Shown: one piece after another, positions 1 to 64,000 of the stretch | Numbering within the stretch: position 1 is the stretch's first letter | Layout of the letters: the number at the start of each line of letters is the position of its first letter | IMG/VR virus record: IMGVR_UViG_3300027974_000021 | DNA: 64,000 nt | Reading direction: 5' to 3' (one strand) | Source of the DNA: a virus | Translations under genes and position numbers: made by a program | Notes under the pieces: model-generated | What the model was told of the DNA's origin: nothing | Databases searched by the model: none | Seen by the model: the letters and a program-made list of their open reading frames with translations, nothing else

Positions 1-11
1 ATATTAACAGC

Positions 12-39
12 GCAAGGGAGGGTTTTAGCTCTCCCTTGC
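12..39 (+). terminator. Stem-loop (possible terminator/processing hairpin)
   Basis: GCAAGGGAG (12-20) pairs with CTCCCTTGC (31-39); no clear U-tract. Confidence 0.5.
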
Positions 40-44
40 ACAGT

Positions 45-52
45 TATAAATA
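45..52 (+). promoter_or_regulatory. T4-type late promoter
   Basis: Exact TATAAATA, 10 nt before ATG at 63. Confidence 0.75.
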
Positions 53-62
53 CAAGTAGCAT

Positions 63-914
63 ATGGCAAAAACATTACGCACATCAGGGGATTATACAAT
101 AAAAGCAGGCCCTAGTGGATCAGCTGGAGATAAAATTATTACATTGGATGCGGCCGATGTGAGAATACCTGGCAATTTAATTGTTGACGGTGCGACCACA
201 TATGTAGAAACTACCAATTTAAAAATAGAAGATTCAATAATAATTTTAAACAAAAATAATTCAGGCGCAGTAGATATCGATTCTGGTATAATGATAGAGC
301 GAGGATCCAACGGTAATAATGCTGCAATATATTGGAATGAAGGAGAAGATGTATTCAAAGCAGTTCTCACAACATCAGGACACGACGCAACATCTATCTC
401 TGATACCACATTAGCAAAAATTAGAGTGGGAGCGCCCGCAAGCGGCGACGATGCAGCCACAAAAGATTATGTGGACATAGCGATATCAGCAGCAGGCACG
501 ATGTCAAGCTTCAACGTGTCAGACGGGGTCAGCGCAGACACAATCATCGACGCAGAAACCATCAACCTTACAGGTGGACCCAACATACAAACTTTGCTGG
601 ACTCCGGCAGCAATACCATCACCATAGATGTCAAGCAAAATTTAACCAATATCAATTCTTTGAGCACAGGATCCTCAAACGCAGATCTTGTGTTGGTGTC
701 CAACGGTACAGGTAAAGTGGTTATTAATAACATTTTAACATTCAACAGCAATGCTTCCACACCCACAGCAACAGCAATTACCAAACTGTACAGCAAAACC
801 CCAGGATACGGAGACACTGGTGTATATTTTGTTAATTCTGCAGTTAAGTCAGGAGCAGAGCAAGAATTGATAAGTAAGAGGAAAGCAACTGTATTAGCAA
901 TTGCTCTAGGATAA
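63..914 (+). CDS. Virion fibre/appendage structural protein
   Basis: IEDSIIILN..GIMIERG..YWNE module, DAATKDYVD motif, C-terminal LAIALG typical of phage fibre proteins. Confidence 0.6.
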   Translation: MAKTLRTSGDYTIKAGPSGSAGDKIITLDAADVRIPGNLIVDGATTYVETTNLKIEDSIIILNKNNSGAVDIDSGIMIERGSNGNNAAIYWNEGEDVFKAVLTTSGHDATSISDTTLAKIRVGAPASGDDAATKDYVDIAISAAGTMSSFNVSDGVSADTIIDAETINLTGGPNIQTLLDSGSNTITIDVKQNLTNINSLSTGSSNADLVLVSNGTGKVVINNILTFNSNASTPTATAITKLYSKTPGYGDTGVYFVNSAVKSGAEQELISKRKATVLAIALG

Positions 915-917
915 CAT

Positions 918-1247
918 ATGGCTATAACACAAAAATTATGTAACTCATTATTAACTGCAAATGATTATGCATATCTTGCCACAGATGTAGTTGCAGTAAC
1001 AACCATACATCTATGCAACATCACAGCACAAGATTCCATAGTGAACGTTTATATATTACCCTATGATGGTTCTACCACTACACCATCTGCCAACAATAAA
1101 ATTTATAGCTCTCTAACTGTTAGAGGCAATGACACATATATCATAGATTCAGAAAAATTAATTTTATCAGCCAATGATAAAATCTATATTGAAACTCCAG
1201 ATTCATCAGGATTAATTGTTGCCACAATATCAACCATAGGATTATAA
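918..1247 (+). CDS. Small virion structural protein of the type that follows AIALG-ending fibres
   Basis: TTIHLCN...KLILSANDKI pattern; 3 nt after upstream stop. Confidence 0.5.
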   Translation: MAITQKLCNSLLTANDYAYLATDVVAVTTIHLCNITAQDSIVNVYILPYDGSTTTPSANNKIYSSLTVRGNDTYIIDSEKLILSANDKIYIETPDSSGLIVATISTIGL

Positions 1248-1251
1248 TACC

Positions 1252-1677
1252 ATGGGTAGATCATTAAAAAACATATCTTTAAATGGTAGCAGAAATTCTG
1301 TTGCACTTCCAAAAGGAACCACAACAGCTCAACCCACATCAGCAGTGGCAGGTATGCTAAGATACAACACCACAGAAAATAATTTAGAATATTATAATGG
1401 CAGCAACTGGCTATTGGTTGGAGGAGGAGTTGGCGGTATTTCTAATATCACTGTGGACTCCTTGACTATCGATGGCGTAACACCAACTTATGCATACACA
1501 ATGTCTCTGCCTGTGGTATCTCCATCTACAGAAAAAAATATTTTAGTTTTTCTTGAAGGAGTTTATCAAAAACCTAGTTCTTACACTGTATCTGGTACTA
1601 CTATTACATTGGGTGCTGTACTACTTGGTGATAACGGAAAAACTTTAACCGTATTACACGGATTCGACGCAGTTTAA
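1252..1677 (+). CDS. Virion structural protein
   Basis: PxGTT..P...GMLRYNT...EYYNG..W module and VFLEGVYQKP..Y module shared with ORFs at 2650 and 4642. Confidence 0.55.
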   Translation: MGRSLKNISLNGSRNSVALPKGTTTAQPTSAVAGMLRYNTTENNLEYYNGSNWLLVGGGVGGISNITVDSLTIDGVTPTYAYTMSLPVVSPSTEKNILVFLEGVYQKPSSYTVSGTTITLGAVLLGDNGKTLTVLHGFDAV

Positions 1678-2588
1678 TCTATAGAAACAAAATCTGACCA
1701 GGTTCCTGGAGAACCAGCCTTAACGCATACCCACCCTAGAACAGAACCCTTAGCAGGCTGAGTATTCCACACTATATCACCTTGACTGTGTGTGCCAGCC
1801 ACTGGTGGTTTACTGTCATACTGATGTATCTGTCCTTGAAATCTTATAGGACCAGCCACGTCTAAATCGGCTTTGGGTTTTCTAACTTTAATTCCAACTC
1901 TATTATCATGAGAAATAAACAGTGTGGGTTCTCCCCCAACACCAATACTGAAATCATCTGAATTGGCTGTGCCCACATAAGCTGTGGAACCTTTTACATC
2001 TGTGACTATTTGAATACTACCGTTGGAAACTGCAAAAATACCTGCTGGGTCTTGTGTATTAATACCCACACTCTTTTTAATAGCGTATAGAGTATCTGCT
2101 ACATTTAATTCATTTAACACACCCACTTCTTGTAATTTAGATTTGGTTACAGAATTGCCCAATCGATCTTTCCATAGAACTTCGTTGCTGTCAATTCTCA
2201 CAGAATTTAGAACATCTAGGTTATCCGCTTTGGCACTGTAATAATAGATTGTTTTACAATGCACTGTGCCTTTGACTTCTAAATCATTTTCAATCACAAG
2301 CCGATCGTCGTTGATGGTTACTCGTTTCTGTGATGCTTGATCTTGTATACCTGTACTGGCAAAATTTGTAATGGTTCCACCAGTTATTTTATCTCCTGAT
2401 AATTCTCGATCTGCTATGATGTTATTATGACTGGCTAATTTTTTTAGTGCTTCATTTAATTTGTCTTCTGTCCATTTTAATTTTTCATTGATAGCTCGAT
2501 TATCGCTGTTTAATCTATCAATGTAAGCACGAGTAACTTTTTGTACTTGCTCGTCTATTACTTGTTTTATGCTGAGTTCTATGGACAT
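1674..2588 (-). CDS. Late, probably virion-associated protein (coiled coil + beta-rich fibre-like C-terminus)
   Basis: 304-aa ORF, GDIVWN..P..G...GWVC motif; TATAAATA on minus strand at 2598-2605. Confidence 0.5.
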   Translation of the reverse strand: MSIELSIKQVIDEQVQKVTRAYIDRLNSDNRAINEKLKWTEDKLNEALKKLASHNNIIADRELSGDKITGGTITNFASTGIQDQASQKRVTINDDRLVIENDLEVKGTVHCKTIYYYSAKADNLDVLNSVRIDSNEVLWKDRLGNSVTKSKLQEVGVLNELNVADTLYAIKKSVGINTQDPAGIFAVSNGSIQIVTDVKGSTAYVGTANSDDFSIGVGGEPTLFISHDNRVGIKVRKPKADLDVAGPIRFQGQIHQYDSKPPVAGTHSQGDIVWNTQPAKGSVLGWVCVKAGSPGTWSDFVSID

Positions 2589-2597
2589 ATATCTGTA

Positions 2598-2637
2598 TAT
2601 TTATAGGTATAATTTAATCTTAAAAAACTTATAAATA
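2598..2637. promoter_or_regulatory. Divergent pair of T4-type late promoters
   Basis: TATAAATA on - strand (2598-2605) and on + strand (2630-2637), each 9-12 nt from an ATG. Confidence 0.75.
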
Positions 2638-2649
2638 CTTGGTAAAATT

Positions 2650-3645
2650 ATGGCTATACAACGAATTCCAGGACAGATGCTTGAGTCAAACTTGACTCGT
2701 TCTACGGATCTAGCATTTCAAACTAACCTATTATACCTTGATGTAAGCAACAATCGAGTGGGTATTAAAACTGCTGCCCCGGGTAACTTTGCTCTGGATG
2801 TAAATGGCACAGCAAGATTTCAAGATTCAGTTCAAATCACAGGAGACTTAACAGTCACAGGACAGACCACAGTGGTTAATACAACCAACATGGAAGTAGA
2901 AGACAACATGTTGTTGTTGAACAGCGGAGGCAGCGTAGGCAATGATGCTGGTATAATGATCAAGAGGCAAGGTGCAGGCAACGATGCAGTGTTCTACTGG
3001 GACGAAAACACCGACAAATTTAAAATAGTGTTGACCACATCGGATGGTAGCACGGTAACCAATATTACAGATACAGAATATGCAAGAATGGCCGGTGCTG
3101 ATCCTGTGGATGCACAAGATTTTATAACATTAAATTATCTAGCCACAGCAGCTACAGTAACACTGGGGGATTTTTCTTTTTCAACCAACAGAATTACTCT
3201 ACAAAACACCAATGCTGATTTTGAATTAGATTCTTCTGGCACAGGAAATTTTGTATTATTGGGCACATCAGGATTAGTAATACCTCAAGGTAACACAGCA
3301 TCTAGACCCGCTGCTCAGGCAGGTATAATAAGATACAATACACAAACTGGCAAATATGAAGTTTCACAAGATGGCAGCACTTGGACCAATCTTAGAACTG
3401 AACAAACTTCTAGAGAAGTTATTAAAGATGTGTTTACAGGCGATGGCAGCACACGAACATTTGTATCTCCTCATGTTTCCACAGCACCAGAAAATTTAAT
3501 AGTTTATATCGATGGTGTAATGCAAGAACCGGATTACAGTTATACCACAGATGGTTCAACTTCTACAGTAACTATCACAGATGAAGCTCCACACATAGGA
3601 GCAAGAGTAGTGGTTATCAGCGGGTTTGCTGACGCACAAGTTTAA
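2650..3645 (+). CDS. Virion fibre/appendage protein (MAI.RI.G.ML..NL family)
   Basis: N-terminus paralogous to 4642 and 8007 ORFs; VEDNMLLLN and TGDGST..F modules. Confidence 0.6.
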   Translation: MAIQRIPGQMLESNLTRSTDLAFQTNLLYLDVSNNRVGIKTAAPGNFALDVNGTARFQDSVQITGDLTVTGQTTVVNTTNMEVEDNMLLLNSGGSVGNDAGIMIKRQGAGNDAVFYWDENTDKFKIVLTTSDGSTVTNITDTEYARMAGADPVDAQDFITLNYLATAATVTLGDFSFSTNRITLQNTNADFELDSSGTGNFVLLGTSGLVIPQGNTASRPAAQAGIIRYNTQTGKYEVSQDGSTWTNLRTEQTSREVIKDVFTGDGSTRTFVSPHVSTAPENLIVYIDGVMQEPDYSYTTDGSTSTVTITDEAPHIGARVVVISGFADAQV

Positions 3646-4010
3646 TAAACAAATATACCGTCTTTATTAGATTGTAATCTAAACATCATTGTTCGACCAG
3701 TTAATTGATTAACCACAGCTAATTCTGGTATAACTTTTAATTTATTTTGTTCTTGAGTCATGAGGAAATGATACAGATCTGGACCATCCTGCCACCATGT
3801 TCTAAGACCGGTCATGTTATAATTTTGATCAATCTTTATAGGATTTTTATAAGTTTTACAAATATCAATTATACGAGTGGTATGCTCATTTATTTTATAC
3901 ACTAAATCTGGTCTGTCTTTTAAAGTTTGTGTTGATCTATTACGGCACATAGGAGGCCACTCTATCATTATATGATATTTCAAAGAATCTATTTTAAAGT
4001 TTTCCGACAT
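3642..4010 (-). CDS. Hypothetical protein
   Basis: 122-aa ORF overlapping the upstream minus-strand gene. Confidence 0.5.
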   Translation of the reverse strand: MSENFKIDSLKYHIMIEWPPMCRNRSTQTLKDRPDLVYKINEHTTRIIDICKTYKNPIKIDQNYNMTGLRTWWQDGPDLYHFLMTQEQNKLKVIPELAVVNQLTGRTMMFRLQSNKDGIFVY

Positions 4011-4557
4011 ATTTTTTATAAAAATCTACAAATTGTGTTTGATCTATTTGTTTAACATTGGGCATGTCATCAAATATGCCAACTTTGTTGCTCTTTTTTC
4101 CTCTTATAAGAAAAAATTGTGTGCTAGAATATATTTTCATAATAGCTTTAAGTGCTGGATTTTCTTTCTTTGATTCTAACAAATAATCGAACAGAGCTAT
4201 CACAGGACTGCCAATCCAGCATGCTGTGGCCAGTGCTAATACCTGTTGAGAACAATCTAGAGGATCAAAATTGTAAGGTTTAAGATCTTCAAATATCGGA
4301 ACACATTCTATTTTGTTATAGAACACATATTTGGCATACTGATCTCGAGGTGCCAACACGATGGTTTTTTCTGCTTTATTTTTTACAAGAAAATTCAACT
4401 GTTCAGCATTGTTGGTACAGGCATAATTGGCCTGCTGATACAGTGCATGCTGCCCTGCAACCACTAAAATACCTATGTTTTGTGCTAATTCAGCATCTAA
4501 TCGATCGGGTTTAAACTCTCCTAAATCGCCTGCTACGGATATAACATGATTGGCCAT
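3994..4557 (-). CDS. Hypothetical protein, weak resemblance to DUF115/GT-like fold
   Basis: 187 aa; ALATACWIGSPVIALFD loosely resembles the ALxLA..LG...I.L.GFD motif; TTAAATA on - strand at 4570-4576. Confidence 0.4.
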   Translation of the reverse strand: MANHVISVAGDLGEFKPDRLDAELAQNIGILVVAGQHALYQQANYACTNNAEQLNFLVKNKAEKTIVLAPRDQYAKYVFYNKIECVPIFEDLKPYNFDPLDCSQQVLALATACWIGSPVIALFDYLLESKKENPALKAIMKIYSSTQFFLIRGKKSNKVGIFDDMPNVKQIDQTQFVDFYKKYVGKL

Positions 4558-4641
4558 AATATACTTGGATATTTAACGGTTTGTTTTCATGGAATACAAA
4601 TAAATAGTAGGTAAAAGTATTTAAAAAACCAAGGGTCAAGC

Positions 4642-6714
4642 ATGGCAATCGGACGTATATCAGGACAGATGTTAAAAGCCAACCTATTAAGGTCGGGCAC
4701 AGATTTAGCATTCGAAACAAATTTATTAGTATTAGATGTTACCAACTCATACGTGGGTATTGGAACAGCATCACCAGCAAGAAAATTACATATCAGCGAC
4801 ACAGGAGCTCTTAGATTACCATCAGGATCAGATGCTCAAAGAGGCACAGCAGCCAACGGAGATATTCGATACAACAGTGAACGAAATATCATGGAAGGCT
4901 ATGTTAACGGTGCTTGGCAGAATTTATCATCAGCGTCTTCATTATTAGACACAGAAGAAAACACTGGAGTACAAGTAGAAAGAAACACAGACGAAAATCA
5001 AATTCATTTCTTCGTAGAAGGACAAGGCGATGTTGCTCATATCCGAAGCAATGGAAATATAGAATTAAACAATTTACAAATAGCAAATCAAACCATCACA
5101 GGATTATCTACCAACACAGATATTACAATAACTCCAAATGGCACCGGTTCAGTTGCTATGACCAAAGTTAATATCGATGGTGGATCCATTGACGGTACCA
5201 CAATCGGTGCAGCAGCAGCAGCCGCTGGTACATTCACTACTGTGGATACTTCAGGTAACGTAACAGTGGGTGGTAACTTAATAGTAAATGGTTCAACCAC
5301 AACCATTGAATCCACAACATTATCAATTGAAGATCCATTATTAATTTTAGCAAAAAATAATTCAGGTGGAAATGCCAATACCTATGACCAAGGTATATTA
5401 TTCAACAGAGGATCGTTCTCCAACGTGGCTTTCTTCTGGGATGAATCATTAGATGAGTTTGCATTTGCAACCACATCAGCAGAGACAGGATCCACTGCAG
5501 GTAATATCACAATAGATTCATATCAAAAATTACATGCAGGTATTATAGTAGCAGGAACATCTCTAGACACAGGTGCAATCAAGGCACTAGACGGTACAGC
5601 AGCAATCACTATTGCTTCTTCAACTGGTGTTATCACAGCTTCTACAAATTTAAATGCCAATGCAGGATTAGACATTGCTGCAGACTCACAATCATTCACA
5701 GTGGGTGCAGGTGCAGATTTTACTATTGCTCATGATGGCACAGACACAACATTAGATAACAATACCGGAATATTAAAAATACAAGGTGCATCTGGTAGCT
5801 CAATACAAATTAATTCTGATGCTGCTTCTGTGGACACACAGATTTCAGGAGACAACACAGCAGCATTATTATTTGTTAAAGCTTCTACTGACAAAATTGG
5901 TATTGCTACAAATTCTCCATCATATATCTTAGATATCAACGACACAGGTGCTGTGAGATTACCTCAAGGCAACACAGCAGCTAGACCCACTGCTGCTACA
6001 GGTGTTATAAGATTCAACACACAAACTGGATATTATGAAGGATCACAAGACGGATCTACATGGGTTAGTTTTGTAACCACAGATGGTACCACTCCAGCAA
6101 TATCTAAATTATCAGCCACAGGTGATGGTTCTACTTCTATATTCACAGGTTTCTTTGCAAGTACTCCAGTTTCAGCTGCCAACGTACTAGTATTCATTGA
6201 TAACGTGCATCAAGAACCTACAGAAAACTACACAATTTCTGGTACAACTTTAACTTTTACATCAGCTCCACATCCTGCTGCTAGAATATATGCATTGATA
6301 GGATTTGACAGCAGCAACGGTGGATCTGGATCAACTAATATATTAACAACAGTAACAAAAGATGCCGGAAGCCAGACAGGCACTATTGCATTAGATCTAA
6401 CAAAATCTGTGAACAAAATTGTTCCTTGGATTAGTGGAGATGATGATCAGTACACACTGGCTGATGGAGTTGAAGGTCAAATCATGTACATCGTTGCAGG
6501 TGGAACTGTAGCCTCTGACTACACATCAATGAAATTTGCCCATGCTCGATACAGAAATTCAATAGGCAATATTGTAGAAGACATCAACGTGGCTTACTGG
6601 TTGCCGTTCGGTGGTAACCTTAATGGTGAATCTATAAACACAGCATACAATACCTCTGTAACACTGATATTCACAGATGGCCATTGGAATCTACCACACA
6701 GCATATTTGATTAA
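4642..6714 (+). CDS. Virion fibre/appendage protein
   Basis: [12 protein letters not shown]-terminus, two LP.G...R....G.IR(Y/F)N modules, IEDPLLIL module; AATAAATA at 4599-4606. Confidence 0.65.
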   Translation: MAIGRISGQMLKANLLRSGTDLAFETNLLVLDVTNSYVGIGTASPARKLHISDTGALRLPSGSDAQRGTAANGDIRYNSERNIMEGYVNGAWQNLSSASSLLDTEENTGVQVERNTDENQIHFFVEGQGDVAHIRSNGNIELNNLQIANQTITGLSTNTDITITPNGTGSVAMTKVNIDGGSIDGTTIGAAAAAAGTFTTVDTSGNVTVGGNLIVNGSTTTIESTTLSIEDPLLILAKNNSGGNANTYDQGILFNRGSFSNVAFFWDESLDEFAFATTSAETGSTAGNITIDSYQKLHAGIIVAGTSLDTGAIKALDGTAAITIASSTGVITASTNLNANAGLDIAADSQSFTVGAGADFTIAHDGTDTTLDNNTGILKIQGASGSSIQINSDAASVDTQISGDNTAALLFVKASTDKIGIATNSPSYILDINDTGAVRLPQGNTAARPTAATGVIRFNTQTGYYEGSQDGSTWVSFVTTDGTTPAISKLSATGDGSTSIFTGFFASTPVSAANVLVFIDNVHQEPTENYTISGTTLTFTSAPHPAARIYALIGFDSSNGGSGSTNILTTVTKDAGSQTGTIALDLTKSVNKIVPWISGDDDQYTLADGVEGQIMYIVAGGTVASDYTSMKFAHARYRNSIGNIVEDINVAYWLPFGGNLNGESINTAYNTSVTLIFTDGHWNLPHSIFD

Positions 6715-6747
6715 TTGCTGACTAATACCTTAAATTTGGGTATATTC

Positions 6748-6776
6748 AATAAATACTCATGCAGTAGCAATACTGC
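6748..6776 (+). promoter_or_regulatory. Late promoter plus 5' GNRA hairpin
   Basis: AATAAATA 6748-6755 followed by GCAGTA-GCAA-TACTGC (6761-6776). Confidence 0.55.
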
Positions 6777-6810
6777 TTAAAATTAACAATCATGCGGGAG
6801 ATATGGAACC

Positions 6811-7863
6811 ATGACAACAAGAAACTTTAGAGTTAATAACGGACTATCAGTAGGTGATGTCGCTATTAGCGCTACAACAAATAAAATAACAGGATTAACA
6901 ACGGCTGCACCAACAGCTGACGGAGATTCAGCTAACAAAAAATATGTGGACGATCAGATTGCTGCTTTATCATTTGCAACCATCGGCACAGGTAACACAT
7001 CTATCACAGTCACAGATTCAGGCACTGGATCAATTGCAACTGTAGTAGACGGTACCACAGTTAAAACACAAACACAATCATTGTGTACATTTGCCACTGA
7101 CGTTAGAATCAATGGAAATTTAACGTTAGCTGGAACCAACACAATCATTAACACCACTACTTTATCAGTGGAAGACAACATCATTGAAGTGAACAGAAAT
7201 ATCTCTGCCAATGCTGGAATGCCTTCTTTTTCTGGATTAAAAGTCAACAGAGGTGAAACATCTTCTGCCACAGAACAAGATTTATTCTGGGTTTGGGATG
7301 AAACATTCACAGATGATGCTTCAACAATCTATGCAGCTGCCGCTGGCGGTGCATGGACTGCTCTAAGAGCAACTTCTACCAACGATCCAGGGTTTATCAG
7401 CACACAAGATGCAACACTGGTGGACATACGATGCAGAATCGTTAACGCTACAGCAACTTCAGCTCAATACGCGGATATCGCGGAGAGATTTGCAGCAGAT
7501 GCTCCAATGACTGAAGGCGCAGTGGTTATGTTGGGCGGTGCACAAGAAATTACTGAAACTTCAGAAGAACTTTCTGAAAAAGTTTTTGGTGTTATTTCTT
7601 CAAAACCAGCCTACATGATGAACTCAGGTGCTGGTAATAACGAATCACACCCTTTTGTGGCTATGACTGGTAGAACTCCTGTGAGAGTTATCGGACAAGT
7701 GAACAAAGGTGACAGAATAGTATCATCTAGCGTAAAAGGCACTGCTAGAGCTGCTAAAACTGGTGAATCAATTAACCCTTTCCATGTTATTGGAAGAGCT
7801 CTTGAGAGCAAATCTGATGCAGGTATTGGAATGGTAAATTGTTTCGTTCAAGCAAAGAACTAA
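6811..7863 (+). CDS. Fibre/appendage protein with C-terminal intramolecular-chaperone (Peptidase G2-like) domain
   Basis: AQYADIAERF...GVIS..PAY.MN...VAMTGRTPVRV.G...KGD.IVSS...IGRALE motifs; SD GGGAG. Confidence 0.65.
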   Translation: MTTRNFRVNNGLSVGDVAISATTNKITGLTTAAPTADGDSANKKYVDDQIAALSFATIGTGNTSITVTDSGTGSIATVVDGTTVKTQTQSLCTFATDVRINGNLTLAGTNTIINTTTLSVEDNIIEVNRNISANAGMPSFSGLKVNRGETSSATEQDLFWVWDETFTDDASTIYAAAAGGAWTALRATSTNDPGFISTQDATLVDIRCRIVNATATSAQYADIAERFAADAPMTEGAVVMLGGAQEITETSEELSEKVFGVISSKPAYMMNSGAGNNESHPFVAMTGRTPVRVIGQVNKGDRIVSSSVKGTARAAKTGESINPFHVIGRALESKSDAGIGMVNCFVQAKN

Positions 7864-7889
7864 TAAGTAAAACACTTCCTAAGTAGTTG

Positions 7890-7911
7890 AAAAGGGCCGA
7901 AAGGCCCTTTT
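7890..7911 (+). terminator. Intrinsic terminator
   Basis: AAAAGGGCC-GAAA-GGCCCTTTT. Confidence 0.85.
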
Positions 7912-8006
7912 CTCGTTTATAGCATAAATACCTATACTGCGGTCAGCCGGCAATGTAATCAGGCTGTGTGAGGATATCCTCACTAACATAGAACAAGGAG
8001 CTCGGT

Positions 8007-11000
8007 ATGGCTATAGGCCGTATATCTGGTTCAATGTTAAAATCTAACCTGACTAGAAACGGGGTAGATCTAGCATTTGAAACCAACATTCTTTATCTTG
8101 ACGTTACCAACGCTCGAGTTGGAATTGGGACTTCTTCACCATCAACAGCATTACACGTAATCGGAACAACTACCACTGATAATCTAGTGGTTAATAACAT
8201 AACATCAGACGACAGCACAGCCATACAGATCAATGACGGCATCAACGTCAGTGGCACAGTGACCGCAAACAGTGGCCTGGTTGCCAATGGCATAACCTAT
8301 CCCACCACAGACGGCAGCAACGGACAGGTATTAACCACAAACGGCTCTGGCACACTGAACTTTGTTAGTCCAAGCGCATTTGGTAGCATGACCTTTGTGG
8401 GTGATGACAGCACAGGTTCCACAATCAACACAGCAGAGACACTGAAATTCGCAGGAGCAACAGGCATAACCACTTCTGTAGTAAACGACACTGTCACAAT
8501 AACTGGACCAAATTTAAGTGCATACCTAACCAATTCTCCAATCACGGTGGTAGGTGATGACTCCACGGGCACTACATTAAACACAGGTGAAACAATTAAA
8601 ATTGCAGGTGCTGGAGGAATCACCACAGCAGTGTCGGGAGATGTATTAACTATCACTGGTGCTAATCAAGCACAAGGTATCACATTCGTAGGCGATGATT
8701 CCACTGGCACAAGAATTTCCGATGGTGAAACTCTAAAAATAGCAGGCACAAGCAATATCACAACGGCCATGTCAGGTGACACTCTGACCATCACAGGCAG
8801 CAAAGACATCAACGTTAATTCTATATCATCTGGAGATTCATCTGCTATACAGATCAATGATAACGTAAATGTATCAGGCACTTTTAATGCCAAAACCATT
8901 GTGACCAATGATCTAATATCCGAAGACAGCACTGCTATCAATGTGTTGGATGGCATGAATGTGTCAGGCACACTGAGTGCTGATGTATTAGATGTGAATG
9001 AAATCAGTTCATCGGATTCATCTGCTATACAGATCAATGACAGTTTAAATGCCAGTGGTACTATCACGGCCGCAAGTTTTGTTACACACGGTGTATCAGG
9101 CAATATCACAGGTGTTAATAATATTGAAGTTAATCAGATTTCCAGCAATGATTCCACTGCTGTACAGGTAGCAGATGGCATGAATGTGTCAGGTACTCTA
9201 ACAGCTCCAACATTCGTAACCAACGATATCAGTTCTAATGATTCTACTGCAATACAAATCAATGATGCTGTGAATATTGCTGGTAATTTGAGCATGAATG
9301 GTAACAAAATTACTAATTTGCCCACTCCACTTTCAGACAATGAGCCTGCTACTAAAAACTATGTAGACAATCAATTTGCTGCTGCTGGATCAGGCACTGT
9401 GACATCGATCACCGCAGGCACAGGACTTACGGCTTCTCCAACTAATCCTATAACCACCACAGGCACAATAGCACTGGATTTCAGCACTGTGGTTGCTCGA
9501 ATAGTAGGCGATGACTCTACAGGCACAGATCTTCGAGTAGGTGAAACAATTAAAATTGCAGGAACATCTAATATCACAACTGCAGTATCAGGAGATACTT
9601 TAACCATCACAGGACCAAATTTAAGTGCATATCTAACCAATTCTACTCTAACTGTGGTAGGTGACGACAGCACAGGCACTACATTAAACACAGGTGAAAC
9701 AATTAAAATTGCAGGTGCTGGAGGAATCACCACAGCAGTGTCGGGAGATGTATTAACTATCACTGGTGCTAATCAAGCACAGGGTATAACAGTAGTTGGA
9801 AATGACAGCACAGGCACAAGAATATCAGATGGTGAAACTTTACAAATTGCTGGCACAAGCAACATCACAACTGCCGTGTCGGGAGACACCCTGACCATCA
9901 CTGGTCCAGATCTAAGTTCCTTCATCACGGCTTCAAGCACTGACACATTATCAAATAAAACTTTTACTCTTGCTCAAAGTGGTGGTACAAGTGCATATGC
10001 AACTAAAAGAGTTTTACAATACAACGAAGGAACTGGAGTAATTACATATAGTAATAAATTAGATGCTGTAAGCCCATACATTACAGGATATGGTTCAGAA
10101 ATTCACGTTAGTCCAGTTGCTCTTGATAACACAGGTAATGGAACCATTGGCGATCCAGTTAAAACAATTGCTAAAGCATTAGAATTAGCTGCACTTGCTT
10201 TCGAAACAACTACTGCTGGCTCAAGAAAAACAATTATTCTACATCCAGGAGATTATGCAGAAAATGTCACACTTGATACTCAATATATTGTTTTAACCAC
10301 ACACGAGGCAATAGGCAAAAATACAACTCTTTCTGGCACATTAACTATTTCAAAAGGTTGTACTGTTAATGGACTGAAGATGACAAATCTTATTATTTCA
10401 GCAACTTCAGCAACAGGCTCAGTTGATATTATTAATTGTACAGTGACAACAGCAACTACAAAAACATCAAGTGCATATACAAATTTTAGATTATGCGATT
10501 TATCTTCATCTACATTAAGTATTACTGGTGCTGGCTCAGTCGTGCTGAATGGTGGTAATTATGGTACTGTCACTGTAAATAATGCTTCTGCTGCAGTTTT
10601 GGCTAAAGCAGTTATTACAATGGCACCAGTGACTTTAACAGCAGGAACATTACAAATTGCTGACACAGTTATCTACTCTGCTACTAATACATCTAATGCT
10701 ATAACACAAAGTGCTGGATCATTTTTAACATTAAACAATTGTCAAACATTAATACCTGATTTAACAAACGTAGCAAGAAATAGTTTTGGTGGATATTATT
10801 CTATTCTTCATTCTGTTTATGATAAAGCAAACTCTACATTCGGTGGAACATCATTATCAGCAGTTTCATATAGTCAGTATGTTAATGCTGATAGATTAAC
10901 TCTAAATGGATCAACATCTGGTGCTACTATAATTAACGCAACTGCTGCTGCAGGAACTACTACATTAACACTTCCAGCTGCAACTGACACTTTAGTTGGA

Positions 11001-14000
11001 AAAGCTACAACAGATACATTAACGAATAAAACAATTAATTTAACTTCTAATACATTATCTGGAACAACTGCACAATTTAATACAGCATTGAGTGATGATA
11101 ATTTTGCCACATTAGCTGGAACAGAAACATTAACAAATAAAACATTAACAACTCCTGTAATTTCTAGTATTTCTAATAGTGGAACAATAACTATTCCTAC
11201 AGGAACGGATACTTTAGTTGGTCGTGCAACTACAGATACATTAACAAATAAGACTTTAACATCTCCAGTTATATCAACAATAACGAATACTGGAACATTA
11301 ACATTACCTACATCTACCGATACATTAGTTGGAAGAGCAACTACAGATACTTTAACAAATAAAACAATTGGTGCTGCAACAATTAGTGGAAATTTAATAC
11401 CAAACGCAGATGCAACAATTGATTTAGGATCTGGTGGACAAAAATGGGCAACTCTAAACGTAGTAAATATTACACAAACAGGAAATACAACAACTTCTGG
11501 TACTCTTCAAGTCACTGGCACAACTGCATTAAATGGTGGATTAACACTTGATGTAGATAAATTTACTGTTGCTGATGGAACTGGAAATACATTAATTGGT
11601 GGAACATTAGGTGTCACTGGCAATACTACACTTTCAGGAGATCTTTCAGTTCATGGTGGTGATTTAACTACTGATGCGACAACTTTCAATTTATTAAATA
11701 CAACAGCAACTACAATTAACATTGGTGGCGTCGCAACTACAATCGGAATCGGTGCTAATTCTGGAACAACAACAGTAAATAATAATTTAACGATTGCAGG
11801 AGATTTAACTGTAAGCGGAAATACAACTACACTTAACACAGCAACATTAGAAGTAGAAGATAAAAATATTATAATTGCTAAAGTTGCATCACCTACAGAT
11901 TCAACAGCTGATGGTGCTGGTATTACAATTAAAGGTGCAACAGATAAAACATTTAATTGGGTAGATGCTACTGATGCATTTACATCAAGCGAACATATTG
12001 AAACTGCTGCAGGAAAAACATTAGCATTAAGTGGTTCAAGTTCAGGTAAAACAACATTAAACGTTTCAGCTGCTGCTTCAGGAACTTTAACACTTCCAGC
12101 TGCAACTGATACATTAGTTGGAAAAGCTACATCTGATACACTTACAAATAAATCTATTTCTTTAACAACGAATACAATTACAGGAACAACTGCTGAATTT
12201 AACACTGCATTATCTGATGATAATTTTGTCACATTAACTGGAACAGAAACATTAACAAATAAGACATTAACGACTCCTGTAATGTCTTCTGTTTCTAATA
12301 GTGGGACAATAACTATTCCTACAGGAACGGATACTTTAGTTGGTAGAGCAACAACAGACACATTAACGAATAAAACATTAACATCTCCAGTAATATCTTC
12401 TATCTCTAACACTGGAACATTAACATTACCTACTTCTACAGACACATTAGTTGGAAAAGCAACAACAGATGTATTAACAAATAAATCAATAAGTTTAACT
12501 ACTAACACAATCACTGGTACAATTTCTGAATTTAACTCAGCTGTTTCTGATGCTAATTTAGCTACAATTGATGGTGTTGAAACATTAACGAATAAAACTT
12601 TAAGTTCGCCAGTTATCACAACTATTACCACAACAAGTAATTCTAGTATATCATTAGACCCGAATGGAACAGGAGTTGTAAATGTTCCTGCTGGTTATAC
12701 TGGAAGAGCAGGATTCGGAGTGAATTCTCTTGTTCCAAAATCTTATGTTGATGCTCTTGAAGCAGGATTACATGTTCATCAAGCAGTAAAAGCTGCAACA
12801 ACAGACACACTTGCAGTTTTAACAGGTGGCACAGTCACTTACGATAATGGTACAGCTGGAGTTGGTGCAACATTAACATTACAAAATGCTTTAACAACTT
12901 TAGATACATCATACACAGTAGTAAGTGGTGATAGACTTTTAATTAAGAATCAAGCAAATGCTGCTCATAATGGTATCTATACTATTGACGCAACAAGAAC
13001 AATATTAACAAGAGCAACAGATTTTGATTCTGTTTCAGAAATAGCAAGTGGTGATTTTTTATTTGTGGCTAATGGAACACAATTTGGTAATCAAGGATAT
13101 GTACAAACAGTTGTAATGGTCACAGTTGGTTCAACAAGTATTTCATTCACACAATTTTCTGGTGCTGGACAAATAACTGCTGGAAACGGATTAACAAAAG
13201 ATGGAAATACAATTGATGCAGTTGGAACAGCAGATCGTATTACTGTAAACGCAAATAGTATCGATATTGCTTCAACTTATGCTGGTCAATCTACAATTAC
13301 AACATTAGGAACAATTTCGAGTGGAACATGGCAAGGTTCAGCAATCGCTGGTCAATATGGTGGAACTGGAGTAAATAATTCTGGCAAAACACTTACACTT
13401 GGTGGTAATTTTACACATACTGGTGCTCATACTCTTGGTTTAACAACTACTGCAAATACATCAATAACTTTACCAACAACTGGTACTCTTGCGACTTTAA
13501 ATGGTTCTGAAACTTTAGCAAATAAAACATTAACTTCACCAATTATTTCAAGTATTTCTAACACTGGAACATTAACATTACCTACTTCAACTGATACTTT
13601 AGTCGGTCGTGCAACTACAGATACTTTAACGAATAAAACATTAACATCTCCAGTTATTTCAAGTATTTCTAACACTGGAACATTAACATTACCTACTTCT
13701 ACAGATACGTTAGTTGGTAGAGCAACTACAGATACTTTAACGAATAAAACGATTGGTGCTGCAACAATTAGTGGAAATTTAATACCAAATGCAAACGCAA
13801 CAGTTGATTTGGGATCAGCATCAAATAAATTTAGACATTTATATCTAGATGGTTCATCATTCTTTATGGGAACGACAAAAGTTTCAATGCATGCTAATGG
13901 ATATTTTGTATTTAACAATAATTCTGCTAGTGGATATCCAAGTGGAAGCAATGTGAGTGTTGCTACAGCCACAAATGGTGTTGGTGGAGGTGGTGGTGCA

Positions 14001-14048
14001 TCTACTGCAACAGTTGCAGCATTAGCGATCGCACTTGGAGGTGCTTAA
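8007..14048 (+). CDS. Giant repetitive tail fibre (2013 aa; possibly chimeric near 9950)
   Basis: MAIGRISG N-terminus, VGDDSTG and DSTAIQIND repeats, then [17 protein letters not shown] repeats, C-terminal ALAIALGG; SD AGGAG; CATAAATA at 7923-7930. Confidence 0.7.
8568..9781 (+). repeat. Exact 107-bp direct repeat (8568-8674 and 9675-9781)
   Basis: GGCACTACATTAAACACAGG...GCTAATCAAGCACA identical in both copies. Confidence 0.85.
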
Positions 14049-14051
14049 ATT

Positions 14052-14792
14052 ATGCCAGTGTCCACTCGTGAAGGACTTAAAGATTACGCACTAAGAAAAC
14101 TTGGTGCACCAGTTGTAGAAATTAACGTTGATGATGGTCAATTAGAAGATCGTCTTGATGAAGCATTAGAATATTTCAATATAAATCATTGGGATGGTTC
14201 TGAACGTACTTATGTTTCACACTTAGTCACAAATCAAAATATTAGTGATAAGTATATTCCTGTTGCTGATATAGTTTATGGTGTGAATAGAGTGTTCCCT
14301 ATATATGCAGGGTCATCAACTAGTAAAAATATATTTGATTTACAATATCAATTAAGATTAAATGATTTGTATGATTTAACATCTACTTCAGTTGTTTATT
14401 ATACAACAGTAATGAATCATTTACAATTACTTGATACAATATTAAATGGTCAACCTATGTTTCGTTTTAATCGTTTAACAAACAGATTAAATATAGATAT
14501 TAAATGGGGAACTGCAGTAAAAGCAGGTGACTATATTATATACGATGGATATAAAGCAATAGATCCTGCTTCATTTACTAAAATGTACAATGAGCCATGG
14601 TTGAAATCTTATACCACTGCTCTTTTTAAAGCACAGTGGGGAACTAATTTAAAAAAGTTTTCAGGATTAGAACTTCCTGGAGGTGTGACACTTGATGGTG
14701 ATAAACTATATGCTGAAGCAAAAGAAGAAATTAAAGAATTAGAAGACATATTAGTTGGAAAGAATGCACCATTAGAATTTTCAGTAGGATAA
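14052..14792 (+). CDS. gp13: Neck protein
   Basis: LRKLGAPVVEINV..Q; KAQWGTNLKKF.G..LPGGVTLDG motifs. Confidence 0.9.
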   Translation: MPVSTREGLKDYALRKLGAPVVEINVDDGQLEDRLDEALEYFNINHWDGSERTYVSHLVTNQNISDKYIPVADIVYGVNRVFPIYAGSSTSKNIFDLQYQLRLNDLYDLTSTSVVYYTTVMNHLQLLDTILNGQPMFRFNRLTNRLNIDIKWGTAVKAGDYIIYDGYKAIDPASFTKMYNEPWLKSYTTALFKAQWGTNLKKFSGLELPGGVTLDGDKLYAEAKEEIKELEDILVGKNAPLEFSVG

Positions 14793-14796
14793 ACAA

Positions 14797-15714
14797 ATGT
14801 CTAGAAATGTTTATTTTACACAAGGAACTGCTAATGAGCAAAACCTAATAGAAGATTTAATTATAGAATCTTTAGGAATTTATGCTCAAACAGTTTATTA
14901 CATACCAAGAAAATATGTAAATAAAGATCAAATTCTTGGTGAAGATACATTAAGTACATTTAATTATGCTTACCCAGTTGAAATGTATTTTGAAAATGTA
15001 AAAGATTATGATGGAGCAGGCTCTTTCGTAAGTAAATTTGGTTTAATGATTGAATCATCAGCTACATTAGTTGTAGCAAGAAGAAGATGGAATCAATTAG
15101 TTGGTCAATATGGTAATACTATTTTAACAAATCGTCCAGTTGAAGGAGATTTAATTTATTTTCCTTTAACTAAAAGTTTATTTGAAATAAGATTTGTAAA
15201 AGATAAAGATCCTTTTTATCAATTAGGAAAACTTTACACTTATAAATTACAAGTTGAATTATTTCAATATTCTTCTGAAAAAATTGATACAGGTGTACCT
15301 GAGATTGATGTATTTGAACCATTAAAAACATTCAATACTGATCCTACACGTAATGAAGTAATGTATGTAAATAGTATTACATTTACAAATCTTGGTGCAG
15401 GTTATGTATCAGCACCAACATTAACATTTAATGGTGGAACTCCACTTACAAATGCTACAGCTACTTGTACTATATTAAATGGTAAAATAAATAGTGCTAC
15501 AATTACGAATGTAGGAAATGGATTTAATAGTGTACCTACAATTACAATAAGTGCACCACCAGCTGGAGGAACTCAAGCTGTTGCTACTTGTACTTTAAAT
15601 ATGAATATTGATAAACAAGGTGGCTTTGGTGATAACGTTTCGATTAAAGTTGAAAGAGACGTAAATAATAATAAAGTGGCATGGTCTGAAAATAATCCAT
15701 TTGGAGAATTTTAA
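14797..15714 (+). CDS. gp14: Neck protein
   Basis: YYIPR, SKFGL, RPVEGDLIYFP, PFYQLGK, ENNPFG motifs; synteny. Confidence 0.9.
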   Translation: MSRNVYFTQGTANEQNLIEDLIIESLGIYAQTVYYIPRKYVNKDQILGEDTLSTFNYAYPVEMYFENVKDYDGAGSFVSKFGLMIESSATLVVARRRWNQLVGQYGNTILTNRPVEGDLIYFPLTKSLFEIRFVKDKDPFYQLGKLYTYKLQVELFQYSSEKIDTGVPEIDVFEPLKTFNTDPTRNEVMYVNSITFTNLGAGYVSAPTLTFNGGTPLTNATATCTILNGKINSATITNVGNGFNSVPTITISAPPAGGTQAVATCTLNMNIDKQGGFGDNVSIKVERDVNNNKVAWSENNPFGEF

Positions 15715-15716
15715 TC

Positions 15717-16478
15717 ATGTTAAATAAACCACCATATTATCACGAAACAATAAGAAATTGTATTATAGGATTTGCAAAAATATTTTCAGATCTTAAAATT
15801 GAAAGAAAAAAAGCAAACGGAACAGTAGAACAAACGTTATTAATTCCGATTGCTTATGCTCCGAAAGAAAAGTGGATACAACGTATAGAACAAGATCCTA
15901 CTCTTTCGAATCAATTGATGACTACTCTTCCTCGTCTTTCTTTTGAAATGACTGGATTAAATTTAGATGCAACGAGAAAAGTTTCACGTATGGCATCTAT
16001 TGAGAAGAATAAAGCAGTTGGAGCTGGAGTAAATACAGCAAATAGAGTATTCGCTCCTGTACCATATAATTTAGATATAAATTTATATTGTATATCTAAA
16101 AATACAGAGGATGGTTTACAAATAGTAGAACAAATTCTACCTTATTTTACACCAGAATTCACGATGAGTATTCAATCGATGAAAACACCTCTTGATATTG
16201 TCACTGATGTTCCTATTATTTTAAATAGTGTGACATTTGTAGACGAATATGATGGTACTTTTGAGACACGTAGGTTTGTGACATGGACATTAGGTTTTCA
16301 ATTAAAACTTAATCTTTTTGGATATGCAAACCCAGATGGTAAAATTATATCTAAAACGATTGTTGATATTGGCAATCCAGATAGACAAAACACAATAATA
16401 GCTAACCTAAATACAGGTGGAATTACGAGTGAAACATGGGAAGATATATTTAAAACTTCCGAATACGATATAACATAA
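15717..16478 (+). CDS. gp15: Tail sheath stabiliser/terminator
   Basis: PIAYAPKEK, LPRLSFE, QIVEQILPYFTP motifs. Confidence 0.9.
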   Translation: MLNKPPYYHETIRNCIIGFAKIFSDLKIERKKANGTVEQTLLIPIAYAPKEKWIQRIEQDPTLSNQLMTTLPRLSFEMTGLNLDATRKVSRMASIEKNKAVGAGVNTANRVFAPVPYNLDINLYCISKNTEDGLQIVEQILPYFTPEFTMSIQSMKTPLDIVTDVPIILNSVTFVDEYDGTFETRRFVTWTLGFQLKLNLFGYANPDGKIISKTIVDIGNPDRQNTIIANLNTGGITSETWEDIFKTSEYDIT

Positions 16479-16490
16479 TAGGAAACAAAT

Positions 16491-17417
16491 ATGGCAAAAC
16501 AAGTAATAGGAGTTGGTTCATCGCCGAATGACGGAACAGGTAATACTTTACGTGATGGTGGTGTAAAAATCAATTCTAACTTTGACGAATTGTATAACGG
16601 ACTAGGTGGAAGCACTGTACGTATTGCAATTCCATCATCAGCAATTTCAAATGGCGCAACACTTAAATTTGATGGAACTAATTTCGTACCAAATTCAGAT
16701 ATAGATACAAATACTACTTATGCTATTAGTTCAGAAACAGTAGCAAGTGGTGCAAAAGTAAGATTAACAGGATCAGATTCTACAACTGATGATATATCAA
16801 TTTTAACAGCAAATGCTGGACTTACAATTACTCGTACTGACGCAAGTACAATCACTCTTACAAATAATAATCCAGCCCCTGTCACTTTTTCTTTAAGTGC
16901 TGAAGCTATTCAAGCAGGTCAAAGAACAATTCGTTTAACAGGATCAAATGCTTCGTTATCTGATATTGCTCTTATTGCTGGTACTGGTATGACAATATCA
17001 AATCCGACTGCTTCTTCTATTACTTTAGATTCTGCAATCGTTTCAGTAAATGGTGCAACTGGTGCAGTTATTACAAGAAGAACATATTCTTTTGGTGGTG
17101 CTACAACTTCTAATTATCTAGTGACTGGTCCAGGATTGCCTACAGCTGGAGCAAATGATCCAGATATTATTGCTCAAAGAGGTGAAACTATAAGATTTAC
17201 AAATACACGTTCAGGACAAATTTTAGAAATACTTGATACTTCAAATGCTGCTCCTGCAGGTGATTATATTTCATCGCAAGGTTCATCAGCTAATATAGCA
17301 GATCAAAACCAAACGATTACATTTACAATACCAATGTCTGCTTCTACAGGAAACACATTTAAATATCGTAGTCAAACTGAGCCTGCGAATATGTTAGGAA
17401 ACATAGTAGTTATATAA
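16491..17417 (+). CDS. Structural protein with gp9/gp10-type N-terminus
   Basis: NDGTGNTLRDGGVKINSNFDELY matches T4 gp9/gp10 N-terminal motif. Confidence 0.65.
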   Translation: MAKQVIGVGSSPNDGTGNTLRDGGVKINSNFDELYNGLGGSTVRIAIPSSAISNGATLKFDGTNFVPNSDIDTNTTYAISSETVASGAKVRLTGSDSTTDDISILTANAGLTITRTDASTITLTNNNPAPVTFSLSAEAIQAGQRTIRLTGSNASLSDIALIAGTGMTISNPTASSITLDSAIVSVNGATGAVITRRTYSFGGATTSNYLVTGPGLPTAGANDPDIIAQRGETIRFTNTRSGQILEILDTSNAAPAGDYISSQGSSANIADQNQTITFTIPMSASTGNTFKYRSQTEPANMLGNIVVI

Positions 17418-17435
17418 TAAAGGTGGATAGGGCTT

Positions 17436-19019
17436 ATGCCTACAAATTTTTATAATGCAAATACAGCACTTAAAGCTGTTGGTGTAAAAGTAAAATTTAC
17501 AAAACAAGAAGTACAAGAATTTCTTAAATGTAAAGAAGATCCAATTTACTTTATAGAAAATTATTGTAAAATAGTTTCATTAGATTTAGGATTAATTCCT
17601 TTCGCTTTATATGATTGTCAAAAAGAAAAAGTAAGGACAATCATGAATAATCGTAAAGTGATTTTAATGGAAGGAAGACAGCAAGGAAAAACTATTACTT
17701 CTGCTGCATGTATTGTACATTATACATTGTTTAATGATAACGTCACTGTTGGTATATTAGCAAATAAAGGAAGTACCGCAAGAGAAGTTTTAGATCGTTA
17801 TCAATTAATGTATGAAAATTTACCTTTATGGTTGCAACAAGGTGTTGTGACTTGGAATAAAGGAGATGTAGAATTAGAAAATGGTAGCAAAGTATTTACT
17901 TCTGCTACAACACCAAGTGCGATACGTGGTAAGTCAGTTAATTGGTTATATATTGATGAAGCTGCAATTATACCAAATCAAATCGCAGAAGAATTTTTTA
18001 CTTCAGTTTATCCTACTATTATGGCAGGAGAAACTACAAAAATATTATTAAGTTCTACTCCATTAGGATATAATCACTTTTGGAAATTTTGGAATGATGC
18101 TGTAAATAATAAAAATGGATTTAAAAATCTTTTTATTCCTTACGATAAAATTCCAGGACGCGATAAAGCTTGGGCTGAAGCACAAAGAAAATTACTTGGT
18201 GATGTAAAATTTAATCAAGAAATACTTTGTGAATTTTTAGGAAGTTCACTTACACTTATTAATGGTGAAACTTTAAGAAATTTATCTCCTAAACCATTCA
18301 TATATTCTAAAGATGGTTTAGATATATTAGAAAAGCCTGAACCGAATCGTAAGTATGTAATTGTAGTTGATTTGAGTAAAGGAACAGGAAGAGATTATAC
18401 AGCACTTAGCATTTTTGATATAACAGAAATGCCTTATAAAGTTGTAGGTAAATATCGTTCGAATACAATTAGCATACTACTCGTTCCAAGTATTATAGAT
18501 AAAATTGGAAGAGATTATAATAATGCTTTTGTGTTAATTGAAATTAATAGTGGTGAAACAGTTCCCTATATATTACATAATGAATTAGAATACGAGAATA
18601 TTATCTTTGTTGCAAGAGTTAAGAATGAAGGACAAAGAATTACTGGTGGATTTGGTGACAAATCAAGTGCACTAGGTGTCACAACTGATGTATCTGTAAA
18701 AAGAAAAGGTTGTAGCATATTAAAGAATTTAATTGAGAATAATAGTTTATTAATATTTGATTCAACTATTATTAGCGAATTAACTACATTTATCAGCAAA
18801 AATGGTTATTTTTCAGCTGACGATGGCTATACTGATGATCTAGTGATGACGTGTGTACTCTTTGCTTGGCTTACAGCTGACGTATATTTTAGAGAAATAA
18901 CGGACGTAAATATAAGAAAAGAGTTATATAAAAAACAAATACAAGAGATTGAAGAAGAGTTGACTCCATTTGGCTTCTTAAATGATGGAAATGACCGAGA
19001 AAACCCTTCGAATTTTTGA
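17436..19019 (+). CDS. gp17: Terminase large subunit
   Basis: RQQGKT Walker A, YIDEAA Walker B, SSTPLG, DDLVM nuclease motif. Confidence 0.95.
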   Translation: MPTNFYNANTALKAVGVKVKFTKQEVQEFLKCKEDPIYFIENYCKIVSLDLGLIPFALYDCQKEKVRTIMNNRKVILMEGRQQGKTITSAACIVHYTLFNDNVTVGILANKGSTAREVLDRYQLMYENLPLWLQQGVVTWNKGDVELENGSKVFTSATTPSAIRGKSVNWLYIDEAAIIPNQIAEEFFTSVYPTIMAGETTKILLSSTPLGYNHFWKFWNDAVNNKNGFKNLFIPYDKIPGRDKAWAEAQRKLLGDVKFNQEILCEFLGSSLTLINGETLRNLSPKPFIYSKDGLDILEKPEPNRKYVIVVDLSKGTGRDYTALSIFDITEMPYKVVGKYRSNTISILLVPSIIDKIGRDYNNAFVLIEINSGETVPYILHNELEYENIIFVARVKNEGQRITGGFGDKSSALGVTTDVSVKRKGCSILKNLIENNSLLIFDSTIISELTTFISKNGYFSADDGYTDDLVMTCVLFAWLTADVYFREITDVNIRKELYKKQIQEIEEELTPFGFLNDGNDRENPSNF

Positions 19020-19023
19020 AAAA

Positions 19024-19065
19024 ACTAAATAGGTAAGAGAAATAGCACGTTTGTCAAGAAACGTG
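19024..19065 (+). promoter_or_regulatory. Late promoter (ACTAAATA) and leader hairpin
   Basis: ACTAAATA 19024-19031; CACGTTT/AAACGTG stem 19046-19065. Confidence 0.6.
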
Positions 19066-19091
19066 TCAATAATTAAAGAGGAGAGAGCAAA

Positions 19092-20801
19092 ATGGCATTC
19101 CAATTAAGTCCAGGAGTAATTGTCACAGAAAAGGACTTCACAAGTATAGTTCCTAATGTTGCCACAAGTGCAGGTGCATTTGTAGGTAAATTCGCATGGG
19201 GACCAATCGAAGATCCAGTGCAAATTACATCCGAAAACGAATTAGTAGAAAGATTCGGTACACCAGATGATTCAACTTTTGAATCATTTTTTACTGCAGC
19301 TAACTTTTTATCATACTCGAATAATTTATTCGTAGTAAGAGGAAATGGTTCAACTGATAGAAATGCAGGAATTAGTGGTACCGCAGTTAAAATTAAAAAC
19401 GCAGAACAATACTTATCATCATATGCAGGTGGTCAAGGAACTGTTGGCGAGTTCGCAGCTAAGTGGGCTGGAGCACGTGGCAATTCTTTAAAAGTATCAA
19501 TGGCTGATAAGTCAACTTTCACAGGTTGGACTTATGAAACTAGCTTTGATAGATCGCCAGACACATCAGCTTGGGCAACATCAAATAACGTATCTAATGA
19601 TGAAATTCATATTATCGTAATCGATGAAGATGGATTATTTACTGGCACAGCTGGTACAATCTTAGAAAAATTTGAATATGTTTCAAAAGCATCAGGTGCT
19701 AAAAAATCTGATGGTTCAAACAATTATTACAGAGATGTAATCAATTCAAATTCAAAATACATTTGGTGGATGGATCATCCAACTCAATCAGCAGAAGTTA
19801 ATAATGCAGCGAATGGCAGTGCGGTAGCATGGGGAACAGCTCCAGCAGCACAACCATACAAAGATATTACAACAGCATTAAATGCTTCCTTAGTTGGTGG
19901 TGTTGATGACTATGCAGGTGTGACTGCAGGAAACATTCAAACAGGTTATGCTTTGTTTGCAAACGATCAGCTTGACATATCGTTAGTCCTTTTAGGAAAA
20001 GCGACAGCAGCAACAGCAACTTATGTAATTAATAGCGTCGTAGAAGTAAGAAAAGATGCAGTAGCTTTTATCTCTCCAGAAGCAGCAGGTGGTTCTTATA
20101 TTTCTGATGCTTCAGCGACACCAGTAGCAGATATTATAACATATAGAACAGCACTTCCAAGTTCTTCTTATGCTATATTAGATTCTGGTTATAAATTCCA
20201 GTATGATCGTTATAATGACAAGTATCGTTATGTCCCATTAAATGGTGATGTAGCTGGTCTTGCCGCAAGAACAGATTATGCTCAAGATCCATGGTATTCA
20301 CCAGCAGGTGCAAATCGTGGTCAAATTAAAAATGTTGTTAAACTAGCATTTAATCCAAATAGAACACAAAGAGATTCACTTTATCAAAAAGGTGTAAATC
20401 CAGTTGTGACGTTTCCAGGAGAAGGAACTCAATTATTTGGAGACAAAACTTTATTGTCAGCACCAAGTGCTTTCGATAGAATCAATGTACGAAGATTATT
20501 CATTGTATTAGAAAAAGCGATCTCAATTGCTGCGAAAGCACAATTGTTTGAGTTCAATGATGCTTTCACTCGTGCTCAATTCAAAAATCAAATAGAACCA
20601 TTCTTAAGAGACGTACAAGGTCGTCGTGGTATTACTGATTTTAGAGTTGTGTGTGATGAAACAAATAATACAGGTGCAGTAATCGACAGAAATGAATTTG
20701 TAGCAAGCATTTTCATTAAACCTAATCGCTCAATCAACTTCATTAATCTAACATTTGTAGCAGCAAGATCAAGTGTTAATTTTAGTGAAATCGGTGGCTA
20801 A
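19092..20801 (+). CDS. gp18: Tail sheath protein
   Basis: LSPGV...E.D, F.WGP, PWYSPAG.NRG, FDRINVRRLF motifs. Confidence 0.95.
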   Translation: MAFQLSPGVIVTEKDFTSIVPNVATSAGAFVGKFAWGPIEDPVQITSENELVERFGTPDDSTFESFFTAANFLSYSNNLFVVRGNGSTDRNAGISGTAVKIKNAEQYLSSYAGGQGTVGEFAAKWAGARGNSLKVSMADKSTFTGWTYETSFDRSPDTSAWATSNNVSNDEIHIIVIDEDGLFTGTAGTILEKFEYVSKASGAKKSDGSNNYYRDVINSNSKYIWWMDHPTQSAEVNNAANGSAVAWGTAPAAQPYKDITTALNASLVGGVDDYAGVTAGNIQTGYALFANDQLDISLVLLGKATAATATYVINSVVEVRKDAVAFISPEAAGGSYISDASATPVADIITYRTALPSSSYAILDSGYKFQYDRYNDKYRYVPLNGDVAGLAARTDYAQDPWYSPAGANRGQIKNVVKLAFNPNRTQRDSLYQKGVNPVVTFPGEGTQLFGDKTLLSAPSAFDRINVRRLFIVLEKAISIAAKAQLFEFNDAFTRAQFKNQIEPFLRDVQGRRGITDFRVVCDETNNTGAVIDRNEFVASIFIKPNRSINFINLTFVAARSSVNFSEIGG

Positions 20802-20821
20802 TAATTAAAGGAGAAACTTAA

Positions 20822-21415
20822 ATGGCTGATATAGCAGATTTTAAAGCACAAATGACTGGTGGCGGAGCACGTCCCAATCAATTTCGTGTTGAGTTAATTT
20901 TCCCTAGCTACGTTGTTGCAGGGATTTTGGCAAGTGCACAAGCACAATTTTTATGTAAAGCAGCACAATTACCAGCAAGCACAATAGAGAACATTCCAGT
21001 TCAATATCGTGGTCGTGCTGTTAATTTTGCAGGAGAAAGAACATTTGCTCCATGGACTGTCACAGTTTACAATGATACAAATTTCAATGTAAGAAATGCG
21101 ATGGAACGTTGGTCAAATGGTATTCAAAATTATCAAACAACTAATGGTCGTGTAAATCCAAGAGATTATCAAACGGATTTAGTAGTAAGACAATTAGATC
21201 GTTCAGGTGCAATTATTAAATCATATCGTTTTGTTGATGCTTATCCAATTTCTATTGGTGTAGTTCAATTAGACTATGATACAGCAAATGCAGTTGAAAC
21301 GTTTGATGTTGAATTTCAATACAATTACTTTGATAGTGATACAGCTTCACGTGATGGTGTAGGAGTGAATATTTCAATTGATACACCAATTGGTTCATTC
21401 CCAATTAAAATATAA
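20822..21415 (+). CDS. gp19: Tail tube protein
   Basis: GGARPNQF, CKAAQLP, AGERTF..WTVTVYND motifs. Confidence 0.93.
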   Translation: MADIADFKAQMTGGGARPNQFRVELIFPSYVVAGILASAQAQFLCKAAQLPASTIENIPVQYRGRAVNFAGERTFAPWTVTVYNDTNFNVRNAMERWSNGIQNYQTTNGRVNPRDYQTDLVVRQLDRSGAIIKSYRFVDAYPISIGVVQLDYDTANAVETFDVEFQYNYFDSDTASRDGVGVNISIDTPIGSFPIKI

Positions 21416-21449
21416 TAACAGAGTTCTAAAAAGAACTTAGAAATAGATT

Positions 21450-23015
21450 ATGGCAGAATTATTTGGCTTTGAGATTAAAAGAAAAACACCGAAGAAAGAA
21501 CTTAGTTCGGTTGTCACACCATCTAATGTAGATGGTTCGACGTTGGTAGCAGACGCATCGGCATATTATGGATTAACACTTGATTTAGATGCGAGTATTA
21601 AGGGCGAAAACGATTTAATAAAAAGATATCGTGAAGTTTCTTATTACCCAGATGCTGATAATGCAATTGAAGACATTGTAAATGAATCAATTGTATTAGA
21701 TAATCAACGTCTTTCAGTTGACGTAGTTTTAGACGATTTAAAAGCATCAGATAATATTAAAGAAGCTATAAGAAAAGAGTTCGAAGAAGTTTATAAATTA
21801 TTAGATTTTGATTTACGTGGTCATGATATATTTCGTACATGGTATGTTGATGGAAGACTGTACTATCATATAGTTATAGATCCAAAAAATACTAAAAACG
21901 GAATTAATGAATTAAGATTTATAGATCCACGTAAAATTCGTAAGATTAAGAATTATAAAAAAGAAAGAAATGATAAGGGTGTTGACGTAGTAAAAGATAT
22001 ACAAGAATACTACATTTACAATGACAAAGGAATTACTGATAGTTTAGCAACAGGTATTAAACTATCTTTAGATTCAGTTGTATTTGCTCCATCAGGATTA
22101 ACTGATTTAAATTCTGGTATGATATTATCGCATTTACATAAAGCGATAAAACCAGTGAACCAGTTAAAAATGGTAGAAGATAGTATAGTAATCTATCGAA
22201 TATCAAGAGCACCTGAACGAAGAATATTTTATATTGATGTTGGTAATCTGCCTAAGTTAAAAGCAGAGCAGTATGTAAACGACATCATGAATAAGTTTAG
22301 AAATAAAGTTGTATATGATGCATCAACAGGTGAAGTACGAGATGATCGTAAACACATGTCAATGCTTGAAGACTTTTGGATGCCAAGAAGAGAGGGTGGT
22401 AGAGGAACTGAAATTACTACACTCCAAGGTGGACAAAATTTAGGCGAGATAGCTGATGTACAATATTTTCAAAAGAAATTATATCAATCTTTAAATGTTC
22501 CTGTCACAAGATTGTTAAGTGAAACAGGATTTAATTTAGGAAGAGCAAGTGAAATAAGTCGTGATGAATTAAACTTCCAAAAGTTTATTGATAGATTAAG
22601 ACGTAAATTTAGCACTATATTTTACAGTCTTTTAAGAGTGCAATTAATTCTAAAAGGAATTATAAAAGATCAAGAGTGGGAACAGTTTTCTCAAGATATT
22701 CGTTTTGATTTTTTAAAAGATAATTTCTTTACTGAATTAAAAGAAAACGAAATACTTGCTCAAAGAATTAATATGTTAAATTCTATTGAACAATATATTG
22801 GAAAATATTACAGTATTAGTTGGGTTCGTAAGAACATATTAAGACAAACAGAAGATGATATTTCGAAAATTGATAAAGAAGTAGCAGGCGAGCAAAGTAA
22901 AATACAAGATTTAAAAGTAGCTCAAACTGCTGAAACAGATGATGAAGCAATAGATGCAGAACAAGATAAAATTGATCTTGAATCTTCTCTTGTTGATAAT
23001 ACTAAAAAGGAATAA
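21450..23015 (+). CDS. gp20: Portal protein
   Basis: YRISRAPERRIFYIDVGNLP, EDFWMPRREGGRGTEITTL. Confidence 0.96.
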   Translation: MAELFGFEIKRKTPKKELSSVVTPSNVDGSTLVADASAYYGLTLDLDASIKGENDLIKRYREVSYYPDADNAIEDIVNESIVLDNQRLSVDVVLDDLKASDNIKEAIRKEFEEVYKLLDFDLRGHDIFRTWYVDGRLYYHIVIDPKNTKNGINELRFIDPRKIRKIKNYKKERNDKGVDVVKDIQEYYIYNDKGITDSLATGIKLSLDSVVFAPSGLTDLNSGMILSHLHKAIKPVNQLKMVEDSIVIYRISRAPERRIFYIDVGNLPKLKAEQYVNDIMNKFRNKVVYDASTGEVRDDRKHMSMLEDFWMPRREGGRGTEITTLQGGQNLGEIADVQYFQKKLYQSLNVPVTRLLSETGFNLGRASEISRDELNFQKFIDRLRRKFSTIFYSLLRVQLILKGIIKDQEWEQFSQDIRFDFLKDNFFTELKENEILAQRINMLNSIEQYIGKYYSISWVRKNILRQTEDDISKIDKEVAGEQSKIQDLKVAQTAETDDEAIDAEQDKIDLESSLVDNTKKE

Positions 23016-23018
23016 TTT

Positions 23019-23204
23019 ATGGAAATGAAAAACAAAATTAAAGACTTAATTGATAATATTGAAATAGGAAATGCTGACGCAATTAATGCATCGTTTTCAA
23101 CAGTAATGGCTGAAAAAGTATCAGCAAGATTAGATAGTTTAAAGCAAGAAGTTGCTAATGTGGTATTTAAAGATAAAATAGAAAATAACGAAAAAAATAA
23201 TTAG
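23019..23204 (+). CDS. Small prohead core protein (gp67-like position)
   Basis: 61-aa helical ORF after portal; synteny. Confidence 0.5.
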   Translation: MEMKNKIKDLIDNIEIGNADAINASFSTVMAEKVSARLDSLKQEVANVVFKDKIENNEKNN

Positions 23205-23215
23205 GAGTATTACTA

Positions 23216-23638
23216 ATGGCTGTCACAAAGACTATATTAAAAAAATCAAAAAATGAAGTTGTTGTTAAATTTGCAAATAACTCAGGAAATAATCAAACTT
23301 CAACTTTTGATTTAAGTGTAGATGCTTTATTGAGCACTGAAGTAATTGAAGGCACAGTAAAAGTTAATATTTTAGCAATAGGTTTCTCTGGGCTTAATGG
23401 TTCTCATTTCACTTTATCAAGAAACTCAGTAGGTATATTTGCTGCTCCTTGTGACCAACCAGATCAATTTTATTTTGAAGGATTTGTTGATGGAATTAAT
23501 AACACAAGTGATATTGTTTGTAGTATGTCAGGCGAATGTTATGTGTATTTAACATTACGCAAAAATTCAGGATTTGAAACTAAAATAGAGACAGCACAAT
23601 TTGGTTCTTATGATGATGACACTGCTAGAGGTAGTTAG
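23216..23638 (+). CDS. Head-region hypothetical protein (gp68 position)
   Basis: SD AGGAG; lies between portal and protease. Confidence 0.45.
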   Translation: MAVTKTILKKSKNEVVVKFANNSGNNQTSTFDLSVDALLSTEVIEGTVKVNILAIGFSGLNGSHFTLSRNSVGIFAAPCDQPDQFYFEGFVDGINNTSDIVCSMSGECYVYLTLRKNSGFETKIETAQFGSYDDDTARGS

Positions 23639-23642
23639 TTAA

Positions 23643-24302
23643 ATGAAACTTATTAGAGAATTTACAGAATCAGTAAAATATTTAATTGAATCTCCAACAA
23701 GTGCAGGAGCAAGTAAAAATTATTTTATTGAAGGAGTATTTTTACAAGGTGAAATTAAAAATCGTAATGGTAGAGTATATCCTATGGATATAATGAAAAA
23801 AGAAGTTGAAAGATATACAAAAGAAAATATTGACAAGAATCGTGCGTATGGTGAATTAGGACATCCTGATTCTCCTACTATTAATTTAGATAGAGTATCG
23901 CACATGATAAAAGAATTGAAGCTTGAAGGCAATAATTATGTCGGAAAAGCGAAAATAATGGATACACCATATGGTAAAATCGTTAAGAGTTTAATTGACG
24001 AGGGTGCTAATTTAGGTGTTTCATCTAGAGGGATGGGATCGTTAAGAGCAAGAAATGACGGAACTCAATTAGTACAAGATGACTTTATGCTAGCGACAGC
24101 TGGTGATATAGTTGCTGATCCATCAGCGCCAGACGCATTTGTGCGAGGTGTTATGGAAGGAAAAGAGTGGGTGTTCGTTGATGGTAAATTCCTTGAGAAA
24201 GACATAGAGCAAGTAAGAAAAGAGATAGCAAGTACAAATAGAATAGCCCTTGCTGAAGCTCAAGCAATTCAGTTTGCAAACTTTCTTAAGAAAATAAAAT
24301 AA
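23643..24302 (+). CDS. gp21: Prohead protease
   Basis: NRNGRVYP, GELGHP, GVSSRGMGSL, DIVADPSAPDA. Confidence 0.95.
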   Translation: MKLIREFTESVKYLIESPTSAGASKNYFIEGVFLQGEIKNRNGRVYPMDIMKKEVERYTKENIDKNRAYGELGHPDSPTINLDRVSHMIKELKLEGNNYVGKAKIMDTPYGKIVKSLIDEGANLGVSSRGMGSLRARNDGTQLVQDDFMLATAGDIVADPSAPDAFVRGVMEGKEWVFVDGKFLEKDIEQVRKEIASTNRIALAEAQAIQFANFLKKIK

Positions 24303-24309
24303 CTAAATA
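24302..24309 (+). promoter_or_regulatory. Late promoter
   Basis: ACTAAATA upstream of scaffold/MCP genes. Confidence 0.65.
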
Positions 24310-24354
24310 TGAATGGAAAACCATTCTTTATACATTTAAATTAGGAGAATATAA

Positions 24355-25947
24355 ATGAAGATCGAACAAACTATCGCAAAGCTGTTAGCTGAAGCGAACA
24401 AAGCTAAATCTCTATTATCTGAACAAGATAAAGAGGGAAGTGCTTATGCTATTGGCATGGCAAAAGCTAAAGAAATTACAGGTGATGAACCACCTCTTGA
24501 AAAAGAAACAATCAAAAAAGCACACGACATTGCTAAAGGTATTCTTAAGAAAGAAGAAATCAATCCATTCAGTGGTCAAGCATTAAAGACTGAAGAGACT
24601 GAAGAAGAAAAGAAAAAAAGAGAAGAAGAAGAAAAGGCAAAAGCAGAAGCAGAAAAATCTACTAAATCTGAATCAGAAGTGGCTCCTAACACAGATGATA
24701 AGAAAAAAGAAGATGAAAAAGCTAAAGAAAAAGAAATCGTAAAAAAAACAGAAATGACTGACGACGAAAAGAAAAAAGCTGAAGACGAAGCAAAAGCTAA
24801 AGCTGAAAAAGAAAAAGCTGAAGTTAAATCAGAAGCTGAATTAACAGATAAACAAAAAACTTTACCACCTGCATTGCAAAAAGCAATTAAGGATAAAGAA
24901 GAAAAAGAAACTGTTAAAGAAGAAACTGAAGAAGAAAAAGCTAAAAGAGAAGCTGAAGAAAAAGCTAAAGCAGAAAAAGAAAAAGCTGAAGTAAAGTCAG
25001 AGTCTGAAGATAAAAAAGAAGACGAAAAAGATGAAGATGAAAAAGAAATGAAATCTGAGTCTGAAGATGAGTCAGAAGATGAAGATGAAAAAGAAATGAA
25101 ATCTGAGTCTGAATCTGAAGATGATGAAGAAAAAATTAAAGAAAAAAATGCTAAAAAGCCAGACGAAGTGAAAATGAACGAAAAAACTAATGAATCAGTT
25201 AAAGTAGATGTATCTGCTGATGTTGAAGCATTATTAAAAGGTGAAACACTTTCTGAAGACTTTAAAGCAAAAGCAAAAGTAATATTCGAAAACGTAGTAA
25301 TCAATAGAGTAAAAACTGAGATTGCTCGTATTTCAAATGAATTGACAACTGAAAATGCTAAAAACATGTCAGTTATCAAAGAGAGCCTGATTGAAAAAGT
25401 TGATGGATATCTCAGCTATGTAGTTGAGCAGTGGGTCTTACAAAATGAAATCGCTCTTGAATCAGGTATTAAGACTGAAATACTTGAAGACTTTGTAAGT
25501 GGTTTAAGAAATTTATTCGAAGACCATTACATTGAAGTACCAAATGAAAGATTTGATGTACTTTCTGATCTTCAAGATCAACTTAATACTACCAAGAAAA
25601 AACTTGATGAAGCTACAACTGAAAATGCTAAAATTTCTAAAGCATTTAGTGATTTACGAAAAAATGAAATCATATCAGTAGTTTCAAAAGATCTAGTGTC
25701 AACAGATGCAGAAAAACTTAAATCATTAGCTGAAGAGCTAACGTTTGAAGATGATGCGTCTTTTGAGAGAAAAGTACAGACAATAAGAGATAATTATTTC
25801 TCAGCAGTGTCTGCGACTCAAAATTCTACTAAAACAATGGTAGATACAATAGTGACTGATGAGCCAATCGTTATCAACGAGTCAGCTAAAATAACTGACG
25901 TAAAAATAGCTGCATATGCAGAACTATTAACTCGCTCAAAGAAATAA
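24355..25947 (+). CDS. gp22: Prohead scaffold protein with long E/K-rich N-terminal extension
   Basis: LSEDFKAKA..IFE, KVDGYLSYVVEQW, LF.DHYIEVP in C-terminal half. Confidence 0.9.
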   Translation: MKIEQTIAKLLAEANKAKSLLSEQDKEGSAYAIGMAKAKEITGDEPPLEKETIKKAHDIAKGILKKEEINPFSGQALKTEETEEEKKKREEEEKAKAEAEKSTKSESEVAPNTDDKKKEDEKAKEKEIVKKTEMTDDEKKKAEDEAKAKAEKEKAEVKSEAELTDKQKTLPPALQKAIKDKEEKETVKEETEEEKAKREAEEKAKAEKEKAEVKSESEDKKEDEKDEDEKEMKSESEDESEDEDEKEMKSESESEDDEEKIKEKNAKKPDEVKMNEKTNESVKVDVSADVEALLKGETLSEDFKAKAKVIFENVVINRVKTEIARISNELTTENAKNMSVIKESLIEKVDGYLSYVVEQWVLQNEIALESGIKTEILEDFVSGLRNLFEDHYIEVPNERFDVLSDLQDQLNTTKKKLDEATTENAKISKAFSDLRKNEIISVVSKDLVSTDAEKLKSLAEELTFEDDASFERKVQTIRDNYFSAVSATQNSTKTMVDTIVTDEPIVINESAKITDVKIAAYAELLTRSKK

Positions 25948-25978
25948 ATTTAAAAAACAATAATAACGGAGAAACAAA

Positions 25979-27229
25979 ATGAAAAGTAGACAAGATCTAT
26001 TAAAAAAATGGGCTCCTGTATTAGATCACGAAGGTGTTGCACCTATTAAAGATGCATACCGAAAAGAAGTGACAGCTGTTCTATTAGAGAACCAAGAGCG
26101 TTCTATTAATGAAGAAAAGCAAGCACTTTTTGAAGCAACTCACGCGAACGCAGCTGGTGCTTTACCAGACAGTTCAGGAGTAGCTAAATTTGATCCAATA
26201 TTGATCTCATTAGTACGTAGAGCAATTCCACAAATGATCGCTTATGACATTTGCGGAGTTCAACCTATGACACAACCAACTGGTTTAATATTTGCTATGA
26301 AAAGCAGATATACAGCTCAGAATGGTACTGAAGCATTATTTAACGAAGCTGATTCAGACTTCGGTGGTACAGGCACGCATGCTGGTTCAAATCCAGTAAG
26401 TGGTGGCTATACAACTGGAACTGGTTTAGCAACTACTGATGCTGAAGGATTAGGCGATTCAGGAACGTTCAATCAAATGGCGTTTTCAATCGAGAAAACT
26501 TCAGTGACTGCGAAAACTCGTGCTTTAAAAGCTGAGTACACAGTTGAATTAGCACAAGATCTAAAATCAGTTCATGGTTTAGATGCTGAGAGTGAATTAT
26601 CAAATATCCTATCTACTGAAATCCTTGCGGAAATCAATAGAGAAGTAATTAGAACAGTTTACACATCAGCTAGAACAGGAGCTCAAGTCGGCACAACAAC
26701 TGCTGGTACTTTTGATCTTGATGTAGATTCAAACGGAAGATGGTCAGTTGAGAAATTCAAAGGATTATTATTCCAAGTAGAGAGAGAAGCAAACGTTATA
26801 GCACAAGAAACACGTAGAGGAAAAGGTAATTTCATTATCGCTTCTTCTGATGTTGCGAGTGCATTAGCAATGTCTGGTGCTTTAGACTATGCTCCAGCTC
26901 TTTCAACAAATCTTAATGTAGATGAAGCTTCTACAACTTTTGCTGGTGTCCTTAATGGTCGCTACAAAGTGTTCGTAGATCCATATTCTGCTAATAATGC
27001 AGCAACTCAGTTGCTATTAGTAGGATACAAAGGTAGTTCAGCATTTGATGCTGGTATCTTCTATTGTCCATACGTTCCATTACAATTGGTGCGTGCAGTA
27101 GATCCTTCTACATTCCAACCAAAAATAGCGTTTAAAACACGTTATGGTATGGTAGCGAATCCATTCGCAGGATTAACATCAAACACGAACTTCTACTATC
27201 GTAAAGTTGCCGTGACAAACTTGATGTAA
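25979..27229 (+). CDS. gp23: Major capsid protein
   Basis: CGVQPMTQPTGLIFA, RALKAEYTVELAQDLKSVHGLDAE, FYCPYVP, FKTRYG. Confidence 0.97.
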   Translation: MKSRQDLLKKWAPVLDHEGVAPIKDAYRKEVTAVLLENQERSINEEKQALFEATHANAAGALPDSSGVAKFDPILISLVRRAIPQMIAYDICGVQPMTQPTGLIFAMKSRYTAQNGTEALFNEADSDFGGTGTHAGSNPVSGGYTTGTGLATTDAEGLGDSGTFNQMAFSIEKTSVTAKTRALKAEYTVELAQDLKSVHGLDAESELSNILSTEILAEINREVIRTVYTSARTGAQVGTTTAGTFDLDVDSNGRWSVEKFKGLLFQVEREANVIAQETRRGKGNFIIASSDVASALAMSGALDYAPALSTNLNVDEASTTFAGVLNGRYKVFVDPYSANNAATQLLLVGYKGSSAFDAGIFYCPYVPLQLVRAVDPSTFQPKIAFKTRYGMVANPFAGLTSNTNFYYRKVAVTNLM

Positions 27230-27254
27230 TCTAAGAAGTTGATTATATAATTTT

Positions 27255-27286
27255 AAAGGGGGGGATGAATTAATCTCCCCCTTTTT
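27255..27286 (+). terminator. Intrinsic terminator after MCP
   Basis: G-rich/C-rich stem followed by T5. Confidence 0.8.
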
Positions 27287-27309
27287 CATTTATACTAAAT
27301 AATTATAAT

Positions 27310-27873
27310 ATGACTCTTAAAACTTCAAATAAACCATCAAATACTAACCCACTTAATCCTAACGGATTTTCTTTTTCATTTGCACGTATTCCAAATGTAA
27401 ATTATTTCGTTCAGTCGATTAATATACCTGATCTTACATTAGGTGAAGTTGTTCAAGCAACTCCACTTTCAGATGCTTACATTCCAGGAGAAAAACTTGT
27501 TTATGGTGTTTGTAATTTAGAATTTATAGTAGATGAAGATATGGAAAATTATCTCGCACTATATCGTTGGATGGTCGCTCTTGGCAAACCAAGAAACTAT
27601 GAACAATATTTAAATTTTCCAACTACCGACACTGAAGCTTATAAAGCAAATTTAAAAGAATTAGCAAAAAATTATTCAGATGGCACATTATTAATACTAA
27701 ATAATAATAACGGAATTAGTAAAATAATCACGTTTAAAGATATGTTCCCAACAGGATTGTCGTCGATGACATTCGACTCTAAAAATACTGATGTGACTTA
27801 TATTACAAATAGTGTGACCCTAAGATATAGTTATTTTACAATACAGAGTCCTACCTCTTCGACAGTCAATTAA
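27310..27873 (+). CDS. gp3: Tail completion / tube terminator
   Basis: L.PNGF.F, NIPDLTLG, FIVDEDMENY, F.DMFPT.LS; ACTAAATA at 27294-27301. Confidence 0.85.
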   Translation: MTLKTSNKPSNTNPLNPNGFSFSFARIPNVNYFVQSINIPDLTLGEVVQATPLSDAYIPGEKLVYGVCNLEFIVDEDMENYLALYRWMVALGKPRNYEQYLNFPTTDTEAYKANLKELAKNYSDGTLLILNNNNGISKIITFKDMFPTGLSSMTFDSKNTDVTYITNSVTLRYSYFTIQSPTSSTVN

Positions 27874-27895
27874 AATACAAAAGAAAGACTGTTAA

Positions 27896-28264
27896 ATGCA
27901 AAAAAATATATTCATATTATTTTTATCATTTTTGCTTACTATTGGAGCAGGGCGAAGCTTTGCTCAAGAATCATTACCAAAAAGCGATAAGTACCCAGAT
28001 TCATCTTGGATTGAAGAAATACCAGTAGTTTGTAATGACTCCACAACACTTCATACTTTTTTAGAATCTAAAGGTTGGTTTATGTCAAAAACATACACTG
28101 GAAGAACTGGTGCTGAAGTTGATGGAAAACCAATCTTTATTATAGCACATTATAAGAATGCAAAATTACCAAAATCAATTATAGAAACATTCACTGTTTT
28201 ATCAGGTGAATCTTGCATAATACATCAAGGATTTGACGAAAAATATACTTCAAATAAAGTTTAA
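27896..28264 (+). CDS. Hypothetical exported protein
   Basis: N-terminal signal-like hydrophobic segment, two Cys. Confidence 0.55.
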   Translation: MQKNIFILFLSFLLTIGAGRSFAQESLPKSDKYPDSSWIEEIPVVCNDSTTLHTFLESKGWFMSKTYTGRTGAEVDGKPIFIIAHYKNAKLPKSIIETFTVLSGESCIIHQGFDEKYTSNKV

Positions 28265-28269
28265 AACCA

Positions 28270-28300
28270 TTTACTTACAAGCTTTTTTATAGTATAATAT
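28270..28300 (+). promoter_or_regulatory. Early (sigma70-type) promoter
   Basis: TTTACTTACAA...TATAAT; same family as other TTTAC promoters, spacing slightly off. Confidence 0.55.
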
Positions 28301-28305
28301 GAATT

Positions 28306-28743
28306 ATGACACTTGAAGAAATACAAGAAAATTGGAAACAAGACTGTATTATAGACGATAATCATTTAGATCGAGAATCTGTTCGTACACCAGTCTTACA
28401 TTCAAAATATTTAAACCTACTCATTTCATATAAACATCGTATTACATCAGCACAATCTGAATATAATAGTATGCGTGTAAAGAAATTTAGATATTATCGT
28501 GGTGAAATGACTAAGGGTGAATTAGAACTTGCTGGTTGGGAACAATGGCAAGGCATAAAGCCATTAAGAAATGAAATGGATGAATTTCTAAATGGTGACG
28601 CTGATTTAATTAAAGCCAAACTTAAAATTGAGTATCTATCGAGCATACAAGAACTTCTTGAATCTATATTACAACAGATCAAGTCACGAGATTGGATTAT
28701 AAGGAATTCATTAGAGTGGAAAAAGTTCGTTAGTGGTGCTTAA
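28306..28743 (+). CDS. uvsY: Recombination mediator
   Basis: LHSKYL, YYRG, I..R.W.IRN..EWKKF..G. Confidence 0.88.
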   Translation: MTLEEIQENWKQDCIIDDNHLDRESVRTPVLHSKYLNLLISYKHRITSAQSEYNSMRVKKFRYYRGEMTKGELELAGWEQWQGIKPLRNEMDEFLNGDADLIKAKLKIEYLSSIQELLESILQQIKSRDWIIRNSLEWKKFVSGA

Positions 28744-30299
28744 TGTCCGAAGATAATAAATCCCAAATTACAATTGAAAACTATACTGAAACACACGTTC
28801 GTGTATTCTCAGAAGATTTAGGTATAGAAAAAGAAATTTCCGAATATTTTACATTTTACGTTCCAGGAGCCCACTTCACACCACAATACAGAGCACGCAT
28901 ATGGGATGGTAAAACACGTCTTTATGATTTACTTCGTAAGACAGTTTATACTGGTTTAATTCCTTATGTTCGTAAATTCGCCTTTGAACGTGGTTATACC
29001 ATATCTGAAACAGGGTTTCCAAAGTACATTGAACCTATAACAGAAGAAGAGGTTAAAACCTTTATAGATTCATTAAATATAACCTCTAAAAACGATCCAG
29101 ATCTATTAGTAAGAGACTATCAATATAATGCGGTTTATTCCGCTTTAAAGCGACGAAGAGCCCTATTGTTGAGTCCAACTGCCAGTGGGAAGAGTCTAAT
29201 AATGTATTCTCTATTACGTTGGTATTCAACGTTGAAAAACAATAAGAAATGCTTGATTATAGTTCCAACAACTAATCTAGTGGAACAGTTATATAAAGAC
29301 TTTGATGATTATTCAACTAAAAATGGTTGGAAAGTAGATGCTCATATTCAAAAGCTTTATGCAGGATTTTCAAAAGAACTTACAAAAAATGTATTAATCA
29401 CTACTTGGCAAAGTATTTACAAATTACCAAAATCATTCTTTGAACAATTTGATGTGGTTTTCGGAGACGAAGTTCATAAATTTAAAGCAAGAAGTCTTAT
29501 TACAATAATGGAAAAATGTAATAAAATAAAATTTCGTATTGGTACAACTGGAACAATCGATAATAGTAAAATAAATAAATTAGTACTCGAAGGACTTTTT
29601 GGAATCGTAGAAAAAGTCACAACTACATCTGATTTAATTGACCAGAAAAAATTAGCAGATTTAAAAATTATTTGCTTACTTCTTTCCTATGATGATATAT
29701 CACGTGAAGGAAGAAAAAATAACGTTTATTCAGATGAAATAGATTGGTTGGTTTCTTGTGATAAAAGAAATAACTATATTACAAATCTTGCTATTAACTG
29801 CAAAGGGAATACTTTAATACTTTATCAATATGTGAAGAAACACGGAATCCCTTTATACGAGAAACTAAATAGATTAGAGAAGAAATATAACAAAAAAATA
29901 TATTTAATCTCTGGCGATACGATTGTTTCTGATAGAGAACAAGTAAGAGATATCGCAGCAGATACAAGCAATTGTATAATAGTCGCAAGTTATGGTACTT
30001 TCAGCACAGGTGTAAATATACCGAGTATTGAAAATATTATATTAGCAAGTCCGATTAAGAGTAAGATACTTAATTTACAAAGTATTGGGCGAGGACTACG
30101 ATTAAATAAGAATAAAACTACATGTAATTTGTTTGATATTGCTGATGACTTATCTTATAAGAAATGGAAAAATCATACTTATAGACATTTGTTGTCAAGA
30201 ATGCAAACTTATGACGAAGAAAAGTTTAACTATTCATTAGTAGAGGTAAAATTAAATGCATCAGAAATCAGCGACACCGAGAGTAATAAAATCGAGTGA
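28743..30299 (+). CDS. uvsW: SF2 DNA helicase
   Basis: SPTASGKS, DEVH, FSTGVNI, LQSIGRGLR. Confidence 0.93.
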   Translation: MSEDNKSQITIENYTETHVRVFSEDLGIEKEISEYFTFYVPGAHFTPQYRARIWDGKTRLYDLLRKTVYTGLIPYVRKFAFERGYTISETGFPKYIEPITEEEVKTFIDSLNITSKNDPDLLVRDYQYNAVYSALKRRRALLLSPTASGKSLIMYSLLRWYSTLKNNKKCLIIVPTTNLVEQLYKDFDDYSTKNGWKVDAHIQKLYAGFSKELTKNVLITTWQSIYKLPKSFFEQFDVVFGDEVHKFKARSLITIMEKCNKIKFRIGTTGTIDNSKINKLVLEGLFGIVEKVTTTSDLIDQKKLADLKIICLLLSYDDISREGRKNNVYSDEIDWLVSCDKRNNYITNLAINCKGNTLILYQYVKKHGIPLYEKLNRLEKKYNKKIYLISGDTIVSDREQVRDIAADTSNCIIVASYGTFSTGVNIPSIENIILASPIKSKILNLQSIGRGLRLNKNKTTCNLFDIADDLSYKKWKNHTYRHLLSRMQTYDEEKFNYSLVEVKLNASEISDTESNKIE

Positions 30300-30798
30300 A
30301 GATTTTGTCATTGTAAGATTATCAACAGGAGAATCAATATTAGCCATTCGTTTGACAGAGGACGAAAAAGAAATTACTATTGAATATCCATTCGCACTTA
30401 AAAATTATCCAAGAATTACAAAACAAGGTGGAATTATAGAACAAGTGACTGCAGGACCATATTGTAGTTTCGCCGAAAATAGAGTTTTTACATTCCCGAA
30501 GAAAGACGTTTTTTTCGTTAAGAAACTTCATTCTTTCGCAGTACCATTCTTTATGTCATTGTACAATCAACACGAAAGATTGGTTGCAATGGGTTCTTAT
30601 GACGATTTAATGAATAGATTTATGGATAAACAAGAAATGGCTGATTTAAGACACGACGAACAATTCCCAGATACAGAATCAGAAGATTATACGAGTAATT
30701 ATGATACAGAAACAGAGGAATTAACTACTGAAGAAATGGATAATATAACAGAAATTTATAATCAGATTAAGAGCAAAGATAAGAAAGTAATCCATTAA
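30256..30798 (+). CDS. Conserved T4-like hypothetical (Sm-like N-terminus)
   Basis: IVRLSTGESILA motif; position between uvsW and gp55. Confidence 0.5.
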   Translation: MHQKSATPRVIKSSEDFVIVRLSTGESILAIRLTEDEKEITIEYPFALKNYPRITKQGGIIEQVTAGPYCSFAENRVFTFPKKDVFFVKKLHSFAVPFFMSLYNQHERLVAMGSYDDLMNRFMDKQEMADLRHDEQFPDTESEDYTSNYDTETEELTTEEMDNITEIYNQIKSKDKKVIH

Positions 30799-30893
30799 TT
30801 ATTATAATAGAATATTTCAAACATCCACAGGTGTTATTATAATATGAAAAATCTTGAAAGTAAAGGTGTGAAAAAAAACTCAAATCAAAACAC

Positions 30894-30922
30894 TTTACTT
30901 ACAATATATTTTAGAGTATAAT
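30894..30922 (+). promoter_or_regulatory. Early promoter
   Basis: TTTACT-N17-TATAAT. Confidence 0.75.
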
Positions 30923-30960
30923 TGTGATCTATTTACTCTTTAATATTTAAATCCTTTATT

Positions 30961-31560
30961 ATGAATAAAAAAACTAAAGAACCAAAAATACATTACGTCA
31001 ATAATGCTGAATTTCTTAAAGCATTAATTCAATGGAAAAAAGATTGTGTTGACGCAGAAGATAGTGGAGAAGAACATCCACCAAGAATTCCTAATTACAT
31101 AGGTGAATGTATTTTAAAAATAGCAACACGTCTTTCTACACGTCCAAATTTTAATAATTATACATATCGTGATGATATGATATTAGATGGTATTGAAAAT
31201 TGTATTCAATATCTTCACAACTTCGATCCTACCAAATCTAAAAATCCCTTTGCTTATTTTACTCAAATCATATATTACGCATTCTTAAGACGTATTATGA
31301 AAGAAAGAAAACAAGCTTATATTAAAACTAAAATTCTTACTTCTTTACCACCTACTTTTTTTCAAGAACTTGGTATGAGTGATGATGAAATATCAGAGTC
31401 AGAAAGAAACTTTGATAAATTTGTTAGTAAGATGAGCCAAGCAATAGAAAGCCAAAATAACTTTGATGAATGGCTAGTTAAAAAGTCTGTTGCTAGGAAA
31501 ATGAAAAATAATATTGAAACGATTGATTTAGATAATGACAAAGATAACGATTATAACTGA
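30961..31560 (+). CDS. gp55: Late sigma factor
   Basis: HYVNN.EF, PNF.NYTYRDDMI.DGIENC, NPFAYFTQI. Confidence 0.93.
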   Translation: MNKKTKEPKIHYVNNAEFLKALIQWKKDCVDAEDSGEEHPPRIPNYIGECILKIATRLSTRPNFNNYTYRDDMILDGIENCIQYLHNFDPTKSKNPFAYFTQIIYYAFLRRIMKERKQAYIKTKILTSLPPTFFQELGMSDDEISESERNFDKFVSKMSQAIESQNNFDEWLVKKSVARKMKNNIETIDLDNDKDNDYN

Positions 31561-32602
31561 TACACACTTTGGTGTGCGTAATGACATTAGCCACTTTTTA
31601 GAGTCTCAAAATAAGTTTTTTGATACAACATTTTTTCCTAAAATAGATGAACTAAAGATAGATACATTACTACACTTGGGTGATATATTCGATAGACGTA
31701 AATATATCAATTACTATACATTAAAACAGAGTAAAGAATTTTTCTTCAATAAGTTAAAAGAAAGAAACATTACTATGTATGTTGTAATTGGTAATCACGA
31801 CACATACTTCCGAAACACAAATGAGATTAATAGCATATCTCTACTCTTAGCTGAATATCCAAATATAAAAATCCTATATGAACCACAAACAATCCAAATA
31901 AAAGAAACATTATTTTGTAATATTCCATGGATATGCGAAGACAATAAAGATAAATGTTGGGAAGAAATTAAAAATACAAAAGCAGAAGTTTGTATTGGTC
32001 ATTTTGATATTCAAGGATTTGAAATGCATACTGGTGCAGCATCAAAAGATGGAATACCAAAAGATAAGTTTATGAAATTTGATTTACTTATGTCAGGTCA
32101 TTTTCATCATCGTTCACAACACGATAATATTACTTATTTGGGTGCACCATATGAAATGACTTGGTCTGATTATAATGATAAAAAAGGTTTTCATATATTC
32201 GATACAGCAACTCGTAAATTAGAGTTTATACAAAATCCAAATACTATGTTCTTAAAAGTAGAATATGATGAATCTTATTTTGCTGAGAATCCACCAAATT
32301 TTGAAGACTATAGAAACAAATATATAAAAGTAATTATAACAAATCGTAAAAATTTATTAAAGTTTGATACATTTATAAAAAATTTACACAATCATAATCC
32401 ATATGATGTAAAAATACTGGAAACGTTTGTTGATTTTTCGTCTGCTAACGTATCTGATGAAATTAACGTAGAAGATACTACTAGCATATTAAATGGTTAT
32501 GTTGATACTATCACAACTAGTATTGAAAAAAATAAACTTAAATTATATTTAAACTCGTTGCATGCTGAAGCAATTGCGAGCGAGACTATTATTAAAGAAT
32601 GA
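31535..32602 (+). CDS. gp47: Recombination endonuclease subunit (Mre11-like)
   Basis: TDTHFG, LGDIFD, GNHD, SGHFH. Confidence 0.93.
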   Translation: MTKITIITDTHFGVRNDISHFLESQNKFFDTTFFPKIDELKIDTLLHLGDIFDRRKYINYYTLKQSKEFFFNKLKERNITMYVVIGNHDTYFRNTNEINSISLLLAEYPNIKILYEPQTIQIKETLFCNIPWICEDNKDKCWEEIKNTKAEVCIGHFDIQGFEMHTGAASKDGIPKDKFMKFDLLMSGHFHHRSQHDNITYLGAPYEMTWSDYNDKKGFHIFDTATRKLEFIQNPNTMFLKVEYDESYFAENPPNFEDYRNKYIKVIITNRKNLLKFDTFIKNLHNHNPYDVKILETFVDFSSANVSDEINVEDTTSILNGYVDTITTSIEKNKLKLYLNSLHAEAIASETIIKE

Positions 32603-34311
32603 TAATATTTCATAAATTAAAATGGCGTAATTTCCTCTCAACAGGTAATGTTTGGTGCGAAATACAATTGAATAAAATACGAAGTACAATCGTAGTAGGA
32701 AAAAATGGTGATGGTAAATCTACCATGCTTGATGCTCTTACTTTTGTTTTATTTGGTGAACCATTTAGACAAGTAAAAAAGAATCAACTAATTAACTCAA
32801 TTAATGGCAAAAATGCTGAAGTAGAAATTGAATTTTCTTCTGGTACAAATACCTATAAAATAAAAAGAGGAATTAAACCTAATATATTTGAATATTATGA
32901 AAATGGAGTATTACAAAATCAATCAGCAGCAATCAGTGATTGTCAAAAGAAAATAGAAGAACAAATACTTAAAATTAATTATAGAACATTCTGTCAAGTT
33001 TGTATTTTAGGATCTGCTTCTTATATTCCTTTTATGCAATTACCTACAAATCAACGTAGATTAGTAATTGAAGATATTTTAGATATAGGTATCTTCAGTA
33101 AAATGAATGATATACTTAAAATAAGAGCAGTTGATACTAAATTAGCATTAGTTGATGTAAATAAGGATATAGAGATAGCTAAATCAAACATACAAGCCCA
33201 AAAAACTATACTTGAAAACTTATCAGTATCTAAACAAGAGAACATAATCAAGATAGATGATAAAATAGAAAAGTATAGAGAAGATATAAAAGAAATACAA
33301 AACAAAATAATTACATTAAATAAAAGACTTTTAGAGATTGATAGTTTAACAACTGACTCAGTAGATGTATTTGATCGTATAGACAAAGCAAGAAAACTAA
33401 TCGCAATAAATGAAAGTCGTATTGCTGAGATACAAGAAAAGATAATATTTTTTAACGAGAACGAAAATTGTCCTACTTGCGAATCAACAATACAGCATAA
33501 GCAACATGCATTAAGTAAATTAGAAAAAGAAAAAGAAGATATAAAATCTAGACTCTCTAAACTATTAGAAGCTTTGACTGCTGGAGAAACTAGATCGAGA
33601 GAAATAAGAACATTATTTAATGAGAAAATAGAAATTAATAATGAAATATCTAATTTAAATACTAGTGTAAAATTTACTGAAACTAATATTGAAAACAATA
33701 TAGCTGAAAAACAATCATTATCAGACACAACTAGTGATACCAACAAATATAAAGATAAAATTAAAGAATTAGCTGAACTAGCATTAGTTGATGTTGACAA
33801 AAAGAATAATTTAATGCAGGTAATAGAACTAGAAAATACTTCTAAATTACTCTTACAAGATTCAGGTGTTAAAACTGCTATTATTCGAAAGTATTTACCT
33901 GTAATGAATAAGTTAATTAATAAATATTTACAAGCGATGGACTTTTATGTTCATTTTGAATTAGATGAGAACTTCACTGAGACGATACGTTCAAGACATA
34001 GAGATGAATTCACTTATGATAGTTTTTCAGAGGGTGAAAAGATGCGTATCGACTTAGCTATATTGTTCACATGGCGACATATAGCGAAATTGAAGAACAG
34101 TATTAATACATCTTTATTAGTACTGGATGAAATATTTGACTCATCTTTAGATGCATCAGGTGTAGATTACTTTTTAAATCTAATCTCGCAACTAGACGCA
34201 CAAGTTAATGTTTTCGTAATTAGCCATAAGGGTGATACTCTAATTGAAAAATTTATGAGTACAATTAAATTTGAGAAGAAAAACGACTTCTCTACAATCG
34301 TAAATGCATAA
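32599..34311 (+). CDS. gp46: Recombination ATPase (Rad50-like)
   Basis: GKNGDGKS, CPTC hook, FSEGEK, LDEIFD, ISH. Confidence 0.94.
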   Translation: MIIFHKLKWRNFLSTGNVWCEIQLNKIRSTIVVGKNGDGKSTMLDALTFVLFGEPFRQVKKNQLINSINGKNAEVEIEFSSGTNTYKIKRGIKPNIFEYYENGVLQNQSAAISDCQKKIEEQILKINYRTFCQVCILGSASYIPFMQLPTNQRRLVIEDILDIGIFSKMNDILKIRAVDTKLALVDVNKDIEIAKSNIQAQKTILENLSVSKQENIIKIDDKIEKYREDIKEIQNKIITLNKRLLEIDSLTTDSVDVFDRIDKARKLIAINESRIAEIQEKIIFFNENENCPTCESTIQHKQHALSKLEKEKEDIKSRLSKLLEALTAGETRSREIRTLFNEKIEINNEISNLNTSVKFTETNIENNIAEKQSLSDTTSDTNKYKDKIKELAELALVDVDKKNNLMQVIELENTSKLLLQDSGVKTAIIRKYLPVMNKLINKYLQAMDFYVHFELDENFTETIRSRHRDEFTYDSFSEGEKMRIDLAILFTWRHIAKLKNSINTSLLVLDEIFDSSLDASGVDYFLNLISQLDAQVNVFVISHKGDTLIEKFMSTIKFEKKNDFSTIVNA

Positions 34312-34314
34312 ACT

Positions 34315-34638
34315 ATGAAAACAAAACACAAAAAACCAATAACGATAAATCCATTTACTGGAAAATCAAATGAAGTAATTGTCCGTCAAGGAATGGCATC
34401 ACAAACATCTGATGCTTATGGTGCTGTTGATAGAAGAGATGAATCTAAAACAGTTCTTAGAGATAAACAACATCACTTATACTTCAAATTAAAGCTAATT
34501 GAAAATTGGATATATGAAAAGAAACATCGTAAGTTTTTTTCCGATTCAGAACCAACTATAAAACAATTAGAAACACAACGACATAATATGAAACATGAAT
34601 ATAATCGTGTGTCTAAATTATTAAAAGAAAGTAAATAA
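34315..34638 (+). CDS. Hypothetical protein
   Basis: Basic 107-aa ORF, coupled to next gene. Confidence 0.5.
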   Translation: MKTKHKKPITINPFTGKSNEVIVRQGMASQTSDAYGAVDRRDESKTVLRDKQHHLYFKLKLIENWIYEKKHRKFFSDSEPTIKQLETQRHNMKHEYNRVSKLLKESK

Positions 34639-35423
34639 TGACTGATATAAAAGAAGTTATATGGGATTCAGTGGACGAAAATGGTAATCCTATAAATCCA
34701 AGACTAGCTACTGTTGAAGAAATAGAAACAAAAAAGAAATCAAAAGGACTTCCTATTATAGAAGAATCTTTTGATAAACGTATTACAAAACCAGAACCAA
34801 CTAAGGTAGAAGTTAATATAACAAAGAGTAGTATAGATGGTAAAGAAATTATAACACCAGTAAGAACAACAGATGGTTTAATTCCATGGAATGATCCACG
34901 TTTAAAAACACCACCAAAAGAATGGGACTTTAAAAAACCAGTAGAAGAAGCAGCACAATTAGGTTTATTATTAATTAAAGTAGCACAAAAATTAAATGGT
35001 GCAGGTCTTTCAGCGAATCAAATAGGAATAGATGCAAAAGTATTTGCAATTACAGTAATTGAAAATTACCAATATGCTGCTTTCAATCCAGTAATATTAG
35101 AATCATCAGAAGAAACTGAATTAATGGAAGAGGGATGTTTATCTCGTCCTGGACTGTGGTTGAAAATATCAAGACCAAAAAAAATTAAAGTTAAGTATTT
35201 CACATTTAAAGGTGAAGAAGTGCTTAATGAATTAGATGGTTTTCATTCGAGAGTATTTCAGCATGAATACGATCATATGCTAGGAATAGACTTTACTCAA
35301 AGAGTGGGTAAATTGAAATTAGATATGGCTTTAAAAAAATTAGATAAACAATTAAGAAAAGCTGCAACTACTCAGCAATTAGAATACGAAGCGAAACTAA
35401 GACCTAAGTTATTTGCAAAATAA
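34638..35423 (+). CDS. def: Peptide deformylase with N-terminal extension
   Basis: GLSANQIG, EGCLS, HEYDH motifs. Confidence 0.9.
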   Translation: MTDIKEVIWDSVDENGNPINPRLATVEEIETKKKSKGLPIIEESFDKRITKPEPTKVEVNITKSSIDGKEIITPVRTTDGLIPWNDPRLKTPPKEWDFKKPVEEAAQLGLLLIKVAQKLNGAGLSANQIGIDAKVFAITVIENYQYAAFNPVILESSEETELMEEGCLSRPGLWLKISRPKKIKVKYFTFKGEEVLNELDGFHSRVFQHEYDHMLGIDFTQRVGKLKLDMALKKLDKQLRKAATTQQLEYEAKLRPKLFAK

Positions 35424-35452
35424 TTTACTTCCAAGATTTTTTATAGTATAAT
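35424..35452 (+). promoter_or_regulatory. Early promoter
   Basis: TTTACT-N17-TATAAT. Confidence 0.75.
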
Positions 35453-35485
35453 ATATGTCTAATCAATTAAAAAGGTATTTTTATT

Positions 35486-35659
35486 ATGGACTCAAGATTT
35501 GACCACATCAATTCCCTTCAAAAACAAAAACAAGCATTCGAATATCAATTAAGACAACAAAAAGAAAGAAATCAAACTCTTAAAGAAATACAACACATAG
35601 GTGTTATATTTGGTGTTGGTTTTTTATTTGGATTATTATTCAATGTCATATTCTTTTAA
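35486..35659 (+). CDS. Small membrane-anchored protein (57 aa, not in ORF track)
   Basis: MDSRFDHINS...IGVIFGVGFLFGLLFNVIFF; just downstream of promoter. Confidence 0.5.
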   Translation: MDSRFDHINSLQKQKQAFEYQLRQQKERNQTLKEIQHIGVIFGVGFLFGLLFNVIFF

Positions 35660-35804
35660 ATCACATAACGAATTAAATAAAAATTTGACTGATTACATTT
35701 CAACAGTCACTGATAAAGAAGACATTTCTAAAATACCGATCGAATCGATTAATGATTTTTTAAATGGTTTAGAGTCATTTTTAGAAGAATCAGCAAGTAA
35801 TTAA
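35643..35804 (+). CDS. Small hypothetical protein (53 aa)
   Basis: ATG 35643 overlapping previous ORF; track start at 35601 probably too early. Confidence 0.45.
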   Translation: MSYSFKSHNELNKNLTDYISTVTDKEDISKIPIESINDFLNGLESFLEESASN

Positions 35805-35828
35805 GGCGAAATTAAGGCGACTTCAATA

Positions 35829-35899
35829 TAAGTTATTGATTTATATATCTTTTTTATTTTCTCCTAATTATATACTTTTAGATCGTTTTATAGTAGAAT
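35829..35899 (+). promoter_or_regulatory. IHF-like site plus promoter
   Basis: Minus strand A6-N8-AATCAA-TAAC-TTA; then TATACT-N17-TAGAAT. Confidence 0.6.
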
Positions 35900-35912
35900 A
35901 TATGTATATATT

Positions 35913-38132
35913 ATGAATAAAAAAGATTTATTAGCGAAACTACTTTCTACTGAAAATATAACTGTTTTAAGACAGCCAGTTGCGACTGCATCTTTTAACG
36001 TTGAAACTAGAGTTCTTACTCTTCCTGTCTGGAAGAACCTTTCCGAAAATATTGAAAATATGTTAATTGCCCATGAAGTAGGGCATGCTCTTTACACTCC
36101 ATTTAGAAAATCAGAAACAGAAGAATTTAATAATAATAAACTATTACATTCTTGGGCGAATGTTATTGAGGATGTTAGGATTGAAAAGAAAATACAAAAC
36201 GAATATCCAGGATTGAAAAAAGACTTTGTTTCAGCTTATAAAGAATTAGTTGATAGAAATTTCTTTGGCGTTAAAGGTAGAGATTTAGTAAAAGAACAAT
36301 TTATTAATAAAGCAAATTTGTTTTATAAAGCTGGTTATAACTGTGGTGTTAAATTTACAACAGAAGAATATGGTTATATAAAAGAAATTGATAATTGTGA
36401 AACGTTTGATGATGTTATGAAGTTAGCAAAAAAACTTACTGCTTATTCTGTTGCTAAAAAAGAATTAGAAAAACAAGCTTTAGAAAAACTTGCTGCATTG
36501 TACTTACAAAATGGTGATGAGAATGAACAAGGTGAACAACTTAAAGATTCTTTAAAAGATCTTCTTATGGATGAACTGGACGAAAATGGAAACAAAATAG
36601 GTGGTTCTAAATCTAATCCTGAAATAACTGTTCCTGAAACTGATAATACTACTGAACAAACAATTCAAGACAAATTTGATAATATGTTATCAAAACACAC
36701 AAGCAATAATGAATTTGTTATGGTTGACTATAATCCAAAATTTGTAGGATTCGATCCTTATGTACCATATACAAAATATATGGCAGATGTAGATGCTTGG
36801 TTAGCAATTAGAAAAACTAAAGAAGATTTAGAATTATTGAATGCTAAAAAAGCAGGTCATGAAGGATGGGAAACTACTGAAGATAAAATAAGATTAGCGA
36901 GCAGTGAATTCAATTCATATCTACAAGAAACTAAAAAAGAAGTAAATTACTTGCTTAAAGAATTTGAAATGAGAAAATCAGCAAATCAATATTATAGAAC
37001 AAAAGAACATAAAACTGGTGTAATTGATATTAGGAAATTAGCATCTTATAAAATTAAAGAAGAAATATTTAAAACTATCCAATCATTACCAAAGGGAAAA
37101 AATCATGGAATGGTTATGTTAATGGATTGGTCTGGTAGTATGAGTGGTATATTAAAAGATGTTATTAAACAAGTTTATTTAATGACTAGTTTTTGCAAAA
37201 TAGCAAATATACCATTTACTGTTCTTGCTTTCACTAATGGTATATCTGACTCTAATCCTGAGAAAGCATTATGTGATGTTGAAAGAACAAAACAATTTGG
37301 TGAAAGATATATACCTTATGATAATAAACTATCGCCTGAAGAAAATCAAACTAAAAAGACAATTTCTACAAATCAATTAGATGTTGAGATGTTTAGAGTT
37401 GTTGAACTTTTATCTAATAAAATGAGCAAAGAAGAGTATAATAAAATGGGTGCTTTATTATTCTCTGAAATGTATAAGAATGTTTCTAATTATAAATTAG
37501 CATCAACTCCTTTAAATGAATCTTTATATTATATGATTGATTTCTTACCAAGATTTAAAAAATTAAATAATGTTCAAAAACTTTCTTTTATAGTATTAAC
37601 AGATGGCGAAGGACATAGCATCTATCCAAGACGTTTTGAATCTTACAGTTCTTATGGATCTACTATAAAAAAACATTTATATCTTAGAAAAGATAATAAA
37701 GACTATGAATTTAAAACATATATGCAAACTGGTGCTTTAATTAAAATAATAAAAGATCAAGATCCAAATACAACTTGTCTTGCGTTTTCTTTAATAAGAA
37801 ACAATAGAAGATGCATAAGCAATACATTATCCCAATTAACTAGTTATACAAATAATGGAAGTTATGGGTGTGCTGATGAATCTTCTGTAATTAAAATAGC
37901 AAAAGATTTTAAAGAATTAGGTGCTTCTGCATTAAAAGAAGTTAATTCTTATGATGAATATTATTTAATCCCGATAGAAAGTATTAAACCTGAAGCTTTA
38001 AATATTACTAATGATTTGAATTCTACAAAAGAAAAAACAGCAAATCAAATAGCAAAATCATTTACTAAGCTTTTAAAACAAAATAGAAATAGTAGATTCT
38101 TATTAACTTCTTTTGCAAAACAGGTAGCATAA
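35913..38132 (+). CDS. CobT-like protein: HExxH peptidase-like domain + VWA domain
   Basis: AHEVGH, EDVRIE, DWSGSM (MIDAS), LTDGE. Confidence 0.8.
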   Translation: MNKKDLLAKLLSTENITVLRQPVATASFNVETRVLTLPVWKNLSENIENMLIAHEVGHALYTPFRKSETEEFNNNKLLHSWANVIEDVRIEKKIQNEYPGLKKDFVSAYKELVDRNFFGVKGRDLVKEQFINKANLFYKAGYNCGVKFTTEEYGYIKEIDNCETFDDVMKLAKKLTAYSVAKKELEKQALEKLAALYLQNGDENEQGEQLKDSLKDLLMDELDENGNKIGGSKSNPEITVPETDNTTEQTIQDKFDNMLSKHTSNNEFVMVDYNPKFVGFDPYVPYTKYMADVDAWLAIRKTKEDLELLNAKKAGHEGWETTEDKIRLASSEFNSYLQETKKEVNYLLKEFEMRKSANQYYRTKEHKTGVIDIRKLASYKIKEEIFKTIQSLPKGKNHGMVMLMDWSGSMSGILKDVIKQVYLMTSFCKIANIPFTVLAFTNGISDSNPEKALCDVERTKQFGERYIPYDNKLSPEENQTKKTISTNQLDVEMFRVVELLSNKMSKEEYNKMGALLFSEMYKNVSNYKLASTPLNESLYYMIDFLPRFKKLNNVQKLSFIVLTDGEGHSIYPRRFESYSSYGSTIKKHLYLRKDNKDYEFKTYMQTGALIKIIKDQDPNTTCLAFSLIRNNRRCISNTLSQLTSYTNNGSYGCADESSVIKIAKDFKELGASALKEVNSYDEYYLIPIESIKPEALNITNDLNSTKEKTANQIAKSFTKLLKQNRNSRFLLTSFAKQVA

Positions 38133-38449
38133 TGACTGAAACAATTTCATTAAAAGATAAAATTATAGAATTAAGATCTAAAATACTTATACATTCTTAT
38201 ATGTATTGGTATAAAGACAATCCTCTTGTGTCTGATGCTTTATTTGATGCTTGGAAAAAACAATTAGTTGAATATCAAGCTGAGCATAAACAAAAATTTC
38301 CTAATGAAAAAATAGAGTTTTTTGAAACTGCATTTATTAATTGGGATGGTACTAATTCAAAGGCACTCCCTTTATTTGATGAATGGATTACGAATAGAGT
38401 TGAGATGCTGGACAAATATAAAAATGCAACTCCATACTTTAATATTTAA
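38132..38449 (+). CDS. Stand-alone NAD-ligase domain Ia-like protein
   Basis: HSYMYWYKDNPLVSDALFD resembles LigA H...YY..D.P.I.D.EYD. Confidence 0.6.
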   Translation: MTETISLKDKIIELRSKILIHSYMYWYKDNPLVSDALFDAWKKQLVEYQAEHKQKFPNEKIEFFETAFINWDGTNSKALPLFDEWITNRVEMLDKYKNATPYFNI

Positions 38450-38606
38450 ATTTATGATATTACTTTCTCTATCAGGTTGTTTTGGTTCCACACTATTAAC
38501 TTTGGGTGGAATTAAAATAACCACTGGGGATGTAATAACAAAAATCGTTAAAATTGTACCAAAAAACGATGAAAATCTAGAAGATTACGAAAATAAAAAA
38601 CTATAA
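38424..38606 (+). CDS. Possible small lipoprotein
   Basis: MQLHTLIFKFMILLSLSGC contains a lipobox-like LSGC. Confidence 0.35.
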   Translation: MQLHTLIFKFMILLSLSGCFGSTLLTLGGIKITTGDVITKIVKIVPKNDENLEDYENKKL

Positions 38607-38612
38607 TATGAC

Positions 38613-38682
38613 TAAGCTATTGAAATATATATCTTTTTTATTTTCTGGAAGTATATACTTTTTCAACGATTTATGGTATAAT
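38613..38682 (+). promoter_or_regulatory. IHF-like site plus promoter (paralogous to 35829-35899)
   Basis: Minus strand A6-N8-TTTCAA-TAGC-TTA; TATACT-N17-TATAAT. Confidence 0.6.
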
Positions 38683-38714
38683 ATATGTATAAACTAACTA
38701 AAAAAGGCAAATAT

Positions 38715-39884
38715 ATGATGAATGATGTGAATATAAAAAAGTTTGTAGAATCTCTACATAAATCTTATTCCAATGATGAGAATAAATTCAATTGGAAACA
38801 GATCGTTAAGGTTTTTAAAACCACTAAATTTGATAACAAATCAGAAGTTTATAATTGGGTGAGAGCACAAAAAGCTGGAAGAGGTGCTTATATTATTCCT
38901 CTGTCAAGTGTTTCTTCTTCGGTGACAAATAATGTTGTCAAAGTAGATACTGTAAAATCTGAATCTTCTAATTTAGATGTTAAGTCTTTAGTTCCAATTA
39001 GAGATAGTAATTATGTTCCATTCGGAAATTACAAAGATTTAGAAACTATTATATCTTCTAAACAATTTTATCCAACATTTGTGACTGGACCGACTGGTAA
39101 TGGTAAATCTACTTCAATTGAACAAATTTGTGCAAAACATAAAATTTCTTTAATTAGAGTTAATTTAAACAGCTTAACAGATGAAGATCAATTAATTGGT
39201 ACTAAAACACTTATCGATGGTAATATACAAATCGTAGAGGGACCAGTTGTTATAGCAATGAGATTAGGAATCCCACTATTGCTTGATGAGATCGATGCTG
39301 GTGGTGCTAATACTCTATTATGCTTGCAACCTATCCTTGAAGGAAAGCCATTCTATTTTAAATTAAAGAATGAGATTATCGTTCCTAAATTTGGCTTTAA
39401 TATATTCGCGACAGCGAACACTAAGGGTAAGGGATCAGAAGATGGAAGATATATTGGTACGAATGTTTTGAATGAAGCATTTCTTGAAAGATTTGCTGTG
39501 ACATTCCAACAAGAATATCCAACACCATCGATTGAATTAAAGATCGTTAAAAATCTGATGGACTCTTATAAATGTAAGAATGACAAATTCGCTCAGACTT
39601 TAGTTAAGTGGGCTGATGTAATTAGAAAAACAAATGAATCTGGTGGTGTTGATGAAACAATTACTACAAGAAGATTGGTTCATATTGTAAGAGCATATTC
39701 AGTATTTAAAGATATGGATAAATCTATACAGTTATGTACGAATAGATTCGATGAAGCAACAAGACTTGCTTTTATTGATTTATTTGACAAAGTATCAAAT
39801 AACAAAGAAACTTCGGCTCCGAAACCATCAGAGTCTGAAGTTGCGAGTGCTGTAGTTAATCAACAACAAACAGTGAGTGCTTAA
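38715..39884 (+). CDS. cobS: MoxR/CobS-like AAA+ ATPase
   Basis: GPTGNGKS, LLDEID, ATANTKG, LNEAFLERF; start moved to 38715 (38685 is too close to the -10). Confidence 0.85.
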   Translation: MMNDVNIKKFVESLHKSYSNDENKFNWKQIVKVFKTTKFDNKSEVYNWVRAQKAGRGAYIIPLSSVSSSVTNNVVKVDTVKSESSNLDVKSLVPIRDSNYVPFGNYKDLETIISSKQFYPTFVTGPTGNGKSTSIEQICAKHKISLIRVNLNSLTDEDQLIGTKTLIDGNIQIVEGPVVIAMRLGIPLLLDEIDAGGANTLLCLQPILEGKPFYFKLKNEIIVPKFGFNIFATANTKGKGSEDGRYIGTNVLNEAFLERFAVTFQQEYPTPSIELKIVKNLMDSYKCKNDKFAQTLVKWADVIRKTNESGGVDETITTRRLVHIVRAYSVFKDMDKSIQLCTNRFDEATRLAFIDLFDKVSNNKETSAPKPSESEVASAVVNQQQTVSA

Positions 39885-40249
39885 TGCTAACTTGGAATTC
39901 ACTTACTAAATCACAAAAACGTTGGGTAGAAAACGTTGCGAAAATTCTACCCGATTGTGTGACAAATGGGCATATTACAGCAACACAATGTTATGACTCT
40001 TTTAAACTATTAGAAAAACAAAGAGTTTCAGGTAGTCCAAAAATTGGATATCCGAATTGGTTGTTTAAACTTAATAAAATTAAAAGAGGAATCTATTTGT
40101 TTCCAGCAGAGGGAGTGACAGTACAAAAAGCATCTCAATCTTTAAGTGGGAAAGCTGAACCTATTGCTATTACCAACAGAGTATCAGAAGAAGATAAATC
40201 GTTTTTAAATGATTTAAAAGCTTTTGGTATTGATATAAAAGTTTCTTAA
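39884..40249 (+). CDS. Hypothetical protein, paralogue of next ORF
   Basis: KIGYPNWLFK motif. Confidence 0.6.
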   Translation: MLTWNSLTKSQKRWVENVAKILPDCVTNGHITATQCYDSFKLLEKQRVSGSPKIGYPNWLFKLNKIKRGIYLFPAEGVTVQKASQSLSGKAEPIAITNRVSEEDKSFLNDLKAFGIDIKVS

Positions 40250-40314
40250 TGGGAGTTTGTTAGTTTATTGTGAAGTGGGAGTCCCATATAAGAAAATTTC
40301 ATTTTTTCTCCCAC

Positions 40315-40343
40315 TTTACTTACAATAAAAAATATAATATAAT
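40315..40343 (+). promoter_or_regulatory. Early promoter
   Basis: TTTACT-N17-TATAAT. Confidence 0.75.
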
Positions 40344-40349
40344 AGTGAT

Positions 40350-40697
40350 ATGATAACATACGATAATGCTTCTAAAGCCCAAAGAAAATGGATTGATGCA
40401 GTAATTACTATTTTTCCAAATATTGAAAAAACAGGAGTAATTTCAGCAGCAGAATGTTATTCAGCTCATATGAATTTATTAAAAAATCGTAAAGCAGATT
40501 CAGATAAAATAGGATATCCTAATTGGTTATTTAAAACTAATAAAATAAGTCCAGGAGTTTATTTTTTTCCTGCAAAAGGATTAAACCCTGAGAGTATAGT
40601 TAAAACGACTCCAGTGGGAGATTCTTCTGTAAGAGCAGAAGTATCAAAGACAGAGGAAGATAAACAATTTTTTAAAGATGTATTAACAAATGTATAA
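40350..40697 (+). CDS. Hypothetical protein, paralogue of previous ORF
   Basis: KIGYPNWLFK motif, EEDK.F..D tail. Confidence 0.6.
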   Translation: MITYDNASKAQRKWIDAVITIFPNIEKTGVISAAECYSAHMNLLKNRKADSDKIGYPNWLFKTNKISPGVYFFPAKGLNPESIVKTTPVGDSSVRAEVSKTEEDKQFFKDVLTNV

Positions 40698-40971
40698 ATT
40701 TAACGAAGATAAACTAATAAAAGAATTAAAAGAATATATTGACCAAACATATAAAGGTCATTATTCTAAAAAGAAATTTCAGTCAACAGAGTTCATCGTT
40801 GATTGTGGTCATGGTCTAGGATTTACACTAGGCAATGTTTTAAAATATGCTCAAAGGTATGGGCATAAAGATGGACAAAATCGTAAAGATCTTTTAAAGA
40901 TTTTACACTATGCTCTTCTTGCTTTACATATACACGATCAAGGAGAAAAACTTAATAATGAAAAGGAGTGA
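40690..40971 (+). CDS. DUF3310-like (T7 gp1.7-like) protein
   Basis: HY...Q..E.I...G....F.LGNVLKYA.RYG.K.G..RKDL.K..HY. Confidence 0.7.
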   Translation: MYKFNEDKLIKELKEYIDQTYKGHYSKKKFQSTEFIVDCGHGLGFTLGNVLKYAQRYGHKDGQNRKDLLKILHYALLALHIHDQGEKLNNEKE

Positions 40972-40973
40972 GA

Positions 40974-41675
40974 ATGAAACTAAGTAAAGAAACACTTGCG
41001 ATTATGAAAAACTTCGCAGGTATTAATGCCAATCTAATGTTAAAGAATGGTAATAAAATATCAACAATATCGCCAGCAAAAAGTGTAATGGCTGTGGCAC
41101 AAATTTCAGAGAACTTGCCAATTAATGGTTCTGGGAATTTTGGTATATATGAATTAAACGATTTTCTATCAGCTTACACATTAATGGAAGATCCAGATTT
41201 AACATTTGCTGATAATTTTTGCATGATTTCTAAAGGTCATCAAAAAATTAAATTCTATTCAGCAGCAAGTGAAATGCTACTTGTTCCATCAAAAGAAAGT
41301 TTGCCTGTTTCTGATGATGTATCTTTTAATTTAAGAGCAGCAGATTTAGATATTATTTCAAAGTCAGCAGCAGTTTTAAAAGTAAGTGACATATCAATCG
41401 TATCAAAAGATGGTAAAGTAAGTGTTGAAGTTGCTGATAAAAAAGCACAACAAGCTGCAAAATCAGGACAATCAACAGCTAATACTTTTAATCTAGATAT
41501 TGGTACATCAGATAAAGAGTTTAAAGTGAATATGAAAGTTGATAATTTACAAAAAATTGTACTTACAGATTATGTAGTGACAGTTGATAGCAAAAAACTA
41601 TCTAAGTTTTCAGCAACTAAAGGTTCGCTAGTATATTACATCGCAATCGAATCTGATTCTGTAATCGGCAAATAA
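40974..41675 (+). CDS. gp45: Sliding clamp
   Basis: MKLSKETL..MKNFA.IN, FGIYELN.FL, YYIAIE; SD AGGAG before ATG 40974. Confidence 0.92.
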   Translation: MKLSKETLAIMKNFAGINANLMLKNGNKISTISPAKSVMAVAQISENLPINGSGNFGIYELNDFLSAYTLMEDPDLTFADNFCMISKGHQKIKFYSAASEMLLVPSKESLPVSDDVSFNLRAADLDIISKSAAVLKVSDISIVSKDGKVSVEVADKKAQQAAKSGQSTANTFNLDIGTSDKEFKVNMKVDNLQKIVLTDYVVTVDSKKLSKFSATKGSLVYYIAIESDSVIGK

Positions 41676-41717
41676 TTTAATGGGAGGAATACTCCCATTA
41701 TACAACTATATTATATT

Positions 41718-42227
41718 ATGAATAAAGCGACTCTTAAAAAATTAATTCCTGTTTATATAGATCATAACAATAAATTTCATAAAATTAAAGATTATTTTGT
41801 TCATGAAGATACTGGTGATGTTTGGTCTTTTAAATGGAGAAGATATATGAAACTTAAACCTCCTATATGTAAAAATAAACCAAAATCATCACGAGATCTT
41901 TATCCTTATTTGTCTATTCATAATAAAAAAATATTTAAAAATCTTGCTGGCACAAGAAAAACTATGGATATTCATAAAATTGTTAAAACTTCTTTAATTT
42001 TTCATTACAATACTCTCGCAAAAGAACTTATAAAAGTTTATAAGCATATACAAAAAAAAGATTTATCACTATTACCAAAATCAATCCAAGAACAATTATA
42101 TAGAGGATTAATAGTGAATCATATAGACCACAATAAACGAAATTACAATCCAAAAAACCTTGAATTAGAATCTTTTCAAGGTAATGCAGTTAAATATCAA
42201 AAACATAAAAAACAAAAAGCACTATGA
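41718..42227 (+). mobile_element. Free-standing HNH homing endonuclease gene
   Basis: VNHIDHNKRNYNPKNLE HNH motif, NUMOD4-like Y.V...G.VWS; inserted between gp45 and gp44. Confidence 0.75.
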
Positions 42228-43177
42228 TAAACACATCTGAAAACCAATTTGTTTGGGTTGAGAAGTATCGCCCTCGCACAATAAACGAATGTATTTTACC
42301 TAAAAAATTTAAACTTACATTAAAGTCTTTCATTAAAGGAGGACAGATACCACACTTTCTATTTTATGGTACAGCAGGAGTTGGTAAAACTACTGTGGCT
42401 CGTGCACTATGTGATGAAATTGGTGCTGAGTATATAATCATAAATGGTTCTGAAGAGGGTCGTATGATTGACACTCTAAGAGTGAAGATTAAAGGATTCG
42501 CTTCAACTGTATCTTTGACTGCAGCAAAAAAAGTAATTATTCTAGATGAAGCTGATTATATGACTCCGAATATAATGCAACCAGCTTTACGAGCATTTAT
42601 AGAAGAATTTTCTTCTAATTGTAGATTTATACTTACTTGTAATTTTAAGAATAAAATTATTGATCCGATTAAATCAAGATGTTCTGTAGTTGACTTTAAA
42701 ATACCAAATGATGAGAGAGCAGTTATTGCTACTGATTTTTTCAATAGAGTTGTTGAGATCCTGGAAAAAGAAAATATAAAATACGATAAGAAAGTAGTCG
42801 CTACTCTTATACAAAAGTTCTTTCCTGACTTTAGAAAAACATTAAACGAACTACAAAGATATTCGGTAGGTGGTACTATCGACACAGGAGTTCTTGTGGG
42901 GGTATCAGATGAGTCTTACACACACTTATTTAAATATTTAAAGAATAAAGAGTGGGATAAAATGCGTGAGTGGATTGATCTTAATTCAGACATTGATACT
43001 ACAAATTTATTCTCAGAAATATTTGAAAAATGCCAACCAGCAATTGAAAAGAATTCAATACCAGAGTTGGTGTTAATACTAGCAGATTATCAATACAAGT
43101 CAGCTTTCGTAGCAGATGCGAATATTAATAAGATTGCTGCAATGACAGAGATAATGAAAAAATGTCAGTGGAAGTAA
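42224..43177 (+). CDS. gp44: Clamp loader large subunit
   Basis: WVEKYRP, GTAGVGKT, ILDEAD, SRC. Confidence 0.94.
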   Translation: MINTSENQFVWVEKYRPRTINECILPKKFKLTLKSFIKGGQIPHFLFYGTAGVGKTTVARALCDEIGAEYIIINGSEEGRMIDTLRVKIKGFASTVSLTAAKKVIILDEADYMTPNIMQPALRAFIEEFSSNCRFILTCNFKNKIIDPIKSRCSVVDFKIPNDERAVIATDFFNRVVEILEKENIKYDKKVVATLIQKFFPDFRKTLNELQRYSVGGTIDTGVLVGVSDESYTHLFKYLKNKEWDKMREWIDLNSDIDTTNLFSEIFEKCQPAIEKNSIPELVLILADYQYKSAFVADANINKIAAMTEIMKKCQWK

Positions 43178-43572
43178 AAAAGTATAAAACAAATCCATTT
43201 AAGTTCGTCACAGCTATCAATTACAGTAAAGAAAACCTACATGAAACAGAGACTTTCGAAGAAGATTATTTGCCTTATATTATTAATAGATCTCTCTCTA
43301 TGTTTCCAGATACAGTCCAAATAGCTAATGAAATCAACATTTTGCACTATGTTCCAAAGAAGTGGCAATTTCTGTTTTACCTAAATATAGTCGCTAAGAA
43401 GAAAAGATATTCGAATAAAAAGTGGGCAAAAAAATCTAAAGATTCTAATGAACCTTTTATTATGGAATATTATAACGTTTCTGCTCAAAAAGCAAAAGAG
43501 ATATTATCCCTTTTAAAACCAGAGCAGATTGAAATTATTAAATCAAAATTTTATAAAGGTGGCATACAATGA
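43162..43572 (+). CDS. gp62: Clamp loader small subunit
   Basis: Y.PYIINRSLS.F.DT...ANE.N, YYNVS..KA, KGG end. Confidence 0.88.
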   Translation: MSVEVKKYKTNPFKFVTAINYSKENLHETETFEEDYLPYIINRSLSMFPDTVQIANEINILHYVPKKWQFLFYLNIVAKKKRYSNKKWAKKSKDSNEPFIMEYYNVSAQKAKEILSLLKPEQIEIIKSKFYKGGIQ

Positions 43573-44036
43573 GTGAAGTTGAAAATAAACAAGAATCATT
43601 AGAGACTGTAAAAGAAGATTCAAATAAGTCTGTTCCATATGCATGGAGTCCAGACAAAATGTTAGAAGTTTTTCTGATCGAACCAGATAACTTTTTAAAA
43701 ATTAGAGAAACATTAACACGTATCGGTATCGCAAGTCGTACTGATAAAAAACTATATCAATCTTGTCATATATTACATAAACAAGGAAGATATTTTATCG
43801 TTCATTTTAAAGAATTATTCTCTTTAGATGGAAAAGAATCTAATATTACTACAAACGATATTGAAAGAAGAAATACAATAGCTGTATTATTGGCTGATTG
43901 GGGATTATTAAAAATTAAAGATCTTGCCCAAATTTCATCAAAAGCTTCTTTAAGTCAAATCAAAGTTTTAGCACATAAAGACAAAGCAGGTTGGGAACTT
44001 GTGGCTAAATATAATATTGGAAAAAGAGCAAAATAA
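43569..44036 (+). CDS. regA: Translational repressor
   Basis: FLKIRETLTRIGIA, LYQSCHILHKQGRYFIVHFKELF. Confidence 0.95.
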   Translation: MSEVENKQESLETVKEDSNKSVPYAWSPDKMLEVFLIEPDNFLKIRETLTRIGIASRTDKKLYQSCHILHKQGRYFIVHFKELFSLDGKESNITTNDIERRNTIAVLLADWGLLKIKDLAQISSKASLSQIKVLAHKDKAGWELVAKYNIGKRAK

Positions 44037-44192
44037 ATGTTTTATATTTGGCATACTTTATTAGTAGTTGCTTTTATAGTTATGGCATTCTTTATGGGTC
44101 TTATTTTAGGTAAGAAAATAGACTCAAAGACACGAAATTTAAGCTTATTGAATAAAAAAAAAGATAATAAATTCAATAACTTGAATAAATAA
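44037..44192 (+). CDS. Small membrane protein (51 aa, not in track)
   Basis: MFYIWHTLLVVAFIVMAFFMGLILGKK; starts right after regA stop. Confidence 0.5.
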   Translation: MFYIWHTLLVVAFIVMAFFMGLILGKKIDSKTRNLSLLNKKKDNKFNNLNK

Positions 44193-44240
44193 TATTGTAT
44201 AGGTACTAGTAATTTTAAAAATAATACCTATATAATAGTG

Positions 44241-44338
44241 TATATTCGATCGTTGTATCGAGTATAACATACCTGATTGTTCCAATAGTGGAAAGTCAGC
44301 AGTAAATAATAACCTTGCTTTCACAGGAGGATATAATG
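44241..44338 (+). ncRNA. ROSE-like RNA thermometer (cis-regulatory 5' UTR)
   Basis: Two upstream hairpins plus CCUU-G-CU / AGGAGG SD-sequestering stem with bulged G, ahead of an hsp20 operon. Confidence 0.65.
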
Positions 44339-44539
44339 ATAGCAAACATAAACCAAGCGATTGACACTCTGTCAAACGCACAAAAGTCTTTAGTAGAAAC
44401 TTTTATTAAAGATTCAAAAGTAGCAGAACCAGTAAATACAATTATTGATGCTACTCAAACTTTTAGCAAAACATTAGCAAAATCATTCGTCAACTTAACA
44501 GAGACATTTGTTGCGAACGTTAGCAAAGGAGGAAAGTAA
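44336..44539 (+). CDS. Small amphipathic helical protein (67 aa)
   Basis: ATG 5 nt after AGGAGG; TAATG overlap with hsp20. Confidence 0.6.
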   Translation: MIANINQAIDTLSNAQKSLVETFIKDSKVAEPVNTIIDATQTFSKTLAKSFVNLTETFVANVSKGGK

Positions 44540-44985
44540 TGACTAGACTTCCTACTTTTTTTAACGATGCGTTCAAAGACTTTGATAAGTTTTTCGTAGG
44601 TTTCGATGACCAATTGGCACGATTCCACGATATACACGAGTCATTTGGCAAAATGATACCAAACTACCCACCATACAACTTAAAAAAAGTTGACGAAAAC
44701 AAATATGTTATCGAAGTGGCTGTAGCTGGTTTTGCGAGATCAGATATTGAAATCACACTAGAAGATGACAAATTAGTTATCAAAGGTGAGTCAAAGTCTG
44801 ATGAATCAAAATCAAAAGATGTTGATCTATACAAAGGTATAGCAAATCGTGCTTTCGAAAGATCGTTTGCACTGTCTGAGAATATCGAAGTAAAAGATGC
44901 TCAATATCTAAATGGTATGTTAAAAGTTATTCTTGAAAGAATAATCCCAGAACATAAAAAACCAAAAAAAATAGAAGTAAAATAA
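44539..44985 (+). CDS. hsp20: Small heat-shock protein (IbpA-like)
   Basis: NYPPYN, IEVAVAGF, KGIANRAFERSF, NGML, IPEHKKPKKIEV. Confidence 0.93.
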   Translation: MTRLPTFFNDAFKDFDKFFVGFDDQLARFHDIHESFGKMIPNYPPYNLKKVDENKYVIEVAVAGFARSDIEITLEDDKLVIKGESKSDESKSKDVDLYKGIANRAFERSFALSENIEVKDAQYLNGMLKVILERIIPEHKKPKKIEVK

Positions 44986-44996
44986 TCTATTTAAAA

Positions 44997-45026
44997 GATT
45001 GGTGGAGTTTAATTATTCCACCAATC
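44997..45026 (+). terminator. Hairpin after hsp20
   Basis: GATTGGTGGAG / TTCCACCAATC stem. Confidence 0.65.
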
Positions 45027-45053
45027 AAAAATACATTTAAAGAGAAAAATAAA

Positions 45054-45218
45054 ATGACACCTTATAACATATGTGAAAACAAATGGATAAGTAAAGCTAA
45101 AAAAGAAATAAAAAATAATTATAAAGAATATCAACCTATATATGAAATATTTGTAGGCATATCATTACTTATAATTTTTATTTTAGCAATACTTACTGCA
45201 TTAAGTAGTTTTCTATAA
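45054..45218 (+). CDS. Small membrane protein (54 aa, not in track)
   Basis: MTPYNICENKW...IFVGISLLIIFILAILTALSSFL. Confidence 0.45.
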   Translation: MTPYNICENKWISKAKKEIKNNYKEYQPIYEIFVGISLLIIFILAILTALSSFL

Positions 45219-45221
45219 AAT

Positions 45222-45401
45222 ATGAACAATCTTAATAGAGATTGTATTAATCACCTTAATTGTTTAGGCATTCCTTGTTGTTTGCTTAAACAATGCAAGT
45301 GCGAAGAACCATTCACTTTGCAGAAACATATATCCACACCCGATACACCTATCAAAACTCCATCAGAATTACTCCAGGATGAATTGGAGCCGATTCTCTA
45401 A
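45222..45401 (+). CDS. Small Cys-rich protein (59 aa, not in track)
   Basis: DCINHLNCLGIPCCLLKQCKC; fills gap exactly up to next promoter. Confidence 0.4.
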   Translation: MNNLNRDCINHLNCLGIPCCLLKQCKCEEPFTLQKHISTPDTPIKTPSELLQDELEPIL

Positions 45402-45404
45402 ACC

Positions 45405-45433
45405 TTTACATACAAGTATTTTTATAATATAAT
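45405..45433 (+). promoter_or_regulatory. Early promoter
   Basis: TTTACA-N17-TATAAT. Confidence 0.75.
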
Positions 45434-45440
45434 ATAGTCT

Positions 45441-45761
45441 ATGAATCAAAATAATCCACAAGTTAAAATAATCGTATTGTTAAATGGTCAACATATGATT
45501 GGTAAAGTAATTAAAGAAGATGAAAAGGAACTTACTATTGAAGCACCTGCTGTTATATTAACAGGTGAAGATGGTAAGGAACAAAAAAGAATGTCATTAG
45601 CATTCGCACCATTTCTTCCATTCTCATCAGATAAAGTATTTACTTTTAGATCAGATATGATATTAACAACATCAATTCCAGCAGAAGCATTAACTAACGA
45701 ATATAATCGTATGTTTGGCTCTGGTTTGGATATTATAACAAAACCATCTTTAATCGTATAA
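45441..45761 (+). CDS. Conserved T4-like hypothetical (Sm-like)
   Basis: IIVLLNGQHMIG, FAPFLPFS, Y.RMFGSGL motifs. Confidence 0.6.
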   Translation: MNQNNPQVKIIVLLNGQHMIGKVIKEDEKELTIEAPAVILTGEDGKEQKRMSLAFAPFLPFSSDKVFTFRSDMILTTSIPAEALTNEYNRMFGSGLDIITKPSLIV

Positions 45762-45771
45762 TTAAAGAAAC

Positions 45772-45800
45772 TTTACTTCCAAGAAATTTTATAGTATAAT
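45772..45800 (+). promoter_or_regulatory. Early promoter
   Basis: TTTACT-N17-TATAAT. Confidence 0.75.
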
Positions 45801-45854
45801 ATATGGTAGTAAAGTAAAAATAAACAATATAGTACAACAAGGAGTAAATATATA

Positions 45855-46205
45855 ATGACTATACTAAAAAGAATGTTCGGTAGAAAATCTTCTGCAAGAA
45901 GTGTAAAACCAACATTATCGAAAAAAGCGAAAGTGTTAAACCTTTTATCAAAAGGTGAAAACATTGCATGGAAAACAATCAGAGATAGATTTGATCTAGA
46001 ATCTCCAAGAGCGATGATTGACACATTAAGAGCAGAAGGTCATATGATTTATGGCAATAAAGTTGCTGGTAAAACATATTACAGACTAGGAGCACCAACA
46101 AGAGCAATTATTGCTGCTGGTATTCAAGCTTTATATGGTACAAAATTCAAATATTCTAATTGGAAAAATCCAGTAAGAAAATCTGAATTGTCACCAATTA
46201 ACTAA
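45855..46205 (+). CDS. Winged-helix DNA-binding-like protein
   Basis: KVLNLL..G.......I..RF....PRAMI..LRAEG..IY....YRLG.P; SD AGGAG. Confidence 0.6.
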   Translation: MTILKRMFGRKSSARSVKPTLSKKAKVLNLLSKGENIAWKTIRDRFDLESPRAMIDTLRAEGHMIYGNKVAGKTYYRLGAPTRAIIAAGIQALYGTKFKYSNWKNPVRKSELSPIN

Positions 46206-46360
46206 TTAAAGAATTTACTGAGAGGGCTAAATCCTTGCCAGTAAATAGTGGTGTGCCTTTATCTTCTTCTTCTTAGAATTGAAGAAATTTGTTATGTGCC
46301 TTCAAATGTGGCACACCACTCTTAATAAAAAGGTTGCGATATATTCGCGAGAAAAAATAA

Positions 46361-48865
46361 ATGAATTCTAAAATAGGTACAAATTTTTACACTAACGTTT
46401 CCACTACAGCCAACGATGTGCTCGTTCGAGCAGTCACTGATGTTGGTACTCGAATCCAAGAACGAATCCCTTTTAAACCACACTGTTATATTACCAAAGG
46501 AACTGGTGATACACCCTACAAAACACTAGACGGAAAACCTTGTTATAGAGTTAATTTTGACTCTATGAAACACGCAAGAACATTTTTTGAAGAATTTAAA
46601 ACAATCTCTAATTTTGACGTGCATGGAATGCTTTCATTCACTCATCAATATATTAATCAAGCATATCCTGAAGCAAGTTTAGATTTTGATTATTACAAAA
46701 TAAGAATCTATTCTTTAGATATAGAAACAACAACTGAGAATGGTTTTCCAGACGTAAATAATCCAACTGAATCTATTATACTTCTTTCAGTACAAGACAT
46801 TCATACTAAAAAAATCATCACATGGGGATTAAAAAAATATACAGGAGAACGTACAGATGTTGAATATCGTGCTTTCCCTGATGAGAATGCTATGCTTGAT
46901 GATTTTATTAAGTGGTGGCATAAAAATTGTCCAGACATTATTACTGGTTGGAATGTAGGTGCATTTGATACAGTTTATCTTTATAAAAGAATTCAGATAT
47001 TGCTAGGTGATTATACTGCTAAGAAATTAAGTCCATGGTCTTTTATTTCATCTAAAACAGTTTCAGTAAGAAATAGACAAACAACATATATTGATTTTGA
47101 AGGAACATCTCTTTTAGATTATATGAGTTTGTATAAGAAATATACTTATACGAATAAAGAATCTTATAAGCTTGTTGATATAGCACAAGATGAATTAGGT
47201 GTGACTAAATTAGATCACAGTGAATATGCTTCATTTAAAGAATTTTATACAAAGAACTGGAATAAGTTTGTTGATTATAACATAAGAGATACTGAATTAA
47301 TTACTCAACTAGAAGATAAAATGCGTCTTTTAGAATTAATTGTCACTTTTGCATATAAAGCGAAAGTTAATTTTACTGACGTTTATTCTCAAGTAAGAAC
47401 TTGGGATATGATTATTCACAATCACCTTATACAGAAAAATATTATTATTCCACCTAAAAAACCAATAGGAAAAAGTCAACAATTTGAAGGAGCATATGTA
47501 AAAGATCCAATCTTAGGAATGCATAAATGGGTTGTTGGGTTTGACTTAACTTCACTTTATCCACATTTAATTATGCATTATAATATCTCACCAGAAACAA
47601 TTCAAAATAAAACTTACAAATCAGGAGTAGATCATTATCTAAACAATCCAGCTGAGTTTCAAGATGATGAAACTGTTGCTGTAAATGGTTCAGTTTATAC
47701 AAATAAAATTGAGGGAATGCTTCCTAATATTATGAATACTTTTTATGCTCAAAGAGATATTGCTAAAAAGAAATTAATAGAAGCTGAAAAACAATTTCAA
47801 ACAACCAAAGATCCTAAGCTTAAAAAAGTTATATCAAAATATAATAACGAACAAATGGCTTATAAGATCGCTCTGAATAGTGCTTATGGTGCGATAGGTA
47901 ATGAACATTTTAGATATTTCGACATACGTATGGCTGAAGCAATCACACTTGGTGGACAACTTGCCATAAAATGGATTCATAATAAGATGAATGATTATGT
48001 GAACAAAATTTTAAAAACAGAAAATAAAGATTATATTATTGCAGTTGATACAGATTCAATTTATGTAAATTTTGAAAAAATAGTAGAGAAAGCATTCTTA
48101 GATGTACCTGATAGAGCAAAGATTGTAGCATTTATAGATAAAATTTGTCAAGATAAAATAATACCATATATCAATACTTGTTATGATGAATTAGCAAAAC
48201 GTCATAATGCTAAGAATAAAATGATAATGAAACGAGAGAGTATTTCTGATAGAGCAATATGGACTGCTAAGAAAAGATATATTCTTTCAGTATTAGATCA
48301 AGAGGGTATTTCTTATAGTACACCAAAATTTAAAATAATGGGTTTAGAAATTGTTAAATCAAGTACACCTATGATTGTAAGGAAAAAGCTTAAAGATGCT
48401 CTTCCTATTATATTATATGGCAATCAATATGAATTATTTAATTTTATTAACAACTATAAAAAAGAATTTTATAGTTTAAGACCAGAACAGATTGCATTCC
48501 CTAGATCATGTCAAGGTATAAACGAATATGCTGATTCTGTAAAGATTTATAAACTATCAACACCAATGCATACTCGTGGTGCGTTAATGCATAATCATTT
48601 TGTAAATAAAATGAAACTAGCGAAGAAAATTGCTCTTATAAGAGAAAGTGATAAAATTAAATTCATACATCTTAAAACACCAAATCCTTTACAATCTACA
48701 AATGTAATTGCTTTTTTAGACACACTACCAAGTGAATTTAAAGTAGATCAATATATTGATTATGATACAATGTTTCAAAAAGTATTTTTAGATGCTTTAA
48801 AGTTGATTATTACACCATTGGGGTGGAAAACTGAAGAAACAAGTAGTTTAGAAAATTTCTTTTAA
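46361..48865 (+). CDS. gp43: Family B DNA polymerase
   Basis: DIETT exo, FDLTSLYP, KIALNSAYG, DTDS, KKRY; C-terminal SLENFF clamp peptide. Confidence 0.97.
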   Translation: MNSKIGTNFYTNVSTTANDVLVRAVTDVGTRIQERIPFKPHCYITKGTGDTPYKTLDGKPCYRVNFDSMKHARTFFEEFKTISNFDVHGMLSFTHQYINQAYPEASLDFDYYKIRIYSLDIETTTENGFPDVNNPTESIILLSVQDIHTKKIITWGLKKYTGERTDVEYRAFPDENAMLDDFIKWWHKNCPDIITGWNVGAFDTVYLYKRIQILLGDYTAKKLSPWSFISSKTVSVRNRQTTYIDFEGTSLLDYMSLYKKYTYTNKESYKLVDIAQDELGVTKLDHSEYASFKEFYTKNWNKFVDYNIRDTELITQLEDKMRLLELIVTFAYKAKVNFTDVYSQVRTWDMIIHNHLIQKNIIIPPKKPIGKSQQFEGAYVKDPILGMHKWVVGFDLTSLYPHLIMHYNISPETIQNKTYKSGVDHYLNNPAEFQDDETVAVNGSVYTNKIEGMLPNIMNTFYAQRDIAKKKLIEAEKQFQTTKDPKLKKVISKYNNEQMAYKIALNSAYGAIGNEHFRYFDIRMAEAITLGGQLAIKWIHNKMNDYVNKILKTENKDYIIAVDTDSIYVNFEKIVEKAFLDVPDRAKIVAFIDKICQDKIIPYINTCYDELAKRHNAKNKMIMKRESISDRAIWTAKKRYILSVLDQEGISYSTPKFKIMGLEIVKSSTPMIVRKKLKDALPIILYGNQYELFNFINNYKKEFYSLRPEQIAFPRSCQGINEYADSVKIYKLSTPMHTRGALMHNHFVNKMKLAKKIALIRESDKIKFIHLKTPNPLQSTNVIAFLDTLPSEFKVDQYIDYDTMFQKVFLDALKLIITPLGWKTEETSSLENFF

Positions 48866-48866
48866 A

Positions 48867-48935
48867 TAAGCCATTGATTTTATTAACTTTTTTCTTTACA
48901 GAAAGCTTTACTTTTAATAAGAAATATGGTATAAT
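48867..48935 (+). promoter_or_regulatory. IHF-like site plus early promoter
   Basis: Minus strand A6-N8-AATCAA-TGGC-TTA; TTTACT-N17-TATAAT. Confidence 0.65.
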
Positions 48936-48944
48936 ATAGGGTGT

Positions 48945-49160
48945 ATGAGTAATAAAAGTATATTAAAAACTGAAGATATATTAACTGCTATTGATGTGTG
49001 TTCAAATATATTAATAGACACATTAAAAGACGTTGAATATCTTGAAACTAAAAAAGCAGAGGGTGATCTTGCTGATAGTGAATATCAAGAATTACACTAT
49101 GCTCGTGGATATTCTGATGCTATTCGTACAACAATAAAATACTTAGAAACAATAAAATAA
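48945..49160 (+). CDS. Hypothetical protein
   Basis: 71-aa ORF after promoter. Confidence 0.5.
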   Translation: MSNKSILKTEDILTAIDVCSNILIDTLKDVEYLETKKAEGDLADSEYQELHYARGYSDAIRTTIKYLETIK

Positions 49161-49163
49161 ACT

Positions 49164-49709
49164 ATGAAATATATTGACACAGATCTACCAGTAAAAAAAA
49201 CTATCTTTAAACCAAATTACATAACTCGAAAAACAAATTTCAATAATGGAAACGAAGTATATATTCTTAATGTAGTTAATTCTGTTGAAGCTATTAACAA
49301 ATTATATGGTGAATTTACTTTAGTGACTGGTAGATATTCTGTATATGATACTGTATCTAAGACACATATAGCTGAATTAAAAACTAGAACCTTTGGTTTA
49401 TACGATGAACATAATGAAAAGAAATTACATCCATTTATATTAAAAGGGTTGATGATTGGAAAGAAAAAATATGACAATCTAATGAGGATTTCAAAACAAT
49501 TTAATAAACCAACTTTGTATATTAATCATTTACAAGGTGATCATTTAATTATTTTTAATTTAAATGAAATTGATCCTACAAAATTAAAATTAATTAATAT
49601 GAGAGTAAAAGATAAAACATCTCAACAAATTATAATGAAACCGAGTTATCTACTCAACTATACACTTGGATCGTTTTATATTAATCAATTAGAAACACAA
49701 TATGTTTAA
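49164..49709 (+). CDS. Putative PD-(D/E)xK nuclease
   Basis: YSVYD....IAELKTR, followed by KKYD.L motif. Confidence 0.5.
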   Translation: MKYIDTDLPVKKTIFKPNYITRKTNFNNGNEVYILNVVNSVEAINKLYGEFTLVTGRYSVYDTVSKTHIAELKTRTFGLYDEHNEKKLHPFILKGLMIGKKKYDNLMRISKQFNKPTLYINHLQGDHLIIFNLNEIDPTKLKLINMRVKDKTSQQIIMKPSYLLNYTLGSFYINQLETQYV

Positions 49710-49944
49710 ACTTATATTTAAAGTTTTATTAGTATTTTGTGTTATATTCACAATACATAGTTTGGCTCGTAAGAATCCAACCTATGATGCTGTAGTTTTA
49801 AATTTAATACCAAACAGCTGTGATCGTGAATGTAAGAAAAAACTATTTGAAGCTGAGATGGAAGATTCAATGCAACAAATGGCAAAAAGTATAATGAGTG
49901 AGTTGTTATATCAAACAAAACAAATAACTAAGGATAGACAATAA
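49702..49944 (+). CDS. Hypothetical membrane/exported protein
   Basis: N-terminal hydrophobic helix, CxxxC. Confidence 0.5.
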   Translation: MFKLIFKVLLVFCVIFTIHSLARKNPTYDAVVLNLIPNSCDRECKKKLFEAEMEDSMQQMAKSIMSELLYQTKQITKDRQ

Positions 49945-50381
49945 TGGACACTAAATCTTTTAATTACAAAAAACAATCGCACGTTGAACAAGTGAATGAT
50001 GAATCTTTTGAAAATAAAGAAAAGATGAATACTAATAGAAATCAAGATTTAATTGGTGCAGTTATATTTGCAATTATATTAATATTACTTTTAACTTTTA
50101 TGCCAAAATCTGCTATATCAACTGAAAAGAAAATTAAAGATGAAATTACAGAATGGTATGAGAACACAACAATTTCGATAGCAAACGAAATAGTTTCTTT
50201 AGGAAATTCAGTAATTTCTGTTCCTAATAAAATAGAAACTGGATTATCTAATTTTTGGCAAGAAACAAAAACATATCAAATTGAAAGCTGGTCTAAAACA
50301 AGAGAAGAAAATCCAGTAGTGTTTTCAACAATTGATAAATTAAAAGAATATTTTGTACCAAATGGAACTGAAACGAAATGA
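49944..50381 (+). CDS. Hypothetical membrane protein
   Basis: Single TM segment LIGAVIFAIILILLLTFM. Confidence 0.5.
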   Translation: MDTKSFNYKKQSHVEQVNDESFENKEKMNTNRNQDLIGAVIFAIILILLLTFMPKSAISTEKKIKDEITEWYENTTISIANEIVSLGNSVISVPNKIETGLSNFWQETKTYQIESWSKTREENPVVFSTIDKLKEYFVPNGTETK

Positions 50382-50463
50382 TATTATCTTATATATTTTT
50401 AATCATATTTTTTGCTGTAATAATTGGATTATGGTATCTATTAATTTCAGATATAATTAAATA

Positions 50464-50676
50464 ATGCATATGTTATATAATAAAATATTTATACATAAAC
50501 TTGTTGAAGATCTAGATGATGTAAGAGAGTATGTTGAAAACAACATGCCAGTTGCAGCAATTTCTAGAATCAATTTAATTAAAAAAGATATATTAAAAGC
50601 ATCAAGTGCTATTGATCAAGAAACTAAAATTAGAGGTAAGGTGACTGTAATTAGAAGAAAAGGGAATCATTGCTAA
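50464..50676 (+). CDS. Hypothetical protein
   Basis: 70-aa ORF in operon. Confidence 0.45.
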   Translation: MHMLYNKIFIHKLVEDLDDVREYVENNMPVAAISRINLIKKDILKASSAIDQETKIRGKVTVIRRKGNHC

Positions 50677-51068
50677 TGAAAAGATTTATTTTTTTAACTA
50701 TATTCTACCTTATGCTTAGTTTTTTCCTTGCGAAAGCAGTGAGCGCACAAGCGATAGTAAGATCTTTCAATTCAGATGCATTTGTCACAGCTTATATTAA
50801 TGGCAATGCGTATGGGTATGATGCAGATAGAATTAATCGACAATCTGGTCCGAGAAATTCCTGCATTTATGAAAGTCAAGAAAGAACCAAAGATGGTGTA
50901 GTTATTGGCAGAGATGAAGTGAAGCGATGCCACGAAGAAGTAAAAACTGGTGAAAGTGATTCTTCTTTAATAAAAGATTTGATTACATCACCTCTTGGTG
51001 AAACGATGATAGTACTAATGTCTTCTCTTTTATTACAAAGAGTTGCTGGTGGTACATCTGCTAGATAG
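50670..51068 (+). CDS. Hypothetical exported protein
   Basis: Signal peptide ending AVSA; two Cys. Confidence 0.5.
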   Translation: MLMKRFIFLTIFYLMLSFFLAKAVSAQAIVRSFNSDAFVTAYINGNAYGYDADRINRQSGPRNSCIYESQERTKDGVVIGRDEVKRCHEEVKTGESDSSLIKDLITSPLGETMIVLMSSLLLQRVAGGTSAR

Positions 51069-51083
51069 AAAGGAGGAAACGAT

Positions 51084-51536
51084 ATGAAAAAAATATTATT
51101 AATAGGTTCGTTAATGTTCTTAGGAGCATGTGCTGGTAATTTGTCTAAATTAGATGGCAAAGCATCAGTTGACGGAAACGAAGATTTAATTAAAGTTGCA
51201 GCATTAGTATGTAATGAATTTAAATCTACTGACGCAGTATTATATGGCTGTGGTTCTGGTGTGTCTTCAGACATGGAGTTATCAAAATCAAAAGCAATAT
51301 TAAATGCTAAAATTTCTGTTGCCGATGTATTATCAAACAGCTTAACAAAACAAGAAACATTGTCAACGACTGAAAGTACAAAAGACGGAGTAAATCGTCA
51401 GTATCAGTCAACAGAGAAAAACCAAACATTTGAACAATCCTTATCAAAGTATAAAGTTGTTTATGATAAACAATTTTTAGATCAAGGAAGATTCAGATCT
51501 TTTATAGTGATTGAATATAAAATAAAATCTCTATAA
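51084..51536 (+). CDS. Lipoprotein (LPP20-like)
   Basis: MKKILLIGSLMFLGAC lipobox; YGCGSGVS.D..LS..KA...AK; SD AGGAGG. Confidence 0.65.
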   Translation: MKKILLIGSLMFLGACAGNLSKLDGKASVDGNEDLIKVAALVCNEFKSTDAVLYGCGSGVSSDMELSKSKAILNAKISVADVLSNSLTKQETLSTTESTKDGVNRQYQSTEKNQTFEQSLSKYKVVYDKQFLDQGRFRSFIVIEYKIKSL

Positions 51537-51543
51537 TCCCATC

Positions 51544-51587
51544 TTTACTTGCAATTAAAAATGGGGTATAATATACCTATACCCCAT
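51544..51587 (+). promoter_or_regulatory. Early promoter overlapped by 10-bp inverted repeat
   Basis: TTTACT-N17-TATAAT; ATGGGGTATA / TATACCCCAT. Confidence 0.7.
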
Positions 51588-51596
51588 AAAAATATT

Positions 51597-51764
51597 ATGA
51601 AAACCTTAAAAGAATTAAAAATAGAATTAAAAGAACTTCAAAACGAACACGAGTTTGAATCAACTAACTATCTAAAAAACAATTATAATCTCAAAAAAAT
51701 AGAAGAAGATATTGTTGAATTACAAGATACAATCAATAAAAGGGAGAAATATACAAATGCCTGA
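51597..51764 (+). CDS. Small coiled-coil protein
   Basis: [15 protein letters not shown]; start moved downstream of promoter. Confidence 0.5.
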
Positions 51765-52854
51765 TTTTTTAAAAGACGCAATAAAAGATATTAATAACGA
51801 ATATGCTGGTACAGCTGATGGTGATTTAGTCGGAGATTCTACATCATTTGTAGATACTGGATCTTATATATTCAATGCTTTATTATCTGGTAATATCTAT
51901 GATGGCTTACCAGCAAACAAAATTACTGCATTAGCAGGAGAACCATCAAGTGGAAAAACATTTTTCACATTAGGAATTTGTAAAACATTTCAAGAATTAG
52001 GGAAACAAGCAGGCATTATATACTTTGAAACAGAGGGTGCTATCACTAAGGATATGTTAGCTGAAAGAGGAATAGATCCTAAAAGATTTGTATTAATACC
52101 TGTATCAACAGTACAAGAATTTAGAAATCAAGCTACAAAAATTTGTGATAATATTGATAGAGTTCCACTTGAAGCAAGACATCCTATTTTAATTGTATTA
52201 GATTCTCTTGGTAATCTTTCAACTGAAAAAGAAGTAAAAGATATTATTGAAGGAAACGACACACGTGATATGACGAGAGCACAATTAATTCGTGGTGCTT
52301 TCAGAGTACTTGCTTTAAGATTATCTAAAATACAAGTTCCTATGATTGTCACAAACCACACATATGATGTAATTGGGGCTTATGTACCAACAAAAGAAAT
52401 GGGTGGTGGTTCTGGATTAAAATATGCTGCATCAACAATCGTGTATCTATCTAAAACAAAAGACAGAGACAGTGAAAAAAATGTAGTTGGTAATATTGTA
52501 AAAGCCACTTTACAAAAATCTAGATTTACAAGAGAGTTTTTGAAAGCTGAAATAAAACTTTCGTATGAAAAAGGTCTTGACAGATACTATGGATTAATTG
52601 ACGTTGCAGTTGATGCTGGTATATGGAAAGATGAGGGTGGAAGAATTGATGTTGGTGGAACCAAAGTTTTTGGTAAAGCTATTAAAGAAAACCCTGAGAA
52701 ATATTTTACAAAAGAAGTATTAGATAAAATAAATGAATATACTCAAAAAGCATTCAGATATGGATCTACTATTGAACTATCAGATAAAGTGAGTGAAATA
52801 CAACCAGAAGAGAAAAAAGATGGTGGACGAAAAACAAAATCAAAATCCGAATAA
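51757..52854 (+). CDS. uvsX: RecA-like recombinase
   Basis: [31 protein letters not shown]; start at MPDFL with SD GGGAG. Confidence 0.93.
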
Positions 52855-53335
52855 ATCGGAAATTCCAGCTACAAGGGAAAATTTATTTCCTTTCATTAAT
52901 CCTGACTCATATCAGTCTAAAGAAGCATATGAAGCAGCAAGGGATGAGTATCTTAAATCACAACCAGTAATTGTACCACCATATGAAACTTTAGAAACTA
53001 AAGGTAAATATGGAGCAAATGAACTTAGATTTAAAAATGGAATACTTGAAAATGTAGTTGTATCCTTTGGTAAAGTATCATTTGAAAATCAAACAGATGG
53101 TAATATTAAATTATTCTACGAGTATGATGCTGATGTAGAAAAATCATTACATCCATTTAATGTAGAGATACCAGAAAGTAAGCAATTACTTGAAAGACAT
53201 TTAGGAGACTTTCTTATGGCTTGTATAGAAGAACAAGTTAGAAATAAAACTATTTTGTTTAGAGGTGGCAGCGAAGAAATGGAAGCATATACAAAAAAAA
53301 CTAAAACTGATGAGAATAGAAACAACAATACTTAA
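52820..53335 (+). CDS. Conserved hypothetical between uvsX and gp41
   Basis: G.L..VVV.FGKV.F.....L..EYD...LGD.L motif; synteny. Confidence 0.55.
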
Positions 53336-54713
53336 AAATTTACTTCATGATGAGGATTATGCTCGTAAAGTTGTACCACATTTACGTGAAGAATATTTCC
53401 AAGATAAAATTGAAAGAGCAATTGCTAGTCAAATACTAAAGTTTTTTATTAAATTTAATAAACCAGCTACAGTTGAAGTTATTGATATTGAACTTGGTAA
53501 TGATAAAGCTTTATTTGAAACTGATTATCAACAAGCACAAGCTTATACGAAAGACTTAAAGAATAAAGAAGATATAAATTCTAAGTGGTTAGTTGACGCA
53601 ACTGAAAAATTTTGTAAAGATAAAGCTGTCTATAATTCTATTATGGATAGTATTAAAATTATAGATGGTCGTGATAAAGTAAGAAAACAAGACAGTATTC
53701 CTTCTTTACTATCTGATGCACTTTCAGTTTCTTTTGATAAATCAGTTGGTCATGATTATCTTGAAAATGCGGACGATCGTTTTGATTTCTATAAACGTAC
53801 AGAAGAAAAAATACCATTTGATATAGATTTGTTTAATACTATTACACGTGGTGGTGTAAGTAATAAAACTTTGAATGTTGCCTTAGCAGGAACAGGAGTT
53901 GGTAAATCTTTATTCTTATGTCATTTTGCATCAGCAAATTTAATGAATAATCTTAATGTACTCTATATAACTTTAGAGATGTCTGAAGAAAAGATTGCTG
54001 AACGTATTGATGCGAATTTATTAAATGTCACTATGGATGAGTTAAAAATCCTAGAGAAAATAGATTTTACTTTACGTGTTGATAGAGTGAAAGAAAAAAC
54101 TAAAGGAAAACTTGTTATAAAAGAGTTTCCTACAGCAACAGCACATGTTGGTCATTTTAGATCATTACTTGATGAACTAAAAATGAAAAAAGATTTTAAA
54201 CCAGATGTTATTTACGTGGATTATTTAAATCTATGTGTTTCTGCTAGATTAAAATATGGTGGAAATAATAATTCTTACACTGTTATTAAGAGCATAGCAG
54301 AGGAATTAAGAGGACTAGCAGTACAATATGATTTACCTATAATGACTGCTACTCAAACAACAAGACAAGGATTTACTTCTTCTGATTTAGGATTAGAAGA
54401 TACTTCTGAATCATTCGGTCTTCCAGCAACAGCTGACTTTATGTTTGCGATTATTGCTACTGAAGATATGATTAAAGAAGGAATAGCAAGTGTAAAACAA
54501 TTAAAGAATCGTTATAACGATCCTAATTATTATAAAAGATTTGTCGTTGGTGTTGAAAGAAACAAGATGAAAGTCTATAATCTTGAAACAGAACATATGA
54601 AAAGACATATGGCACTAGCCGACGCAGGAGATTCTACACCTGTATTTGATAAAGGAAATATAGGTGAAAGAATAAAGGCAGAAACAACATCATCGTTTAA
54701 ATTCGATGAATAA
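53310..54713 (+). CDS. gp41: Replicative helicase
   Basis: LAGTGVGKS, YITLEM, DYLN, TSESFGLPATAD, KQLKNRY; start at MRIETTIL. Confidence 0.95.
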   Translation: MRIETTILKNLLHDEDYARKVVPHLREEYFQDKIERAIASQILKFFIKFNKPATVEVIDIELGNDKALFETDYQQAQAYTKDLKNKEDINSKWLVDATEKFCKDKAVYNSIMDSIKIIDGRDKVRKQDSIPSLLSDALSVSFDKSVGHDYLENADDRFDFYKRTEEKIPFDIDLFNTITRGGVSNKTLNVALAGTGVGKSLFLCHFASANLMNNLNVLYITLEMSEEKIAERIDANLLNVTMDELKILEKIDFTLRVDRVKEKTKGKLVIKEFPTATAHVGHFRSLLDELKMKKDFKPDVIYVDYLNLCVSARLKYGGNNNSYTVIKSIAEELRGLAVQYDLPIMTATQTTRQGFTSSDLGLEDTSESFGLPATADFMFAIIATEDMIKEGIASVKQLKNRYNDPNYYKRFVVGVERNKMKVYNLETEHMKRHMALADAGDSTPVFDKGNIGERIKAETTSSFKFDE

Positions 54714-54728
54714 CATAAAGGAAAAAAG

Positions 54729-56027
54729 ATGACAACAAAAGTGATAACCGCAGCAACTAAAGTTGATTGTGAGCATTTGCTTGCGACTTTTGTAGATCAT
54801 TCACACTATGACACTTTGGTGGAATATGATTGTGATTTCTATGCTCCATCTGTAGATGGGATAAACAGCGAGAAAAACATTCTGTTTAAGTTTAGAAAAA
54901 ATTGGTTTACGAAAGAGCAACAAGACTTAGCATATAAAGGTCTTCGAGAAGCAGCAGTCGAAACACAAAATCGTGGCATAGCAGCAGGACCAAAAGGTTC
55001 AAAACTTGGTGGTCGTGACTGGGTGACGGAATATCAAGAAGAAATGCTTGAAGCATTATCTAAGTATGAAACTACACTTGATGGTTCTAATCCTATAACA
55101 ACAATCACAGAAAAATATAAAAACAAAGATAAAACAGCAGCAGGAAACAGAGGATCTGTTTGGCTTAAGAATAAAGTCACTGATGAAGGATTTATCTTTG
55201 AAGAGTGGTTAAATGAAATAAAATCATTATCTCGTGATGAAATAGTGAAAGAAGCAATACGAGTAAAGTCTAAATTGACTTCAACAACTTCATATGCGCA
55301 AGCAGTGTGGTCTGGTATTGCTGGATATTTTGATAGATATCCTCGTATTCCTTATGGAAGAGCAACATCATTTACTGAAAAGAATCCTGAGAAATTTGCT
55401 ATGGGGTTCCCATTCTTACAAAAACTTTCAGATGGTTTTAAACAATTACTGCCTGAACGTTTTGCGAAACAAAAAGAAGCATGTGACAAAATGGATCCAA
55501 AGTTTATTATTCCAGGAACTGTATTTACTACAGCGACTGTAAATAAAACTTTTAGAACAGCAGCACATAGAGATGCTGGTGATTTAAATGAAGGATTTAG
55601 TAATCTTACAGTAGTATCAAACAATGGTAAGTACAAAGGAGGTTATCTAGTACTACCAGAATACAAAGTTGCTGTAAATATACGTCCAGGAGATTTATTA
55701 TTAATTAACAATCACGAGGGTATTCATGGAAATACTGAAATGACTGTTGAAGATCCTGAAGCAGAACGTATTTCTTTCGTTTGTTATTTCAGAGAAAAGA
55801 TGCTAGAACTTGGCTCTTGGAATTATGAATTAACAAGAAAAAATTACGTTGAAGATAGACGTAGAAATAAAGACCATCCATTACAAAGAGAACTTTGGAA
55901 TGGAGTTTCAGAAAATATGTGGAAAGATCAAGAATGGTATGATTATCTAACATCTAAATTAGGTAAAGAATCATTATACAAATACCATCCTGAAGCAAAT
56001 AAATCTTCACTTGAAGCATTTTTTTAA
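54729..56027 (+). CDS. TET/JBP-family 2OG-Fe(II) dioxygenase
   Basis: SGIAGYFD, FRTAAHRDAGD (HxD), IHGNT, RISFVCYFR. Confidence 0.8.
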   Translation: MTTKVITAATKVDCEHLLATFVDHSHYDTLVEYDCDFYAPSVDGINSEKNILFKFRKNWFTKEQQDLAYKGLREAAVETQNRGIAAGPKGSKLGGRDWVTEYQEEMLEALSKYETTLDGSNPITTITEKYKNKDKTAAGNRGSVWLKNKVTDEGFIFEEWLNEIKSLSRDEIVKEAIRVKSKLTSTTSYAQAVWSGIAGYFDRYPRIPYGRATSFTEKNPEKFAMGFPFLQKLSDGFKQLLPERFAKQKEACDKMDPKFIIPGTVFTTATVNKTFRTAAHRDAGDLNEGFSNLTVVSNNGKYKGGYLVLPEYKVAVNIRPGDLLLINNHEGIHGNTEMTVEDPEAERISFVCYFREKMLELGSWNYELTRKNYVEDRRRNKDHPLQRELWNGVSENMWKDQEWYDYLTSKLGKESLYKYHPEANKSSLEAFF

Positions 56028-56029
56028 AC

Positions 56030-57034
56030 ATGTCTCTCCATGAATTTTTAGGAGAGGAACGAGCACTAGATTGGTATTATACTGCTAATTCTTTAAACAA
56101 GGGATTAAAACTTGGTTATCGGAGAGTATCTGGTAAGATAGGATTAACAAATAAAGAATCTGGTGTTCGTGGCGCATGGGTAGAAAAAAGAATTGCACTC
56201 TTTAAGAACTTATTCGCATCTGGTTATTCAATAATTCCTTTTTCAACACCAACAGAAGCAACAGCAGCAGATGGATTTACATCTGTTGATACATACACAA
56301 ATTGTGATATACTTATATTAGAATTTGGTGGAACAAATTTACAATTCTATAAAAAAGATTGGGACAAAACAGTTGAACTGATTAAGTCACATTCTGGTAA
56401 AATAATATTCATTAACGACGATCCTGATCTACCATTTCTTTGGGAGTTATTACCAAATGAAAAATGGGATAGATGGGTAGTCGCAGCAAACGCAACCAAC
56501 TCTGCAGAAGTTTCAACAATTCTTAAATGCCCAATAGGTGTAAGAGTTGTAGATTTACCAATGGCGAATGGAATGTCATTTGAATCTTTTTCAAATGGTG
56601 ATATAGATAAAACTGTTTATATCGGAAGACCAAATGGAAGAACAAAATACTTCAAAGAATTTTTAAAGTCATCAAGTCTTGAAATATCAGGAAAACCAAA
56701 AGAGTGGACTGATTTTAATATAAACGTTATTGAAAATCCACAACAAAAAGATCGAAGAAAATTTTATAGAAATTATAAAGGATGTTTAACTGTTTATGAT
56801 AGTAAGCATAAAACATCTGGATGGAGAACTGGTCGTGCTTTTCATGCACTTTATGCTGGTATTCCAGTTTGTGCACCATCTGGAAATAATGGTTTAAATT
56901 GGACATATCCTGTAGAAACTGCAGAGGACTTAACTAAATTTACATCGTTATCAGATGAAAAACGTAAATTGATTTGGGAAAAACAAAAATCAATTATTCA
57001 AAATGAAACAAATATAGATTTAATTTTATTATGA
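56030..57034 (+). CDS. Putative GT-B DNA glycosyltransferase (beta-glucosyltransferase-like)
   Basis: ~334 aa; DILILEFGG..LQFY, IIFINDDPDLPF, VYIGR..GR, TGR...ALYAGIPV; adjacent to TET/JBP. Confidence 0.55.
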   Translation: MSLHEFLGEERALDWYYTANSLNKGLKLGYRRVSGKIGLTNKESGVRGAWVEKRIALFKNLFASGYSIIPFSTPTEATAADGFTSVDTYTNCDILILEFGGTNLQFYKKDWDKTVELIKSHSGKIIFINDDPDLPFLWELLPNEKWDRWVVAANATNSAEVSTILKCPIGVRVVDLPMANGMSFESFSNGDIDKTVYIGRPNGRTKYFKEFLKSSSLEISGKPKEWTDFNINVIENPQQKDRRKFYRNYKGCLTVYDSKHKTSGWRTGRAFHALYAGIPVCAPSGNNGLNWTYPVETAEDLTKFTSLSDEKRKLIWEKQKSIIQNETNIDLILL

Positions 57035-57480
57035 TAGTATCTTACGATATGGATGGTGTTCTTGCACTAAACCCACCACCAAATATAAAAAAATGGGGAC
57101 ATATGAATGGGGCTGAAAGAAGAGCAAGAAAAGAATTTCTATATGATTGGTATAGTTCTGCTGAACTATTATATAAACCAACTGAAGATAAATTTCATGT
57201 AATTTCAGCAAGAAAGAAAGACCAACGCACATGGGAAATAACGATGAATTGGTTAAATAAATATTTTCCTGGAAGAGTAATTTCATTATCTTTATTAAAT
57301 GTACCAAGAACTGTGAACAATGTAGTAAAGTTTAAGAATGATGCGATTAACTCAATTGGTGCAATCGAGCATACTGAAGATAATAAAAAAGTATTAAGAG
57401 GTATTTCAAAAATTAATAAGACTATTAAATTATACTTTTGGGAAAAGGATATGACAAACAAGGAAATATTCAATGGCTAA
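57031..57480 (+). CDS. HAD-family phosphatase
   Basis: YDMDGVL motif I, ISAR motif II, K, ED motif IV. Confidence 0.75.
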   Translation: MIVSYDMDGVLALNPPPNIKKWGHMNGAERRARKEFLYDWYSSAELLYKPTEDKFHVISARKKDQRTWEITMNWLNKYFPGRVISLSLLNVPRTVNNVVKFKNDAINSIGAIEHTEDNKKVLRGISKINKTIKLYFWEKDMTNKEIFNG

Positions 57481-58063
57481 AAACTATTTTCATTTAAAAC
57501 TTCCTTTTAAAGACCCTTTAAGTGAAAAAGGTATGACGTGGTTTCACAATCTACCACCTTGTTTTATACAAGTACCAAATCAATATTTTAATCCAGAAGC
57601 TGTTGAGTTTTTTAAAAAACATAAATTACTCTATTGGGATGCTGAGGTTTTTTCATTTCCTGCAAATTACAAAATGGAAATACATGTTGATGCTGTTGAG
57701 TTTTCAGAAAAATGTAAATTAAATTGGGCTTATAGTAAAGGAGACCATCATAATCTTTGGTTTAAACCAAAACCATCTTGGATACCAAGAGCAACTGACG
57801 GAGAACAAAACGATGGACGTTATGATGACTACAGCTACACTTTTGAAGAAAATGAAGTTGAAGAAGTTGAAAGAACTACTGTAAGAACACCAACTTGTAT
57901 AGTAAGTGGTCAGCCACATAGTGTGCGAACATATAGTGAGCCAAGAAAAGCAATTTCTGTCACTCTATATCCATATGGAACTAATCCACCAGCTTTACCA
58001 AAAGACTGGGGAATGCCAATATCAAACATGAAAGAGGTTTTAAATGATTACATCGTTGATTAG
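57473..58063 (+). CDS. Cupin/2OG-Fe(II)-like protein
   Basis: IHVD...KLNWAY...GQPHSV...R.AISV. Confidence 0.55.
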   Translation: MAKNYFHLKLPFKDPLSEKGMTWFHNLPPCFIQVPNQYFNPEAVEFFKKHKLLYWDAEVFSFPANYKMEIHVDAVEFSEKCKLNWAYSKGDHHNLWFKPKPSWIPRATDGEQNDGRYDDYSYTFEENEVEEVERTTVRTPTCIVSGQPHSVRTYSEPRKAISVTLYPYGTNPPALPKDWGMPISNMKEVLNDYIVD

Positions 58064-58220
58064 AACAATCCTTTGGGGATTTGTTAATATTTTATTCTGG
58101 ATAGTTATAGCAACACTATTCTCTCTTATGATATTTACAATATTCATAGGATATGCACTTGAAAGAATGGGGCATTTTATAGATTGGGTATTTAAACATG
58201 AAAAGAAATCCAGTAGCTAA
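58044..58220 (+). CDS. Small membrane protein (58 aa, not in track)
   Basis: Long hydrophobic stretch ILWGFVNILFWIVIATLFSLMIFTIFIGY. Confidence 0.45.
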   Translation: MITSLIRTILWGFVNILFWIVIATLFSLMIFTIFIGYALERMGHFIDWVFKHEKKSSS

Positions 58221-58332
58221 ATCTTTAAGAACACCCAAATTTAAACAAAAGATTGTAAAGAATAAAAAACAGTATAGCAGAAAAAATAAAACAATAGAAG
58301 AAATTAATCATCACTTTGAAATATATGAATAA
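58198..58332 (+). CDS. ArfA-like basic peptide (44 aa, not in track)
   Basis: MKRNPVAKSLRTPKFKQKIVKNKKQYSRKNK. Confidence 0.5.
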   Translation: MKRNPVAKSLRTPKFKQKIVKNKKQYSRKNKTIEEINHHFEIYE

Positions 58333-58921
58333 ACAATACGATTCTAATTTTTTTTTTCATTTAAAAGAACAATTTGATCCACTACAAAATATGGAAATAA
58401 TTAAAAAATTTCCTACAGGAAAACATATTTTAGATAAAAATTATGCATCACCTAATCTTAAATCTTTTGAAACTGATATATTCGAAATAGCTCAAATAGA
58501 GTTATTCGTCACTCCAGCTGGAGGAAAACTAGGTACTCATATTGATTCAGGATCACCAAGTGGTTCAGTTAAAATGAATTTTAGTTATGGTGATTCTAAT
58601 GCTTATATGGAATGGTTTAAATTTAAAAACGGAATGGCTATACCTGTAAATGAATGGATTGATGCTAGAGATTCTGAGATGGATCAAGAGACAGATCAAG
58701 ATAAAATCACATTAAGATATCGCGATAATGATTGTGAACTTATTTGTTCAGAACTTATAAGAAGACCATCAATTGTAAATGTTTCAATTCCCCATGGATT
58801 AAATTGTGAAAACAGTGATATAAAATGTATGACTGTTGCTGTTCTATTTGAACAATATTTAAATAATGAATGGAATAAAATTACAATGCCAAAGGCATTA
58901 GAATTATGGGGTGATAGATGA
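58325..58921 (+). CDS. Cupin/2OG-Fe(II)-like protein, paralogue of 57473
   Basis: THID...KMNFSY...SIVNVSIPHGL. Confidence 0.55.
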   Translation: MNKQYDSNFFFHLKEQFDPLQNMEIIKKFPTGKHILDKNYASPNLKSFETDIFEIAQIELFVTPAGGKLGTHIDSGSPSGSVKMNFSYGDSNAYMEWFKFKNGMAIPVNEWIDARDSEMDQETDQDKITLRYRDNDCELICSELIRRPSIVNVSIPHGLNCENSDIKCMTVAVLFEQYLNNEWNKITMPKALELWGDR

Positions 58922-59148
58922 AATATAGAATAACTCCACGAAGAACTTTAGTAAAAACATTGATCTATAGAATATGGGTAATACTTTCTTCTTATATAGT
59001 AATTGTTTTGACAGGACAGACTTGGACTCAAGCATTACTGCCCACAATAATATTGAATGTACTTTGGTCAATTTCTTATTACAATTATGATAGGTTATGG
59101 CAGAAGATTGAATGGGGTATTGAACCAATGAGAAAGAAAAGAAAATAA
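58918..59148 (+). CDS. DUF2061-like membrane protein
   Basis: RTLVKTLIYRI...YY.YDRLW.KI.WG. Confidence 0.6.
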   Translation: MKYRITPRRTLVKTLIYRIWVILSSYIVIVLTGQTWTQALLPTIILNVLWSISYYNYDRLWQKIEWGIEPMRKKRK

Positions 59149-59301
59149 TATGAATAAACAATATAATGAATATGATTCGTTCGATTCTAATTGGTCAGCT
59201 GAAATAGAATCAATAAATCCATCAGGGCAAAGTCAAGGAAACGAAGAAGTTGACAATTACAAAACATCATCACTTTGGGAAGTTATTAAGGATATGTTTG
59301 A

Positions 59302-59523
59302 ATGAAAGATCGTTTAAACAAAGCTTGGGAGTTTGAAATAATACTTAACGAGAGCAAAAATAAAATAAAATCTTGGTTTTATTCTGACACTGAAGAAGAT
59401 GCGAAAAATAGAATTGAAAATTATATGAATGCTAAAATTATTTCTTTAAAAGAAATACCAAAGCCAGAACTATATTATGCTGATAATAAAAAAAATAAAG
59501 TTATTAAAGAAAACAAAGTTTGA
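59302..59523 (+). CDS. Hypothetical protein
   Basis: 73-aa ORF. Confidence 0.45.
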   Translation: MKDRLNKAWEFEIILNESKNKIKSWFYSDTEEDAKNRIENYMNAKIISLKEIPKPELYYADNKKNKVIKENKV

Positions 59524-59746
59524 TTCTTTCGCAAGATGGACTGCAGCAATTGCAGGCATTTTTGCAGCACTTTGCACTGGAAGTGCAGTGTTATCTTTTC
59601 AAGTTTGGGGATGGGTACTCGCTTTTATATCTTCTAGTTGTTGGTTCTATGCAGCAAGTGTAGATTCAGATAAACCACGTATTTTAATGAACTGTTTCTA
59701 TGTAATTTGGTCTTTAATTGCTATAATTAATTGGATTCGTTTTTAA
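59477..59746 (+). CDS. Small multi-pass membrane protein
   Basis: Three hydrophobic segments. Confidence 0.5.
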   Translation: MLIIKKIKLLKKTKFDSFARWTAAIAGIFAALCTGSAVLSFQVWGWVLAFISSSCWFYAASVDSDKPRILMNCFYVIWSLIAIINWIRF

Positions 59747-59759
59747 CCTAAATAATGGT

Positions 59760-60248
59760 ATGGCATATATTACTTTTAGAGGGGGAACAAAAGAACAGAA
59801 AAAACTAGCTAAATCATTAGCTGAGTTTTGTCTTAAAAAACTCATTTCATCTCGTCTAAGTAATACATTAGATATTCGTATAGTATTTAAACCAACACTC
59901 TACACAAAAACAGAGTCGTATGGTGAAACTACCTATTATGAAGATTCAAATATACCACCAAAAGACTTCCTTGTAGAAATAGATTCAAAATTAAAAATGA
60001 GAAGTATGCTTGAAACAATTGCTCACGAGTTGGTTCATGTAAAACAATGGGCTACTGGTGAGATGAGAGAAACTAAAGATAATTTTATTACTAAATTTAA
60101 AAAAGACACCATTAATTCAAACAAAGTAAATTATTGGGATCAACCATGGGAAATAGAAGCGATGGGTAGAGAAGAAGGATTGTTTATTCAATGGGTTGAA
60201 GAAATGAATTTGTCTGAACAAACTTGGACTAAACGAAAGTATTTCTAA
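59760..60248 (+). CDS. HExxH metallopeptidase-like protein
   Basis: AHELVHVKQ, QPWEIEA; CCTAAATA at 59747-59754. Confidence 0.7.
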   Translation: MAYITFRGGTKEQKKLAKSLAEFCLKKLISSRLSNTLDIRIVFKPTLYTKTESYGETTYYEDSNIPPKDFLVEIDSKLKMRSMLETIAHELVHVKQWATGEMRETKDNFITKFKKDTINSNKVNYWDQPWEIEAMGREEGLFIQWVEEMNLSEQTWTKRKYF

Positions 60249-61351
60249 TGGCTGCAAATCCATCTGAATTTATTGCAAACCTTTTTAACGTTAAATCGAT
60301 AATTGAAATAATTAAAGAGTCTCCAGCAAAAGTAATTTTTAATAAAAATGATATAGTAATTTATACAGCAGATAAATCTACAAGAAGCAATGCTTTTGAT
60401 AACTTTAGAAAAGCTGCAGATAAAATTAAATCAAATTCTAAATCTAAATTTAAAAATTATCATATAAAACCCTCTTCTAAATCTTCACTTGGCGTATTTC
60501 AATTCTTTTTAGATTCAGCCAAATTACAGAAAGCATCAGGTGATATTTACTTTAAACCTATTATAACAAAAGGTTCAGGTGGTAAAGTTTTTGAAAATGA
60601 ATTAGAAAAAGATTTAAATGCTTACTTTAAAGGAGAGCCAGTAAAAAATTTAAAACATGCAGATACAATTCAATCTTTATTCTCAAATAAAACATTTCTT
60701 AGTATATATAAAATAACACCAAAAAATTTAAATGCATTTGAAGCGAAAGCAGTAGGAAATAGAAATTCAAAAAGACCAGCAAGTTTTTCAAATGGTCAAA
60801 TATCTCTTGGGAATAACACAGGAGAAGCTGTAAGTGATATTGATATTATTGGTCCGAATAAATCTATATATTGTTCTCTTAAATTTTCATCATCTTATTA
60901 CATCTATAATGGAAGTATGAAAGAAATATTTGAAGTCACTCCTAGAGTGAGAGATGAAGCATATAAGTTCTTTGGTTTAGATGGAATCGGAATGGCTGGA
61001 TTTGGCGAGATATTTCGTTCAAATGTAGTTTCTCCCAAAAGTCTACAAGTAGTTAGGAAAAATTTAGCAAAAACTATTCAATTATCTCTTGGGCAAGAAG
61101 TGACACTAATTAATAAATTCGGTCCAGGAAAAAATGATATTGATGTAATTTTTAAAGGATATACGTCTGATGTTTTAATTTCAGCAGATCCAGTTTACAA
61201 ATATCCTGAATCTGGAAAACGTAAATATGCAGCAATAGAATTTCCAGCAACTATCAATAACGACAAATATGCTGTTGGAATGCAATTTAGAGGAACAACA
61301 GAGGGTGCACTTACACCAAGATATTTAAGAATATTATTAAAAAAAATATGA
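60248..61351 (+). CDS. Hypothetical protein, possible PD-(D/E)xK-like fold
   Basis: G..FE..L and SDIDI......YCSLK segments. Confidence 0.4.
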   Translation: MAANPSEFIANLFNVKSIIEIIKESPAKVIFNKNDIVIYTADKSTRSNAFDNFRKAADKIKSNSKSKFKNYHIKPSSKSSLGVFQFFLDSAKLQKASGDIYFKPIITKGSGGKVFENELEKDLNAYFKGEPVKNLKHADTIQSLFSNKTFLSIYKITPKNLNAFEAKAVGNRNSKRPASFSNGQISLGNNTGEAVSDIDIIGPNKSIYCSLKFSSSYYIYNGSMKEIFEVTPRVRDEAYKFFGLDGIGMAGFGEIFRSNVVSPKSLQVVRKNLAKTIQLSLGQEVTLINKFGPGKNDIDVIFKGYTSDVLISADPVYKYPESGKRKYAAIEFPATINNDKYAVGMQFRGTTEGALTPRYLRILLKKI

Positions 61352-62574
61352 AACAATTTAATGAATACCTTGTAGAATCAGTTAATGCTCATATGGAGCA
61401 TTTAGAAGACTTAGTCTTTAATGAAGGATTATCAGGCACTAAAAAAGCTATTAATTTCCTTTATGATTTAAGAAAAATGCTTCAAGGTAAGTCTACAAGT
61501 AAATTAAAGACCACAGTTAAATGGGATGGTGCTCCTGCTATTTTCGTAGGAATAGATCCTAAAGATAAAAAGTTTTTCGTTTCAACTAAGTCTATTTTTA
61601 ATGCAACACCAAAAGTATATAAATCTGTGAAAGAAATACAACAAGGTGAAGAGAATAAAGATTTAAGTAATAAACTTATTACAGCATTTGAAGAATTTTC
61701 TAAAGTAGTTAAGTCAGGCATTTATCAAGGTGATATAATGTTCACAAAAGATACTTTAAAGAAAACTTCAATTGAAGGTGAAAGTTATATTACATTTCAT
61801 CCAAATACAATTGTATATGCGATACCTGCAAATACAGCATTAGCAAATACTATATCAAAGGCAAATATAGGTGTAGTATTTCATACAACTTATAAAGGAT
61901 CTTTAGGTAAGCTTACAGCTGAGTTTGGACAATCAATTGTAGATAGATTTAAAAAGTCATCAACTATATGGGTGGATGATGCAACTTATAAAGATGTATC
62001 AGGATCTGCTACATTTACTAAAGCTGAATTATCAAATTTAGATGCATTGCTTGAGAGAGTAGAGAAACTTTTTTCTAAAATCAATAATAAAGTTATAACA
62101 GATATTCAAGCTGATAAAGAATTACTTGAACTAATTAAAATATATAATAATTCTAAAATTAAAGAGGGTGAAAAAATAACAAACGTAAAAGCACATGTTG
62201 CTGGTTTATTTCATTTTATACACGATCGTTATCAAGCAGAAATAGATAGTAAGAAAACAGATAAAGCAAAAGATAGATACAAGGCTGAAAGAGAAAAAGT
62301 TTTAAAGTACTTTTCAGCTCATAAACAAGAAGACATTATAGGAGTATTTGATCTTACAAATGCTATTGCCGATGCTAAAAAGATTATTATAGCTAAGATG
62401 AATGAAGCATCAGAAATAGGTACTTTTTTAAGAACAGATAAAGGGTTTGTTCCAACAGGAGTAGAGGGTTTTGTAGCTATTGATAAAGTAGGAAATGCTA
62501 TAAAAATCGTTGATAGACTTGAGTTTTCACGTGCTAATTTTTCACCAGATATATTAAAAGGTTGGCAAAGATAA
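61348..62574 (+). CDS. Conserved T4-like protein with KxDG nucleotidyltransferase (RNA-ligase-like) motif
   Basis: HMEHLED, TVKWDGAPA, YQGD.MF, EGFV, KIVDRLEFS; N-terminal MKQFNEYLVE. Confidence 0.55.
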   Translation: MKQFNEYLVESVNAHMEHLEDLVFNEGLSGTKKAINFLYDLRKMLQGKSTSKLKTTVKWDGAPAIFVGIDPKDKKFFVSTKSIFNATPKVYKSVKEIQQGEENKDLSNKLITAFEEFSKVVKSGIYQGDIMFTKDTLKKTSIEGESYITFHPNTIVYAIPANTALANTISKANIGVVFHTTYKGSLGKLTAEFGQSIVDRFKKSSTIWVDDATYKDVSGSATFTKAELSNLDALLERVEKLFSKINNKVITDIQADKELLELIKIYNNSKIKEGEKITNVKAHVAGLFHFIHDRYQAEIDSKKTDKAKDRYKAEREKVLKYFSAHKQEDIIGVFDLTNAIADAKKIIIAKMNEASEIGTFLRTDKGFVPTGVEGFVAIDKVGNAIKIVDRLEFSRANFSPDILKGWQR

Positions 62575-62624
62575 ACACTAAAACTACTAAATATAGCATA
62601 TAATACGGATGGATAACTTGAAAC

Positions 62625-64000
62625 ATGAAGACAATAAAACAACTATTATCGGAATTACCGAACAAATCTCTTATATTTGCATTCGGTCGCTTTAACCCAC
62701 CAACAGTTGGGCACGAACTTTTGATCTCAAAAGTTGAAGCACTTTCAAAGAAAACATCAATCCCATATCGTATTTACACAACAGCTACTCAAGACAAAAA
62801 GAGTAATCCATTATCTCAAAAAGATAAAATTAAGTATATGGAAAAGTCTTTTCGTAATGCTCATATCTATGCTGCGAAAGGAAACATTATACAATTATTA
62901 CAAAGTTTTGAGAAAGAAGGAATTAAAGAAATTCATTTAGTTGTTGGTAGTGATAGAACAAAAGAATTTGAATCTCTTTTAAACAAGTATAATGAAAGAG
63001 AGTATAACTTTAGTAAAATAGAAATTCATTCAGCAGGAGAAAGAGACCCTGATAGTGATGATGCTGATGGTATGTCAGCAAGTAAGATGAGAAGTGCAGC
63101 ATCTAAAGGAGATTATAAATCTTTTGAAAAAGGTGTCACTAAAAAACTTACAGACATTGATACTAAAAAAATGTATAATGATGTTCGTAAGGGACTGGGT
63201 TTAAAAACAGAATCTTTTGAAATTAATATTTCAAATAATCAAAACGAATTAAGAGAAAAATATTTTAAAGGTGAAATATTTAAAGTAGGAACAACAGTTA
63301 AAGACGATAAAGGAGTGTACGAAATTATGGACAGAGGAACAAACTATATAACAGTTATAAACGAAAATGGAGAGTTAAGCAAGAAATGGCTTGATTCAGT
63401 AAAGGAAGTTATTACAGATATGAATTATAAAAACGAAGCTAAAGACGAACATCAAATTTCTTATAAAGGATTTACAACTTCTAATTTTGAAATTGTTCCT
63501 GAACTAAAACCAATTATTGAATCAGTAATTTCATCTGAAACAGATTCAGTAGCAATTATTAATGCACTCAAATCAATTGATGAATCACTAAAATTTTATA
63601 AACAAAATAAAGATATATTTCAAGTTCCTTTAATGAAAGGGATAGATGCTTTAAATAATATAGATCATGCAGTGTCAGGTATAGTTGCTGATTTAGTTTT
63701 AAAACTTCCAAAAGGTACATTTAAAGAAACATCAATCACTGAAGCATCTGATAATCCATTTAACTTCACATCAGCTGATAAAATTAAAATAGCAAGAATT
63801 ATAGCTGGTGCTTTAGGAATAGATAATCCTGAGAAAATGTCTAGCCCTGAACAATTAATTAATCTAGGATTAAGAAAATTAAGAACAAAAAGAATTACAC
63901 CTGAATTATCTGATGTAGTAAATCAAATGTTAAAAACAGCAGATATGTTAGATGTTAAGTATGATAAAAAATTATTACCACAAGCAATGCAAGAAGCAAC
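62625..64000 (+). CDS. HIGH-type nucleotidyltransferase (cytidylyltransferase-like), runs off window end
   Basis: FGRFNPPTVGH, VVGSDR, GMSASKMR; open to end of window so absent from track; ACTAAATA at 62586-62593. Confidence 0.8.
   Translation, partial: MKTIKQLLSELPNKSLIFAFGRFNPPTVGHELLISKVEALSKKTSIPYRIYTTATQDKKSNPLSQKDKIKYMEKSFRNAHIYAAKGNIIQLLQSFEKEGIKEIHLVVGSDRTKEFESLLNKYNEREYNFSKIEIHSAGERDPDSDDADGMSASKMRSAASKGDYKSFEKGVTKKLTDIDTKKMYNDVRKGLGLKTESFEINISNNQNELREKYFKGEIFKVGTTVKDDKGVYEIMDRGTNYITVINENGELSKKWLDSVKEVITDMNYKNEAKDEHQISYKGFTTSNFEIVPELKPIIESVISSETDSVAIINALKSIDESLKFYKQNKDIFQVPLMKGIDALNNIDHAVSGIVADLVLKLPKGTFKETSITEASDNPFNFTSADKIKIARIIAGALGIDNPEKMSSPEQLINLGLRKLRTKRITPELSDVVNQMLKTADMLDVKYDKKLLPQAMQEA

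Follow-up and report, generated by a model that had tools for sequence, protein, structure and literature searches.

Purge of GTWAC and other short palindromes in an uncultured AT-rich T4-like phage, joined at its left edge to DNA of a second phage type

We analyzed a stretch of 64,000 nucleotides (hereafter, the window) from the IMG/VR virus record IMGVR_UViG_3300027974_000021 and found that it contains DNA of two phage types. Positions 1..9938 carry, on the plus strand, fibre and virion-protein genes of a GC-richer type (type X; GC 0.39) that does not avoid GTWAC and is foreign to the remainder of the window, as judged from GTWAC counts, GC content, relatives and PHROG matches to tail-fibre and virion proteins. 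Positions 9939..64000 are part of the genome of a purged, AT-rich T4-like phage (type Y), which is recognized by the lack of GTWAC, GGCC, CCGG, ACSGT, GTTAAC and GTATAC and by its identity to an independent contig, L248 (JGI contig Ga0209296_1000028, 144,838 bp). A fibre ORF of 2013 aa (8007..14048, plus strand) crosses the boundary as an in-frame chimera with 644 N-terminal aa of type X followed by residues 645–2013 of type Y, and its GC3 drops from ~0.3 to ~0.1 near 9940. The boundary coincides with the left edge of a 1.08-kb fibre-gene cassette (9939..11020, plus strand) that is common to X-type and Y-type phages and has a TDTL(S/T)NKT motif on each side. Three further genes of the purged part, all on the plus strand, are considered below: one for a 181-aa protein with no Pfam, PHROG or PADLOC match (49164..49709), one for a TET/JBP-family dioxygenase, a candidate DNA-base modification enzyme (54729..56027; Pfam Tet_JBP, E 2.4e-23), and one for a 367-aa protein of no known family (60248..61351), residues 113–367 of which are predicted to adopt a restriction-endonuclease fold similar to those of HinP1I and MspI. 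The last of these genes lies in a late gene block together with genes for ligase-like and nucleotidyltransferase-like proteins.

We counted GTWAC and other short words in the window and compared the counts with several expectations. A preliminary description, made by eye, had reported about 20 GTWAC sites early in the window and none later, where roughly 100 would be expected from composition. Exact counting agreed: 24 sites (19 GTAAC and 5 GTTAC) were present in 1–9305, the last one at 9301, and none in 9306–64000, where 104 are expected from base composition, 61 under a maximal-order Markov model (z = –7.8, with no 5-mer more depleted) and 69.4 ± 5.2 after synonymous codon shuffling (62 ORFs, 200 shuffles, z = –13.5, minimum among the shuffles 56). 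The k-mer comparison that the same description had called for thus placed GTWAC nowhere near its expectation, and the depletion held against both composition-corrected and codon-aware models, as is characteristic of site avoidance. In the codon-shuffle analysis of 1–9305, the observed number was 21 against 20.7 expected, i.e. there was no avoidance. The related word GTSAC was enriched 2.4-fold in the purged part (67 versus 27.6, z = +8) and takes the place of GTWAC, so that the avoided word is GTWAC specifically and not GTNAC or GTSAC, as had been proposed.

The suspected absence of GGCC and CCGG was also real. The number of GGCC sites falls from 14 to 0, with the last site at 9068 (codon-shuffle expectation 9.1; 8.9 in a second estimate), and that of CCGG from 9 to 0, with the last site at 7947 (12.5 and 11.4, respectively). 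Zero counts were further obtained in the purged part for ACSGT (27.9 expected), GTTAAC (9.2 expected) and GTATAC (8.2 expected), and all words with a zero count are short palindromes. Among four-base palindromes, 14 out of 16 were under expectation. AGSCT, GAGCT and GCGC (5 versus 20.7 expected for the last) were strongly thinned but did not reach zero, and GAGCT/AGCTC (12 versus 55–57 expected) is a non-palindromic exception among the avoided words.

The purge is visible in codon choice. Valine is encoded by GTW at 811 of 971 positions overall, but at 0 of 55 positions ahead of threonine; the earlier observation that Val-Thr pairs are written GTC/GTG-ACN, a synonymous choice, was therefore exact. 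Tyrosine and asparagine codons that follow NGT codons are WAT in 76 of 76 cases, and the other codon claim, the use of CGC TAC for Arg-Tyr in gp23, was exact as well. The recoding is mainly synonymous, with GTW-ACN replaced by GTS-ACN, NGT-WAC replaced by NGT-WAT and TTA shunned in the context G-TTA-C.

We then located the boundary by comparison with related contigs. The break had been placed at 9306, but the site-free interval 9306–9938 is attributable to chance (~1.6 GTWAC sites expected), and the actual break is at 9939. The window from 9939 to 24048 matches L248 from 10946 to 25055 with one mismatch in 14,110 bases (99.993%), and this identity begins exactly at 9939. Upstream of the join, L248 has a native 10.9 kb that includes its own fibre module and is site-free, and the native counterpart of the chimeric ORF (L248 10001–15055, 1684 aa) starts with an Mtd_N N-terminus and has its C-terminal 1369 aa in common with the chimera. 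The closest relatives of 1..9938 are of a different kind: L143 (86% over 2–6333), L138 and L052/L142 (95.5% over 6793–8230) are all unpurged, with a GC content of 0.40–0.44. The upstream module native to the purged lineage contained no homologue of 1..9938, and no contig was found to be more than 96% identical to the whole of 1–9938. Positions 1–9305, which had been taken as part of the same genome, hence derive from a second phage type, which the shared cassette links to the purged genome at 9939.

No second instance of the join was found. The 40-mer at 9297–9336 had no exact match among viral contigs, the 2013-aa fusion protein had no exact record elsewhere, and a search of metagenome contigs with the junction-spanning protein recovered the same X-left/Y join in none of them, the best match (88%) covering the X part only. 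In megablast searches, 1–9305 had no match among GenBank phages, and the only matches to 20000–30000, at 75–78%, were marine-virus records without annotation and the gp23 gene of Prochlorococcus phage P-HM2.

The cassette offers an explanation of how the two types came to be joined. It occurs in the X-type contigs L002–L005, L167, L168 and L172 with 90–95% identity, as an AT-rich site-free island; its left edge is the exact start of the L248 identity and its right edge corresponds to L248 12,027. The X-type contig L002 matches the window at 100% over 9860–10056, and the join thus lies where the X and Y types have long exact words in common. Two features expected of an assembly chimera are accordingly present, namely, an independent contig (L248) that continues differently matches one side almost exactly, and the join lies within sequence that both parent types carry, with long exact matches. 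At the far end of the contig, ORF coordinates and C-terminal peptides (VDSGEF, VDGGTYA, IDNEGLV and an acidic ORF), the two properties compared there, fit L248 with a single offset of 46,313, so that the contig would come back into the native fibre gene at its far end and exit at the right edge of the cassette. The circle implied by these coordinates is 144,712 bp, i.e. the L248 record less ~127 bp. The path of the contig would then lead from an X phage into the cassette, around the entire Y circle, through the cassette again and back out. These sequence comparisons indicate that the join is most likely a mis-resolved repeat in the metagenome assembly.

The same join might instead reflect a natural and very recent recombinant, in which the purged phage gained a foreign fibre module and perhaps with it access to a new host in which the restricting enzymes are missing; the 9.9 kb with unpurged words would then be horizontally transferred DNA that has yet to ameliorate. 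Both joins are in frame and at TDTLxNKT linker motifs, T4-like phages recombine efficiently, and the cassette itself has moved naturally between phage types, as indicated by its 90–95% identity, its occurrence in several samples and its appearance as an AT-rich site-free island in X-type contigs. However, the far end, by its coordinates matched to L248, has the native N-terminus and a second cassette copy, which would make the product not a module swap but a cointegrate, with a whole 144.7-kb genome inside the fibre gene of another phage. The contig, at 161 kb, already exceeds the native genome of 144.7 kb and a full cointegrate would be longer yet, which makes headful packaging doubtful. Moreover, the foreign part shows zero amelioration (the 21 sites against 20.7 given above) and would bring in at least 47 forbidden sites under the very pressure by which 145 kb has been kept clean; over 14 kb of backbone, 1 base departs from the native contig; and among more than 20 other contigs of this lineage, not one has an unpurged module. 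We therefore regard a natural recombinant as unlikely. With the join taken as a product of assembly, it also accounts for the sharp boundary to which the finding owed its apparent peculiarity, and the first 9.9 kb and, by the far-end coordinates, the last 5.7 kb should not be analyzed as belonging to this phage. On this reading, word-avoidance profiles prove to be a sensitive detector of chimeric joins.

We examined the distribution of the purge among related phages. More than 14 independent contigs from metagenomes, all of this phage lineage, show the same purge, and 13 IMG/VR contigs with a GC content of 0.32–0.34 had no GTWAC, GGCC or CCGG; for comparison, the median observed/expected ratio was 1.3 across all loci collected at that stage. 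When contigs were grouped by gp13 identity, those with a 100% identical gp13 were all site-free, also in the part of the fibre region that they carry themselves (up to 8.8 kb). By contrast, 3–9 GTWAC sites per 17–20 kb were left in the 96–97% group, 12–16 sites per 10 kb in the 90% group and 0–1 sites in the 82% group, whereas GGCC and CCGG were at zero in all groups from 100% to 82%. The purge is thus heritable and varies between related lineages, as is expected of site avoidance.

The residual sites were not random in context. Among 17 unique residual GTWAC sites, 15 were TGTWACA, compared with a background of 16% (P = 1e-10), and of the 28 GTWAC sites in the weakly purged group, only 3 lacked a 5' T on both strands, compared with 46% in unpurged relatives. 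In the sister lineages, GTWAC without a 5' T on either strand is lost first and sites with a one-sided T next, with TGTWACA kept longest; in the phage of the window, the TGTWACA sites have gone as well. This graded series offers a rare view of a purge under way. The purge characterizes the lineage as a whole and continues to evolve, and its occurrence throughout independent contigs of the lineage, together with its gradation in sister lineages, points to selection on DNA words.

The TET/JBP gene raises the question of base modification. An artefact of sequencing modified bases was ruled out, because more than 14 assemblies, independent of one another, have the same zeros and the recoding respects both the reading frame and the encoded amino acids. 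The gene is conserved beside the same neighbours in the AT-rich relatives L240–L245, which have no or nearly no GGCC and CCGG, and the L246 locus, which is unpurged, lacks it. This distribution, together with the dependence of residual-site survival on a flanking T, which would fit an effect of base modification, could be read in favour of a cause other than Type II restriction, either a modification-dependent (Type IV-like) defence that reads the modified base of the phage itself within these words, or a context-specific mutational bias of the replication or modification machinery. Such a cause is nevertheless very improbable. What has been purged completely is a set of short palindromes, a hallmark of orthodox Type II sites (Rusinov et al. 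2018, PMC6286503), and the GTWAC purge is patchy in close relatives with the same TET/JBP cluster. A mutational bias, for its part, would yield neither exact zeros for six unrelated palindromes nor a compensating enrichment of GTSAC exactly at Val-Thr positions. The flanking T may partly protect GTWAC, perhaps after modification by the conserved TET/JBP cluster, and this hint is testable.

It had also been suggested that the phage itself encodes a GTWAC nuclease, with the proteins encoded at 49164 and 60248 as candidates. The former has only four homologues, in an alignment of which D62...E71-x-K73 is invariant, and its AF2 model is unusable (pLDDT 39). The AF2 model of the latter has a pLDDT of 86, and in a VIA-align search of 48,161 chains its top two matches were HinP1I (Z 7.6, 185 aligned, rmsd 4.2) and MspI (Z 6.9, 199 aligned, rmsd 4.9), both of which fall under the caution line of 8 set by the tool. 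This protein had no match in Pfam, PHROG, PADLOC or PDB sequences (a profile search of the last returned noise only), and Foldseek against the PDB gave nothing at E <= 0.001. In a sequence alignment, D197 and S210-L-K212, possible counterparts of the catalytic D...(N/Q/E)xK motif of a PD-(D/E)XK-type fold, are invariant in 20 homologues.

HinP1I recognizes GCGC and MspI recognizes CCGG. Part of the purge (CCGG, GGCC, GCGC or GTWAC) might be a matter of self-immunity, if the predicted nuclease, a restriction-type enzyme without a methylase, attacked host DNA at words that the phage genome lacks. T4 tells self from host DNA through base modification; here the phage could instead cut up the DNA of its host at short words missing from its own 145-kb genome, which would be a sequence-based counterpart to the discrimination made by T4. 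The structural matches cover most of each chain, the D197 and S210-L-K212 residues are conserved, no DNA methyltransferase was found within the window, CCGG is at zero and GCGC is low, and homologues of 49–68% identity sit in genomes free of GGCC and CCGG. Against this, Z values below 8 are within the range of chance for such a search by the tool's own note, no family match exists at the sequence level, and common descent confounds the association with the GGCC/CCGG purge. Furthermore, carriers of a restriction endonuclease of this kind should lack its target words, but a 58% homologue is present in L242, in which GTWAC is found 28 times versus 24 expected, and a 37% homologue in the unpurged L246, with 56 CCGG, 45 GGCC, 19 GCGC and 27 GTWAC sites. 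The presence of the protein does not track the purge, the idea of a phage-encoded GTWAC nuclease was not upheld, and self-immunity is a quite unlikely contributor.

The purge is ordinary restriction-site avoidance. The preliminary description had invoked strong selection by a host restriction-modification system, another defence or a phage nuclease; selection on DNA words stood, the depletion being far beyond chance, lineage-wide and graded, and the nuclease did not. The pressure may have come from Type II restriction-modification systems of the host, one of them recognizing GTWAC, and the main targets are short palindromes, as such pressure would predict. X-type phages swap the cassette with the purged lineage and must therefore sometimes share its cells, yet they are unpurged, an observation that counts against this cause. 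No characterized restriction enzyme for GTWAC or ACSGT was found; to our knowledge, none is known. These two specificities, apparently without a characterized enzyme, predict restriction-modification systems in an aquatic host. GTWAC is listed as a methylated motif in marine MAGs (Hiraoka et al. 2022, NAR, PMC8919816), although the main text of that paper names no MAGs for it, and this listing shows that enzymes reading GTWAC exist in aquatic microbes. Taken together, we estimate a probability of about 0.75 that 9939–64000 is part of the genome of an uncultured AT-rich (30–33% GC) T4-like phage with a circular map of ~144.7 kb that has undergone restriction-site avoidance, and that 1–9938 is foreign, most likely as an assembly chimera. 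The purge would then be a clean example of restriction-site avoidance at genome scale.

Several known systems resemble these findings. In T-even phages, tail-fibre segments undergo modular exchange at short conserved linker motifs ('His boxes'). Similarly, the fibre cassette in the window is flanked by a repeated conserved motif, here TDTL(S/T)NKT, and is found in two phage types whose fibre genes are unrelated apart from it; however, the motif differs, and the cassette matters here mainly for letting the assembler join two genomes. As in inter-genome chimeric contigs, two genomes are joined at a common stretch and one side is 99.993% identical to an independent, diverging contig, and the Y-type part would amount, by the far-end coordinates, to one circle plus one repeat copy; a difference is that the X-type parent is represented here by relatives of 86–96% identity. 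With the site avoidance surveyed in lytic dsDNA phages (Rusinov et al. 2018, BMC Genomics, PMC6286503), the present case shares the complete or almost complete loss of short palindromes, the loss of several words together and unchanged proteins, whereas it differs in that no characterized enzyme was found for its main word, GTWAC, or for ACSGT, and in that the purge proceeds stepwise in sister lineages according to the base 5' of GTWAC.

We scanned the whole window for exact matches and found 24 GTWAC sites (GTAAC, n = 19; GTTAC, n = 5), the last at position 9301, and none in 9306–64000. For the latter region, 104 sites were expected from base composition, 61 under a maximal-order Markov model (z = –7.8), in which GTAAC/GTTAC was the most depleted 5-mer, and 69.4 ± 5.2 when synonymous codons were permuted within each of 62 ORFs (z = –13.5; the lowest count in 200 shuffles was 56). 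The same shuffle gave 20.7 expected against 21 observed sites in 1–9305. GGCC (14 sites in the window) and CCGG (9 sites) last occurred at positions 9068 and 7947, respectively. The number of GTSAC sites was raised (67 versus 27.6 expected in the codon shuffle, z = +8), which indicates that GTSAC is the replacement word for GTWAC. The preliminary description, made by eye, had claimed that GTWAC but not GTSAC is avoided after the first ~9.3 kb, and that GGCC and CCGG seemed absent there; the exact counts bear this out, and the GTWAC observation is very strong. The codon footprints that it reported were likewise exact. Of 971 valine codons, 811 were GTT or GTA, but none of the 55 that precede threonine was. 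All 76 tyrosine and asparagine codons following NGT were TAT or AAT, and TTA was never used in the context G-TTA-C.

The codon-shuffle test was extended to all 4- to 7-mers in 9939–64000. Words completely absent were GTWAC (68.8 expected), ACSGT (27.9), CCGG (11.4), TGTWACA (10.9), GTTAAC (9.2), GGCC (8.9) and GTATAC (8.2), and those strongly thinned were GAGCT/AGCTC (12 observed versus 55.5 expected), AGSCT (6 versus 22.8) and GCGC (5 versus 20.7). Like GTWAC, ACSGT (ACCGT/ACGGT) is a five-base palindrome whose central position is degenerate, the second such word avoided in this region, where its Markov expectation was 7.0; it occurred 15 times in 1–9305 and was also at zero in most AT-rich relatives. 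We know of no enzyme with this specificity.

The region 1–14048 codes for fibre-like virion proteins. From 14052 onwards, T4-type genes were found (gp13, gp14, gp15, terminase, sheath, tube, portal, scaffold and major head protein), followed farther downstream by UvsW, gp46/47-like, gp45, gp44/62, RegA, DNA polymerase, UvsX and gp41. A free-standing HNH endonuclease gene (41718–42227) lies between gp45 (sliding clamp) and gp44 (clamp loader), a position typical of T4-type homing endonucleases. A TET/JBP dioxygenase was identified at 54729–56027 (Pfam E = 2.4e-23), whereas the window yielded no DNA methyltransferase. Together with the next three genes (334, 149 and 196–198 aa; no family matches), the dioxygenase forms a block (54729–58063) that is kept in the AT-rich loci L240–L245 and missing from the unpurged locus L246; no DNA methyltransferase was seen near this block.

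The compositional break falls within a 2013-aa ORF (8007–14048), in which GC3 drops from ~0.3 to ~0.1 near 9940. Relatives of 1–9938 (L143, 86% identical over 2–6333; L052/L142, 95.5% over 6793–8230; L138 and L053) were all unpurged, with a GC content of 0.40–0.44; we refer to such phages as X-type. The first 645 residues of the ORF had no homologue in the fibre module native to the purged lineage, whose fibre gene begins with an Mtd_N-type N-terminus. Every purged relative's homology to the window starts at 9939, at a TDTLSNKT motif. A protein search with ORF residues 400–1300 retrieved P0030 (98% identical, 1684 aa), which lies on the 144,838-bp contig Ga0209296_1000028 (L248). L248 matched 9939–24048 with one mismatch in 14,110 bases, the identity beginning exactly at 9939, and its 10,945 bases upstream contained no GTWAC, GGCC or CCGG. 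Within the X-type part of the ORF, ~107 bp are identical between 8568–8674 and 9675–9781, in copies of a VGDDSTGT-repeat block otherwise 83% alike, resembling a gene-conversion patch.

A 1.08-kb segment equivalent to 9939–11020, hereafter the cassette, was also present in X-type contigs (L002–L005, L167, L168 and L172), where it forms an AT-rich island (GC 0.34–0.35 versus 0.40–0.44) with 0–1 forbidden sites versus 3–6 expected; these islands are bounded by TDTL(S/T)NKT motifs. Because these copies are 90–95% identical to the window, and L002 is 100% identical over 9860–10056, the cassette is naturally common to both types and provides long exact words at the join. A site-free, AT-rich island in unpurged phages indicates natural transfer of the cassette from the purged lineage to X-type phages, and hence that the two sometimes share cells.

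We compared the far end of the contig with L248 by previously described ORF coordinates and C-terminal peptides. In the far end's own numbering, ORFs ending at 53087 (VDSGEF), 55682 (VDGGTYA) and 56312 (IDNEGLV) have exactly the peptides of L248 ORFs ending at 6774, 9369 and 9999. With the starts of an acidic ORF (55733; L248, 9420) and of the fibre ORF (56314..59361; native fibre gene of L248, 10001), one offset, 46,313, fits all five coordinates, which would make the far end colinear with the native upstream module. It would then run into the native fibre gene as far as a composition break near 58340, beyond which GGCC, CCGG and GTWAC return; the break corresponds to L248 position 12,027, or window position 11,020, the right edge of the cassette at a TDTLTNKT motif. 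The contig would thus run from X-type DNA (1–9938) through the cassette, the rest of the purged phage's circle and the native N-terminus into the cassette again and ~5.7 kb of X-type DNA. The implied circle, (153,706 – 9,939) + 945 = 144,712 bp, is the L248 record length minus 126–127 bp, a difference of the size of the end overlaps that de Bruijn assembly may leave when a contig is circular. A mis-resolved shared repeat gives rise to just such a structure; if the molecule were real, it would be a cointegrate probably exceeding the capacity of a T4-type head. We therefore read 1–9938 as another phage's DNA, and the sharp internal boundary is most likely an artefact of a chimeric contig.

Thirteen IMG/VR contigs (GC 0.32–0.34) had no GTWAC, GGCC or CCGG; the median observed/expected ratio of GTWAC was 1.3 among all loci retrieved up to that stage. 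When relatives were grouped by gp13 identity to the window, the 100% group was GTWAC-free, including up to 8.8 kb of its own fibre region (GC 0.34–0.35). Residual GTWAC sites numbered 3–9 per 17–20 kb at 96–97% identity (none in two contigs), 12–16 per 10 kb in three contigs at 90% (3 in 18 kb in the fourth, L201) and 0–1 at 82%, and were at expectation at 64–68% (L209, L213 and L226). GGCC and CCGG were absent from every group of at least 82% identity and also from L209 and L226, indicating that their purge is old in the clade. The patchiness of the GTWAC purge indicates that it was repeatedly gained or lost, as expected if it is imposed by strain-level host restriction–modification (R-M) systems. 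In L226, GAGCT/AGCTC was also absent (9–29 expected). Other combinations were seen elsewhere: GGCC alone was absent from L006–L008 (IMG/VR, GC 0.36), in which CCGG and GTWAC were plentiful, and L023 (GC 0.44) had neither GGCC nor CCGG. Two metagenome contigs related by fibre genes (L152 and L153, GC 0.46–0.47) lacked both GTWAC and GTSAC in 8.2 and 4.1 kb, with GGCC and CCGG plentiful, and appear to represent a distinct instance of GTNAC avoidance.

Flank counts across sister lineages give a stepwise order of GTWAC loss. In the strongly purged sisters (L191, L194–L197, L201–L203 and L205), 15 of 17 unique residual sites were TGTWACA, against a background share of 16% (binomial P = 1e-10); the remaining two carried a 5΄ T on a single strand, and no site was without it on both. 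In the weakly purged group (L198–L200), 11 of 28 sites were flanked on both sides (T_A), 14 on one and 3 on neither, while unflanked sites made up 46% of those in unpurged relatives. These results suggest that a 5΄ T on each strand partly protects GTWAC. In the window phage, TGTWACA is gone as well. We infer that the protective T, or the C preceding the 3΄ A, may be chemically modified.

The preliminary description had attributed the purge to selection by a host R-M or other defence system or by a phage-encoded GTWAC nuclease, with the proteins encoded at 60248–61351 and 49164–49709 as candidates. Sequence family searches, sequence profiles and Foldseek gave no match for the former. In its confident model (pLDDT 86), residues 113–367 most resembled HinP1I (Z = 7.6) and MspI (Z = 6.9), the two top-ranking structures of 48,161 chains, with both scores under the search tool's caution line; the C-terminal 250 residues would fold like these restriction enzymes, and the N-terminal domain resembles a nucleotidyltransferase fold. 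D197 and S210-L-K212 are invariant in its homologues, whose genes are always followed by a DUF6267 gene. Loci anchored on these homologues were similarly patchy: GTWAC was absent from L240 (68% homologue) and L244 (49%), present in L242 (58%) at 28 versus 24 expected, and no word was purged in L246 (37%; GC 0.40; no TET/JBP gene). L242 and L246 indicate that this gene does not explain the GTWAC purge, and the nuclease part of the earlier proposal is not supported. The gene may conceivably have contributed to the older loss of CCGG and GGCC, but that association is confounded by ancestry. The 49164–49709 protein has an invariant D62...E71-x-K73, a PD-(D/E)XK-like motif, among four homologues only (model pLDDT 39).

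The purge is ordinary in kind, namely restriction-site avoidance; GTWAC and ACSGT are new candidate specificities, and the purge is stepwise and flank-dependent among sister lineages. In 9939–64000, 14 of 16 four-base palindromes were below expectation and every completely purged word was a palindrome, which matches the avoidance of orthodox Type II sites that Rusinov et al. (2018, PMC6286503) reported in lytic phages.

Follow-up and report, generated by a model that had tools for sequence, protein, structure and literature searches.

The TET/JBP-type dioxygenase encoded by this T4-like phage, and probably the glycosyltransferase next to it, carry short linear peptides (C-terminal SSLEAFF and N-terminal MSLHEFL, respectively) that would bind the gp45 sliding clamp and thereby tether base modification to it, a reading to which we assign a probability of about 0.75. 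Such tethering on newly copied phage DNA is probable because the dioxygenase tail closely resembles that of the phage polymerase, at the very spot with which the T4 polymerase holds its clamp, and because the glycosyltransferase begins with a similar peptide. The in silico evidence for a putative clamp-binding peptide on these new kinds of client is good, and from it we infer the binding to gp45, the base acted on, when this happens relative to the fork and what the phage gains. The features concerned lie within the 64,000-nt stretch analysed (IMG/VR record IMGVR_UViG_3300027974_000021, hereinafter the window):

40974..41675, + strand: gp45 sliding clamp, the proposed receptor (PF09116, E 2e-9; phrog_223, E 4e-55)
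42224..43572, + strand: clamp loader, gp44 (42224-43177) and gp62 (43162-43572), with Gp44_lid, AAA and Phage_clamp_A matches
46361..48865, + strand: family-B DNA polymerase, gp43 homologue, 834 aa (PF00136, PF03104)
48842..48865, + strand: polymerase tail SSLENFF and stop (agt agt tta gaa aat ttc ttt taa)
54729..56027, + strand: TET/JBP-type (5mYOX) Fe(II)/2OG DNA-base dioxygenase, 432 aa (PF12851; phrog_24024 over the full length)
56004..56027, + strand: dioxygenase C-terminal tail SSLEAFF and stop, candidate gp45-binding peptide (tct tca ctt gaa gca ttt ttt taa)
56030..57034, + strand: BGT-like GT-B DNA glycosyltransferase, 334 aa, by fold match to T4 beta-glucosyltransferase
56030..56059, + strand: glycosyltransferase N-terminal peptide MSLHEFLGEE, candidate clamp-binding peptide (MSLHEFL, 56030-56050)
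57031..57480, + strand: HAD-like protein, 149 aa, starting MIVSYDMDGVLA, third gene of a conserved TET-GT-HAD module

In the dioxygenase, an N-terminal extension (residues ~1-185) precedes the catalytic core (~190-360), and a helical extension follows it at the C-terminus. Residues 197-356 match PF12851 (Tet_JBP) over profile positions 2-164 of 164 (E 2.4e-23; 82.6 bits against a curated cut-off of 34.9), and the HxD...H...R signature of the Fe(II) triad and 2OG-binding arginine (H280, D282, H333 and R347) is invariant in a 56-sequence alignment. The top Foldseek matches of the AF2 model (pLDDT 90.1) are the jelly-roll enzymes NgTET1 (5cg9/4lt5, E 6e-11), CcTet, human TET2 and CMD1, bearing out the identity first given to this enzyme. 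Its substrate is most likely thymine, yielding 5hmU, since no C5-methyltransferase lies nearby (none among the window ORFs scanned) and a rule of thumb in PMC13229309 points the same way.

In the AF2 model, confidence falls over the last 12 dioxygenase residues to pLDDT 71 and then 48, and the tail departs from the globular body. The near identity of SSLEAFF to the polymerase end SSLENFF, noticed in the original prediction, proved exact in both coordinates and translations, and the polymerase tail occupies the position of the T4 gp43 end KASLDFLFG. The two genes use different codons at five of the seven tail positions, with Ser and Leu drawn from different codon boxes, so the likeness exists at the peptide level and a DNA repeat as its source is ruled out.

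The glycosyltransferase starts 2 nt past the dioxygenase stop, a translationally coupled position. No Pfam or PHROG family, PF09198 and TAGT PF20691 included, matches it at E <= 0.01. Its AF2 model (pLDDT 95.2) finds T4 beta-glucosyltransferase 1j39 as best Foldseek match (E 1.5e-8, TM 0.69/0.67, 341 columns), with 1qkj, 1c3j and 1bgu as further matches and 14-15% identity in the structural alignment. The predicted structure thus upholds the original assignment, placing the protein as BGT-like by fold and outside the curated family by sequence. The BGT-like fold and the coupled position after the dioxygenase suggest that it would transfer a sugar to 5hmU or 5hmC in DNA. The opening MSLHEFL is present exactly where it had been placed; the motif begins at residue 2, residues 1-10 have pLDDT 68 and a short helix is modelled at residues 3-7. 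An N-terminal M-S-L-x-x-[FL]-[FL] is found in 45 of 71 long-form homologues and in 0 of 36 short forms. The C-terminus of the same protein (NIDLILL) fits a loose form of the motif as well, and we rejected it because its pLDDT of 89 and a conserved [IV]D[PL][LI]xL end make it look part of the fold. The HAD-like protein downstream has a DxDGV motif, read from its sequence, no Pfam match and no tail, and the tail is likewise missing from all 22 of its homologues.

The proposed receptor aligns with T4 gp45 over its full length at 28% identity; the ORF call begins at 40968, and the second Met agrees with the T4 start. The RB69 pocket residue Arg32 is apparently not kept, as judged by eye from a pairwise alignment that is unreliable at this identity. 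The nearest record to the window (G001) is a 32-kb fragment without a dioxygenase.

The tail is highly specific to a small set of genes. A loose pattern, [ST]L..[FLYMW]{2} within 12 residues of either terminus, picks out only the dioxygenase, the polymerase and the glycosyltransferase as credible genes in the window, together with three spurious-looking ORFs of 41-54 aa. Across 84 related loci with 2807 ORFs, a strict tail pattern, [ST][LIV][DE]x[FL][FL]x?$, is matched by 133 ORFs, namely 74 of 82 dioxygenases (the remaining eight satisfy a looser pattern), all 50 of 50 polymerases, four TAGT proteins and five GNAT proteins. Within these loci it occurs in none of 80 gp41 and none of 62 UvsX proteins, and in no gp44, gp62, RegA or other ORF. 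Shuffling the last 40 residues gives a mean of 0.46 and a maximum of 3 strict matches; the resemblance among the tails is not due to chance. A baseplate-hub protein in phages C48C1 and DLP_6 also matches the loose pattern (ends GIDDFF and GMENFFV), which means that such an end is not confined strictly to DNA enzymes.

The set of tail-bearing enzymes is wider than originally proposed. TAGT (PF20691), AADT (PF18724) and two GNAT groups, mutually unrelated DNA-modifying families, carry the tail in relatives and adjoin the dioxygenase there, and in phage C48C1 a D12 (Dam-type) adenine methylase with the tail directly follows the polymerase.

Conservation of the tail in homologues, the lack of which the original prediction had named as a result that would refute it, is extensive: the tail is kept in 120 of 120 closest dioxygenase homologues and in nearly all full-length 50%-identity representatives, even where the linkers are unrelated, and relatives at only 30-40% identity still have it. 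The linker that follows YHPE varies in length and sequence. Within the tail, F432 shows no variation in an alignment of 48 tail-bearing sequences (A1) and is at least 90% conserved in one that includes tail-less members (A4); L428 is nearly invariant. In 17 of 20 distinct polymerase-dioxygenase pairs, which are phylogenetically non-independent, both proteins end the same number of residues past the aromatic pair. The expectation that the polymerase of an 'LF'-tail lineage also ends in LF fails, and co-variation is therefore imperfect, because one genome pairs a polymerase ending in SLDEFFS with a dioxygenase ending in TLDSLFS.

Tailed dioxygenase and gp45 occur together in phages DLP_6, Cr30 and C48C1; the Cr30 dioxygenase has a truncated end (GATLF), and its polymerase ends in DLSSLFD. 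In phage S-CBWM1, gp45 and a T4-type polymerase are both absent, and the dioxygenase relative is tail-less. The TET-GT-HAD module recurs, with a 148-aa HAD-like homologue, beside a ParB_N gene on a 41-kb contig (L131), where, in the 19-kb locus viewed, the 290-aa dioxygenase has no tail and the glycosyltransferase no N-terminal peptide. Two full-length dioxygenase relatives (P0128 and P0138) also lack the tail.

Three other accounts of the tail deserve consideration. It is very improbable that each enzyme's tail belongs to its fold, or that the likeness is due to chance or composition in an AT-rich genome: AT-rich phage proteomes are indeed rich in Phe, Leu, Ser and Glu, but 133 strict matches stand against the 0.46 expected by shuffling, and the tail is shared by unrelated folds, follows linkers of varying length, is modelled with low pLDDT and is encoded by codons that differ from those of the polymerase. 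A terminal signal that the enzymes share with the polymerase and that addresses a target other than gp45, be it another replisome protein, a protease degron or an oligomerisation element, is quite unlikely. The similar end of the baseplate-hub protein would fit such a signal, and so would the outcome of complex prediction: the gp45 trimer with the last 39 dioxygenase residues scored 0.56 (best of three controls, 0.00), a pass that speaks for gp45 binding but that the tool's calibration rates as weak support and that may be a memory of the RB69 structure 1B8H. Of 80 solved complexes, 58 reached the mark applied to these scores, as did 2 of 110 mismatched pairs, and passing scores of 0.60 or under comprised only 7 of the 80 solved complexes along with both passing mismatches; contact agreement was at least 41% and partner pLDDT at least 46 in the runs. 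Against a target other than gp45, the polymerase tail corresponds in position to the T4/RB69 gp43 tail, whose binding to gp45 is established by structure, and no tail is seen where gp45 is absent (S-CBWM1, and L131 at its 19-kb locus).

We also consider it unlikely that the tail binds gp45 for regulation and not for processive modification, whether by competing with polymerase, gp33 and gp55 for pockets, by timing the late-transcription switch or by marking clamps on finished DNA. Competition of this kind is plausible in that T4 gp43, gp55, gp33 and RNase H all use the same pocket. The gp55 homologue in the window has no hydrophobic tail, so clamp use here differs from that in T4 and the T4 rule cannot be transferred wholesale. 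Yet at least five unrelated DNA-modifying families bear the tail, for which recruitment of catalysts to DNA is the simpler account.

Under the preferred reading, that of clamp-tethered base modification, gp44/62 would load gp45 trimers onto phage DNA at primer-template junctions, each trimer offering three pockets. The flexible linker would allow the tail to dock in one of these pockets, and the docked enzyme would stay on the duplex that the phage replisome has just synthesised, or on clamps remaining there. There the dioxygenase would hydroxylate a 5-methylpyrimidine, most likely thymine to give 5hmU, and the glycosyltransferase would then attach a sugar, along a pathway resembling that of base J. 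An enzyme tethered in this way would be locally concentrated and more processive, and would act on phage DNA in preference to that of the host.

A broader proposal, which we hold only tentatively, is that T4-like gp45 serves as a general landing pad for enzymes of post-replicative DNA hypermodification, and perhaps as an activator that they require, in a role parallel to that of the CTP-dependent ParB clamp for the ParB-dependent T-dioxygenases of smaller phages. The clients of such a landing pad would comprise the TET/JBP dioxygenase, the BGT-like and TAGT glycosyltransferases, AADT, GNAT and the Dam-type methylase. If true, it could explain the reported inactivity of some ParB-less clade C1 5mYOX enzymes expressed alone in E. 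coli, and it would mean sequence-independent marking of only the DNA made by the phage replisome.

Post-replicative hypermodification through the 5mYOX pathways of phages is under active study, and PMC13229309 describes it as unclear why phages modify their DNA after and not before replication, and how the enzymes find their targets. A shared clamp-binding tail would be a concrete answer, in that it would bring the enzymes to the fresh product of the phage replisome. It would extend the list of phage clamp clients past replication and late transcription, and it predicts that reconstitution of such enzymes, or their expression in other hosts, should include gp45 and its loader. In T4-like metagenomic contigs, the tail may also be a simple sequence signature by which to recognise new DNA-modifying enzymes.

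The closest comparison is with T4 and RB69. RB69 gp45 has been seen with the bound C-terminal PIP box of gp43 (1B8H), and RNase H has an N-terminal PIP box (PMC3012046). Like the dioxygenase, gp43, gp55 (end SLDFLYEAND in T4) and gp33 (end NTLDFLL in T4) carry an extreme-terminal [ST]-L-[DE]-x-[FL]-[FLY] after a flexible linker, and the T4 RNase H start MDLEMMLDED resembles the glycosyltransferase start MSLHEFLGEE. The local consensus here is SLExFF, compared with SLDFLF in T4, and the T4 clients are a polymerase, transcription factors and a flap nuclease, whereas those proposed here are DNA-base-modifying enzymes.

The original prediction regarded the idea as undescribed. No paper describing a clamp-binding tail on phage DNA-modifying enzymes was found in the literature searched, but the general idea has a precedent in the interaction of T4 alpha-glucosyltransferase with gp45 (Sommer et al. 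2004, as cited in PMC6024577), which was contested in 2025, when it was not reproduced with C-terminally tagged enzymes (bioRxiv 10.64898/2025.12.06.692756). A tag at that end would hide a C-terminal motif, and this may bear on the negative outcome. Both cases invoke a phage DNA-modifying enzyme that holds the clamp just behind the fork. The T4 a-gt protein has no such tail, ending in KEQFDIITK, and T4 makes its modified base before replication, whereas oxidation here must come after. Eukaryotic DNMT1 offers a parallel outside phages, its PIP box binding PCNA and so recruiting a DNA-modifying enzyme to newly replicated DNA, but it differs from the phage enzymes in the member of the clamp family bound, in the motif (Qxx[LIM]xx[FY][FY]) and its internal position, and in being a C5 methyltransferase.

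The ParB-dependent phage T-dioxygenases (5mYOX clade C1; PMC13229309) belong to the same superfamily as the dioxygenase in the window and occur in the same kind of neighbourhood (GT, AADT, GATase and P-loop kinase). They need an accessory DNA-associated protein on double-stranded DNA, and PMC13229309 does not mention gp45. Neither the window nor its close relatives yielded a ParB. A clean swap in which gp45 replaces ParB is weakened by a sub-threshold ParB_N match in one tail-bearing cluster (L012), because of which tail and ParB may not be mutually exclusive. Compared with the ParB-dependent enzymes, the dioxygenase described here is about 140 residues longer and additionally carries the polymerase-type tail.

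The C-terminal tail of the window's Tet_JBP dioxygenase is probably a real binding peptide for the sliding clamp gp45, as judged in silico (probability about 0.75), and the N-terminal peptide of the adjacent glycosyltransferase (GT) is predicted to be another with somewhat lower confidence, at slightly better than even odds. The original prediction proposed that such peptides tether base modification to the replisome; its clamp-peptide interpretation is supported in silico by conservation, pattern statistics and the link to the clamp. The coordinates of the dioxygenase tail, the polymerase tail and the GT N-terminus proved exact on re-reading of the window:

40974-41675 (+), gp45, the proposed receptor
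46361-48865 (+), polymerase, gp43 homologue, 834 aa, C-terminus ...KTEETSSLENFF
54729-56027 (+), dioxygenase, 432 aa, C-terminus ...YHPEANKSSLEAFF (candidate tail at 56004-56027)
56030-57034 (+), GT, 334 aa, N-terminus MSLHEFLGEE, starting 2 nt past the dioxygenase stop

The window is T4-like phage DNA with gp23, gp20, neck protein, UvsW and gp46/47-like genes, and also codes gp55, gp45, gp44, gp62, RegA, gp43, UvsX and gp41. An HNH endonuclease gene lies between gp45 and gp44 (41718-42227, +), and in a related locus (L154:12155-15665) an HNH endonuclease ORF splits the DNA polymerase gene in two. The 432-aa protein matches Tet_JBP (PF12851, 82.6 bits), is a full-length phrog_24024 member and has invariant H280, D282, H333 and R347 in the alignment; the closest folds to its AF2 model (pLDDT 90.1) are NgTET1, CcTet, TET2 and CMD1. 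The 334-aa protein has no match in Pfam or PHROG, and its model (pLDDT 95.2) aligns best, along the whole length, with T4 beta-glucosyltransferase (1j39, TM 0.69/0.67), so the GT label holds at the fold level. The 149-aa gene that follows (MIVSYDMDGVLA) looks HAD-like. Because the window ORFs scanned yielded no C5-methyltransferase, and by the reasoning of PMC13229309, thymine is the likelier putative dioxygenase substrate.

Likeness between the two tails could arise from a repeated DNA element, which is ruled out by the codons: five of seven differ (polymerase agt agt tta gaa aat ttc ttt; dioxygenase tct tca ctt gaa gca ttt ttt), with Ser and Leu drawn from different codon boxes, indicating that likeness is kept at the peptide level. 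The tail is also conserved. The pattern [ST][LIV][DE]x[FL]F plus 0 or 1 further residue ends 120/120 of the closest database homologues (58-99% identity), and among 50%-identity representatives nearly all full-length relatives retain the tail, even after unrelated linkers (...EERVSLDDFF, ...KKETASLEDFF, ...EASNTLESFF). In the tail alignment F432 is invariant and L428 nearly so; the linker that follows ...YHPE differs between relatives in both its length and its sequence. Across 84 related loci, 133 of the 2807 ORFs end in the strict pattern [ST][LIV][DE]x[FL][FL]x?$, where shuffling of the last 40 residues gives 0.46 on average. These are 50/50 polymerases, 74/82 dioxygenases (the other eight fit a looser pattern), 4 TAGT and 5 GNAT proteins; the strict tail is absent in these loci from gp41 (0/80), UvsX (0/62), gp44, gp62, RegA, the HAD protein and all other ORFs.

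Matching tails occur in cultured phages that carry a homologous dioxygenase and gp45, the Cr30 dioxygenase tail being truncated, and on further enzymes beside the dioxygenase, a wider distribution than originally noticed.

Tails in cultured phages and metagenomic loci
DLP_6: dioxygenase ...ATLGDFFV; polymerase ...ATLDSFFA; TAGT (PF20691) ...SDLSSFFN
C48C1: dioxygenase ...ISLEEFFV; polymerase ...ATLEDFFG
Cr30: dioxygenase ...GATLF; polymerase ...DLSSLFD; TAGT ...SDLSKLF
Metagenomic TAGT (PF20691): ...LSTLEGFF
Metagenomic AADT (PF18724): ...FNLEEFLV, ...KVGLEVYF
Metagenomic GNAT, two groups: ...PSLEEFLV, ...VDLNSFL
Metagenomic FkbM-type methyltransferase (weaker match): ...GLDTLYKR

S-CBWM1 has no gp45 or T4-type polymerase, and its dioxygenase lacks the tail. 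Past the aromatic pair, polymerase and dioxygenase carry equally many residues in 17/20 distinct polymerase-dioxygenase pairs, which are phylogenetically non-independent; one genome has FF in the polymerase and LF in the dioxygenase. When the ORFs of the whole C48C1 and DLP_6 genomes are scanned, very few credible proteins bear the tail: the polymerase, the dioxygenase, TAGT in DLP_6 and a methyltransferase in C48C1. The last, a D12-class N6-adenine DNA methyltransferase encoded directly after the polymerase (L133:15480-16364; record 33480-34364), ends ...GESTLDAFFG, the same tail as the polymerase's. A counter-example is a structural protein, the T4-type baseplate-hub protein (PF12322), whose end resembles the tail in both C48C1 (L138:7098-7805, -; ...FAGIDDFF) and DLP_6 (record 135667-136368, -; ...RGMENFFV), reflecting either chance convergence or something unexplained.

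In the structure models, the dioxygenase pLDDT falls to 71 and then 48 over the last 12 residues, as expected for a flexible tail, and GT residues 1-10 (pLDDT 68) include a short helix at 3-7. Prediction of the gp45 trimer (31-row alignment) with the last 39 dioxygenase residues (48-row alignment) scored 0.56 (runs 0.56, 0.56 and 0.57; contacts agreeing by at least 41%, partner pLDDT at least 46) against 0.00 for the best of three controls. The calibrated mark is reached by 58/80 solved complexes and 2/110 mismatched pairs, yet at or below 0.60 by only 7 of the 80 and by both passing mismatches; moreover, the score may mirror likeness rather than binding because RB69 gp45 with peptide is already solved. 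The modelling, on the dioxygenase tail, lends weak support to the proposed complex.

Short-form relatives differ. The ~300-aa dioxygenase representatives lack the tail, and many (P0160, P0176, P0209, P0230 and others) end in a different conserved motif, ...ELERAK.R..GDPLY or GTPLF. PMC13229309 discusses a ParB-dependent C-terminal extension, to which this motif may correspond. The TET-GT-HAD module recurs beside a ParB_N gene and terminase on a small WhiB-encoding phage contig (ENA, 41.6 kb; L131:6825-9727), where the 290-aa dioxygenase lacks the tail and the GT has no N-terminal peptide but begins straight at the conserved IGYRR core, ending ...FPFEALGL. Most short-form GTs (n=36) share the ending ..[AKE]LGL, another conserved terminal motif. 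A 433-aa ORF in a tail-bearing T4-like TET/AADT cluster (L012:13440-14741) has a sub-threshold ParB_N match (E 0.0085, 16.6 bits; cut-off 26.3).

Papers on 5mYOX (PMC8256090, PMC13229309, bioRxiv 10.1101/2023.12.21.572611) describe gp45/clamp genes near such pathways and ParB as activator, and make no mention of a gp45-binding motif. The literature searched contained nothing linking hypermodification to a PIP box and, in line with the original prediction, no description of a clamp peptide on TET/JBP enzymes. For T4, a 2004 study cited in PMC6024577 reported that alpha-GT interacts with gp45, a result not reproduced with C-terminally His-tagged enzymes (2025 preprint, bioRxiv 10.64898/2025.12.06.692756); T4 a-gt lacks a tail of this kind.

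In T4, gp43 ends ...KASLDFLFG, gp55 ...SPSLDFLYEAND and gp33 ...NTLDFLL. The window's gp55 homologue (30961-31560, +; phrog_234, E 2e-61) ends ...NIETIDLDNDKDNDYN and lacks the hydrophobic residues through which T4 gp55 binds the clamp. A small ORF (35601-35804, +; 53-67 aa, no PHROG match) ends ...INDFLNGLESFLEESASN, like the T4 gp55 tail SLDFLYEAND, and could from its sequence be a candidate gp33-like clamp-binding co-activator, or may be spurious because it overlaps another small ORF. A 51-aa ORF (59150-59305, +; no PHROG match) ends ...KTSSLWEVIKDMFE, loosely resembling the motif. The GT N-terminus, MSLHEFLGEE, compares with MDLEMMLDED of T4 RNase H. The motif type is known, and the candidate clamp binders are new kinds of client enzyme.
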